The position numbers and the translations under genes are program-made. The notes under the pieces are model-generated. The model made no database searches. It saw only the letters and a list, made by a program, of their open reading frames with translations, and was not told where the DNA came from. Below are positions 1 to 64,000 of a DNA stretch of 64,000 bases, one piece after another. The first letter of the stretch is position 1; each line of letters opens with the position of its first letter. The stretch is from Ophelia neglecta (Eukaryota), in NCBI GenBank assembly GCA_965285935.1, contig OZ260661.1, positions 129,518,001 through 129,582,000 of the forward strand, given 5' to 3'.

Positions 1-159
1 GTTGAACTGCTCGTTTAGATGCCTTGAATATATAAACGACAGGATGCCAATCTAGCTGCCAACTTCAATAAAATCTAACTTATTTCTAGCAGCCTACACG
101 ACGAAGGGTATCTTTATCAATCGTATAGCCTCAGGCACACTTCTGATTTCACAATTTAC

Positions 160-253
160 CTGGTTTGCGGCCTAATGCCCACTTAAACATGTTTTTGGTT
201 CGAGAGTAGCTCTGGATTACCCGGCTGGCGATCACAACGAGGCTGCGGGGCAT
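160..253 (-). CDS. Possible first coding segment MPRSLVVIASRVIQSYSRTKNMFKWALGRKP (phase-1 intron follows); product unknown
   Basis: ATG at 253 (GCGCCATG) preceded by an in-frame TAA. A second in-frame ATG at 190 sits in AAAAACATG context. The frame stays open into the donor at 159. No homology recognised. Confidence 0.3.
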
Positions 254-572
254 GGCGCGTGACCAAATAGGGTCACTTTAAGCACGGTAGCCTGCAGCCA
301 TTGAGAAGCAGCCGATATTGGCTTCCATGAGCGACGAGGACTTCCTTGTGGCTTAGTCCTCGCCTTGCATGCTGGGAGCACAAGCTTCCTGTGACTCTCT
401 TGCGCATGTTTTTCGGGTCCCACGTGACTATTCGTCATTTTGTTTCAAGTTGATATTGGCAGTCGGCACACGGCATGCTCTGGCGACCTCCAGCCTCGGC
501 CTTATCCAGGGGAATCATACAGCAGCGAGGGGTCTAACCGGGGATGGAGCATAGCTGATGAATGGCAGCAGA
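160..572 (-). other. Candidate exon 2 (mostly 5' UTR) of an unidentified minus-strand gene
   Basis: Minus-strand acceptor TTATTGTTTTCAG (plus 573-585 ctgaaaacaataa) and donor CCAG|GTAAAT (plus 154-163). The segment is more GC-rich than its flanks and lies downstream of the promoter/first exon at ~10.3 kb. Confidence 0.45.
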
Positions 573-928
573 CTGAAAACAATAAGGATTTACAGCGGAT
601 TTTAATATATCGAATATTGCTTCCCAGGAGGCAAGGCATTCATGGAAGGGGACTTACGGTCTTATGACTGACTAGGCGGAAGGGAATTGCATGTTGGGAA
701 AAAAACCTCATGTCCGCAGCTTTAAAGAAGCCCACACTAAACATATATAAAGGTAACGAAATGTTTACCTTCAATATCAAATGAACAGAAATACACTTTA
801 GAAGTTGAGTTGATATTGATTGAGTTCAGTGCATGTTTAGCCCTTCATCGTGCGCTCTGTATGTGTCTGAATCCAGCGCCAAATATAAGGGTTGTGTTTG
901 CGGAACTATTATAATTTGTAAAACATAG

Positions 929-1147
929 AAAACATAGTACGCAGAACATGGTTAGTCCTATAAAAATGGTGAGTACTCAAAACATGGTGAGTACTCAAAG
1001 CATCGTAAGTACTAAAATCATGGTGGGTACTCAAAACATGGTGAGTACTCTAAACAGGTGTATACTCTAAACAAGATGAGTACTCAAAACATGGGGCGTA
1101 CTCAAACATGGCGATTACTCAAAACATGGTCAGTACTAAATTCATGG
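929..1147. repeat. Degenerate 18-bp tandem repeat (AAAACATGGTGAGTACTC), ~12 copies
   Basis: Repeated AACATGGTGAGTACTCAA units are directly visible. Confidence 0.9.
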
Positions 1148-2534
1148 AGTGACCGGTTCCAATATTACACACTGTAGTATTCCCTGGTCCAGGATTACCT
1201 CGTTATCAGAACATTTAGGCGCGCCTATGTCAACAGCCGCTCTCTAATTAATGAACCAGTACCTTGCGTATAAAAGAAACCACTTCTGCCTATAGTCCCA
1301 TTCAGTGGTTAGTACATCGTATTCTGACTGAAGTATACTAAACGCACAAACCGTAAACGTCTGGCGTTATGGGACAGAGGGAATAAAACTGCTCTGTCTT
1401 CCATATTAACCATTTCAAATATCTCGGATGTACATGGGACTATCTGGCTTTTAACTTTAATCACACGTTTTTGAGCACCTGCATAGCTGTCCGCCTAACG
1501 TCTGCCACCTTTTTCAGGAAGAACATAAGATTCCAAGTTGTCATGATGACAAAACATCCGGATTAAACTCAAACCAACAGAAAATTTGATCTTGCGAGTT
1601 AAAATTTTAAAAAATACCGTCGAGTCAACGCGTTGACTTTACTATAGAAATTAACAGCGTTTCTTTACAGTCAATTTGTGTTAATGATGAACAAAACGCT
1701 TGAATCTAATTTCCAATAGGCACGAGCAAAACAAAACTGTGTGTGTGTGGGGGGGGGGGCGGTCACTGGTTCATTTCCTACATAATTCCTCTAAGATATA
1801 TATATGGTTTGTGAAAAAATATACCTTAGATTCTTTTCACACATATACAAACTTGTCAACCTATGGTGTCAAAATATTGAAATAGCTTCAGAGCAACAAA
1901 GCATAATATGATATACGAGTGTTTCGATAAAAAACAGTTAAGGAACCACACAGAGTGGGAGATGGTCCAAAAGAGAGGCTGTATTCAATACCCATGCCCA
2001 TAAGCAGTGTCTGTTCTCCGACGACCCATATATGTCCTGACAGTTCATAGAATTATTTGTTTGCATAACGTGGCACCAACAATCTTATATAGAACAGACT
2101 TTAAATGCCTTATTCACACTCCACATACTAATGGAGACGTAAGCCAAGCAATAGTCAAGTTTTGGGCTCTCATCATAAATGTTAAGATGCCAGCCTATTT
2201 CCGGTAGCTCACTTTCTTGTTTTTTAAGATAGTAGTGGAGAGAAGGTCCCGGAAAGCGCTCGTTAAGAAAATTGCAAAACTGGCTTTGTTGAATGAGCTT
2301 AAAATCCGGCGCAACAGATTTTGGAGCTATAGTGCCCTGGGTAGTAAATCCTACAATGTCGTCTGTACTCCGGACATCGGCGGACCAGGGAAAAGGCTTG
2401 CAGGACACCGGTGGTCCAAACTTACTAATGTCTCGGGAACTAAAAAATGGCTGCTAGAATGAACATTCCAACAAGTATGTGTTTTTACTGATTAGTGAGT
2501 TTTTCTCTGTTCCTTGCCTACATTGATCGATTAA

Positions 2535-3548
2535 GGGCTAAGACTTAGTATCTTAGTCAAAATGACTTATTTCCCCTGAGTCTTTGTGTCAAAGCGCTAA
2601 TGACTGAACCCATATTAGTCAAATGACTGAACCCATATTAGTCAAATGACTAACGTAAGTTGGTCAAAATGGCTAACATTAAATATCCTATGGGTTACAT
2701 AATAAAATCCTTATCAGTTCATCCTTCTATCTGAAAACATTAATCTTTACTTAACATTATAAAATATCCATTTTCTCTTTCTACATAACTTTGATACATA
2801 CTTTTGTCAATACATCTGGTATGGTATAGGCTTTAAAAGGCAAGGTGATGACGAGCCCATGGCACTACTTGGTGTGTCATCGTCATTTCGTCATACACGA
2901 CACAGTGAAGTTTTTCGTTAGGCCTATATGTATATACTTATAGATATATTCAATATCAAAACGGTACATATTCATGTCAATAAATCTGGTCACGTTGAAG
3001 TCTATGTGAGCCTCTCACATTAGATTAAACTCCACCACATTTTAATATTGTAGTTCCGTGCAACTTGCATATACAAGCTATAATGAAATTTTGCCGAACA
3101 GAATCTCCCATTAAATCCATACTGCTCGGTAAACTCCGTTAGCGGTTCATCAAGTTTTATATAGGTCTACATGTCTGATTTCCGGAATAAAATATATTTG
3201 TTGTGTAGAAGTGCAGAGGAAATTGTATAGCATAATGGATACATCACGTTTCACTATCCAGCACTGTAAAGCTGGATATTTGTTATTGCCATGATTTAAC
3301 TGTCTTATAGACTTGCCAGTTTAGTGACTTGAAACGTTCGACTCCTTCGAAAATTCTCCCGCCATTCATCTATTCCGGTTGAGGTGTCTCGGAAAATGTT
3401 CTCCGGCGAATAATAGGACGTGACTTAGCTGACTAAGTGCACTTAGCCATTAGACCCACATTGGGCTAACTTAAAATGAGTCCTTTTTTCTTGTGACTAA
3501 CATAAGTTAGCCATTTTGACAGTTTTTGAAGGCCAGTGTTTTCAGTAT
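2535..3548. mobile_element. Possible degraded non-autonomous DNA element with palindromic subterminal repeats
   Basis: Both ends carry clusters of GACTAA/TTAGTC and GGCTAA/TTAGCC motifs. GTCAAAATGGCTAAC (~2663) is the exact reverse complement of GTTAGCCATTTTGAC (~3506). No TSD identified. Confidence 0.35.
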
Positions 3549-3802
3549 AGTTCCCCTTTCGCGACAGGCAAAACATCCGGGCTTCAAAACGGAAAATTAT
3601 TTAGTCCTATCCTCGTTTACCAGGGTTTTTTGTAAAAGTAATAGTACTCCCCTGGAATCACAATGGTTCTATTTGTCCTATGACAAACAATCCTGGTAGT
3701 ACATGTCCGTAGGACAACCATACTTAAACGGAGTGAAATGTGTCCATGGAAATATCACCTCCCCCCTCCCCCATGATGAGACTTCGTTGCCTTATCTGAG
3801 TA

Positions 3803-3975
3803 CATTGAAACCTGTCTAATCAGGTCAGTCAAGGGACTGGAAAAAACTGATTATGCAGGTGATTTTACTAGGCAGGCCAGTTACACAGGCATATATGGGG
3901 ATTGGGCTATTATTTAATTACCTTAGGGGGCAGGTGACCTTATTACACGGGTGACCCAAAACACAGGTAACAATG
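3803..3975. mobile_element. Degenerate Tc1/mariner-pogo type MITE (CAGTGAAACC-related termini)
   Basis: TA|CATTGAAACCTG ... CAGGTAACAATG ends, an internal AAGGGACTG motif shared with the copies at 42591 and 55767, ~173 bp long. Confidence 0.6.
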
Positions 3976-6900
3976 TTTACTATGTAGTATAAGTCCCACG
4001 GACAACACATACTTGGACGTATATACTTTTCACACCAGGGGTCCATTAATCCTGTTACACCGACCTCAAAAACGGAAAAATATCTATTAGTCCTATCATC
4101 CCGAACAGTTTTCCTGGCACTTTGACTCCACATAAAACAAAGGCCTCCTATAGAGAGTGCTGTTTTTTGCTATTAAAAAACTTTGCTTTAAATTTCACAT
4201 GGTCTTTGAAAAAAAATGGCATAAAGCACGGTTTGCCACATTTGCTCACGATTTACGTTGCATTAAGACGCAAACCTTGTGACCTTTTCTTATAGTTGAC
4301 AAACTAAACGACTCAGACTGTCCGAGTTCCGGGTTAGCTTGCTTCCGAGTGTCAGAACCAGTGAAACATTATCCCCGTGCTTCAACCACTTCCGTTTTGT
4401 TCTCTAGAATAAACACCTTTTCCCCTTCAATATATAAACATATTTTCAGCTGCAGCCTTTTTTTTATTAAAGCACCTATCCGTGCAAAGCTAAATCTTTA
4501 TGGAAATCGTAAACACAAGAGGCATATTTCTCTATTGTCTATTATAGACTTAACCATTTGACCATTTTTGTTTGCACATAGCCATGCATGTTTAGAAGTG
4601 TTTAAACTGGAATGGCTTCGTCCTATACTAAGTAACCATAATATGGTTGCTGTTACAGTACAATCTCCAACTCATCATTTAGAGATGAGAGTAGAATTAA
4701 TTGTAGCAGTCGAGTACTTATCTCGTCACAGCATAATTGGCTTGCCGATCGTCTGCTTTCATAAACTAGCGTCGTTTTTCATCCCGCAATCGAATTGGCG
4801 AGAAGTTTTTTTTTTCCTGATATGTGTGATTTGTATGAATAGAGCCTGCTTACATTTGGGATTTGTTCCACCCCAATGGGTTCTTTGCCTTACCGGAGTT
4901 CATAATGATTATTAACCTTCTTCCGTGATTTATATCTCTTTATGTTCCGCATGAACGACTCCTCCCATTCTGTGTCCTTCAGAGTTATTAGGAGTATAGG
5001 CTTACATTTGAGTAAATTGGTCGGCATGAATTAGCTATAGGATCGCCTGAGCGCCTGCTCTTGTGTCGTTTCCTCTGCTTGAGCACTTGAGCAGACGACT
5101 TGTGTTCTGATTGAGCCTAAGGTCATTACAGAACTCACTTGCGACAGTTAAAACACTTTTAACCTCAGAGCATCTCAACTGACTATAGCCCCAAGATGGA
5201 TGGCACCCGTATCGTGGTGCTATTCAGATATAAATGCCCATAATAATTCACCCCATTGTCGTCTGCTCCATTCATCCATCATCCACCACTTTGGACGCCA
5301 TCTTTGTTTTTGGATGCTCATTGAGGAAATATAATAGGAAATGAAAAAACTACAGGAAGTTATTCTCGAATACATATTTCATATACTAGGTGTTCTCGGT
5401 CCATCCTATGTAGATTGAAAAAACACAATTGCAAGATGCTTTTTCTTTTAGAATACTAAGAACATTGTGTTGTAAAAAGGAGAAAAGAAAATTATTCCAT
5501 GATTTGAAGAGAGGTCGTTTTGGAGTCGGCAGGGCACGTTATCGGAATAAACGTGTCTCTTCAGACAAAGTACTGAGTATGATTGTTGCTGCTCTTTACG
5601 AGAAAGTAACCCACGGTTTTCCTAGATGGAAAGATGGCTAAGGGTGTTGGGTTGCCTTACTACTGCAGATGTGGGCGGGATGGATTACTTGGAATATACC
5701 TGCTCGCTCTCAGAGTATCATTCTGCATTGCTACGCCGTGCCAGCTTAAAAATATCCCAGTGTGGCTATTTTCAGCCTGACGTCTCGCCCTAACCTTGCG
5801 CCTTGGGCTTTATCAAATGTACCTTCATGCCATCATCAAAATGTCAACGTCAATTCATCGTCTTTGGGCGGTAATCTCGCCTCTGATGTGTAAATGGGAG
5901 CTTAAAGTCCGGCGTGTTTGCTTTGGAGGCGTTTGCTGAACGCTCTCTGTGTTTTTATGTCTGGGGATGGCAGTCTTCTAGAAGATCTTGAGCTGACAAA
6001 AGTGCTCCTCACCTACTTCTGTCCTATCCGTGGCTAAAGACCGAAGTTGGGTGACTTTTTCTGTTGACGCATTCTCTTTATATGGTTTCGGTTGTTTTGT
6101 TGATCAGCGGTAGAGATCAAACCATCCTTAGTACTGCACGATTATCATTTGATCTAGGAAGCCAATTCTGTGTCCAGCCACAGCCATTAAAATGTCAGAT
6201 GAAAGGAGGGCGCTCAACGAGCCCCGCCGTAAACCTAGAGGACATGACCGTACCTCCGCTGGAACGCACAGCTTCCCGCCAAACCAAAACGAGGTCGTCG
6301 ATCAATGTCGTCTGCCGTCATTTTTATTTCGGGAGCCCACTTCTCGATGGTATAGTATGGCGCAAAGCACATTGTTCTTGTGAATTTAAATATTGATTCC
6401 AGGAAAATCCCGTCAGATAACGATTCTTTATTATTGCATCAGGCAGCTCGAGCAGCCAAGGCCGCATAACTCAACGCCAAATCAGAATAAAGTCAGGCGA
6501 TTGTATGCTAAGCCGCATTCGATGGCGGGAAATTGAGGTTGTGATTGTGTCAGAGGCCGAAAGGGTGTCCCCATAGCGGCAAACCCGGGGATTTAGGAGA
6601 GGGGGGGGATCAATATCACCGCGACCCGATCTGTACCTTTCAGGGTCTGGGGAAGGGAACGTTAGATATGTATAGGGTACATGAAAGCCGTCCTAACGCC
6701 GCCCCTAAAGCTGATGTATTCTCTGACTCCAATCGGGACAAGTCTCTACCAGCGGCACCAACAGCTTATGCTCCTCTCGCCGAAAATATCATGAATGATA
6801 GACTGCTGAAATATCATCATTGTACTCCGGAATTGAAAGTGAAAAACGAGCGCATTTGATTAGGAAGAATATCAGTCACCGTCAGAGACTCTAGTCTTGC

Positions 6901-8693
6901 GGATGTATTGCAAAGCCAACGGAAAGAGCAGCATACATTTTTTGGGGCCAAAAACGCAGTACAATTATTGATTCTTATTTCTCATAATTGCAATTGGGCT
7001 ACTGCTCCCAAAGGCTTAGCGAATTGATTCCGATAGAGGCTCAAGGGATTGATTCTCTCTATGTGCAGGTCTTTTAGCTGCCATCTCATCTGGCCTGCTG
7101 CAGCGAGGGGAGCGTTCCATTCATACGATTAATGAGGACGGGTTTCGGCCTGAAGGGGGCCTTAAACGCCCGCGCTATGATTAGACTTTATGGAACCCCA
7201 ATACCCGTCCATGTGTCTGTCGTGATGCCTTGACCCAACGTGATCAGTGTATAGCAATTACAATTTGTTTAACTGAAGACGGCTCGATATCAAATCATGT
7301 AAGGGGACCATAGATATAATCGCCTCTCAGTCTGTCCAAACCTTGATTGATTAGGGAACGCTGACCATTAATCACGTGATTTGCCTCAAGGTCACGTGAA
7401 TCTTCAATCAGACGCGATTTGTGGTCCGACTGGGCGTCTGACCTTAATATTTCAATGGATTGACCTTCACAGGGAGATCGGTAGGTAGTACCGTAAATAT
7501 AGGTAATTATGTTTATTTGGTAAGACATATTGATACAAAAAAAAGTTCCTTTGCCGACAATTTGGCGTAAATGGCTTTCATCGGCCTCCGCGGTCGAATG
7601 GTGAATGGTCTTTCGGGACGCCAGAATGGCGTCTTTCTTAAGCTTTGTATATTTGTTTCTGATCACTGAGATTCCTGGAAGTGAATGCCTGGCCCTATTT
7701 CTTATAAGCTCCGGCCCAGACTGAGGTTCTGTGCGGCTTGTCGTTCACAGTGCAGCCACCGGATTGAGTGGTTGTGACATTTGTACGGGTAGTTGCATCC
7801 GGGCAGTCACAAGGGACACTCCCTTCCCGGCATGCCATTAGCAACAAAGGGGACAAGCATTACCGCGGTAATGCAATCAGAACCTCGTGACCTAAGGCCA
7901 TCTGCGTCGGTCACCTGATCCGCGGGAGAGACGCAGTAATACTAGTTTTGGCGGTACTGGCAAATACCACCGCACTCCCCTGCTTTTGTCTTGACACGTT
8001 CAAGTCAATCTGGTTTTGTGTGGCTAATGCTCTCTCCAAATGAATAAACGGTGAAGGAAAAAGAAGGAAGGAAGGAATTACCGCTGTCGGTCACTCAGGC
8101 AATCTTCCGTCTTATGGTAAAAGTAGTTCGCTTGTCCCCTTACAACAATGATGTGCAATTTCTATTTTTGTGATGTGTATAAAGTGTTATTCTCAACCAA
8201 TCAACGTGTCTCTTTTTATTAAATACGGTGGATAATAACATTGGCTACACGGTACATTCTTATAAAATTCCCACAAAATGCGAGTTAAACAGGCGAAGAC
8301 CATCTAGGCTGCAATTTCCAATCTTAAGAGTATTACAAGAAGGCCCAAATCTCGTTTTCCCGCCATTTTACATCCGCACAAGAAATCCATTTTGACGCCA
8401 CTATTAGCTGCCTGTCGTAAAGAGATCACGCCACCCGAAGGTTTTTATCCACCGCTCGTTCTGCGAATGTACCACGTGCAATTGTCGTCTGGCTGCTTCT
8501 GGTGGTCGGGGAGGCTGATGGAGAGTTTTGGGGGGGGGGGGATGGGTGAGGGGCGGGGCTGGTGCTGTTGTGTATAGTTGTTTATGAGTGTGTGTGCGCT
8601 GGGGGGGGGGGGTCCATGTTATGGATATCAGGGGTTTATATATACAAGGGCCTATGGGTTTATTCCACAAAGCAGCCGTGATTTAGAACAACC

Positions 8694-8781
8694 CTTATGA
8701 ACCAGTAGTCTTTTATTCTCATGTGGCATAGGCCTAGGCTTATGAACCAGTAGTATTTTATTCTCATGTGGCCTAGGCCTA
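8694..8781. repeat. 45-bp tandem duplication
   Basis: CTTATGAACCAGTAGT.TTTTATTCTCATGTGGC.TAGGCCTA occurs twice head to tail. Confidence 0.85.
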
Positions 8782-10327
8782 TATTAAGTATGAAATAGAA
8801 GCCCTTGGCCGCTATTTGAGGTTGAGAAATTTGACGATTTTGCCAAGCAAGTCCGAAATAAATGTTGCCAAAATTTCCGATTAACACTGACAGCTACAAT
8901 CCCAATTTGGCGGGAGGCCAGTAAGCTTATATGACCCCTTGTCTTGAGGTCAAAGGGGTGTAACCCTACCCATGATTAAGCCTTACCGGACCCTCTTAAA
9001 CGAGCAATAGGCGAGCGCCATCTGAAATGCCCGTTGAAGGGGGTGCATTTAACCCAATTTGCTCTTATTTAATATCTACCGCCGGGGGAGTTCACGGGCT
9101 CTCCTGAACTTGAGTGTTTGCCTGACAGCCCTGTTATGGCAAAGCAAAATTGCTCAAGAAATGATATTAAAAACATAGAACGGAGCATTTTTACCCAATG
9201 AAATATTCCGCGAGTTTTTTTGTGCGGACCTACAGTTGAGATAAGCTATGGCGGGAAGCGTAGTACAGTGTCGGCTGCTCTCGGTTGGTTACGTCAGATT
9301 GAAGCAGAAAGCTGAAAGTGTACGAGTGCATGCGAGAGCGGTTTTAGAGCCGCCGTCATATCAAGACGCCATTTTGGCCAGATTTATTCTAATCCCCTTC
9401 GTCTGGCTCCCGCTCGACCCCCATCACCTTGTCTCGTAAATCAGGGCGTAATCAGCAGCCTAAATATGGCGAGGCATCTTGATAACCGTATGGAAAAATC
9501 ATGGGCCTTGGTCATTAAAATCTGCATGGAAACAGACTAAAACGCAAATAAAAAACAGGGTTTCTACGGAAACAGTGAGTTACAACATAAGCGATGATGA
9601 CATATTATTCGCAATGGAGCAATCGCTCTTCGGTCTTGGATAACAAAAATGTCAGAAACTTCGAAATTGCGCTCGCTAGCTAACCTCGAATCGCCCTGCC
9701 CAGCTTAGGCACGAGTGTTTGAAATAAAGGCGTTCAGGCGATGTCCGGCAGTCCGTAAAGGCAATCGGAAGCCCGCGCTAAGATAATAAAATAGCTTTTG
9801 TTGTTTAGCGTTCTGCTCTGACGGTTGTCGTCTGCTTCGTGTTTTTCTCCATAATCAAAACTGACGACTAGTCCATTTCAGAGGGCGGAGGGAAGGCAGG
9901 GGACGAGATTATTCTGACCGCCTCCGCTTTCCTCATTTTGAAATGTGTTCTGCACTCATAAATAGATTTTAATTTTGGGAATTCAAGTTAAAAATATTGG
10001 TTATCCATACCTCTGCTGCTTGGCTGGTTTTTGTTTTTTTTTAATAGATATTGTCTTGTTATATGATTCTAAAGTTTTTGATGCAACTATGGCCAAACAC
10101 CCCTATATACTTCAGAATAGAATGATCTTGATGGATTACCCGCGATCCACGGCATGTTTCTGGCCGATTGAATTCTCCACCGCTCACTGATCTCAAGTCG
10201 GCACGGCTTTAATCTCGGTCGTCAGGTAATAACGGTTCCGGGGGGCGTATCAGCGATGCTGTGATCCGGGTACTAAACTCGGACGCCCGTGCTGTGTATA
10301 CATTACTCCCGCCACTTTCAGACTCAC

Positions 10328-10400
10328 CTGACAAAATGGCCGTATTTATATGTGTTCGCATTAAATCCGACCGGTAAAATCGCCGTTAAGATGTGTGTGT
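10328..10400 (-). other. Candidate non-coding first exon of the minus-strand gene (TSS approximate)
   Basis: Perfect donor CAG|GTGAGT (plus 10322-10330 actcacctg), immediately preceded on the minus strand by a YY1-type GGCCATTTTG, and directly downstream of the CCAAT/BANP/ETS cluster. Confidence 0.55.
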
Positions 10401-10640
10401 TTGCGCGATGACTGATTGGTCCCAGAAACAGACCACCTGCTTGAAATTGTGATTGGCTCGAAGCCAAATTTCCTCTTAATTGTCTACAGAGCGTGTGAAA
10501 TAGATCAGGCTGCACGAAATCTCGCGAGACTACCGCCGCTCGTTGACCAATAGACCGCGTTTCTGACTAGAATGGCCACTTCCGGTAGTCAGTGCTATTT
10601 CGTGATTTGTCCATGTCTCGCGCGTGACAGCGAGATTTGT
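10330..10640 (-). promoter_or_regulatory. CpG-rich, TATA-less housekeeping-type Pol II promoter
   Basis: TCTCGCGAGA palindrome (~10519-10528; BANP-type motif), CCAAT/ATTGG boxes (~10415, ~10452, ~10547), ETS ACTTCCGG (~10578) and YY1-like AAATGGC (~10334) within ~300 bp. Confidence 0.7.
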
Positions 10641-10692
10641 TCATTTATCACTCACTGGTCTAATACCTAACCATGATAAAACGGCACAGGTA

Positions 10693-10809
10693 CATTAACT
10701 CCTGTGTTAGTGGTCATCAGTATAATAAGGTCACCTAGTAAGGTCACTAAATAATATGGTCAGTTTTCGCATGCAGTTTCTCGGATGGCCTGACTAACAG
10801 GTTTCACTG
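10693..10809. mobile_element. Internally deleted, degenerate CAGTGAAACC-family MITE
   Basis: Right end ACAGGTTTCACTG; internal GGTCA(C) iterations as in related copies; left end degraded. Confidence 0.45.
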
Positions 10810-11556
10810 CACACGGGACACGCTTGATTCCAAATCTTTTGGAGAAAGATCTCTGCGTCTTGGACGCGGCTAATTCTGGACTGGCGTACCAGGAACATAT
10901 CTCAGCGGCCAGTCGGTACCAGCCTACCATTGACCGTGTCTAACGCCCATATCGAGGGTGTTAATTGTGGCTAACATCATTTTGAAGGTCCATCTGGGGC
11001 CGTCTGACTCGGTTCAGTGTCAGTATAAATACTTTCAAAAGAGGGTACCAAACAGTAAAGGCTTGTTTGCAATAAATTGAGCCATGTAAAGAGCTGAACG
11101 ACCTGCCGGACAGCGGTTACAAACAAGTTACACACACAGAACATTGTTTGGCAATACACGAATAACTTATAACTTTTCTTTTTCTTTTTATCTTATCATT
11201 ATTATTATTTCAATATGTACGCTACAAATTGTATTATTTAAGCACTTAACTATACTACCTACCATATGTGAGCGATATAGGGGGTTATTGAACTAGGAAT
11301 ACAAAAACGGAATCGTTTACATCTCAATCACGAGGAAAATATATTGTCTTAAGACTAAACAGAAGGTGGATTCGAACACAAACTATAAACACAAAATTAT
11401 ACATCCAGGTTACGGACCTGAAACCCATTCACTCGTCTAGGTACTTCTACACATCCACTGTCGAATTTTAACACATCGCCTGAACAAACTCCAAACATTT
11501 CAGGTATATAACATCTACTGACGACCCAACTCAACCAGTGATAAATGCAAAAACTC

Positions 11557-11805
11557 GACAATGTCAAACACATACACTTAAACATTGTCAAAAACATAAC
11601 CTTAAAAATGTCAATCACATAGACTTTAACATTGTCAAAAACATAACCTCAAAAATGTCAAACACATACACTTAAACATTGTCAAAAACATACTCTTAAA
11701 AATGTCAAACACAAACACCTAAACATTGTCAAAAACATGCCCTCAAAAATATCAAACAAATATACTTTAACATTGTCATATACATACACTCAACACTGTC
11801 AAACC
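11557..11805. repeat. 47-bp (23+24 dimer) tandem repeat, ~5 copies
   Basis: ACATTGTCAAAAACATAACC..AAAAATGTCAAACACATACACTTAA with a 47-bp period (11582 to 11629). Confidence 0.9.
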
Positions 11806-14800
11806 TAATCTCAACAATATTAAGCATGTACACTCAACTATCTCAAGCACATTCACTTACCAAAGCCAAGTGCGCTATTCCTTATTGAAAACATAAACCA
11901 TCACAAGCACTCTCAAACAATCAGCTTTAACCCAATTAAATAATCATTCTCAATACTTTCGGAAAACTATGTTTCAAAAAACTCCAATTTAAGATGCCAA
12001 TATGGGAGTAGGATGCCTGGTCTGTTCAGAAACCCGGTTTGTAGGACCATCACGGCTTACAGGACCAGTCCGGAGATCAGGGGTGAGGTCGGTTTATTTA
12101 CCCGACTTAAATTCTGCAGTGGCCGCGAACTAAACTCCAGCACGAACATTCAACAGGATACAAATACAATCGCTGCTGGAATCATCAATCTCAATATTGT
12201 AATCAATACTAATAAAAAATAATTTCCATCAGGAAATATATGATGAACATTCCACAGAAGAGGCAGTCTACAATCTAATCACTTACACGGGTACCTTAGA
12301 AACCCAAAACCCAAGTCTATAACCTCTATCATATCCATGCTACCCTCTCGAACACTTTTACTCGGTATAACCAAAGGGTCTTCAAACTTCATAGCTCTTG
12401 TAAGTCATCTTATTTTCACCGTTCAATTAGTTTATTTGAAGTAAAAGTATTTACATAACATAACTATTGCATCTTCAGGAGATGTATTCCCGTCTTTTTC
12501 ACCTTTACATCACTAGTACTTCAATGAGCCTTATTATTCTTTCCGTTTTGTATACTCTTATTACAGTACATTTAAGTCATACGCCGCTAGCTGGAACCAA
12601 TGTTATTGTTTTTGAATGGAATATGGTTCTAAAATAAGAAAATAATCAGTAAAACATTTTTCTGTAGTAAAACTTCTGGTTGTAGGTAGCTCATAGAGCT
12701 CTGGCGAAAATATTAACAGCCCCGTTAAAACTGGAGTGGGGATTTTTTTCTTCTCTGTGTTACAAGAGCACCAGGCCGAAGTCAGCCTAATCACTACACC
12801 AAATGTAATGTGATCGCAATACACATTTGACTTATCATCACTTTTCAATGTGGCAAGAGATAAAACACCATAGGAATTATCCTGAGCAATTATACATATT
12901 GTGTGACGGCCATAGCACGACTCATCACTAATAAAATAGTGCCTCCTAACTACTGACTGCTTTATCTCGCGAAAGTCTTAAAAATAGATCCGGTAAACAG
13001 AAATAGGAGCAGACGAAGTAGTTAACAAGCTCTTACAGGAGTTTTATATCCGCAGGCATTGCGAAAGCGATAAATCATTCTTTATTTGTGGTCCTTTTTA
13101 CTTGTCAAGTTTATCCCTGTTGAAAGTAGAAACCAAATTAAACTGACATGTGGAGTTAGCCTTGGAATACAGGCAGCGTACAAATTAAGTTGTATCTATA
13201 TAAAGGTTATACACTCCATGGTTAACTTAAAAACATTCTCGTCTGTAAACCGGCACAGGTCAAATTTTACCATGCAGTAAGCTAAATCATGTCAACAACT
13301 GGGCGGAGCTCTTCATGTTTGTCACTTGTAGAAGAGCTGGACGGGGCGCCTCATGGTCCTCACTTCCCGTGGTGTTTCCCTGTACATCCCCATGGAACTT
13401 AATAGCGCCCCCAAACGGCTGTCTGTCTCCTTCAGTTTTATTAAATCGCTGGGAGGCATTCTTTGATGTTCAGCGGACATCAAAGATGGCAACAGCATCT
13501 GTAGTAGAGCGTTTTTTGGCCACATATGGCAAGCTTCCCAAGCTTAATACGGGCCGCAGATGGACCACTTAGAATGCTTTGGTTTCATTTCTGCTATAGG
13601 GAAGCAATGTATGTACTGTTTTGTCTTTCCAAGAAGTGCCACCGCCATTGACTGCATTCCATCCAAGAAGGTCGTATTACAGAAGAAAATAAAAAAGAGG
13701 TTTTGCATTTCGTCTGCTTCAAAGACATGCCAGTTTTTCCTGTCAGTGTCATGTAAGTATCGCCCAGGGCGCCTTTATCGGTTCAGCTACATCACATATA
13801 CACCGATTGCAACTGGTCTCAAGCTGACACAAAATTTCGGAAGTCGGTATTACTCAATGAGTCATGCCTGTGCCCGTGTCTCGCACCTAGCCTAATAGGC
13901 ATACTGGTACCATGGGAATGTAGAACAGACGAAACGATGGAATCCGTGTTATTTTTTGTGACCCTGGATTTGTGCGCTCTGATTGTCGCATTATAACACC
14001 AAAGATTATGTTTACTCTCAGTGGCCCATTTGCCTGAGGACTGTAAATGAATTACTCTTCCGGAGGTCAAGAGTTCTCACGTCACTAACAGACTGCTTTT
14101 GCCGAAAATGGCCCCCGGCAGCGTTCTTGGATGACCTACAATTGTAGGTGAACGTATCATTGAGCTTTCTGCCCCCATCGAATACTTTCTTGTTGAAATA
14201 TTCGTTCACAGTTGCCATGGCTAAAATCATCAACAAACCTTACCAATTTATTGACGAATTTGATCAATGAGGGGTTGGAGGCTATTTCCCAATATCCCTT
14301 GCTGTTCGCGCATGCGCGTCAATCAATCAAGTGGACAGGTCTGCATTTGATGCTCCAGGAATTCTTCGATTAGATCGTTTGGCACCATTCATTTCGCGGT
14401 AATACTGTTACCAGCGGGGCACCCTGGGAACTAGACCACCTACTCGAGATTGGCTAATCATGGGTTCTCAGATCTGAGGCCCTCGGCGCCGAATGGGGAT
14501 TGTTAAATGAGGCACAAATCGGGTCTCGCTTCTCCAGGGACCTTCGGTCGTCTGCCCCTGGAGACGGGGTTCACACCTGAATGTCCATGAGCAAGGTAAT
14601 TCGGGTGTTTGATCAATTATAGCCCAGTAAACCTGTCTTCTGTTGCAGTTTTTTCTGGCCATTTTTGCTCGGAGTCATTCGACATATAAATGTTATTATC
14701 TGCTGCCACTATTGGGAGTTAGGTTTAATGTCAGGAGGACCGACACATAATGACCTACAGATCATGACTAGGACAGGCTGGGGTGGAACCATTCACTGGC

Positions 14801-16230
14801 ATAGTAAGGTATCTTTTTAGTTGTTGACAAATCCCATACATTTCCCCTCCATTTTTCATTGCCGCAAGCCAAATTGCTCTAGACACCATCCCAGACTTTC
14901 GAAAAACCTCCTTTCAGCTGAAACACTCGACTCCAAACTCACACTCTAGTTGGTATATCCATGGCGTTATCATAGACTCATGACCACAATCCATTTTGAT
15001 CCTGTTTACACGTACCCTTTTGCAGGAATGCCCTTGGCACGCCCGGTAACGGACATTAATTTCTCGTGTGTGCCATGCCGTATTAAACGTCCGAGCGCCT
15101 TAGCCCCCTAATGAGATTATTCGGGTGGGAAATTTATCTCATCAGGCATACTGGCTCAAGGACTGCCAAATGTTAGAGAAGAGTCGCAAAACTAGCATTT
15201 CCAAACTCGGCGGAGCGAAAGATTTGATCCCCGATCTGTCCATTATGCACGATACCGGAGAGAGCGCAGTATTTTGTTTTTATCGTCCTGCCTAGGCGAA
15301 AACTGAACGAAATTTTTACAGGTACCTCTTGGAGAACGTTTTTTACAACAGTGGCCACTTCTTAAACACACTCGTCTGCTTGTTGCCTTGGAGATGAGCA
15401 GCCGCTTAAGGAGTTTGAGTATTTTGCTCTTGGGTGACATTGGTTTTGCAATTTCCGACGGGGGAAATAAGCAGTCTGCTCGAAACCCTTGTAGTTTTGT
15501 TCCATTAAATATACTGCTCGTCCGCTGGTTTAAACCACCATATTTCTTGGACCGACAAATAACAGTTGAAATGTCCCAGGAGAAATGGGGTTTTGTTGAA
15601 AGAAGATCGGCCATTCCGTTTCATGCTTCGCATATTCATCTTCAGTACTTTCCACGGCATTTGGAAAACATTTTTTTCGTCTGCTTTGGTTATCGTCTGC
15701 CACGCTTACTGCAAACCAAGAAATGTTGACAAGCAGCAAAATTTCGCGATCTACTTTTTTAAGGTATATTTTTAACTTTAGTGGCGGAGTAATACTAGTG
15801 TGATTTTCTATAGATATACGATCAGGGATCTCCGATACCGCCAATTTTCGAGAAGCGGCCAGTTTCATGAATTTCTCAAAAATGTTCAAGTCGCAAACAT
15901 TTTCTGGTGCATAATTCTAACCTTGATATTTCTGTTCAGATAAAGAAAGTAAAAAGATGAAAAGGAAGGGGAGTTAAAACATTCACATATAGATAGGCCT
16001 ACGTTTTTCAGATGGGCCTGTATATATGCTAGCGGTTGTTGCTTTGTATATTGCTAGCATTAGCCAGTAATTGAGAGCTAGACCAGCCTGTAAAGAACTC
16101 CACACTGCCGCATCGCTATCTCCTCTCGTCCCATCTCAGTAAGTAGTCTCTCTTACTGTGAAGTGCTACCAGCACTTAGGGGTTTCTCGAGATGATATCC
16201 CCAGTTTTCATCACCGGCGGTATCTAATGT

Positions 16231-16969
16231 CAGGGGCAGGGGGCTGCTGTGAGGGAAGAGGGGTTGTGGGGGTGGAGGCATCAGGGCAGGGGGCTGCTGT
16301 GAGGGAAGAGGGGGGGGGGGTGGAGGCATCAGGGCAGGGGGCTGCTGTGAGGGAAGAGGGGGGGGGGGGTGCAGGCATCAGGGCAGGGGGCTGCTGTGAG
16401 GGAAGAGGGGGGTGGGGGTGGAGGCATCAGGGCAGGGGGCTGCTGTGAGGGAATAGGGGGGTGGGGGTGGAGGCATCAAGGCAGGGGGCTGCTGTGAGGG
16501 AAGAGGGGGTGGGGGTAGAGGCATCAGGGCAGGGGGCTGCTGTGAGGGAAGAGGGGGGGGGGGTGCAGGCATCAGGGCAGGGGGCTGCTGTGAGGGAAGA
16601 GGGGGGGGGGGTGGAGGCATCAGGGCAGGGGGCTGCTGTGAGGGAAGAGGGGGGTGGGGGTGGAGGCATCAGGGCAGGGGGCTGCTGTGAGGGAAGAGGG
16701 GGGTGGGGGTAGAGGCATCAGGGCAGGGGGCTGCTGTGAGGGAAGAGGGGGGGGGGTGCAGGCATCAGGGCAGGGGGCTGCTGTGAGGGAAGAGGGGGGG
16801 GGGTGGAGGCATCAGGGCAGGGGGCTGCTGTGAGGGAAGAGGGGGGTGGGGGGTGGGGGGTGGAGGCATCAGGGCAGGGGGCTGCTGTGAGGGAAGAGAG
16901 GAAAGGGGTGGAGGCATCAGGGCAGGGGGCTGCTGTGAGGGAAGAGAGGAAGGGGGTGGAGGCATCAGG
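16231..16969 (+). repeat. G-rich ~48-49-bp minisatellite, ~15 copies
   Basis: Unit GAGGCATCAGGGCAGGGGGCTGCTGTGAGGGAAGAG(G)nTG with a variable G-run. Confidence 0.95.
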
Positions 16970-17152
16970 GAAGGATTTAGGATTGCAAGGAAAAACAGGT
17001 TGATAATAGGAGTATATGATATGGGTACCACCTTACCTCCAATAATGGGTACTGGAAAGGGGTGGGGTGGGGTGGGGTGGGCGGGGGTGCGGGGGTGGAG
17101 CACAAGAGGGCCCTGCCTCCCCCCCCCCTACGTCTCCTAGGATCCGCCATTT
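16231..17152. mobile_element. CAGGGGC...GGATCCGCC-type MITE carrying an expanded minisatellite
   Basis: Left end CAGGGGC, right end GGATCCGCCATTT, near-identical 5-bp flanks AATGT/AATGG. Same terminal type as the elements at 23072 and 49903. Confidence 0.5.
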
Positions 17153-17993
17153 AATGGTAGGACATTCTAATATGCATAATATGATTTCTTTTTCACACTT
17201 GCCGTCTGTTTAGTCATTAAAGTCGCTTTTCAGGGGTTTTTCTGATTACACAGTATTTTAGTGTCATTAAAATCTCGCGCGATGATATATCGCCTAATGA
17301 ACGCTGGGATTGATGACAGGTTGACTGCTGTAGTTCTCCGAAGGTATATTTTAATGTTTTCTCAAACTTTGCCCCTACCTGACAGTAATACGGGCTGGCT
17401 TTTCAGGATTTATACGAAACAAGCTGTTAGCAAACTGTTATACTTTAGCCAGATGTGTTATCGAAATTATGTGGGGTAGGGGGGAGGGGGAGATGGGGGG
17501 AGGTGGCTGGAATACAGATCCTGTGGAAGGGATTGGATAAGCGAAAATGTTCCCGAGAGATAGGGTATGGTGGCTAGTAGGAGGGACGGGATGTCCTTTC
17601 AATGAGAGGCCTGGGGCCTAGAGGGTAGCTTGTACCATCTATATAAGAGGGGTTCGGAGGACTAGTGCCTGGGGAGGGGGGGGGGGGGGGGGGAGGTGCG
17701 CGTGGGGGGGGGGGACTCCAGGAGGTTGTCTGTGGTAGTTGGTGGGGAGGCGGTAATTTCTTCTGGCGATGGTCTGGGAGCTATATATTGGGTGTCCTCC
17801 CCAGGGGGGCGTCTAGGGGCTAGTGGTTGGGGTCAGTGTCCCCGGGATAGTGGTTGGGGGTGTCTGTCCCCTCCTGGAGAGAGTCTGATGGCTAGAGGGT
17901 GGGGTGTCCCCTCTTGTGGGGGCTACTGGGTGGATGGGTGTCTCCTCCAGAGAATGGAGGTAGGCGGCCGCTTGAAAAGGGGGAATGACCTGG

Positions 17994-18380
17994 CAGTGGC
18001 GTAGGAAGCTGGGGGCCGGGGGGGGGGGATGCCCCCCACTTAAAAAAGTGGGGGGCCAACATATGTTTTGCCCCCCCCCCCCCCCCACTTTTAATGATGA
18101 CCCTCGCACTTTTTGCCCTCTCAAAATGGTGCACATGCAGCAGTGGTAAGAAGTGTATGTCCTCAGTTGGCTTGACCATGATCATATAGTTACCTGAGCT
18201 GTGGGCGGGTTATTTACAAACCCATAACACAGCCAATAATTGAAAATTTATTCAATGTATTTTGGCATGTAAAGATCAATGTTCAGTAGCGTAGGAAGCA
18301 GGGGGGGGGGGGGGCATGCCCTCCCCCACTTAAAAAAGTGGGGGACCATATGTTTTGCCCCCCCCCCCCCCCCACTTTTT
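17994..18380 (+). mobile_element. Two left-end fragments of a CAGTGGCGTAGGAAG element (17994-18092, 18284-18380)
   Basis: Both read CAGT(G/A)GCGTAGGAAGC-Gn-ATGCCC..CCCCACTTAAAAAAGTGGGGG..CATATGTTTTG-Cn-ACTTTT. No right ends seen. Confidence 0.65.
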
Positions 18381-19081
18381 ATGCCGCTGTAAAGTGTAAA
18401 GTTGGCCCCTCACATTCCTCTGCCTCTGCCTGGGGACTGGTGGGTTGGGATAGGTGTCACCTCAGGGTGTGTGTGTGTATTGGGGGGGGGGGGGTATGGG
18501 CTTTTCTGGGTAGGGATCACACACCCACCGTGGGAAACCTGCGCCCCCTTTCCACCCCACCCTCATGTTCCAAACTCTCTGGCCCGTTCTTCTATCTGTT
18601 TTAAATCGTGAGGTCTAAATTTAGCCCACTAGCTGTACTTATTCATTTCATTCTCAATATATTTACTGGAAAATAGAATTTAGTGTGATATAAAGTGCCA
18701 AAGTGTTGACAGGAAATGAATTTGTTGTGAATAAACTTCAGCTTTTAAGTGCGGCATATGCACTTATAGTTCGGAATTGGCACTTCATGTTCTCACGTGG
18801 AAAGGCCCCATGGAATATTCCCTGTATACTATCGACAGTATTTTAATGAACACTTGCAAACGGGGCATGAATGGTGGCAATTATATGTGTGTTGACTGTT
18901 GTTTTTGATTTTTAAATTGGAGTGTATTTTGCCAAATGTCGTGTTGGATTAAGCTGTTGTTTTGGACTTTAGACTCGTCTCTTTTTGCACTTGGCGGAGG
19001 AATATTAGCCTATAGTAGCTCGTGTTTATATCTGCTGGATTTCTACCCTCTTGCTGGTGTAAGTGGGGTTCAATCGGGGTA

Positions 19082-19230
19082 TATCGCTCGTCGTCTAAAT
19101 CCGCGCAGACAGCCGGCTTACTCCGCCCAGGAAGCAGGCTAATTTCGCGCACAATGTGTATGCAAGCCTTACAGTTAATTCCACGCAGTAAGAAAAAGTG
19201 CGCGGAATAAGGCTACCTACTGAGCGAAAT
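19082..19230. mobile_element. TIR element, TCGCTC...GAGCGA family
   Basis: Ends TATCGCTCGTCGTCTAAATCCGCGC and GCGCGGAATAAG...TGAGCGAAAT; homologous to 38744-38943 in reverse orientation. Confidence 0.65.
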
Positions 19231-19891
19231 TATTCGTCTTGACCGCACCATTTGTCTTATGAGAAATTTAGGAAAGCAAGATGATGAGCAAATTTGATAT
19301 TTTTAGCGTCTCATATATGATAGCCTAATATTTCCCTTTCATTGTATGAAACAATATCGCTGAAATTTGATGATTTAGTGGAAAAAAATGTACAGTCTTT
19401 GGCTCAATTATCGGCATGTGGTGGGTGTTATTAATATCTGCGGAAGAGAGAAGGCGAATTTGTTATATTTACTTGACTCACCGTCGGTGTATCGCAATAA
19501 AAACGAAATTATGTCCGATGTATTTTAAAATGAGTAGAAACATAGCATATGTAGGAATGTGCGGCAAGTCATCTAAGTGTCAAATAAGATATTATCTTCC
19601 TGTCTGCCGACGGCAGACGATATCTTTGTTCATAGCTCATGCCAATATGCTTGCCTATTTTTATAAATACTGGCCCGGCTCCTAGGAACTCTCGGCTAAG
19701 ACGCCGACCTACTACGGCTTTCCGCGGCCGCAGAGAGGCGCAGTTGCGCCGAAGTTTAGCCGAGGGTTCCTCATGACCGTGACTTCAATATAGGAAAAAG
19801 CAGAGTTTGAAAGCTGGCTTTATTTTTATAGGACATGGGGATAGTAAAAAAATAACCTATTTAAGATACAATGTGTTTTATGTAGCTACTG

Positions 19892-20078
19892 CAGTGGCGG
19901 ATTCAGTGGGGCGGAGGGGGGGGGGGGACAACAAAAAAAGGACATGGACCAGGGCTTGTTTCTGAACCCACGCAAAGTGGCGTCATAGGGTTGGTAACGG
20001 GGACAATCCATACATTCGCCTTGTCAGCCTTGGAAATTTGCCCCCATCCCCCTTCCTGAAATCCTGGATCCACCACTG
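19892..20078 (-). mobile_element. MITE with CAGTGGCGGAT TIRs and 5-bp TSD (hAT5-like), family A
   Basis: CAGTGGCGGATTCAG...CTGGATCCACCACTG with TSD TACTG on both sides. The interior is the reverse complement of 44856-45056. Confidence 0.85.
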
Positions 20079-21144
20079 TACTGTTCAGTTAATTGGAGCC
20101 ATTGGCCTACTAGATTGGACAGGGTCCTCAGTTCAGAGTATTGTATCCGGTCTCTTCATTTCAAACTCGAGCATAGACTGTTAATCCAACCAGGCTAAGA
20201 CCAGTCATAATTAAAGGCACAACAAAATTCAGGTTCCTCCGAAAAACTCATGGAATAGATAATGGAACGAAATATCAGTTTCGGAAATTAATTACAAAGA
20301 AAAAGGAGATGGATAGAACCTTGTTATACCATTTCACTTTTTAGTCAGAAAGAGAGATTTATATGTAAAGGAATCTCTGGTCGTAATACCAAATCGTGTC
20401 CATGGATCCTGTTGTCAAAAGACAAGCACGACTGTAAGAGTAGGCGCCATTTTGTACAACTGACAGGCTCACCACGGTGGTATTATATTAATCTAATAAA
20501 TAACAGTGTATTCATGTTATCATGGGTGTAGCTATGGGGAGAGGGCAGGGGAGAATTAATCCACCTTCCATACGGATGTGAACTCTTTTATGTTCTGTCT
20601 GGAGGAAGAAAAATACTAGTTTGTATTATTTATACTTTTGGCATGTGATTTTGGATTTTAAATGTGTTTTGGATCAAAACAATGTGGCTGGCCAGCTCAA
20701 CGTGACTTCGCACGAGGCTGTTGATTACCCGTTAAGCTTGGTTTAGATAGAAACCAGCTATTTGGTCAATACAACAATCCGTCAAGTACGAGGCCAGAGT
20801 GTGCCAAACGACTTGTAGGGGGCAGTCGGGTGCAGGGAGGACGGCTTAAGGTGGGAATTTCGTTTAATATTTTCCCCAGAATACACGTGAATAACAAAAT
20901 CTCCTTGAAGTATTTGCTAAAATTGGTTCTAAGTTTACAAATTTGAAATATATTATTTCATTTTGGCAAAACAAAACTATTTGCCCACCCTGCAGTAAAA
21001 AAAACCGATGGCAAGCTCTTAGTCTAAAGGCGAAAACAAATTCATATACCTTCATCATGTAAACCAGCTTTTATATGCTTACTGAGGTTTCCAAACGACA
21101 AACTGCAGCTTCATGCCAACCTACACAGGCGCAAGGTTATTAAT

Positions 21145-21421
21145 CACGCATTAAAAAACAAAAATAAACCACGCATTAAAAAATAAACCACACATTAAAA
21201 ATTAAAATAAACCATGCATTAAGAATTAAAATAAAACCAAGCATTAAAAATTAAAAATAAACCACGCATTAAAAAATAAACCACACATTAAAAGATAAAA
21301 GTAAACTATGCATTGAAAATTAAACCACTCATTAAAAATAAACCACGCATTAAAAATTAAAATAAACCATGCATTAAGAATTAAAATTAAACCACGCATT
21401 AAAAATAAACCACGCATTAAA
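21145..21421. repeat. AT-rich tandem repeat of AAACCACGCATTAAAAAT(TAAAAT), ~12 units of 18-25 bp
   Basis: Directly visible iteration. Confidence 0.9.
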
Positions 21422-21862
21422 CTATCATAAAGCTAACCTATACAACGGTATAAACTGCGGACGAATTTCCATAAAAATGTGCATATTTTCTGACTACGAC
21501 TGTCGTATATTGTGACCCTGATATATGAGAACATTGTCAAGTACAAAATGTGTTAAAGTGATTTTAACCTTTTTATACGTTTTGTTGTGAAATAGACAAT
21601 AACTCACTTTCCATTCATTTTGCTAATTTCAACTTTTACTCGTCTGGTTGGTTTCAATAAGTAGTAATTATACCGAAATCTGCTCAAAGCTGGCATATTG
21701 TAAAACATGATACGATAAACTACGGAAGTGCACGAGATTGACAGATACGAAAATTATAAATTGGTGTTGGTTTGGGAAAAACTCAGGAGCAGGGTTTCCT
21801 GACAACCGAACTGAAACATTCCAAACTTAACCCTAACCGCTACCCTAAACCGAATCCATATC

Positions 21863-22040
21863 CAGTGAAACCTGCCTTAAAGACCACCTCTATTATCAGA
21901 CCACCTGTCAATTCAGACCACTAATATGAGGACCATACTGTATACTTTCAATGTTAAATAACCTGTCTTAACAGACCACCCCCAAAATCAGACCAGTATT
22001 TTCCAGTCCCTTGGGTGGTCTTAATTCATAGGTTTCACTG
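21863..22040 (+). mobile_element. Tc1/mariner-pogo type MITE, 178 bp (AGACCAC family)
   Basis: TIR CAGTGAAACCT...AGGTTTCACTG|TA; homologous to 56691, 59883 and 55767. Confidence 0.9.
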
Positions 22041-23071
22041 TAGCTAAACTTTTAATGTCTTGTATCTCGTTTAATTTTTCGTATCTGAAATCATCTATTA
22101 GTTGTAACAGTATACATCCCAGGGTTGGCAGATTTTCAAAAACCAAAGACCTTCGAACGAAAAAATTTTGACATTGACGGGAACAAGGTGGTGATTTTTT
22201 ATTTAGAATAAAAAGTGCTAAGTCTTATAATTATTATACCCTATTTCCTCAGGTATGTGTGTTAGTTAAGCTGGCTCGAGCTTCCAATGAGTCATGGTGT
22301 TTCCTAGATGCTCTAAGCAGTTTTAGCTGACATTTGACCCGCCAGTTTCTCTTCCTTGCGGGTTTTGGACCCATCGCTCGCGGTGGTTTTGGAAGTTTTT
22401 AGCAGTGTGTGATAACTCTTTAAACATTAAGTCTGTTAAAAATTGATCACTTGGCGTTATGTTTCATTGTTTTACGCTTTACCACACTTTTTACTAATAG
22501 TTGCTGCCTCCACTAATTTTCAGTCTTTTATTAATTGGCCAATTAGTTTAATGTTCAATTTGTTTCACATTAAAAACACGTGAAGTCGATGTTTTCCTCG
22601 CCTGCCTGACTAATTTGTTTAATTTGATGAGACAGCTGTCCATTTTTCGTACTGTTTTTCTGTTCGGCGTTTAAGTTTTAATCTGTCATTCTACTCGGAA
22701 TGCTGTGGAAATGCTCTAACGACAGGTATGATAAGAGCAGTGAAAGCTGAGCGATGTTGGCACACGGTGGGAGCTCCGAGAAGATTAGGCCATGTCCGTC
22801 ATGAACTGTGGCCTACTTAGGACTGTGGCCGTGCCATCTGTCAGACAGGCGCGCAGCTTTAGGTCAAAGGATAAAGGAACGAAACCACTCAAAAATGACT
22901 CACAAGCAAGCAGGGGCGAAGAAATGTTCTCCAATGTATGAAGACCAAAACGCACACAGTATTTATCGGGTTTTTACATTACATTATGCCCCCTTATTTA
23001 GTTTAAATGACATTCTGCTAATAATCTGTGAGAAAGGAACTGGGCGCCAAATTATAGGGATTTAGGTTAAC

Positions 23072-23260
23072 CAGGGGCGTGGCCAGTAATTCTCGGGGGG
23101 GGGGGGGGGGCGGGCATTCCATAAGAAGGAACTGAAAAGCGGGAGGGGGGGGGGGGTTGCCACAGAAGTCACATACATACGTCTAGTTGCCTATGTGTTG
23201 GGCGCCTGGTTGGGGAAGGGGGGGGGGCGGCCAAAGCCCCCGCCCTTGGATACGCCCCTG
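23072..23260 (+). mobile_element. MITE with CAGGGGCG TIRs and 5-bp TSD, family B
   Basis: CAGGGGCGT...TACGCCCCTG, flanks TTAAC/TTGAC, interior homologous to 49903-50093. Confidence 0.8.
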
Positions 23261-24089
23261 TTGACGCTTAACAAGGGTCTTGTAGATTGAATGGGCACCT
23301 ATTTGTGTGTGTGGGGGGGGGGGGGCTCCGTGGTAGCCCTAAGGGGCACCGCTCATGCGTCCAAAGCCTTAACATTTATCAGGGAAAGCTAAGAGAAAAA
23401 GTGAATCTTTAATTACAGAAAAAGACATGACTTAAAACAAATATTCCCAAGATAAGCAGCAATTTTAACGACTTGGCACAATTTAAGCTCATTTTTTAAG
23501 AAAACGGTCTCATTATGGTCAGTAAAACTCTGCCAGAACTACAAAATTTGGCCAAAGTGATGTAAAAAAACCCATTGATTAGAGACATATTTTTATAAGG
23601 TAGCCCTAATTGGGGCAAAAACTCTCACACGAGTAGGTTTAGGAAATAGGCCTTCACAAGGATCGGGCAGCATGCTGAGCGCGACCACAGTGTATAGTAG
23701 TATATTAATGTTCCATTACTGTATCCAAACTTCAAACAGACCACATGTGGCCTGCTTGAGGAGTTGAGCTGTTTTTTTTTAAACTAGTAATCATTATCTC
23801 GATAAAATCTCACAATTTTTAAGTGTTCAATACAGTTTTCTGTTGGGGGAAGCACGTTGCTGCAATGGTTAACAAGCCCACCCTAATGCCGTCAGATCGT
23901 GGATTCGAATCTCGCGTGCTTCATTGCACTGTGGGAGTTGAAGTTTCGTTACTCTCTCCTGTGGGTCTTCGCACTCTCAGGGAGATACCTTGAAGGTTAC
24001 AGATTGTCTTTGATTTGATTAGCCTCTTAGACAATAATGTAAATGCTGGCTTCATGTTCCGAGGGTACCAAACGGTCTGTCCTACTGAA

Positions 24090-24420
24090 TACGGGGGCCG
24101 CCAATGATCTGTTCTCATCAGTATCTGTTCTGGGCAACTTTTAGCTTGATGGCAACATAACCTCATAAGAACTGATCAGCCTTTAAACTTCTTGGCTGGT
24201 CGCCATCCGATTATCTCTTAGAGAGCACTAGATGGACCTGTATGTGGTGGACACCCTTCTATTGACCAAATGTACCTGAATACGAACCGTATGTGCTGCT
24301 CGGGTTCAGCGAAATATGTTGGTGACTGTTATATATATCTTAGGAAGCTTTTTAGGTAAAAATAACAAATGGATAGGTATTTTACTTGTATAGTTTTGGC
24401 AATATTTGATATATTAGTCT
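24090..24420 (+). repeat. Dispersed ~330-bp unclassified repeat
   Basis: Reverse-complement match to 46765-47100. A more diverged copy lies at 28670-29005 and partial copies at 24480-24850. Confidence 0.8.
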
Positions 24421-24479
24421 TCCAAATGTGACATTATTACTATATATATTGTATTTGCTGAAATATATGCTGAATATGC

Positions 24480-24850
24480 TGTTCTTAAGATGTTCCAGCT
24501 GCTTGGCAAACAAGAACAGATATAAATGTTTTAAGAAGCTTTTCTAGCTAGAAAAAAACTGATAGATATTTACTTTTCTTATACTATTGGTTTATATTTG
24601 ACCTTTTAATCGTCGGTGACCTCCCTGAATACCTGTTGTGATGCCACTTGAGCTAGCTGCCATACTTACATCGTAAGAACAGACGGACGAGCGTATAAAT
24701 CTCCCAGCTGGATGCCATCAGATCATCTCTAAGAGATCACTGAAAGAACACTCTTGTACCGACCCAATCTAACTGTGTAATGCACTGTACGTGCTGCTCG
24801 GGAGCAGCGAAATACGCTGCTGGCTGGCAAATCAAAACAAACATATTTGA
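24480..24850 (+). repeat. Partial adjacent copies of the same dispersed repeat
   Basis: Shares GCCATCAGATCATCTCT, TGCTGCTCGGGAGCAGCGAAATA and GAAGCTTTT..GATAGATATTTACT blocks. Confidence 0.65.
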
Positions 24851-25622
24851 ATCTCATACGAGTGTTTCTTCGATGAAGAGGGCGGCCTTCATAGGGCTGA
24901 GGATTTTTGAACAAAATGAGTGTCCGTGAAAAATGTGCCCCATCTAAACCGTCCTGGGCCCCTTAAGCAATACGAAGGGATCAACATAATTATATAACTT
25001 TGTGGCAAATAACTTAAATGTGTTAGAACAAATACGCCTACTTGAACGTTCTCGTTAGTATATTGGGTTGTAAAAATAGTTACATCTAACAGTATGTTTA
25101 GTACGGTCAGTCAACAGACGAGATGAAAATAGCAGTTAAGGGTACAAATCATTTTTTAAGTGTCATCTTGTAAAACCTGGGTTATTAATTACAAAGTCTC
25201 CCCTCAAGTTGGCTTTGGGAAGCTTTGATATGAAGTTAGTCGTAAATTTACTTTGACAACTTAAGCAGTTTATGTCAACAAGTCACTTTAGCCAGGAGTG
25301 TGGTGGATGACAGCTGCCGGGCGGCGGAGTGTGCCAGAACTGGCTCAGAATAGCATGGCAGAGGCTATCTGCTCGAGCAGGGAGCAGCCACGTGCAGGAA
25401 AACTGCTTACTATGTCGGAAACCAGCTAAATAATCTAAGTCAGAAATATAGCTAGCCACAAACCAGCTTCATAAATCAAGCAAGAAACTAGATCAGGGTA
25501 GTGATTCAGTGAGTAGGGAGAGAGAGAAGGGGCAGGATATACTGACTCTGCAGGCATCAGCTCTTATCCCAAGTTTGGAAGCAGCTCAGGGTGACAGGTC
25601 CCAGGGCAACTCAATATGCCAT

Positions 25623-26059
25623 GTCAGAAACCAGCGTAAAAAACCAAGTCAGAAACCAGCGTAATATACAAAGTCAGAAACCAGTGTAATATACAAAGTC
25701 AGAAACCAGCGTAATAAACCAAGTCAGAAACCAGAGTAATATAGAAAGTCAGAAACCAGCGTAATATACAGTCAGAAACCAGTATAATAAACCAAGTCAG
25801 AAACCAGAGTAATATACAAAGTCAGAAACCAGTGTAATAAACCAAGTCAGAAACCAGCGTAATATACAAAGTCAGAAACCAGCGTAATATACAAAGTCAG
25901 AAACCAGCGTAATATACAAAGTCAGAAACCAGCGTAATATACAAAGTCAGAAACCAGAGTAATATACACAGTCAGAAACCAGCGCAACATACCTCGTCAG
26001 AAACCAGCGTAATAAACCAAGTCAGAAACCAGCGTAAAAAACCAAGTCAGAAACCAGTG
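25623..26059. repeat. 25-bp minisatellite GTCAGAAACCAGCGTAATATACAAA, ~17 copies
   Basis: 25-bp period (25871 to 25896); diverged units upstream at ~25414-25470. Confidence 0.95.
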
Positions 26060-28669
26060 AAAAATGAAAAAATACCGTCAATACCAGAACAAGAAAGAAA
26101 TTATGTTCTTCACCTTAGTGCCTACCGAAGTAAGAGCGCAAAAGAACCGTTAATAGATTTATTATAAACTGAACTGATATATGTATATGTATATATAAGA
26201 ACCGTCTGGTAGCGGAGGACGGTAAATCTCTGGTGAGTCGGGATCAGGGTTGCTTTTTTCTAATAGACCGTACACAATTTATACCACTTGATTCCCTAGC
26301 CTCCTGTGTATACCTGTCACAATCCAGCCCAGTCCTCGTACGATAGCCACTGATGAATTGCTGAGGTTCTTTGAAGGTACGGCGCTAGTTTGCATAGCTT
26401 ATCCATTCCTTTGCTGATTAGACACAAACAGTCAATTCACTGAAGCTTATTATATTTTATACTGGTGTTTTTGATTAATGTTTTTGATTATTTAGAATAC
26501 GATCAATAATTCCCTGTTCGTTTTCTAGCCAAGACATGAAAGCGTAGCACTCCCGGGACCTCTATACGCTTATCATTAGCTTCTTGTAGCTTGCAGTTTT
26601 CTTGTAGACGATTTCAAACCGTTTTACCAGCCTTCGGGTGGTACCTTCCTCCCCTAATGATAATGATTTGTACATACATTGTTTTTTTACTGTTTTTTTT
26701 TTTACCAAAAATACAGCTCATACTTCATTTGAAGGTTGTCTTACGAGAGGCAACAGAATAGATAGGGAAATATATCATACTCGAAGAGTAAGGTCTTTGG
26801 TATTCTCGTTTTCCCTGTTGAGGAAAATGAATTGCCCCAACGGTGTACGATACAAATTAAACGTACAAAACGGCAACTACGGCCTTGTAGGAACCTTTAG
26901 AAGGCACACTTTCAATCATTATGAAACGCTTGGGCACCCCACATATGCCACCCTGCCTTTCTGTGCGCATGGGCGTATAGACAAATCTGGTCAGGATGAA
27001 TATTAACCAGTGACCAGCCTCTAGATTATCAATACATTCGATACGGGTCAGTCCTCTCGGAGCACGATTTGGCTCCAAACTCATTGCTCCTTTGAGCTGC
27101 ACTTGTGAAGTATATTCTCGATTGATATATTAGCCATTAGATCAGGACTTGGCCGGTTACTCAATACAGTCGTGTCCATCACTGTCGGTGAAGAGTGCTT
27201 ATGGGGTAACCTACTCGTGCTATGACGTAAAGGCATGGCTCAGTCAGTCAAATCTACTCAATAGTTAACACTCTTACGTATACTCGTCAATATAAATAAG
27301 TGAAACTGGCATAATGAAGTGTAATTATTGGTAATCTAATCACGTATTGTAAACCACTATGTACAGTAAATCACTATGTTGAGCAATCACCCAGCAATAA
27401 CCCAGTTGCGTGACTGAAAATTATCCGTACGTTGTTTCAATGGTTAACCAGTTAGTTTTGGTACGCCCGAACAGTGTACGCTCCTGTACGGTAAGGAAGA
27501 ATCGTAGACTGTGATGAGTGTGGCGTGCTAGTAATTAGAATTAGTAATTAAGGTGACATATTCTAGTCATTGGGGGTAAGTAATGAGAGAGTGTGGTAGG
27601 GACCCGTTCCAGCAGATTCACCTCCTACTACAAACTGGTCAAACAATGAATTAAAACATCGTGGAGATCAGAACACATCAGTATTACATCAGACCTATCA
27701 GCCGAATCTTGACATTAATGAAAATTAACACCAGACACTGCCAAATTGTAGGATGGCATGCGATTGTATAGGACTTCTAGACTTAAACAGTCAGGTAAAA
27801 AAAACTCGCCGACGGTGTATACATGATTATAGGCTAATTAATGAACTTATAAAACGCCCGGCGTCCACACGTGTTGATCCGCCCGGGCACTGTTGTGTTT
27901 ATGCTATGATGACTTTCTTTATAGAATTTGCTAGAGCTTCTTTGAAGATAAATGGAGTTAACCGGTCAACGACCTAAAGATGTCTGTACGCATGCCTGAA
28001 ATCGCCGTAAAGGTTAATAGGAAGTCTCGGCCTTTCCTCTCAGCCGGAGGATTGTGACATTGTGTATCACCATTGAGCTATGGGTCATTAGGCAGTTCAA
28101 GCCAACCACCGAAAACTATAATTCAACCTAGTTTCTCGCTTGGCTCGCCTCATATTTTGCCACAAACCATCAAGTACTTGTCAACGAATTTGAGTCGGCC
28201 TCTTTAGATTTCCCTCGCAGACGGATAGCTTTCAATCTTAAAGTGCTCTCTGGTTCCCTGTCATTTTTTTCATATATCCGCGTCCTATTTAATCTCAGAT
28301 TATAGTGTTGTTCCAATTTTGGCCCCAGACTTTGGTAAGAGGATTGAAGGCGCCACCTATCTGTCATTGGGTTGCTGAGAAACATCGAACGAGAGTCTCG
28401 TTTAATTATTCAGGTTGAGTGGTTTAAACTTAATTGTATTAAAACGGGAAATACTGTTCACCAACGCACACTCATAGCCAGGGGAAATAGAGGGGGCGAG
28501 ACACTAACAACATTTGTAAGCCCCAGCTGGTCCTTACGCAGTGTCACCCTGGTGATTTAAAACCTTCAAACCTTTCCAAAAAGTTGTCTCGTTTAGGTTT
28601 ACTGCGAACAGCTGGGAAGAGGGCCCCCCAAAAACTAAAATGTAAATATGACCCAAAGGTCTAAGAAAA

Positions 28670-29005
28670 ATCAAATGTCTATCTATTCGTTATTTTTCAG
28701 CTACAAATGGGCTTTGTAAAAAAAAAACCAAATATCTGTTGTTATTTGCCAGCCAGCTAGCAGGACTAAGTGCAGCAAGCAGCATATTTCACTGCTCCCG
28801 AGCAGCATATACAGTGCCTTATACAATTACATTGGTTAAGAACAAGGGTGTGCAACACATAGTTCCAAATAGGGATCTCTAGGAGATGATCTCATGGCAG
28901 CCGGCCAAGAAGTGTGTCTGCAGATCTGTTCTTATGAGGTTCTATTGCCAGCTAGCTGAAAGAGGCATCGGAGTAGATATTCATCAGAACAGATTGTCGG
29001 GGACC
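28670..29005 (-). repeat. Diverged copy of the 24090-24420 dispersed repeat
   Basis: Contains ATATTTCACTGCTCCCGAGCAGCA, CTAGGAGATGATCT and GATCTGTTCTTATGAGGTT in the same order as 46765-47100. Confidence 0.75.
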
Positions 29006-30817
29006 CCGTGGGAGACAATGGAGCCTACTGCAACCTTAATCTTGGTAACTAAAATCGCTCCCATAAGACAACGTGCCATCAAGAGCACTGTGTGTTTGAC
29101 CTTCAAGCGTGTCAAATGTCAGAGATGCAATCAGTCAAGCTCTTTAAGATGGCAGCCGACACTGCTCGAGTCGTCATTCGTATCACCCCCGGATGTGGCG
29201 GCGTCTTTGACAAACTATATGTCATGCGGCGCAGCAGGGGTATCTAATGGATTAAAACGATTAGTGGGAGTAGCTTTCAAACCTTTGGTCGATGTAATCG
29301 TATTAGAGCTCTCAATATCAAGACCCAGCCCCAAAGTCGTCCATTTAGCGTGTCCCCCCTTGTCCCAGATCGGGGGCAGCTCATGGACTCCCACACACAT
29401 CTACCAACTTATTGTCTCTACTAAAACGGCCAAACAGTGTGGCTAAAGAGCTTTCGAATTTAGAAGTAATTCGTATTTAAAAGCGTAGCAGGTCCTGCCA
29501 GCCATACAATGACAGCCAAAAGAAATTGTGTCCCTGACTTGCCAATTATATAACGATTGGAATGTGACTTGAACGACTTTGAATGTGAAATGCTTAGGAC
29601 TTATGATATATAACACAAACATATCAGACATTCTACGTCGGCAGTACAAACATTAATCTTCTGCTTTTTACTAGGAGTAAAAGACAGGTTAAATCTTACA
29701 CTCATACAAAAACGCCATTTTCTATGTGAAGAACTTGGCATGTTTAATTATGTTTGAACGTGTACAAATAGCTTGTACTTATATTCAAATGTGACTGCCA
29801 ATGATTGAAAAACACTTTCAATGCCATATATTTTTTGGCGACTGAATTCCTGCAACTGCCATTAACTCAAAGGAGAAAATTGTTTTGTCCAGGCCACGTT
29901 TTATTGTGTTATGATTAATTATGTAGCAACTTACACCGTGAATCGTGAATAGCGTCACCTAAATATAACTGCAAGTGTAATGAATTATTCAAGCATTGGA
30001 TTAAACAATCGTTAAGCCTAAGATTAGCTCAATGCAGGTTTGGCGCTAATATAATATGTCATTGATTCGTTCGCTGTTGACTACCAATCCGCCTTTCTCC
30101 TCGAACGGCAAAACCCATCAACAAAACTCTCAAAGAGCTCTCGGGTAGACCGTCCGCTGGTTTCAGATTATGCATATAATTGATATGTTCTATTTGTAAC
30201 GTATCTTGGTCTATCTGATAGGGTGGTGTGTTATATTTATTGGTGCAAAGGGACGTATAATATCATTTTGTCCCCCGGACTTAAAACTCAAGGGCAATGC
30301 GACCCCTAGGACGAGATATACCAGTATTATGCCCCGGGTATTTTCCATCGGCGGACATGATAAACCTAGTTAGGATTCATAGCTAATGTCATGTAGGTTG
30401 GCTATGTATAACGTGGGACCACAGCGCTTATGTAGCAAGACATGTACTCCCTGTGGTCAAATACAGTATAGTAACACATTTGGGTTTGATTAAACGGGGC
30501 TTTGCCTTGAGCAAACAAGACATTTTAACAGTTTTAAGGGTTCAGATCGCACTATCATATAATATTGATAATTTTAATTTACGTGCATTTATACCTGATT
30601 GTACCAGTATATGTGTTGGAGTGTAACAACACCCCCTCAGCTCTCTAGATTAATTCCTAGTCTCGTGCACGGATAATGTATTGATTACAGTAATGATTTG
30701 ATTTGCATATCGCCTTTATCCTGCTTAAGGTGCCTTAAGTTGTTCAAATATTGCCTTTCGTTGTTGAAATTGCCACTGTTTGCGGCCTTCATCCATTTAT
30801 TTTTATTACTTTCACAG

Positions 30818-30928
30818 GGTTACTTAGACGCTAGTGACCGAGTCCGGTAGGCGACAAGAGCGCCTTTAAACAGTGAGAAGACTATCTAATCTGTTGTGGA
30901 AAATCACCCATCTCTTCCCACGGCTGAT
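30818..30928 (+). other. Candidate non-coding internal exon (111 nt)
   Basis: Acceptor TTTTATTACTTTCACAG| and donor GAT|GTAAGT; stop codons in all three frames. Confidence 0.4.
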
Positions 30929-31904
30929 GTAAGTTTATATTAGTATCTTTGACTAATAATTAACTGAAATATTGCTTTGTGTGCCGCTGGGTTTAGAACA
31001 TTTCGACTGGGCTCAGTATGTGGCTACCAGCTATTCAGGGATTTATGACAGTGATTTGTGGGGGTTAGCTTGACCTGCGGAATATAATTTTAGAGCTAAA
31101 GAAAACCGACTGTACTACCTGGTGCAGGTAGGCACGCACTGGAGAATATTATATATACGATGGGAATACCTGGGTAAAATCGAAGCCAATAATCTACCTG
31201 AACAGGCTTGTCGGTTGGAGACAAGGTCGACACAATTAACACGCTGAAGCCTGTGATATAATCATAAAGCTAATTGCTTCTTTCTCTCTCGACAAGTGAC
31301 ACTCAGACGTTAAAGTTTCAACATCGGACAGCCAGTAAGGCTTGCTTCATTCATGACGGTAGTTATGTTACTGATATTCTCTGACGTAAACGACCGGAAA
31401 CAATGTCAATAACTCGTGTAAGAACACTCCTCACCCACACTCTTGATGTTAATTGACATTACACTTACGAATATCTGATGACCCATGTATACCTCCTGTA
31501 CGTTGCCTGGGAACATTTACAGTGACCCCTAGGGACGGACTTATTCTGATAAACCACCACCAGCCAATACTGCGTCCGACTTAAACCGTCTAGAGACGTT
31601 TAGGCTCTATACAGGGGCTGATTTAAACCGTCAAGGTTCATATAAGCTCCACAGGGGCCGACTTAAACCGTCTATAGAGACCTTTAGGCCCTATAGCCTA
31701 CAGGAGCTGATTTAGACCGTAGACATACATATAAGCTCCACAGGGGCCGACTTAAACATAACAGTCTAGAATCTACCGTGGCGAACTCTGACCCCTAGAA
31801 AACCATGGGTTCTACCGGGCAGATTTAAATCACCAAAAGGGAACTAGTTATGGCATTTCCAGAGGGACAGTTAAATTATCCATGGACCTATCAGTTCAAC
31901 ATGA

Positions 31905-33295
31905 CCAGGATTAGGTCCCCTGAGGGCCGGGGTGCTACGGGGCCAGGCTTAGGTCCCCTGAGGGCCGAGGGGCGACGGGGCCAGGATTAGGTCTCCTGAG
32001 GGCCGGGGGGCGACGGGGCCAGGATTAGGTCCCCTGAGGGCCGGGGTGCTACGGGGCCAGGCTTAGGTCCCTGAGGGCCGAGGGGCTACGGGGCCAGGCT
32101 TAGGTCCCCTGAGGGCCGAGGTGCTACGGGGCCAGGATTAGGTCCCCTGAGGGCCGAGCGGCTACGGGGCCAGGATTAGGTCTCCTGAGGGCCGGGGGGC
32201 GACGGGGCCAGGATTAGGTCCCCTGAGGGCCGGGGTGCTACGGGGCCAGGCTTAGGTCCCCTGAGGGCCGAGGGGCTACGGGGTCAGGATTAGGTTCCCT
32301 GAGGGCCGAGGGGCTACGGGGCCAGGATTAGGTCTCCTGAGGGCCGGGGGGTGACGGGGCCAGGATTAGGTCCCCTGAGGGCCGGGGTGCTACGGGGCCA
32401 GGCTTAGGTCCCCTGAGGGCCGAGGGGCTACGGGGTCAGGATTAGGTCCCCTGAGGGCCGGGGTGCTACGGGGCCAGGCTTAGGTCCCCTGAGGGCCGAG
32501 GGGCTACGGGGTCAGGATTAGGTCTTCTGAGGGCTGAGGTGCTACGGGGCCAGGATTAGGTCCCCTGAGGGCCGAGGGGCTACGGGGCCAGGATTAGGTC
32601 TCCTGAGGGCCGGGGGGCGACGGGGCCAGGATTAGGTCCCCTGAGGGCCGAGGGGCTACGGGGCCAGGATTAGGTCTCCTGAGGGCCGGGGGGCGATGGG
32701 GCCAGGATTAGGTCCCCTGAGGGCCGGGGTGCGACGGGGCCAGGCTTAGGTCCCCTGAGGGCCGAGGGGCTACGGGGTCAGGATTAGGTCTCCTGAGGGC
32801 CGGGGTGCGACGGGGCCAGGCTTAGGTCCCCTGAGGGCCGGGGTGCGACGGGGCCAGGCTTAGGTCCCCTGAGGGCCGAGGGGCTACGGGGTCAGGATTA
32901 GGTTCCCTGAGGGCCGAGGGGCTACGGGGCCAGGATTAGGTCTCCTGAGGGCCGGGGTGCGACGGGGCCAGGCTTAGGTCCCCTGAGGGCCGGGGTGCTA
33001 CGGGGCCAGGCTTAGGTCCCCTGAGGGCCGAGGGGCTACAGGGTCAGGATTAGGTCTCCTGAGGGCCGGGGTGCGACGGGGCCAGGCTGAGGTCCCCTGA
33101 GGGCCGGTGTGTTACGGGGCCAGAATTAGGTCCCCTGAGGGCCGGGGTGCTACGGGGCCAGGCTTAGGTCCCCTGAGGGCCGGGGTGCTACGGGGCCAGG
33201 CTTAGGTCCCCTGCATGCATGAGGGCCGAGGGGCTACGGGGCCAGGATTAGGTCCCCTGAGGGCCGAGGTGCTACGGGGCCAGGCTTAGGTCTCC
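31905..33295. repeat. 38-bp GC-rich minisatellite, ~36 copies
   Basis: Unit CCAGG(A/C)TTAGGTC(C/T)CCTGAGGGCCG(A/G)GG(G/T)GC(T/G)ACGGGG with a 38-bp period (31981 to 32019). Confidence 0.97.
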
Positions 33296-34223
33296 GGGGA
33301 CCTATGGGAGTCTTCAGGCACCTACTTTGCCCCCCCCCCCCCCCCCCCGGGACTATCAGACGAGCTATAGGGTCTAAAGGGACAAACTTAGAAGCCCCTG
33401 GGGAACTATGGAAATATAGGATCTACAGAGACAGACTTAGATCACCCCCATACGCCGGGGAACTATAGGGACGGATGTATACCCCCCTTGGGAACCTAGG
33501 TTTATATGGGCTGACTTAAATCCTCTGGGGACCTCTATGGTATACAGGACTCGACTTAGACCGCTAGGGACTATAGTGGCCGACTTGGACCACTGGGTTA
33601 AACAGGGAAAAACTTACACCTCATGGAGACCGAGGGTTTTGCAGTTGCAGGCTTAAACACCCCATAGAGACCAAAGTACTACCGGGGCTGACTAATGCCC
33701 CCTAGGAACCTATAACCTCCACAGTGGCAGACGTATTGAGTTGACCTCAATACTCCCCCCCTCCCTCCACGCACGTAGACCAATAGTTATGTTATTTCCG
33801 TGACCTTCCTTGCCCCGTTACTACATGTTTCAGCCACCCGTTACCTACTGATTTCTTTATGTGTGTATTTTTTACCTCGGCTGAGGAATATCAACTTAGT
33901 TTTTGTGTGTACATTTGATTAATACAGGCATACCAGGCAGTAGGATATCCAATTTCAATGATAATTATCTATTTTCGTGCTTCGTTTGGCATGTGATGAT
34001 CCACTGGGTTAATTATCTTCATGCATGATTTGCCATTGATAATGATCAGTAGCGGCCCCTCGTGCCGTAAAGCGAGAAGTCTTCTTGGCAACCGCCCTCT
34101 AATCTCCGAGATTTAATCGTCTGGTGATCGAAACTTGGTAGGACTTCCTGCACGGATGTGTTTAATGGGCATAACATGACTTTGTTATTTTTAAAGTTGG
34201 TGGGATACTATCACATAGGGGGA

Positions 34224-34430
34224 ACCGGGGATGGTTGTAGCTTTTTTCAAAATGTATGGATCTGTTTCTCTCAAACGTAACCAGATATAGCAAATCTGTT
34301 TTTTTTCTCAAGCAAATCTGGACAACGCAGATTTAAACATTTTTTTAAATAGTTTCTCTTTTCAAAATGCCCATAGCTTCTGGAATAAATGACTCTTAAA
34401 TCGGGAAAATATGTTACAACTTACCCCGGT
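34224..34430. mobile_element. Degenerate TIR MITE (ACCGGGG..GTTGTA termini, pogo-like)
   Basis: ACCGGGGATGGTTGTAGC ... GTTACAACTTACCCCGGT form an inverted pair; a related solo end lies at ~40894-40919. Confidence 0.55.
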
Positions 34431-34532
34431 CAGGGGTTTGGTGTGCCAAGGCCTACATTGTGTATGTATTGTAAATCAATAAATTTCAGCATTATTTAAA
34501 CAGTTGTTTATACCAAATTAATTTGGCAGCCA

Positions 34533-34768
34533 NNNNNNNNNNNNNNNNNNNNNNNNNNNNNNNNNNNNNNNNNNNNNNNNNNNNNNNNNNNNNNNNNNNN
34601 NNNNNNNNNNNNNNNNNNNNNNNNNNNNNNNNNNNNNNNNNNNNNNNNNNNNNNNNNNNNNNNNNNNNNNNNNNNNNNNNNNNNNNNNNNNNNNNNNNNN
34701 NNNNNNNNNNNNNNNNNNNNNNNNNNNNNNNNNNNNNNNNNNNNNNNNNNNNNNNNNNNNNNNNNNNN
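34533..34768. other. Assembly gap (236 N)
   Basis: Run of N. Confidence 1.
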
Positions 34769-36580
34769 TAAACCATGAAACCGATCGTACACTGGATAGT
34801 GTATGTTGGAATGACACATCGATTAACCTAATATCTTGTTAACTAATGGATCCACAACAGTATTAGTAACCCACCAAGTTTTCACTTTAATGTGCAAAAA
34901 CTTAACTTAATCGCGACGTTCCCGTAATGGTTCCCATTGATTCACAACATATAGTTTTGTAGCCAATATATAGGTCTGGATGTAGCATTTAGTTTCGTAT
35001 GATACGCGTGTTCTATAAGCTCTTCGACTTGATTTATGATGACAACACTCCTTTATATATAAACCAAAAGATCCCGGACCATTGCCTTCCTGTTGATGAA
35101 CAAAAGGGTCCCGATCTCTTGCCCCCCCCCCCCCCCCCAACCTCCCGAGCAACAAGGGAGCAACTTCCATGCCCCATAAAATCAACAAAAGGAGTCCCCA
35201 TCCGTTGTCCTCCTCCCTCTAAACCAACGAAAAAGGGACCTGACTCATTGTCCCCCTCTGGTTCATCAAAAGGGGCCTTTTACACTTACCCCCGCCGTCT
35301 CAAGATCCCCAAGAAGGGCCTCTAACCTTGCCCCCGCGCCCCTCCATACATCCTCACAAGGGGCCTCTAACCCTTACCCCCCCCCCCAAGCCCTCTCTAG
35401 ATCCCCTATGCAGGTGTCGTCGACCTTCTTCACTGTAGACAGATTTAGCGTCCTCATCAGGTATTTCATACCCGTTATTACGCATGCGTTTGGCTAATCT
35501 CATCACCTCATCAAGAGCTAGTAGCCCTTACACAAGAGGCCGCCTTAATTCCAAAGTACCAATCTCGACTGTGTCCTTTTCTTGGAGATTTACTGCTCAG
35601 AAGGTGAGAGGCGCACATCGTTTTAGATGCCCATTATGGTAACGGTCTTATCGGGTACCAACGTAAAGTGGATTATGGCTCCATACCTCGCCTGCAAGAC
35701 CGCCTGGGGAATTCTAAGAAGCCTTTTACTTTGTGATTTTTTGTTGACATGTATTTTTGTGAGTCCCTGATCCCCGAAATAAAGGCGACGAAAGCTATCA
35801 GATTCTCATCAGATCCTCATCGGCGTTCGTGCTCGCAGCCCACTACATGTCACGCTGCCGGAGACGAGCCAGCTATCAACCGACTATATGCGCATGCGCA
35901 CAGGATACGGATGCTGCTTATAACTTCCTGCTGACTTTGGTCCACCGCCCTTATAGTTTAATCACTGATCAACCTCTATATATTAATCTTATGCTTAACC
36001 GTGGCAAACTCGTGTCTCCGCAGCTGGTCTTTCCAGGAGCGCAGCTAGTATACAATACGCAGGAGTAAAGTTTAGGGTAAATAAATGGGCTTAATACAAT
36101 ATCTCTGTAAAAGGTTAATAATAACTCGCTTCAGACCGTGATGGGGAAATTACCCACGGGCTGCTGGCCTCTGCCCACTGTGATGTTAGGTTATTTCTGC
36201 AGTAATCCTCGTGATTGCGTCTAACTTAATGGCTTCTGTTTATCGTGCTCATTGTATTTATTTTATAATAAGTGACCCCCGTGTAGATATAAAGAATGGC
36301 CGATAGGCCTACCAAATCATTGCTATGGTTTCGAGCTGCAGCTTGTTTTGTCTAATTGGCGGTAATTTGAATTGGGCTCTCTTTCAAGTCACGTGATGCG
36401 TGAGGAAGCTGTGTTTCCATGAAATAGAAAGCGATGGCAGTTTTAGCCATGATCGAGAAGCACGTGGTATAAATAAATGGGTCCAGCCGCTTGAGGCAGC
36501 GGCTGTGGCAGGGGACCTCAGCAGGGGACCTTGGCCGGGCCACAGAGGGCGTCCGCGTCCGGAGAGCCGGGGCGGCCAGA

Positions 36581-36810
36581 CTGCGTCTCAGGTGGCCTCG
36601 GCCGGGCTACAGGGAGCAGCAGCCGGCGGCCGGGGTGCAGAGAGCAGCGGCCGGCCGGGACCGCGTCTCAGGGGGCCTCGGCCTGGCTACAGGGGGCAGC
36701 AGCCGGCGGCCGGGGTGCAGAGAGCAGCGGCCGGCCGGGACCGCGTCTCAGGGGGCCTCGGCCTGGCTACAGGGAGCAGCAGCCGGCGGCCGGGGCGCAG
36801 AGAGCAGCAG
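36581..36810. repeat. 80-bp very GC-rich tandem repeat, ~3 copies
   Basis: GCGTCTCAG recurs at an 80-bp period (36583, 36663, 36743); internal GCAGC.GCCGGC sub-repeats. Confidence 0.9.
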
Positions 36811-38743
36811 ACGACATTGACCTGGCCGCAGTACACAACATTCCTCTGTGGATCCCTGTCCGGCAGAATGCTTTTTTCGTTCCAGCCGCAGTGCTGACGG
36901 TGAAATTAATATCTTCAACAATACGTTCGCTGCAGCCAGGTGCATGCACCAAGAAGGCCGCAAATACTGGCTGCTGCCGGAGCAAAATGGACAGCGACTT
37001 GAACCTTTTTCTCACGCCGAAGACCGTAGTTTATAACAAAGTTAAATAACATAAAATTAATGTGTTATTTCTTACATAAACCACTGATGAGTCATTTTGT
37101 TTTAAAGTGTTCCTAAAGTTACCTTCCTCTTTGGTTATACCCATACAAGGATATATGAGGCACTTCACACGCTGTCTACACATTCAAAACAAAAAAGAAC
37201 AAAATATTGTTTCATAAACTGTCAGACGCATAAGCGAATGAAAGACTTTCTCATTGAAAGAAATTATTTCAATTATAGCAACAAAAAATATCCGTTTCAC
37301 AACACAACAGATAATGTACGGGAGGTGAAAACTGCAAAGGATCATGTTATTTAACAAACACCTTGGTTTTTACTTCATTGTAAGGGATCTGAGAACACGA
37401 GAGAAGTTCTTAAGCTTAGAGCTATGTCACACAATCAACTGTCCACAGGCCCGCCCTGGAATTGGTGAATCTAGGATTTTCATACTCCGGCCTGTTTGGA
37501 ATTTCTTTCTTTTTGGGCTAAATAATTTTCTTATTCGAATACGAACAAGGCACCTTCTGTGGTATCATAAATTATTTGCAAACATCGCTTTATTCAGGTA
37601 ATCAGTTTGTTTATTATCGCCCAAGGACACGGACGTATCAACATGAAGGACATTGATACAATTCAAAGGACTGTTTTATTGCTATGCTGGTGTATTTAAA
37701 CGAACGCAATATTGAATCGACCACAGGAAGCTTTAAAGAGACGCTTTGAATAATGTGTCATGTCATACTATAAACACGAATAAAACACAAGCAACAAGTT
37801 TTATCAATGTAAATCAGACATCCCAACTTTTTGTACATGTTAAGAAGGAACTTTGTTGAAGCTATTGAAAGTATGCAACGCAAATAGGCGTGTGACTTCT
37901 TTATTGTCAGTTTTGTCATAGGTTGGAAAAGATTTACAAAGTACTCTTCGGTGAAAAACAGAAATAGGCGTTATTTTGACAGTGCAGTACTTCACTATAT
38001 AAGTGTGTTATGTACATGACTTTAGGGGACGGGTTGCTATATTTAAATCAGATTGATGTTTTTCTGGTTGTCGTCTGCCATTTTGGTGGCCCTCAGTGAA
38101 TGCAGAATTCAGGTAATGAAATATTTTCAAAATGTCGCAGATTTTTCTTCTCTAGATCTGGATGTAAAACACAGGATAAAAGTTTCACCTACACACACAC
38201 CGGCTAGTTACAAATGTCATAAAACTCAGCAGACGAGAGGTGGCTATTCTAGCATATGTAATCTAGAGCTGGCTGTAGCTGCAACGTCCAATCAAAGTCA
38301 GTAGGGTAGCCTTACTTGGCTTTTTTTAAAATAAGGCTAGACCAATAAAAACAGTCACTAGTTTTTGCAGAAATTTCAAGCTGCTTATTAGAACAGGACA
38401 CAGGAAGAAAGGTCGCGTAGACATAATTAGGAAATGTGATCTCCCTTAAACCGTTACCGAGTCAGTGTCCATAAGGCAAATATATTTCTCGGTCTATATC
38501 TACATGTATACCTGTTTTACTTACTGGCCTAAATCATTTATACCTAATCAAGGGCTGATCGTTACAGTTTTAAACCCCTTCAAATACTTACTTAATAGTT
38601 TTATGTCAAAGTGTTCAAAGTTTGAACAAGCATGATAAGCCCTAGATGGCTTAAATTTCTGCAAGAAGCAAAATAGCAACGACTACTTGATGTGCAATTA
38701 AACGGTGCGCGCGATTAGGCGATAATAACGGTTATATCCGGTT

Positions 38744-38943
38744 ATTTCGCTCACCGTTCAATTCCGGGCATTAAATATAACTTTATACTGCGCTGCATTT
38801 TATTGCGCGGAACTAATAGTGCTTGCAACTGCGCGGAATAAGCCTGCTTCCTTCGCGGAATAAGCCTGCTTCCTGCGCGGAATAAGCCTGCTTCCTGCGC
38901 GGAATAAGCCTGCTTCCTGCGCGGAATTAGACGATGAGCGATA
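38744..38943. mobile_element. TIR element of the TCGCTC family with an internal 22-bp tandem array
   Basis: ~27-bp imperfect TIRs ATTTCGCTCACCGTTCAATTCCGGGCA / TGCGCGGAATTAGACGATGAGCGATA; GCGGAATAAGCCTGCTTCCTGC x4 at 38833-38920. Confidence 0.75.
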
Positions 38944-41521
38944 GAAGGGGACTGAACTCTGCTGCATAGTTCATCAGTAAGTGCCTTTAAACATACCCGA
39001 GAGAATATATGCGCGGCAGTCAGTAGATTGGGAGTTTATATATTGATATTTGCCAGTCTTTGAATATGATTTCTCAGTGTCTATACATGCCATTTATTAA
39101 TGTACATAGCTAAGCCAGTTTCTTACGCAAGGTTACTAAGCCCTCTGGGTACCTACCTAATCAGGTCGTTTTTCTAAACGGATCAATGCGTATTGGGATA
39201 CACACCTAATCGAGTCACGTAACATGTAGTGCTACCACAAAAGCCTTGTGTATGTTGGCATAACATTTACAATATCTACAATTATAACAATCTATTTACT
39301 TCACAAACATTCTCAGTGGTGGCGGCTGGCTTCTAGAGCGTGTTTTTCTTCAAATAATATATTTCATTGAGTTGTTTATATAATTGTCTGGGTGTTATAT
39401 GTTGGCCTACAGGGGATTTGCACCACTGACTGGAATGTGCCGCTTTAGTCGGCGGATAATATCAGTTAATCTCGTACATTGTGGGATCTAGGTGGCTCGT
39501 TAGGGGGGGGGGGGCGATAACCATAGCGAGGGTAAGATGCGTGTACCCTCCCAGAAAGCCCTCTAGGGCTAGAGCCCCAAGACCGCCATTTGGGGAGACA
39601 CACCCATCCCACGCCGTCTTATTAAGCAATTTGGTGATACTTGTGGAAATAAAAGGTGGATTTTGACCACCGTGTCGTCCCGCTAGATCCGTTTGTCCAA
39701 GTTTTTTAATAATCGCTAGGTTCTTCCCGTGTCGATATTTCCTTGATTCAAAGTCCCTATAGCACACGTTGTTCAGAGGCTACATGATAACAAGCGGTTA
39801 GCAGCTGGCAAGACGTTGTAAGGTTAGATAACAGACTTCCTTCTTTATTTGAGCTCCAATGTTTTAGTAAATTTGGTGTTTGGTTCGAGGCCAGTCGAGC
39901 TTCGAACCATCGATTATGGGAACGAAGTTGTTGACTCTGGGCTATTTGTGTATTTACATTTAAAACTTTATTTTGTATTAATATGTGCTTCATATTTTCG
40001 TCTTTCACTATAATTATTATATACAATGGCCTAAGTATTAAGCTTTAACCGCAAATATGTGCTATGTACGAGTGGACGACGAGTTTGGTGTGAAGTACAA
40101 TGCCTTCAGTGGTAAATTTGACATTGACAAAGCTACACATAGTCATTTGGAGCTGGGAGGCTAACTTTCAAATAACTATGTTCCTTAACAATGAGATCAA
40201 TGTATTTATTATATATAAGACAGATTTTTGTAATTGCACACATATCTAGGGGCGCCTCGTGTCTTTTGGAGGGTGACATTAAAATGATTTAAGGAGGCCA
40301 ATATAAAAAGGGAAAAACATGTTAGTCGTGCCATCGGGGCTAGCTGGCTTGCATATTAGATTAAAATGACACTAGCGTTTGTATTGGAGAGAAATTGCCC
40401 TTTGTTTATTAACAATATTAGACTAATATATTAAAGATTGTAAAATCCCAAATATTGATAATAAATATGTTTAAACCAATATATTAAAGAAATGCAATAA
40501 GTAGGTCGCTATATATATATATATAATAAATATATATTTATACATCGGAGAATGAACTTGGGTCGGAATTGATATGTGTATTTGGCCGGCGCCATTGTTT
40601 GCTACTTATAAAGCAGGTCACCGAGATCGGGTTTTGTTTGGTGGTATTTCTCAAGGACGCTGTTCATTGGCCGAGGGAAATTCTACAGTCTAAACCAAGA
40701 AATAAGAAATAACAATTGAACAATAGGGGTATACATAGTGAGAGTCTAGGTGGAAAAAGGTAGGTAGTAACTACAACATTATAGTAATGAGTAAATATAG
40801 ACCTAGATAGTAATATCGCTCGTACTTACCACACATAAACTAGGCTTTTTCCACGCAGTATTTACTGCCCGGAATTAAACAAAGCACACAATTGTTCCAA
40901 GTTACCCCAGTCGACCTTATGTTGGAAATATTTGTGTTGGAGAAAATGGACTGTTATCGTTCAACAAACAGTGTCGTTTGCGCTGGGGGTAGTCAAAGAC
41001 CGGCACCGCACAATCGATACGAAATCATTGAATTTCATTTATTAACCTAACAGTGTGCAAGGCGCTAATAATGTCGTTTAGTCGATTTACGGTAACACCT
41101 TCTTCGTATGTAAACAGACGGCGCCTGTGTGGCCCAATTAGTATATTTTGATAGTATCCCAGGTTTGAAACAAAGTGTCAGTTTTATGCGATTCAGTAAA
41201 CATGGCCAATGGGTCTATTAGAAGTGATATCTTACAGTAGAATGCAATATCACAGAATCATTTTGGCTAAAGCCCTGAGTCGCTTATATGTGCAAGAACG
41301 GTAAAATTTCAGTAGATTCTTGCAGATAATAAACGGGACACTTCTGCTACTCTGAACATTATGTAAGCCTGTAGAGCAGTTCATTCGTGATTACGAATCT
41401 ACTGTATGAACAATGAAGTGACGTCATAACAATATTTGAATAGTATAACATTTTTACTCTTGTCGACACCTTAAAGAACTGGTTATCTATCTATGATAAC
41501 AACAATTGGAATAATCTGTCA

Positions 41522-41716
41522 ACTCCTGTCTTGGAAGTGATATCTGTCTCACCTCCTGGAGAGGCTAGGGGCTAGGGAAAATTCTCCAGGACTCCTGTGT
41601 GGGACGTGATATCTGTCTCACTTCCTGCATGGAGCGGCTAGGGGCTAGGGACAAATCTCCAGGACTCCTGTGTGGGACGTGATATCTGTCTCACTTCCTG
41701 GAGGGGCTAGGGGCTA
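41522..41716. repeat. ~69-73-bp tandem repeat, ~3 copies
   Basis: ACTCCTGT..GG..GTGATATCTGTCTCAC.TCCTGGAG.GGCTAGGGGCTA repeated three times. Confidence 0.9.
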
Positions 41717-42590
41717 CTTTAGACATTTGAACTGTATGTCTGACAGTGACCCAAAATTCTCTGGAAAAGTATGCACTGGCTAACTCTACAACTGGCTATC
41801 TTGGCACAAATCATTCTCTACCAGTGGGTTGATAAACATGGCTCAACACATTTTCTTGGAAAATTAAAATTTTTCCCTATCCCTTTCCTTATTCCAAAGT
41901 TTAATGAGCCTTACACTGTTTTAATAGCCCCTTCGCTGATAGCTCCACCCTAATCCGTGGGTCAAGGTCGATATTGAAAGAGTTTATTATATACGAATTG
42001 AATTGAATTATGCTCAAACGAAATTTATGTAATTTTGGACTAGAAAGAAAGGAACGCTCATGAGCGATAATGAAGGTCATTCACAGGACACACCGGAAAT
42101 ACATCCGAAACCACTTCCAGGGAGAATTCGGTTATCTATTAACTTCTGTACTATCTGCTGTGTATCCATGTGTTTTACCTATATAGCTTGCTCTGCTGCC
42201 GCTACGCGGCAGATTGAGAGATATCTATATAACACCACATGCGACCTGAAATTTCGTTACGTTATGCAATAGGGCTATATCCTATAGAATATAGAGCCAC
42301 GCAGGGAAAGCGCATAAAGGAAATAGTCAGATCACCATAACTTCCTGTTTTTGCTATGATGCTGTATGGCTTAATTGTATCATATGATCTATAATGTATA
42401 ATTGGAGTGCGTGGAAATAAATCAATCTCGGTTTATTATCCATGGGGTCACAGTTCACCGTCGGATAGTCGTCTGCTCAGCACCCTGGGCGATATTAGGC
42501 GAACTGACCTTCGTGGAGTTTGGTTGAAACCGGTAGCATTCCGCCTTCTGAGTCGTTGCAGTATATAGGCATTTCTGAATCATACATTTA

Positions 42591-42768
42591 CAGTGAAACC
42601 TGGAAATTAGGGACAGGCAAGGGACTGTGTTAAAGTGCCCTGTTTTCTAAGGTGCCCCTAATTTCAAGGTTATTTTACATATAAAACGCTATGTGGGGTC
42701 TTAATGTCGCTGTCCCTAATTATCAGGTGCCCCTTATTTCCAGGTGCCCTTTAGACCAGGTTTCACTG
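42591..42768. mobile_element. Tc1/mariner-pogo type MITE, 178 bp (GTGCCC family)
   Basis: TA|CAGTGAAACCTGG...CCAGGTTTCACTG|TA, a perfect 13-bp TIR with TA TSD. Confidence 0.92.
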
Positions 42769-43492
42769 TATTAGAATAAATGAGCTGAGACAGGTACACA
42801 TATTGTCCATTATCAAATGGCGGTATGGGGATTATGTACATTTAACCAATCCGTTCGACTTAATTTTTCAAGTGAAGATAACAGCTAAATGACAAGAAAA
42901 GCTTTCAGCTCAGTAGCTCAGGAAAAACGCTATTTATTTTTAAGATTAATAGAAGTCTTCAGGGGAAGCTTTCAGGAGTTCAATAACCGTGACAATAATC
43001 CCAAGATGACTGTCGGAATCCTTTTTTGAAGTATATTTTATTCGAGGGGCAGCAACTCTCTCATCCCTGGGCGATCGAACGCATATGTACAAAAATTTAT
43101 GGGGAAAATCAAAGGCAAAAAGTAAATGGATTTGAAAGTTTTTGTGCCAGGCTTGATCTGTTGATTTATTGAAATGCCATGCCCACAATGGGTCCGTCAG
43201 AGGGAGTACTCGTGTTGTGAATATTTAATGGCGTTTCCAAGGTTACAGGCGGATCCCAGTTTGAAACCAAACAGCCATAGGCCTATAATGCAATTTGCCG
43301 TTTTCATCACGTTACGGTAGCGCAATTTGTCTGTTACTACAATCAACAGTATATGGCAGGTTATTTTTGAAATCGACCATAGTTTTATTTATTTATTTAT
43401 TCGGTCGTTTTTACCCTGGAGCAAGTTGGTTGATTCACGGTTTCACTCTAAACACACTCCACGCCGACATGCGCTTATGGCTGTAGTAAACT

Positions 43493-44410
43493 GTCTTTGC
43501 CCAAATAGACTCCCTTGCCCTGATAGGCACCATGCCCCCAAAGCGTGGCCGAGTGGTTAGGGTGTCCGCCTCGCAAGTGGGAGATCGGGGTTCGACTCCC
43601 GAACGCGTCAAACCTAAGACGTAAAAATATAGGTATTGATAGCTCCCCTGCCAGGCGCCCGGTATTTCGGGGGTAGTATCAGGACTGGTCAACCCGGTGT
43701 CAGTATGTGACTGGGTGGGGTTCCCTGTCAGGTGTCTATGGCAGGTACTAAAGTGAGGCAGCACTCTAAAGAAGGCATTGAGCCCACTGTCACAAGTAGG
43801 CACCATGGCGATATGACCAGATAAGTGTTGAAAGCCACGTAGGACCCCCAACCACAACCATGCCCCAATAGACGTGATTTTGCCTGATAGACAGCCGATG
43901 TCCTGATAGACACTCCTTGCCCGCTCAGAAGCTCTTGCCTAATAGATGCCCCTGCCCACGTAGACTCTGCTTGCTCCCATAGGCCCCTCTTGGCCCAATA
44001 GCCACCTCTTTTCCATAAACGTCTCTTCCTCCATTATCGCTCCTTCCTCCACAGGCTCTTTTTGTCCCAATTAAACGTCCTTGCCTCCCATAGGCTATTT
44101 TTAGCCCATAAGACGCCCGAAACATCTTTAGGCGCTTATGGCCACTTTTCAGCGCCTTGCCCCATAGACAATCATTAAATTGTAAAGCCCCCACGTCTTA
44201 CACTTTTAGCCGCTCCTTGCTCCGATAGACACGTCTCCCCCCCCCCCCCCCCCATAGCCACGTTTGACCCATTTAGACACGTGGTGCCCCTTTTAGACTC
44301 GTCTTTTCCATTAACCCCCGTCTTGTCTGTACTCGCGGCTTGCCCTGATGAACCTGTTTAGTTTCGTAGACAGGCCGGTCATATCTTGACAAATCTTGCC
44401 CCGATATAGA
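43493..44410. repeat. Old degenerate ~18-19-bp tandem array (CTTGCCCC.ATAGAC...) interrupted by a SINE
   Basis: Recurrent GCCC..ATAG(A/G)C units on both sides of the SINE. Confidence 0.7.
43539..43856 (+). mobile_element. Full-length tRNA-derived SINE (MetaSINE-like)
   Basis: A box TGGCCGAGTGG (43546-43556), B box GGTTCGACTCC (43589-43599), central AAGAC.TAAAAAT..GGTA...GCTCCCCTGCCAGGCGC resembling the Meta domain (from recall), tail GTTGAAAGCCACGT + (AACC)-like repeats, 10-bp TSD ACCATGCCCC. Confidence 0.88.
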
Positions 44411-44855
44411 CACACTATAAATTGTAATACGCAGTTAAGGTTGTTGCCATCACGTCCACCTTTTCATTTAATGTATCAAGTCTGGATTCAATTTTGATAT
44501 ACTGTAGAGATAAGTTTGATACCCGGCCCGGCGTTGAATGGCCGGACTTCGCCAGCACGCGAGCCTATACTTCTTGTGTCCCAGCTCCATACATTTTCAT
44601 CAACAGAACCATTCACCCGTTCCTTTTCATCTCTATTATAAACTTTGTCAGGGTCAATATTTTGATAATTAACAAAGAAAGGTGCCATTGATATTTTAAT
44701 AGATATGCTCTGGAATGTCGTCTGCTTTTTAGCCAATACCAATAGGCCTATAGAATAAAGTCCATTTATCTGATTGCGCTGGTGGTAGTTCAAGATCCAG
44801 ACCGAATTACGATAGCATGTCTATTTAACGTAGGACCATGCAGTGCTGGCTTGCT

Positions 44856-45056
44856 CAGTGGCGGTCCAGGATTTCAGGAAGGGGGGGGGGGCAAATTTTC
44901 CAGAGTGGACAAAGCCATTGTCGGGATTGTCCCCGTTACCAACCCTCTGAAACCACCTTGCGAAGGTCCAGAAATAGGCCCTGGTCCGGGCCCACTTTTT
45001 GGCAAAGGGGGGAGGGCGGGCCCCCTGCCCCCCCCCCCCCCCTAAATCCGCCACTG
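44856..45056 (+). mobile_element. MITE with CAGTGGCGG TIRs and 5-bp TSD, family A
   Basis: CAGTGGCGG...CCGCCACTG with perfect TSD TTGCT. Confidence 0.9.
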
Positions 45057-46764
45057 TTGCTATACTTTTCTAATCTATGTTTTCTGGTACCGGAATATGC
45101 CAGGAAAATTATTCGGGAAACTCTCCAGGGACTTTCACAATTTGACCATTCTCACCCTACCCCGTTCCCCCTTTTTATAGGGCCGCACTTATATTGAACA
45201 GTCTTCGGAAAGGGGTAGTGCGCTTACAGACAGTTAAAACTGGAGTTATTATGTGCATAAATCGGCAAACTGTGACTCATATCAAAGCCTGGATGTTACT
45301 TAATTCTTTAAGAAAAAATTAGTAACTTTTATTCGGGGGTCAACTAATGGGTTAAGGAGAGGGCTCTCCCTCAGCGGACTGTTTATTTTAACTTCGGCTG
45401 GCTTTTGTGACACTGACATCTCAATAGCGTGTAGGATATATATCTAATTAACTTTCAACCAGCAAGAAATAGTCGCATTTCTGTTCCCCCTTTCTGTACG
45501 TCTAAAAACGAATTTCACGGTTCAATTTGGCGAAGAGTTTGCCTTTTGTTAAGTTGATATGTAGAGTACTTGGACATGTCACTTGTATCATCATCAAATT
45601 ACCCTTGGAATGTATGAATGCGTACAGTGACTGTGTTAAGGTTAGGGACAAATGTCTACACTGTCGTGTATTCATCTTCATAAAAACACAGCATCTGAAC
45701 TTAAATGTGGAAATAAATAAACAGTACATCTATATATTGATTGTATACATATTTCGTCCGAGAACTGTTCCATATTTCGATCACCTGGGTGACGGGCACT
45801 AGACAAGCAGTGATTTCACGGCTGGTTAACCCAGAACGCAATATGTCTACTGTATATCGCCGACGTGTTTATTGTTAATGGTGATTTAGGCGCTCGACAG
45901 GACGAGCCTACTCACTGCACTCTATAGATTAATCCGCGCCGGTGATCACTGCCTTAGCAATGTCACTTTAGAAGCGCTAGTTTTTGCTATATACTACACC
46001 CTGGAGACATTGTAGGTTTTACTGCTGAATTCTTAAGCTCGGCCATAGAGGCATTCCCTAATTTTCTTGTTATATCATGCGTGTGTCTTTGATCACCTGG
46101 TAAAAAACGCACTGCTCAGGTAGAATATCTGGATTAAAAAAAAACCTATCGGCCTTTGGGCAAGACATTTTCGCCAACAGGGAAATTTCTCAAACCGTTT
46201 TTAGATTTCGTCACTAGATAAGCTAGGGAGCGATACAGGAAAAATTCCGGAAATGGACAATTGTGTCAGTTTCGAGTTGATTTCATGGTGCAGTATTTGT
46301 TATGGCAAGGAATGGGCTTTGGTGAATGGAAATATCTGATGTCTATACAGGTCGCTCCTCCCACCACCCATCCCCAACCCCCTACGCTCATCCCGCCCAC
46401 TCTCTGTTCTGTTCGACATTCCTTAAATGAATTGTGGACACATTCTTTGGCGGGTTCAAACGTCGACAACTCAAGTATTTTAAGTAATTCTAGCTGAAAT
46501 CCAAGCATAACTGTACCTTATATTTTCCCCAAGCTGATAAAATTGATTTTTTGTCGGCAATCTTCCAGAATTATTGGGAGCGGCGCTATAGGTGAGATTG
46601 TTTCCTTAGGCCGGGCGGCCTAAGGTCGGCTTCGTTCGCCACATTACACCCGCTGAAAGGAGCTAGTGTTTTCCAAGTCCATTCAGTCTATGTTTACTGC
46701 GCTTATTTTGTCGCTGTTTTTTCCGCTTTGGAACAATATTCGGCCAGTTGGGGGTATATACGAG

Positions 46765-47100
46765 GTCCCTGAAAGCTAAAATATCAAATATTGCCAATAG
46801 TATGCAAGTAAAATATCTATCTATTTGTTATTTTTACCTAAGAAAGCTTCCTAAAAACATTTATATCAGCCACCAACATATTTCGCTGATCCCGAGCAGC
46901 ACATACAGTTCGTATACAGGTACATTTGGTCATTAGAAGGGTGTCCACCTCATGCACGTCCATCTAGTGGTCCTAGGAGATGATCTGATGGCTACAAGCC
47001 AAAGGCCTATAGTCTGATCTGTTCTTATGTGGTTATTTTGTCAGCACGCTGAAAGTGGCCCCAGAACAGATATTCTCGAGAACAGATCTCTGGGGACTGC
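46765..47100 (-). repeat. Copy of the 24090-24420 dispersed repeat
   Basis: High-identity reverse-complement match, e.g. CACCAACATATTTCGCTGA.CCCGAGCAGCACATAC.GTTCGTAT.CAGGTACATTTGGTCA.TAGAAGGGTGTCCAC. Confidence 0.85.
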
Positions 47101-49902
47101 CGCCTATAACATCTAGTAATCACGGATTTAGATTTATTAAACACTCTCATCCAATTATCTTTATTCAATATATAAAGAATGAATAGATAACCTTATTTTT
47201 TATAATCATAAATATATATAACTCCCCTGTATAGTAACTAGTTAAGATTTGCAAATATGCCCTCTATGTAAACATACATGACAGTGTAGTTAAAAGAGTG
47301 ATGGCCTGTGGACCTTTCATTGAAATAATGTTCTTGTATTTCCCGTGGGAACCTGTTATGTCTATAGAAAACACTGATAGTCCGCGATATGATGTCAACC
47401 CGTTTTTTTGTTGTATGATATTTGTGGAAACACTAAGGTCCCTGGTATGGGGATTTGATCACTATAGGAAACATGTAAATGAAACTCTAGCCCCCTTTGT
47501 CTTTCCTGTACTGGTCCTGGCCTGTTTACTGTCTTTTTCTGGCCTCCAATTGGAGAAATCTACAGTTTACCGGCTATCACTGGCTATGTATTGATAGGAC
47601 ATACAGTAAGGGTATTGTAACAGCAGACATTAAAACAAATAACACTGTTGCTGAATGAATGTTTTATATATGTAAGCCTGTTATGAACCGATAAACAAAC
47701 ACTGTCGTTGTTCTTTTATTATCGTCTCTAATACTTCCTAGCTTTTCTATAGGATTTAATAACAAATGTGTGTGTGCGTGTGTGTGGGAGGGGGGTGGGG
47801 TGGGGGTGGGTGTTCGCCAACCTGTGAGACTTTCCACAGGGGGTGGCAGTGGGGGGGGGGTTAAACCACAGCCCTGAAAGGTTACACCTTTAATGGTGAG
47901 GGTGTGTGAGGTAATCGTCACTTTCCAGAAGGGGAGGGTGTATGTTTTTAGTCATAACAGCCCACCCAGGATACACCCATCATGGTGAGTGTATGAGGTG
48001 AATGTCTCTACTCAGATCGGGGTATATGTGCCAGCAGCGCTCCCTTCATCCGCCCCACACCCTCCGAAAGCCCGCTGTGGCCACTTGAGGGAAGAGGAAC
48101 CATCCTGACCGGTCCGGTCCGGGCTCTCTTTCCTAGATCCGAGATTTACGATCCTTTCTAAAATGCAGTCGCCCACTCGCCTCGTTTTTCATACCGTACA
48201 TTGGACGACACACATATTGGGGTTTCAAATGTATAAGCTGAATGACGGCTTAAAAATACATGCATTCCATGGAATATTGCTTTAACCTTCAAGCTATAAA
48301 AGAACGGTTTTATGAAGCAAAATGAAACTAAATTCAAAATAGGCAATGACTGTCAGGACTAAGACTGCATCCGCAAATTTGGCGCTATCCGTCTTAATTC
48401 TGTTATAGGAGTCCACGTTGTATGAATGTCCATCGAAAAATATCATTTTCGTTAAATTGATCAATAAGAATTTAATTTTGATCGATGAGGGACTCGATCG
48501 AGAGATATTTGACATCGCCGAGCGATATTTCAAGTTGGACATAACCGGATTTGTCACAGCTTCACAAATAAGAACGTTATTTCCTGTGAGGGGTCTCGGA
48601 CCGTGCCCTTGTTGAAGTCTGTTCTGTGTTTTTGGCGTTGAGTGCCTTCTAATCGCGATGGGGCTCTGTCAAATGTATACGTAGAACTGTCGGCTGATGT
48701 GAAAGCCATCGCATAGGCCTACCCAGATAAGTCCACAGATCAAGTTCACCAAAGAAAAGATCTCTTTCCCTTCTGATTTTCTTAACAAGGTAAGACCTGT
48801 GGGTCGAAATTCGATGTTATTTATTAGGAGGTGTGCAACATAAAATCGTTAACATTATTATTATTGTGAACACCCTAGCTGTTTAAGACATGTTGGTCCT
48901 ATTGTATTTGTAGCTATTAAACGACTGTATAAACTAGTGATAGCATAAAACCTAGTATATAAGCCTTCCAGGTAATAGCAGTTAATTATTGAATAATGCA
49001 ATTTGTTTCTGTAAGCCTTTAGTATGTTTTGATGAGAGCTATAAAGCCTATTTCTATAGGGTCTATATAATACATGTAAATATATAAGTGAAATATAACC
49101 TGTTAGTATTATTCCCATGGATATGCCTGTAGTCTATATATAGGTGCAGGTTGTCGTCTGGTGTGCACCGGTCCTGCTATGAAAACCAGCCGTAGTCCCC
49201 CATTTATTTGACCATTATATAACCATAAATCCCCCACAGGAGCTGCTTCTGCTGACGTCATAATAGCCCCTATTTTCAAGATCAATTTGCCAATTGATAT
49301 CATCAAATGTGCCCGCTACATCGTACGACCCCCGTCGTTAAAACGCGGTATTCATTAACTTTAACTAGAGCAATCAACCAGTAAATATATATCCTTTGTC
49401 AACTTTGTATCCAGGCAGAAACAGACTAAAAAGGAGACAAATAGCATGCCGACGCCAATACAACGGTAACAAACTAATTTGTTAGTTGACTCTTTTAACC
49501 CCTGATGGTTTGACACAAAAATACTTGTTTTCCACGATACGTTAACGTTGTTCTGTTTCATTGGAGATATTTCCAACATCGATAATTTTACTATTGTTCT
49601 ATATAGCTGTAAAGATAGTTAGGACTTATTAATAAGCATTTATCTTTAATAATATATGAACGTTTGTGTCTCAGGAATAAGTCCCCCTTTGTAATCTATA
49701 CCAATTATTTATACATGATCCTAATACGGCATATGATTATAACGTTTGTTCGAGAGGTTCTTCTGGCGAGGACATGGCCAGAATTTGGCACAGAAAGACA
49801 CGAGCAGTTTCTCTAGTTACCTTCATTATCACACAATCGGCGGGTCGTGTTTCACTTTGGAAGGCAGCATGAAGAAATGTACTTTTTATAAAAGACCGAC
49901 AC

Positions 49903-50093
49903 CAGGGGCGGATCCAGGAATTTCCAGGGAGGGGGCACACTCCATGTGGAGGAATTGAAAAGCGGGGGTGGGGGGGGGGGGGGGGCACAGAAGCTGGGGT
50001 GGATGCATACATGCATCTAGTTGTCTATATTTTGGACGCCTTTATGGGCTTGTTCGAAGTGAATAAAAAAAATCGTGGGTGGATCCGCCCATG
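49903..50093 (+). mobile_element. MITE with CAGGGGCGGATCC TIRs and 5-bp TSD, family B
   Basis: CAGGGGCGGATCCA...TGGATCCGCCCATG with perfect TSD GACAC. Confidence 0.88.
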
Positions 50094-53000
50094 GACACAC
50101 GTTGTTCCATTATGCCTGAACCTTAGGAATTCAACCGGTACATCTCACTGTTTTCAATAGACCTACATGCTCGTGCATGTGGCATTTAGATATAGACAGC
50201 TATATGAACTTCCGATCGGATCTATTGAGTTTTATAATAGTTACTGTATAGGGATTAAATTTCTCTGGAAGATCATTCAATAGAACCCGCGGGGGGGGGG
50301 GGGGGGAGGGGGCAAACCCCAAAGATTGTTCAGCGCTTCGTCTGCTCAAAGGGAAAAGTTAAGTGGGCTAATTGTGATATGTGAAAATGATAATTAGGTA
50401 GTTAAAATGGAATATAACAAATAAATGTTAATTTCATTTGGGCTCTCTATAGCACTGGGCATTCAGGCCACTTTCAGGAGGTACAATATGTTTATGTTAT
50501 TGCGGCCTTGGTGACCTTGACCTGGAGTGGCAGCATATGCAGGCGGGACTGGGGCGCAATTCTGTTATCAAAACACACCCTTTGATATTGTGGACTGTGA
50601 GGGTTTAAAAGCAAGCCATATAATTGGTGTCAGTAACCTCTTCACGCGAAGTGGGAGGAAGGGGGGGGGGGTGTTTGTGATAAGAGCCAGTTCAGACATC
50701 CCCCCCTCGGTAACTGTGAGACGAGATTTTTATGCGGAGGTCTGTTTCAAAGATCTTAGTGATATTTTTAAGTTTTGGGGCGCCTTCCAGGCCGTAATAT
50801 CCACCAGTCAGTCGATATGTTTGCAATCCAAGTTTTGCCAAACGCGCGGATTACTTAATAATGTCCTTATGAGAAGATTATATAAGATTATATAAGGTTT
50901 TCTCTCCCTGTTCCGTTACTTCGCGTGCCTTTTCTCGTTGAATATTTATTTTTATTACACATCTGTTTATTTACGTGTTTTTTAACTCCTGATTAAGCCT
51001 ACCATCACAAAGTACGCGGGATGCCATCATCAGCTCGCACTCTCAATGGAATTAGCCACACAATGAAGCGACCGCCGACACGGCGAGGTCGCCCCTGTTT
51101 TTCAATGCGCTATTTTTGCCAGACTTGTCACGCCCCGTGGCAAACTTAAGGCTTGTGCTAGCTATTTTTAGACGCCCATCTTCTTGCGCCTGGCAAAGCG
51201 CCGCGGGAAGCGATACATGTAATAAGTTTAGTGTGGGCCACCATGTGTTATAACAGAGGAGAGAGAGAGAAGCACAGATCTATTCAGTCAGAAAGAGAAA
51301 AAGACAGTCTACGGACGGATATATTTAAACTTTCTAACGGCGGACACTTATATAGGGAGAAGCACTGTGAAAACTCGCGCAGGGATGGCAGACGAGACTG
51401 TAGCCCATTGTGGGCGATAATTGCGGCGATTACTCTGATGATTAAATGCTAATATTTGTTCATCAGATAAATGGTGATCTGGAATCTGGAGTGAATGGTT
51501 TGCCATATGTTCACTGCATCAATAACACCGAGGCTTGAAACAACTTACTAACGGTGTCGGCTGCGCATTCCTACGCCCAGGGTTAGGTGATGTGTTTTGG
51601 GGTATAAGTAATAGCCCTTAGCATGTAAGGCAGACCCATGGTGCCGTTCATACATGACATTCGCTCGGACACCATATGGACAGTGACAAAACTCTTTCGT
51701 AGCCCGACCAGATCGGAGTTTTCAACTCGAAACAGGACTAAGCCGTTTCAACGAGAATGCTGCCTGTGCATGTGGACCCGTCGGCAGCATCTGGCTTCCA
51801 GTTTGGATTCCTAAACACTGGCTGAAAAAAGTGCAGGAAAATCCAACGCAATTCTTAGCAGTTTAGGATCCGAAAGTCCATGTACAATACCATTGGAATA
51901 TGTTTAAAAGCGTTCCAGCATTAACTACTTCTGTCTGCTTGTCAGGCTGGTAATTCCCTGCGGCGGCAGATCGCTCTCCATCAGGTTAGGAGACGGTCAG
52001 CTCGCTAGACTCTCAGTTTAAGGGTAAATAGGTAAGTAAATATAGGCCTTTAGGTATAGATAATAAGGGGAGGTTAGGGTGGTCTTCTTCCCGGTTCTCA
52101 GTTTAAAAATAGGCACTCCCCGATTCACGAATATTTAAACTCTGGATTTAAGTTAATTGTCAATGGTCACGGGAAGTTAGAGACATTTCCGGGTCACAGT
52201 AGATGATCTTTGATCCCGATTCACGAAATATTTTGGCCTTAATTTCCAGGTCAGGGTTAATTGAAAATACCGTTGCGCCGTGGGTCGGAAATACCCCAAC
52301 CTTCCCCCCCCCTCCTACTCCCCCCCCCCCCGCCCCCCGGTATAATATATGGCGTGTCGACTGTCAGTCTGGGTATGCGATTAGGAATTCTCTTCCATAA
52401 AATGTCTATTATCCACACCCCTTATCTGATTCTGCCTGGCGTTTGCTCTGCGGCAGATGTTGCACCTCATCTATAGATATTTTCTCTCCAAATGTCATGT
52501 ATATGTTATTTCCCAGTGGAGATTTTTAGCGTTGTGCTAAAAAACGTCAGGGCATTGACTCGGGGATTTGTTATGGGGATAACTGTCTCTTTGCTTCTTG
52601 TTTCCACTATCTTGATAAAGCTCCAGCACATTTTTTCCGTCGCCAGATCATTGACAGCTGTTGCATTCTATTCTGTGCAGGGCTGTATGGGATCTGTCAT
52701 AATTCATTGGGTTTCAGGAGGTGTGCGGAAGAGGTAAAAATCAGATCTATCTAAAAATGATGTACATTCTGTATAGAGTTGCCCCTGTTCCTTGCCTCGG
52801 AGTAATTTTAATAAACTTCATTTTTAAGCACAATGTCAAGCGCAGTTTTTCGTGTCCTGTCTCAACCTGCTGTTTTGATAATTATAAATTAGGTTACTTT
52901 AACAAAAAACAGGTCATGATTAGCCACAATACACACGATTCACTGTAATCTGTTTTGTCAGATATCCCTAAAGGTATGTTTATTTTCTCTTGACGTACCA

Positions 53001-53848
53001 GGCATATGGTTTCGAATACTTGAAGTGCACACCCATAGGCCTACGCAAAATGTTTACAAGTAACACTCACCCACTCCCCAGCCACCCTCCCCTCGCAATT
53101 AAATATAAGGCGAGGACGTCAAATAAACCTGCCCCTCCCCCCCCCCCCCCCCCCCCCCCCCCGAGTTCAAACAGTAAATAATGATATGTCGGTACCATGA
53201 CCACGGGCGTCCAATAGATCATACATAATATCGTCTATTGTTGGTCATGTCAGCGACGACATTGAAACCATTTTTCTTCTACAGACGGTAGACATGACAG
53301 TCAGGAAGGGTTCTAGGTGTATTTCTGATGTATAGCGCACGTATCTGGTTTCGTTGAGTCTGTACTGACCGGTGGTGTACTGCCGTGGCTCCCGAGGGCG
53401 ATTGGTCGGCCCAGGCGGACGCCGCTATCCGCCCGGCACCGCCAGGCCCCGGCCCCGGCCGTGGACACCCGATACCCCTGACCCTCCCAGCCACACCACC
53501 CTACCTCAATCACACGTCAATGGTGATGGATCACGTTCGAGGAAAGGTTAACCCTTCACATAACATGTCAGTCTTACTTGAAAGTTTAACCCTTCACAAC
53601 TCATGTCAGTCATGGTTAACAGGGGCCGGAAAGCGGAAGGCCACAGACACTTTCGGCATCATCAGTCGTATACCCGGCCCCGTGTGGCGGACAGTCCCCG
53701 ACCCCAGGGCGCTGTGTACACCCTGACAACACATTTAAACAGATCGTGTACGTCAATTGCATAACCAACCCTTATTGGAGTTTATTTGGATTTCATACAC
53801 AGCTAAGACAGCCGATCTAAGACAACAATGTCATGAATGTGGTATGTG

Positions 53849-53880
<32 letters not shown>

Positions 53881-55584
53881 CTGTATCAGCGAGGGAGGGC
53901 CGTCTGACATTTGGGGAAGTATTTAGCAGACTTTTAGGTGGTTTACTTATGTATACAGATACTTCCTGTGTAATGCATGGATATAGGCAAACTTTACACG
54001 AGATCTGCCAGCCATGAAAAAATCATGTGAAATTAATCTATTTACATATCGCCGGTTCAAAACTTTTATCATAATCAATTAAAGCATATACCGTTCTATA
54101 TTGTGCCGTTCCAAGTGGACCCGCAAGCTGACATTGCATAATTGCAGCTCTATATTAGCAAAGTTGGCGCCTATTTGTGACGGAACTAACCAAAAGAATT
54201 GTGTTCACAGCTCCACAAAAAAGTCAAACTATCTCAAATATGATTTTTCGCTGTAAGCACGTGTCTCAGAACCGTCACCCCCCCCCTCCGCCACCCCCTT
54301 TCGATGACCACTAAAACGACAAATCATATATGGCTACATAGTTTTATTATCTTGGCTACCTATATATATTCATAAATAACGATAAAACATTTGCAGAAGT
54401 TGCTAAAATATTCTAAAATTGTCTTAATACTTCTATTTAAGTATCTGAATTTCCGAATATCATCCAGATCTGCATGTCTGTTAACCGCAATTTATTTGAT
54501 TGATATATATTTATGTGTGTGTGTGTATTCTCAGAAAAGTAAATGTCCCAACAGTTATTTATACCTCACCCGGTGGCGTGTCGTGTGTATTGAGATAAAA
54601 CTTTAAAGCTAGTGTTTACCTGTCTGCTCGCTGCTTTCGGTGACTGTCGAAGGTTCTCAGGTGTTTTGTGTCTCCACATGTAAAACATTCCTGCCTATAA
54701 ATATCTCCGATTCTTTATGAAACAGGATGTGTGGCACACATAGCGTTTTACTTCCCATTATGGTGAAGGTGTAGGGAGATCCCCTCCATCACCAGGGCAT
54801 GAGACACTCCCAAAAAGGAAAATTCCTACCCATCCGCCCGCAACCCCCGCTCTTAATCCTGCCCCTATCGTCAAGATGGTTGATACAGTGTTTCACCTAT
54901 CTACTTTTATCTCTGAGAGGGGGTAATGTTATTATTAATATTTATACTTAAATGGCCAATGATTGTTATCATATTATTTATTAACGGGTTTCACCTTCAA
55001 ATCGGCACCAAACCCTCCATATCCGCTAAGCATCTAAATACTTCTTGATAAAAAGTAGTATTCACTCGGGCATTTGGCACATGTCCTTCAGGCCGGGCAG
55101 TTTGTTTTTTTACGATCGAGTCGTCAATGCATCACCTTATACTTAAACCAGCTAATGGGTTGATATAACTCTACCGTGAAATAGGGCTTGCACTTGACAC
55201 GAACTGTCTGTAGTTTTAATTCACTGTACCCTAAAATAACCCGCGATGGAAAAGTTTATACCATACTGTTTTCTCCGAAATAAAATCACCAGATATTTTA
55301 ATGTGACCTCGGTGACCTTAGAAGTCAGTCACAAGGCCACGCCACCGTCGTAGCTCCCGCCTCTCCAGTTCGCCTAATAATAACCCACATTCCTTTACAA
55401 GGAGTTGTTTGTAAACTTTTGAATCTGGGTTTCTCGGTACATTTAGTTTACACCTAACACCTTTTGTGATCATGCCACCGCCCAAGTGGTTTGCAGTGAT
55501 TTTGAGCTTAGGTTATAAATAGAAATCGGGGACAGTATCTAAGGTAATTGTGACAACGTATGACAAGTTATTTAAAGATATGTG

Positions 55585-56230
55585 TCAGGCCATGGTGCCG
55601 TGCCGTGACATGATATGGCATGACATGTTCAGTTATAAGACCGGGTTATAAGATTGGCCATGTGCTATGATAACACATGGCGATGCACGTTAAATGACAT
55701 GCTAGGGCATGGTGCTGTGCAAATACACGGTATGGCGTGTTCAATGACGAAAGTATAACATATGTATAGTGAAACCTGTGTATTAAGACCACCAAAGGGA
55801 CTGGAAAATCCTGGTTTGATTTCGGAGGTGGCCTGTTTAGACAGGTTTTTTAACATTTAAAGTATACAGCATGGTCTGATTATAGAGGTTTGTCTTTGAG
55901 GCAAGTTTCAATATATGTGATATCCTATAACAGGACGTGATCTGGTAAACCATCATTTGACATTCTGTGACATGCTATGACACTGTGTAACATGCTATGA
56001 TAACTGTGACATGCTATGATATAAGACATGCTATGACTTAACGTGTCATACTATGATATAATTATTACTTTTTTTTTCATTTCCCCCTTTTTGGCGAGCT
56101 AAACTTGCTTTGACATTGAGTGACATGCTATGACATGTTATGTGACATTCTATAACATTAGACTACACTAGTTATTATGTTATAACCTGATATGACATTT
56201 ATCACATGCTATGATATGTAATGTCATAAC
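55585..56230. repeat. Degenerate (TGACATGCTA)-type 5/10-bp repeat region interrupted by a MITE
   Basis: Iterated TGACATGCTATG / TGTGAC motifs. Confidence 0.75.
55767..55913 (-). mobile_element. Internally deleted AGACCAC-family MITE, reverse orientation
   Basis: AGTGAAACCTG..TATTAAGACCACC.AAGGGACTGGAAAAT is the reverse complement of the right arm of 21863/56691. Confidence 0.8.
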
Positions 56231-56690
56231 ATCTCGCCATTTCGTTTGACCTATACTATAACAAGACTGAATTTGACATCACCGACATTCATGATTAGTT
56301 TGTTAATATTGTATATCGGGGATAACTTTTGTCAATAAATAGTGAAAGTACTGTCTACAAATATAGATATTTATCAGTAATACCAGCGACTAGGTTACGG
56401 AAAGTATGTCATCAGCTGAGATTGATGAGATTGGGCATGCCCCCCCCCCCGCCGTGAATGCCCCATTAAAAAGATGTGTTCAGAGCAAAAAGGTTACTTA
56501 AGTGCGTTTTGCCCAAAGCCGTTTGCGCTCCTCGTGTGCAGACATCTTTTCTCTGGCTCTAGTACTTAAGTTATCGGCATAGTTCGTCACTCGTGTCATT
56601 AATTCGGTACTTTGCGTGTACCCGAATATGGGTCCAGGAAAGGGCTGGGTGAACTAAGAAAATAGAAGTAGAACAGTATTCCTTTAACTA

Positions 56691-56868
56691 CAGTGGAACC
56701 TGCCTTACAGACCACCCCTATATTCAGACCACCTGTAAATACAGACCACTAAAATAAGGACCATGCTGTATATTTTCAATGTTAAAGAACCTGTCTAAAC
56801 AGACCACCTCTAAAATCAGACCAGCATTTTCCAGTCCCTTGGGTGGTCTTAATTTACAGGTTTCGATG
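56691..56868 (+). mobile_element. AGACCAC-family MITE, 178 bp
   Basis: TA|CAGTGGAACCTG...CAGGTTTCGATG|TA; colinear with 21863-22040. Confidence 0.9.
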
Positions 56869-57129
56869 TATAATGGCCCTTCCACACTCAAGTTTACATC
56901 ATCCCCCCCCCCCCCCAGTGCTGTCTCTAACGTCAGTCACGTGGTGTTAAAATCAGCAGGGTATGGTATACTATTGGTTTTCTATACCGTGGGTGGTAAC
57001 CATACATTTTGTATTTAACAAGGTGGGCCTAGCTATTTAAAAGGCGGTTGAATCAGGCACTGCTATGAGACTACGGGTTTGAATTGGACTGTTATATGAA
57101 TCGGACAAAGTTGGGTAACTTCGCGCAAC

Positions 57130-57262
57130 TTTTAAATTCCGAGCAGGAAGTAGAATTACAATGCTACTTACTGGGCGAAAGGGAACTATGCATAAAATTG
57201 CCTGTTTAACAATGTGCGCGGAATACACCTATACTGACAGCACGAAATTAAACGATGAGCGA
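57130..57262. mobile_element. Degenerate copy of the TCGCTC-family TIR element
   Basis: ATTCCGAGCAGGAAG, GCGCGGAATA and terminal AATTAAACGATGAGCGA. Confidence 0.55.
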
Positions 57263-57598
57263 AGTTTGCCTTAATCATGTTGTTTCTAGGTCAATATCTT
57301 ACCAACCTGAACCTAATTGTCAAACTATATTATTGTATGTACATCTATTATGCCAGGTCCTATGATGAAAAGCTTTGTTTGTGGGACGATAGTATGTTTT
57401 TCGACATAAAGGGAAATCTAAAAATAATTTTGAAAAACCTCATTTTTGATGAGGTTGGGAGTATCATTTCAGACAATAGAGCATATAGAGACTGTTCACA
57501 TAGCGTAGTGATCTGATATGACAGCTGTTCTGGCTCGTCTGAATTTACTCATCTACTAGTTCGTCCGTTTACCATGTCTGTTTGTTTGTTTGTTACAG

Positions 57599-58116
57599 AC
57601 CAATGGCTGGCTAGCCACAGCTGACTTCAGGTCAACCCGGGAAGAACTGGATCAGCAGCTAAATCACAGAAGAAGCCAGTGACCGAACGCCAAGACGCCC
57701 GGCCGGCGCCCGGGAATAAAGGCGGACCAACTTGACCTTGACCTCTGGCTGACCCATTTTCAAATCTCACCAGAGAAATGGGTAATGGATAAACTATTGA
57801 CATTCCAGTGAATCTCCTTTTACTCATTCTAACGCTTCTTGCCGCGCTCGATTGAGCAGTGATTTGGCATCCGTGCTTTGAACTCGACTGGTTGAGTATT
57901 GAGCAGCTCTAGTTCTCGGCAGCTCGAGCGGAAGGAGTATCACCCGCAGACGTTGTTTACCGACTACGGCCGACAGACCCGATGGTCAACAGAGAATTGA
58001 GAGTAACCGAGCCGGCTGTTCTCTAGCCAGATATTGAGCAGTTATTGACCGCCTGATTGGCTTACTCCCCAGACAATCGGGGATATCGGATTTCAAGGAT
58101 AACAAGCCCAATTGAG
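57599..58116 (+). other. Candidate plus-strand exon (largely non-coding)
   Basis: Acceptor (TTTG)nTTACAG| at 57598, GC/CpG-rich body, strong donor GAG|GTAAGT at 58116/58117; no long ORF. Confidence 0.4.
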
Positions 58117-59882
58117 GTAAGTCGCTATGTATCTAGAAGTATCATTGTATTAATTGACCCGGAGCGTCCTTCGAGGGACGCACCTAACAGCTAATTTAAC
58201 TACATTCATCCGGATGAAAAAACTATGATAAATACCTGATTCCTTATACAAATACTTGCGCCGGAATTTGATTACTTTTATTGACATGAAAGAAAGCTTG
58301 GTACGCATTCAGAACTGGACTTATTCAAATATATTGAATTCCGTGCTGAAATAACTGAACACAAACTATTGTTAGAAAGGCGTTGTCCTCAAAGCGTTGA
58401 TCTAAAATATGCCTGATCAACTAAAACACAAATTACCGTTCAACACATTACCAAATGGTTTCTGTACCAAATCGACTCCCAGTTACTCCGAATTCCATAT
58501 ATAAATACATTTATTCATTTTTTGTTACTTTTCATTGGCATAAATGCATTTATTTATAATTTGTTAGTGTTCACTGGCCTATATAGTTTTTTTGTCGGCT
58601 TCGTGCCTGTCTGGTGTAGCCCTGTATAGTAGGTATGTTCATTCACGCCCTTGTTACAGAACTTTCTGCTGAGGGTGCATCTAGTGCGCAGTCAACACAG
58701 AACCCGTGATGAATGTCAGTTAGGTCGAGTCCGACTCGTACACTATACGAGTGGGTAGAATTACGTTTGTCTTCCGATAGCCTTTTCCTACTTGTGGCCT
58801 TCAGCCGAATGCACTGCAATGCCAATGCTGTAACATCGAGTGAAATTAACCAGAAAGTAGGTTCAACATTGATGGAAAACATATTAGGTCAAAGTCAGAG
58901 GTGAATTACAAATTTTACTTAATAGGCCTGTAGATTTTTACATCATTTTTCATAGCGACGAGTCCAAAATGTTCGTTTTGTCATTTGTAGTTTGCAGAAT
59001 TTGATCCTGGTGAAATACCAGCTATATTTAAGTAACGATGTTTTTTTTTGCCTGCGTTGAAGAAACTTCCCTGTTGACAGACAGTCAGTTTCATATTTGT
59101 CTAGTTCGACGTCTGTCCATAGAATCGTTGATGTGTATATATCACCAAAACCTTAGTCAATTCTCCGGTGGTTGTGTCGGTATATCACTAGCAATATAAT
59201 ACATGTATAGTAATAGAGGACATTTTGTCGGAGTGAAATCATAGTCCCTAATTATGGGCGAGACATGCGTGTAAACATGGCTTACAAACATTTGAGCTAA
59301 TAGACATGTCCTGCATATTTATTATGGCAAATATGTTTTCTGATGACTCGCATAAATGTGATAGGCTGTTTGTCCCGCGCTAAATGGGAAACACCATTAT
59401 TATATTGCCCTCTCATATTCATGTTGTTTTTCATAACAGAGACAATCATAGGCCCACTTTTTTTAGTTATAGTACAGGTATATGGACTATTGTGAGGCAT
59501 TTTTTTTTACCGGGAAATACATGCATTAATCCGGCGGAAATCGGGCCTTGATTTAATTCTGGCTTAGCCGCTTGACCGCTGTCCGAACTGTTAAAGACCA
59601 CCGCAGTAATACGAGGCGGAAACGGCTGATATTAATCCGCCGAGTGGCTCGGCATGATATCAACATGTCACTGGGGACTACTTATGCCAGTTTGTCTCAA
59701 TGGCTGATATGCCAATAGATTCACCTTCAGAGGGATGCTGTAAGCCGTGCAGGTGTCCCCTGGCTGTTATTCCCCCGGACTATGCACGCTATGGTACTAA
59801 GCCCCGGGGAAGGTAATATCCAAGTGTTTTGAGAGCGGCGTGGTTATTAAACAAAACCCGAGAACGCATCCTTAATAAACTA

Positions 59883-60072
59883 CAGTGAAACCTGCCTTAA
59901 AGACCACCTCCGTATTCAGACCACCTGCAAATTCAGACCACTTATAAGGAGACCCTATGGTGAAATTTAATTTGAAAGTAAATTGTTAAATAACCTGGCT
60001 AATCAGACCACCTCCATAATCAGACCAATATTTTACAGTCCCTGGGGTGGTCTTAATTTATAGGTTTCACTG
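59883..60072 (+). mobile_element. AGACCAC-family MITE, 190 bp
   Basis: TA|CAGTGAAACCT...AGGTTTCACTG|TA with a perfect TA TSD. Confidence 0.92.
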
Positions 60073-63000
60073 TATATATTTCTAGATCGGAGGACTTAAC
60101 TAATTTGTGTTGCTAGGTTAAGTGAAAGGAATCAAGTGAACCATCCAACCAGCGGACACCCATTATTTGTACACAGCCCTAGCAATGTTAAAAACCTGAA
60201 ATGACTCAGTCTCCAATTGATACATGATATCAGGATCATTGTCATGTTAGTAAAATGCCACTGAATAATTATAGGTCTGTGGACGGGTGAAAGGAAATGA
60301 ATTCTCATTTAAAAGGTGATACATTTGCTACTTGGATCAGACAATAGGCCTATACTTATTTTCAGTCTAATTTGCTTATTTCTAATCTCATGGGCATATT
60401 GGCCTCATTTCGAATTGTTGTGGACTATAAATAGTTGACGCTACCCGCCGGCGTACGTAAGAGATGGAAACTGGAAAGTTATATCAATCGAAATGGGTTA
60501 GTCAACCTGATATCGACTCCTGTGTAATTTTACAAGCTATTTCTGACGCTGCTAATGATGCTCTGGCCTAAACAGGCGATTTGGCTGCTGAAATTACCCA
60601 GAATACCTCGGCAGAGGAGCTGGCTTGTGAAATCTTTGGACGATGGCAGTGACTACTGATTGCTTGTCCAATACCATTGATTGTCCGTCACTAAGATTGG
60701 CGTCGTAACGGTTTTGGCTGAGATAATGATTACACCAGCCAGAAAAGGGGCCATCATTGCCACTTTTCAGATGTGTTCTGATGGGTTTGACCTCGCGTCC
60801 GGACGCCGAAGCAATCCCAGAAATCACCAGGAAGGAGAGCGCATTTGGGCCTTCCCAGATCTCTCCCACTGACTTTAGACATAGTTTGAACAAAGATAAT
60901 TCTTCCCGGAGAATCCAAAACATACAATAACACTCCCTCTGTCGCCATATTGATACAACACGGTCACTAAAAATACCCAAAACGGGAGTGGCAAACCGGC
61001 AGACAAAGATAAATCTTGAATCAAGAAAAGTCCTTTAAATCGGTTCAAAATCAACTGCAAACGCCAGTTACAGGCGCGCAAACGCCAATCACCAGGGCGA
61101 AGGGAGAAGTAATTATTTTGGGAGATGTTGTTAGTAGTGTGCTTAAGTGTTCAAATGGGAATGGGAAATCTTTTTTCGTTTGCATATTTTGGCTAATTTT
61201 GGAGCTGCTCCCTGCCCTGTAGTTATTTTGACAGTCTTCATACGTCATTCCCCCCTCCCTCCTAATACCCTGGTCCAGTGCCGCATTCCACATTCATGAA
61301 AACCCATTTACGATGTGTCAATTAACGGCAATGTCGCAAATTGCAGGGCTGGTCAATCTGTCAGAGATGGCAGGCCTATTGGCGGCGCTCTGCTTTAAGT
61401 CAGACGTAGGAAGCGCTGGAGACAGGCTATCAGGAACTGCGATGGCTCTAACTGAGAGACAGACAGCTTTAGAACGGGGGGCCATCAATACCATGGCTTT
61501 CAATCCCCATCAAACGACGCGCTGGTAATATCCTCGGAGCTCGGGCGCGGCTCCTGTGGGCTGGGCTGGCGGCTCCTCGCTCCCGCCGACCTTACGGGGC
61601 AGAACCATACTTGGCGGCCACTTCACTAGTCTTCATTGTATCCATCCAGAGAATGTTGCGAGACCCTGAACCTGAGTCCCTTGAAGTGGACCCTCCATTC
61701 TATACTTCGCCCTCGTTGGCCACTGCATGGACAACGAGGCGTCCAATGGAGAGGAGACTTCACTTAAATGAGGTCAGAATCGAAATGTGTGGTGTGGGTT
61801 CTTAGGAAAATGATAGCTCACTATAGTCAAAGTGGGCAGCGCCGCAGAAAATGGTTGCAAGATATTCGCGGCGATAAATACTTATGCTGACTAACGATGA
61901 AAAAGATAGGCCCTTCTAAATATCCGCGAGGTTTCATCCACCCTTGTGAATTTGCAAAAAGTCAGATTAAGCAGTACCGGGTAGGTGCTGGCAATCCAAT
62001 TGCCATACCCGCCGTCTTGCGCATAACGCTCAAATTGAAAAGATGTCTTTCATATAACATTTTAAGATTATGGCAACTGTCGTACAAAGGGTGCCTGGAA
62101 TCTCTAAGGTGGCGGTGGAGGGAAAGAGAATGCAGCCTTGACAAATGTGACAAAAAGATAGACGGCTCTTAAAGCCAAACGAAGCGTACATATCCGGGTT
62201 TGAGATTGTTATTATGTTTTTTTGGTTGTTTTTTTACTCTTGTTTCTAAGGCACCATATTTGTCGTTTTAATAGCAGCTCTGCCAATGACATTTTAGGGC
62301 CAGACCTGTCGATCAATCAAACACCAATACCCTTCCACCATGGCTGTTTCTAGTATTTGGAATTATTGCATTCTGATCAACGAATCTGAGGCCAGCGAAG
62401 CGGGGAGTAGCCTGTCACTCTTGGTGGCGTTCGGTTAGGAATCCCACTGGCTCACTGCTCGTTCTCAGATCGTCGTCTTTCATCAGCCCTTCTCGCTGAT
62501 TTCTCACCTTTCGCCGCGTGCCGTACAATGAAGGTATGCCAACAATGACTGGTAATCTTAACAACACATTCCGGAGACTCCCGCAGGCTGCTTGGCCGTT
62601 TTGGAAGGAATTCCTCCGCGGGGGGCTCCGTGTTTCCGGTTCCGACACGCGCCCGTGACACAATTGCGTTGGTCGAGCGTTCGATATGTGCTGTGTTGGA
62701 GGTGAGCCCAACACGTTACGGTTGTCTTGCTTTTCTTTCGGTTGTCCGTACACACAATGGAATCGCTGCGATTTGTCTTTTACCTAAACAATGTGTATTT
62801 TTTGGTGGAGTTAAAATATATATGAGGCCTAACATATAAAAACATAATCAGAATTTGATATTGTAAAAGCTGACAGAACTAGAGGCACGCACCCGCCAGA
62901 CCGGGCCATATGTTTTCCTGATATTCCCCCCTACCCCTATGGGCTCCACTCCCAGACCCACCCCTTACCATCCACACCATCGTAAAGAACCCCCCCCCGC

Positions 63001-63199
63001 CCCCTCCTCCGACCGCCCCCTCCCACCCCCTCCTCCGATCGCCCCCCCTCCCACCACTCCATTTTGAAAATCGTAAGCACGGGCCTAGTGATATTTTGCC
63101 CCTCTGAGGAGAGGGAAGGGTGGGTATTGCCGAGGGAGCACCCCCTTTTCCCCCAGTGTTTGGTACGAAAAACAACTTTTCTTCGACCCAGCTTTAATA

Positions 63200-63320
63200 A
63201 ACCCCACCCCCGCCCCCTGCCACCTCCTTATAAGGCGTCTTCGTTACTCAGCCGGCTTTTCCAGCAACATGGTAATACAGGGCTATCCACGTGATCTCGT
63301 GTTATCTCGCGATAACAGGC
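63200..63320. promoter_or_regulatory. Candidate cis-regulatory element (GC boxes + CArG box + BANP-like palindrome)
   Basis: CCCCACCCCCGCCCC (~63202-63216), CCTTATAAGG (63226-63235), CACGTG (~63288), GTTATCTCGCGATAAC (63301-63316). Confidence 0.4.
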
Positions 63321-64000
63321 AGCGAGTAAGACGAGAACTTGTAAGTCTACCACAAGCTGTCATAATGTTCTTACAAATAATGCTCTCTGGGATTAACCAA
63401 TCCCATTACCGAAGACAAACGCTATCCGATTAGCTAAGACGTGTCTGGCTCACGGTAATACGACAATATATATATGCATATCTTACACTGAGGGATTATT
63501 TCTTCTATTTCCATAGAAATCAAATATCCCGAAAGCCTTAAGGCGATATTGACTTCTTGATCAACTTGATCGGGACTGTATACAGTTCACCTTTTTATAA
63601 TCTGGATCATTATGAAAGCTTGCTTAGACTTAACTTACGTATACCAATGGATAGTTTTTTGGAATTTTTCAATAAGGGGTTTTAGCGGGGTTAGAATTCT
63701 GTTTTTAATATTCAACCTTTTAGCAGAGAGGGAAATGTTTCGTGGTCACCTCCTCCCCCCTTGGCCGGCGCTATGAATCTCCGATAGCTGCCCAACCCCA
63801 TGTCTGCCGTGCCCCTTTCTAAACCGTATTGGTTTTCCCGCCTCCGGGCAGACGTACATCTTGTTATGGTCGTTTGGACTAGTTCCAGCGGTACAAAAGA
63901 AAACCACAAGATTACTCCAATAGTTTAAGCGTGTTTATAGGCCAGGATATCCGTATTATATGAATGTTATAACGTTCCCAGTGCTTGCTTCTTGGATTCC

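Follow-up and report, generated by a model that had tools for sequence, protein, structure and literature searches.

The window, a stretch of 64,000 nucleotides from the genome of the annelid Ophelia neglecta, consists of non-coding DNA directly upstream of a 5-HT7-like receptor gene (L011:1590-3026), which lies 1.6 kb beyond the window end. In a 5-HT7 tree, Ophelia neglecta falls outside the capitellid clade. A Pfam scan of 274 of the 338 stop-to-stop window frames of at least 55 aa (the 64 omitted frames are mostly repeat-derived) returned a single sub-threshold match and nothing else. A promoter-like element without strand assignment is predicted at 10333..10620 from promoter-type words that presumably represent YY1, CCAAT, Banp-type TCTCGCGAGA and ETS sites, including a TCTCGCGAGA..CCAAT match at 10520-10551; single contigs span the element, which is possibly a distant promoter of the 5-HT7-like gene.

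The octamer TCGTCTGC was found at all 19 positions for which the original prediction had claimed it, 13 on the plus and six on the minus strand. Plus-strand sites lie at 4749..4756, 5259..5266, 6308..6315, 9828..9835, 13710..13717, 14548..14555, 15372..15379, 38071..38078, 42469..42476, 44718..44725 and 50338..50345, and a direct pair at 15677..15700 (15677 and 15693, spacing 16 bp) completes this set; those at 5259 and 9828 have the full TG-TCGTCTGC-T form and that at 6308 the full TG-TCGTCTGC-C form. Minus-strand sites lie at 5091..5098, 13009..13016, 19613..19620, 36807..36814, 38229..38236 and 51388..51395. Dinucleotide shuffles of the window (n=100) gave a mean of 0.64 and a maximum of 4 copies. 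With tandem repeats masked, TCGTCTGC was second only to poly-C among enriched 8-mers under order-2 and order-4 models, with 18 copies observed versus 0.89 and 2.39 expected, respectively; the site at 36807 was lost on masking, as it runs across the terminus of the 80-bp tandem array at 36579-36810. The proposed extension to (G/T)…(T/C) held on the 3' side, where T or C follows the core at 19/19 sites, and was looser on the 5' side, where G precedes it at 9/19. Eleven sites fall within 4749-15700 (p = 0.008 for the best 12-kb stretch with 11/19, 5000 random placements).

Enrichment over homeobox and inferred Hox landscapes

Across the whole genome (762 Mb), we counted 26,791 copies of TCGTCTGC, which is ~3.5x the Markov expectation and confirms that the enrichment is genome-wide. 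The resulting mean of 2.25 per 64 kb replaces the earlier expectation of ~1-2, and the window exceeds this mean by a further 8x. A reversed-pattern count (22,956) was set aside as a control because CGTCTGCT belongs to the extended word.

The word is ~6x denser at Hox-type genes, other body-plan genes and the 5-HT7-like receptor gene than genome-wide, a pattern over homeobox and inferred Hox landscapes that is the informative one and that the original prediction had overlooked. The inferred Hox cluster, so labeled from ten co-oriented, untranslated top-scoring homeoboxes in 553 kb, is independent of the window and was picked before counting. Its 20 tiles (200 kb) contained 39 sites versus 3.1 expected, placing TCGTCTGC at rank 1 of 31,426 8-mers. 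Other homeobox genes (20 tiles, 200 kb) gave 43 sites versus 3.0, GPCR tiles (n=20) 25 versus 3.0, and an evenly spaced background (40 tiles, 400 kb) 13 versus 4.0; four of the 20 homeobox tiles and 10 of the 20 GPCR tiles lacked any site. Ten of the background sites were in 21 CpG-intact tiles and three in the remaining 19. Compared with the CpG-intact background, the excess was significant for the inferred Hox cluster (p = 2.5e-4) and, at about four-fold, for the homeobox genes (p = 4.0e-4). Loci with closely paired sites showed the same preference genome-wide, 12 of 68 being within 50 kb of a homeobox versus 1.2 expected. Four sites also form a cluster on the 3' side of the 5-HT7-like gene. 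Detected repeats make up 1-2.5% of the homeobox tiles versus at least 21% of the background, and part of the excess therefore merely reflects more unique non-coding DNA. In GPCR flanks of other animals (225 kb), TCGTCTGC occurred 16 times versus 8.8 expected, compared with the 25 versus 3.0 in Ophelia, and the 10-mer left a weak trace (5 versus 0.8).

Sites continued at ~1 per 10 kb into gene-poor DNA beyond the inferred Hox cluster (20 sites in 20 tiles), while the opposite flank had none in 16 tiles, most of them CpG-depleted or satellite. A spike at the domain edge was not supported by the 60 10-kb tiles in or beside the inferred Hox cluster, of which about one third was sampled. At this resolution the sites are spread, so a loop-anchor role fits worse than an enhancer role. 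The sites are densest around homeobox genes, the inferred Hox genes and some receptor genes, in landscapes with intact CpG and few repeats.

Sequence profile and a proposed binding protein

A profile of 221 sites reads TG-TCGTCTGC-Y and is flat further out; 126 of the sites carry T at -2, 120 carry G at -1 and 160 have T or C 3' of the core. Forms with a changed CpG were not enriched (TTGTCTGC 13 versus 12.5 expected, TCATCTGC 8 versus 8.8), while the word itself reached 80 versus 5.1; single-change neighbors at core positions 2-7 stayed at or below ~2x expectation versus 16-fold for TCGTCTGC. The CpG o/e was 0.84 around sites and 0.75 at control positions. As originally predicted, the sites lie outside repeat families in unrelated flanks: detected repeats hold none of the 19 window sites and two of 188 sampled sites, the best in-register flank identity of window sites was 34-40%, and the sampled sites had a median best identity of 37% with one related pair. 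The stretch 12900-16100, which holds six sites (those from 13009 to 15693), matches itself alone in the genome. A transposon-derived repeat family was rejected on these grounds, since flanks, apart from the one related pair, did not align between copies and 12900-16100 is single-copy. The perfect core in unrelated flanks, together with the lack of a halo of decayed variants, would point to purifying selection. None of 40 listed variants out of 197 (three runs, one sample) fell in a site, a number too small for a depletion test, and a site conservation check returned no non-coding match alignable to 80 loci of other animals.

Both the enrichment beyond base composition in independent regions and the profile, which is short and graded and lies in single-copy DNA between unrelated flanks, are as for a selected transcription factor motif. 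We therefore favor, as the likely reading, that (TG)TCGTCTGC(T/C) is a selected site to which one general DNA-binding protein of restricted lineage distribution would bind, thereby opening or looping developmental control regions. Of the original proposal of a selected protein-binding site, the profile, dispersal and position outside repeat families are supported, whereas a tie to promoters or a spike at a domain edge is not. The putative protein would bind the word in regulatory DNA and need an intact CpG, whose methylation may block binding; once bound, it would maintain open control regions or bring them together in loops. Each regulatory element would carry roughly a single site or else a few in direct repeat. 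The role of the protein might resemble that of fly Zelda or of ctenophore CTEP1/2.

In the C2H2 recognition code, fingers can read GNN triplets. Because the purine strand of the word consists of three such triplets, GCA-GAC-GAC, our guess is that the reader could be a C2H2 zinc-finger protein. A search for a GCA-GAC-GAC reader gave 38 pattern matches versus 36 for the control (one finger type), none in tandem, and the 20 of 38 inspected contained no fitting array; the pattern misses intron-split fingers or other residues. Three multi-finger genes among the matches, including one that we take to be Evi1/Prdm16-like, do not fit as reader.

Alternative readings of the word

The same distribution could arise if the word were a Polycomb-recruiting silencing element whose reader brings repression to developmental-gene domains, which we consider improbable, although it is the best of the alternatives in this section. 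In flies, Pho/YY1 and GAGA sites of Polycomb response elements recruit repression. The sites extend throughout the inferred Hox landscape and lie close to homeobox genes, which are usual Polycomb targets, and YY1-type GCCATTTT is mildly enriched in the same Hox and homeobox tiles (49 versus 33.5 expected). The Owenia Hox cluster is reported to carry broad H3K27me3 prior to activation (10.64898/2026.05.18.725834). However, when the 150 bp around 80 sites were searched for co-occurring 6- and 7-mers, the top words included none of YY1 type, and the many tests made there produced no convincing partner word; site density is also high at the serotonin-receptor gene and at some further GPCR loci. 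Activation and repression are inseparable from sequence alone.

Somewhat less probable still is a neutral excess, in which ancient transposon ends or local duplications survive in unmethylated, repeat-poor DNA. Close pairs are mostly direct (124 matches versus 15 in either inverted arrangement), TCGTCTGC sits in the unit of many unrelated minisatellites, and the preference of background sites for CpG-intact tiles would be expected. A transposon origin also has precedent, as a placozoan loop motif is located in Mutator ends (PMC12221973). Against this, remnants without any flank similarity would show a decayed core, which the near-background counts of neighboring words do not indicate; few sites lie in detected repeats; and the homeobox excess over CpG-intact background remains. 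One repeat-origin check scored 39 of 240 candidates and is a partial test.

Two further readings have little probability. In the one nearest to the emphasis of the original prediction, the word would be part of promoters and shield them from methylation. The clustering of 11/19 sites no more than 6 kb away from the promoter-like element, the raised CpG o/e at sites and the 19 sites in 20 promoter-like tiles (200 kb) agree with this. However, these tiles, picked by sequence and not by mapped starts, showed a flat profile without a central peak; one tile contributed 6/19 sites and 10/20 were empty (p = 0.17 versus CpG-intact background). The window element contains no TCGTCTGC and is 500 bp from the nearest site, and sites extend across gene-poor DNA.

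Just as doubtful is an extended Smad-binding element marking TGF-beta/BMP-responsive enhancers. TGTCTG and GTCTAGAC are other GTCT-core Smad forms, and a Smad composite has the form GRCGNC-N5-GTCT. The genome contains MH1-domain genes (5 matches), developmental genes are plausible targets, and the five bases GTCTG within TCGTCTGC are those of the Smad3/4 element GTCTG/CAGAC (PMC3732602). Yet over the combined Hox and homeobox tiles (400 kb), the five-base form and Smad-type variants were barely or not enriched (GTCTG 813 versus 712 expected, TGTCTG 290 versus 267, TGTCTGG 57 versus 55, GTCTAGAC 6 versus 7.3, TTGTCTGC 18 versus 15.9), whereas the longer CpG-bearing TCGTCTGC was (82 versus 6.1); specificity spans 8-11 bases and requires the C of the CpG. 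The composite was found in 0/221 sites with 0.17 expected and is uninformative. The claim that the word matches no classical motif must therefore be qualified by the embedded Smad element, even though Smad-type words are not enriched. An HINFP-like reading was rejected: the HINFP/MIZF core CGTCCGC, a single base apart from CGTCTGC of the word, occurs 9 times versus 10.3 expected in the same tiles.

Relation to lineage-restricted chromatin motifs

A text search of the literature for the exact words retrieved an unrelated cancer preprint and two insect papers with different topics and no description of the word, although motifs given only as logos escape such searches, and the accessible parts of PMC7854359, PMC12637686, PMC11292947, PMC11618098, PMC12407938 and PMC9977687 or its preprint contained no motif letters. 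The closest counterpart by description is an unmatched, lineage-restricted motif reported from Capitella teleta, where it is present at 57.6% of the TAD boundaries and at 68.8% of the loop anchors and is described as species-specific; Owenia and Dimorphilus have a YY1-like motif in its place (10.64898/2026.05.18.725834). Like the Ophelia word, it is an annelid motif without match to described profiles and tied to intronic and intergenic regulatory DNA and the Hox domain, and the word may also share its lineage restriction; its letters are confined to one figure panel (Fig. 1l) and to Supplementary Tables 29-34, the text containing neither cagac nor gtctg. It differs in that Ophelia is outside the capitellid clade and that the word is spread over landscapes without an edge spike at 10-kb tiling. 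Whether the word represents an undescribed system, as originally proposed, is uncertain because this motif has already been reported.

The ctenophore CTEP1/CTEP2 motif, a GC-rich loop-anchor motif to which C2H2 zinc-finger proteins bind unless methylation prevents it, likewise contains CpG and is located in regulatory DNA, and its lineage restriction may be shared by the word (PMC12221973). There, proteins, loops and methylation sensitivity are demonstrated and the motif is common at promoters, whereas the Ophelia word is characterized by its sequence and does not favor promoters; the lineages differ, and the same mechanism is proposed for the word. Drosophila Zelda, with a general activating role backed by binding data, reads CAGGTAG, which is also a short word, most enriched in developmental regulatory DNA and dispersed in non-coding DNA (PMC3197655). 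It is a different word without CpG, with 35 copies versus 25 expected in the Ophelia Hox and homeobox tiles.

A bolder reading, which we regard as tentative and clearly less likely than that of a general developmental binding site, is that TGTCGTCTGCY is the Capitella loop-anchor motif or its counterpart, shared by a wider annelid group. A methylation-sensitive protein would then have replaced YY1/CTCF as main organizer of the chromatin domains at Hox and further developmental genes, and motif-bearing minisatellites would amplify sites beside homeobox genes. If the two motifs are the same, the Capitella finding would be widened past one species and no new system opened.

Recent work on how non-fly invertebrates organize the extended regulatory domains around Hox and further developmental genes has found lineage-specific motifs at loop anchors and, in ctenophores, lineage-specific zinc-finger proteins. 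The 11-base word, with the CpG mutant that is not enriched in the genome as a built-in negative control, makes the putative annelid factor directly testable by pull-down. In unannotated worm genomes, the word could act as a sequence marker of regulatory landscapes.

Enrichment of the word and its distribution over locus classes

All 19 copies of the 8-mer core TCGTCTGC (either strand; hereafter the word) listed for the window in the original prediction were recovered, and 11 of them do lie within one 12-kb stretch (p = 0.008). Dinucleotide shuffles of the window gave a mean of 0.64 copies (maximum 4), and with tandem arrays masked the word is the window's top 8-mer, poly-C aside. The enrichment extends genome-wide: 26,791 copies in 762 Mb correspond to 2.25 per 64 kb, and 40 evenly spaced 10-kb tiles held 13 copies versus 4.0 expected (rank 122 of 32,343). 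These counts imply a roughly 3.5-fold enrichment across the genome and a further 8-fold enrichment in the window.

Locus classes were fixed ahead of site counting and compared with a CpG-intact background (10 sites in 21 tiles). In 20 tiles of the inferred Hox cluster, ten co-oriented homeoboxes across 553 kb, the word occurred 39 times and ranked first among 31,426 8-mers (p = 2.5e-4 for the site counts), while 20 other homeobox loci, mostly top-ranked among 147 matches with one per cluster, gave 43 sites in 20 tiles (p = 4.0e-4). The repeat-poor character of these landscapes explains part of the contrast with background. GPCR loci (20 of the best 22 of 143 matches) gave 25 sites, with 10 of 20 tiles empty (p = 0.089). 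On one side of the Hox cluster, gene-poor DNA held 20 sites in 20 tiles; on the opposite side, the first 4 tiles held 4 sites and the next 16, mostly CpG-depleted or satellite, held none, and no density spike was seen at the edge of the Hox landscape across tiles on both sides. An AT-rich satellite of ~80 kb (C1:60.29-60.37 Mb in the worm's own genome, tiles L243-L250) lies roughly 150 kb beyond the cluster's low-coordinate end. Elsewhere, four homeodomains share one 1862-aa open frame (C5:76117698-76120247), and inverted duplicate homeobox pairs occur at C1:22.86-22.99 Mb.

Sites paired at most 30 bp apart are direct in 124 matches versus 15 and 15 for the two inverted types; with arrays collapsed, the first 100 direct matches represent 61 loci versus about 11-12 per inverted type. 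This bias could stem from local duplication, from cooperative binding to directly oriented sites or from hairpin loss. Among 68 close-pair loci across the genome (the first 100 of the 124 direct matches plus tail-to-tail matches of the same range, arrays collapsed, window locus excluded), 12 have a homeobox no more than 50 kb away versus 1.2 expected. The word also recurs in unrelated minisatellites whose units measure about 12-38 bp (C1:130882484, 147569140, 147581017 and 148634081; C2:94728854; C5:81364486 and 91768607; C8:16570049), several of them between or beside homeobox genes.

The receptor landscape and other sequence elements

No Pfam family passed in the window among 274 of 338 frames of at least 55 aa. 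An intact single-exon receptor ORF (L011:1590-3026, in the stretch just past the window) starts 1.6 kb beyond its end; its best solved relative is 5-HT7, its best named relative comes from Capitella teleta (76%), and a one-gene tree from a short search places it among annelids, outside a well-supported Capitella clade. Because a splice-acceptor-like sequence lies 200 bp ahead of the receptor start, the arrangement suggests that much of the window may be the first intron or upstream region of this 5-HT7-like gene. The motif-rich zone comprises the window and about 50 kb past it, with successive tiles holding 7, 4, 3, 4 and 2 sites and a four-site cluster of GCAGACG at L011:3438-3530; farther on, density falls to 0-1 per tile, and tiles upstream of the window hold 8 sites in 100 kb. 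CpG in the window is mostly intact, and CpG o/e across tiles is bimodal, as would be expected under mosaic methylation. Across the receptor landscape, from some 20 kb ahead of the window to 30 kb past it, GC is 0.41-0.47; farther off it is 0.36-0.38, with no CpG loss, and the GC rise is less clear in Hox tiles.

Homopolymers aside, no 8-mer of the background tiles is more enriched than the palindrome TAGGCCTA (window 8730-8780 and genome-wide), which likewise ranks first among 8-mers of the flanks of CpG-rich metagenome loci; TACATGTA is common in the worm to a similar degree. A short inverted-repeat family (window 3800, 10692, 21863, 42588, 55764, 56691 and 59895) probably accounts for the window's surplus of AGACCACC and AGTGAAAC, which we take to resemble Gli and IRF sites. 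A poly-G-bearing element at 17990-18320 is of very high copy, its summed contig depth exceeding baseline by a factor of several hundred to a thousand. At C1:73106459/73111824 and in four similar pairs, two nearly identical TCTCGCGAGA..CCAAT segments lie ~6 kb apart in direct orientation; these are probably LTR retrotransposons of recent origin whose ends carry promoter-type words.

Proposed role and alternatives

On balance, we favor a reading in which one general, lineage-restricted factor would bind the unmethylated word in enhancers and keep them open or tethered; we infer the binding, its methylation sensitivity and the function, and the target enhancers would be those of developmental and some neural genes. 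Read on its purine strand, the word gives GCA-GAC-GAC, which under the zinc-finger recognition code suggests a zinc-finger protein as candidate reader. A genome search for a predicted single finger gave 38 matches versus 36 for the control, with no fitting array in 20 inspected.

That the word instead recruits Polycomb appears unlikely, and a neutral origin of its excess is less probable still. Counted over 324 kb of motif-rich sequence, the word occurs 80 times versus 5.1 expected, while its CpG-decay neighbors stay at expectation (13 vs 12.5 and 8 vs 8.8) and single changes are tolerated most at end positions. Over 221 sites the profile reads T(126) G(120) TCGTCTGC Y(160), with farther positions flat. 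The predicted independence from repeats held: by self-BLAST of 1.46 Mb, a sample sensitive to common repeat families only, none of the 19 window sites and just 2 of all 188 fall in multi-copy DNA, and a single pair among the 188 has related flanks. Window 12900-16100, with 6 of the 19 sites, matches nothing in the genome except itself, and contig depth is near baseline at 4.0-10.4 kb and 12.0-16.3 kb except for one bin near 8.5 kb. The 2/188 count and the single-copy 12900-16100 segment speak against a repeat-family origin. A perfect core in unrelated flanks with no decayed neighbors argues for selection; the enrichment of the word is real, and the word is probably selectively maintained.

The suggested tie to the promoter near 10.4 kb fared less well. 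Twenty promoter-like TCTCGCGAGA..CCAAT tiles held 19 sites (p = 0.17 vs CpG-intact background) with no central peak, which makes protection of promoters a very improbable role; these were 20 of the 26 loci remaining from 38 matches once the window's own match and 11 repeated copies of LTR-like type had been set aside. Smad binding is equally improbable, as Smad-type words occur at expected counts.

Other animals and known systems

The worm's strong enrichment is absent from 225 kb of non-coding metagenome GPCR flanks (60 non-redundant of 80 loci, 48 from CpG-rich genomes, probably other worms), which held 16 sites versus 8.8 (order 2) or 10.6 (order 3) expected, compared with 25 versus 3.0 in the worm's own GPCR tiles. 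The 10-mer form occurred 5 times versus 0.8 expected, and by these counts a trace of enrichment could be present.

A 2026 preprint describes a motif in Capitella that resembles no known profile; it is reported in 57.6% of TAD boundaries, in 68.8% of loop anchors and in the Hox stripe anchor (10.64898/2026.05.18.725834). Enrichment there was computed against GC-matched genomic DNA, a background with which any general enhancer motif would be picked up too. The text of the preprint carries no motif letters, and we consider it somewhat less likely than not that this motif is the word; the word has possibly been glimpsed in Capitella already. An exact-word search of the literature found no papers on the motif. 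Ctenophore CTEP1/2 (PMC12221973) and fly Zelda (PMC3197655) are working analogues; the word is a member of neither family. In this annelid, the word is a marker of developmental regulatory landscapes, a more specific one than the original prediction could see.
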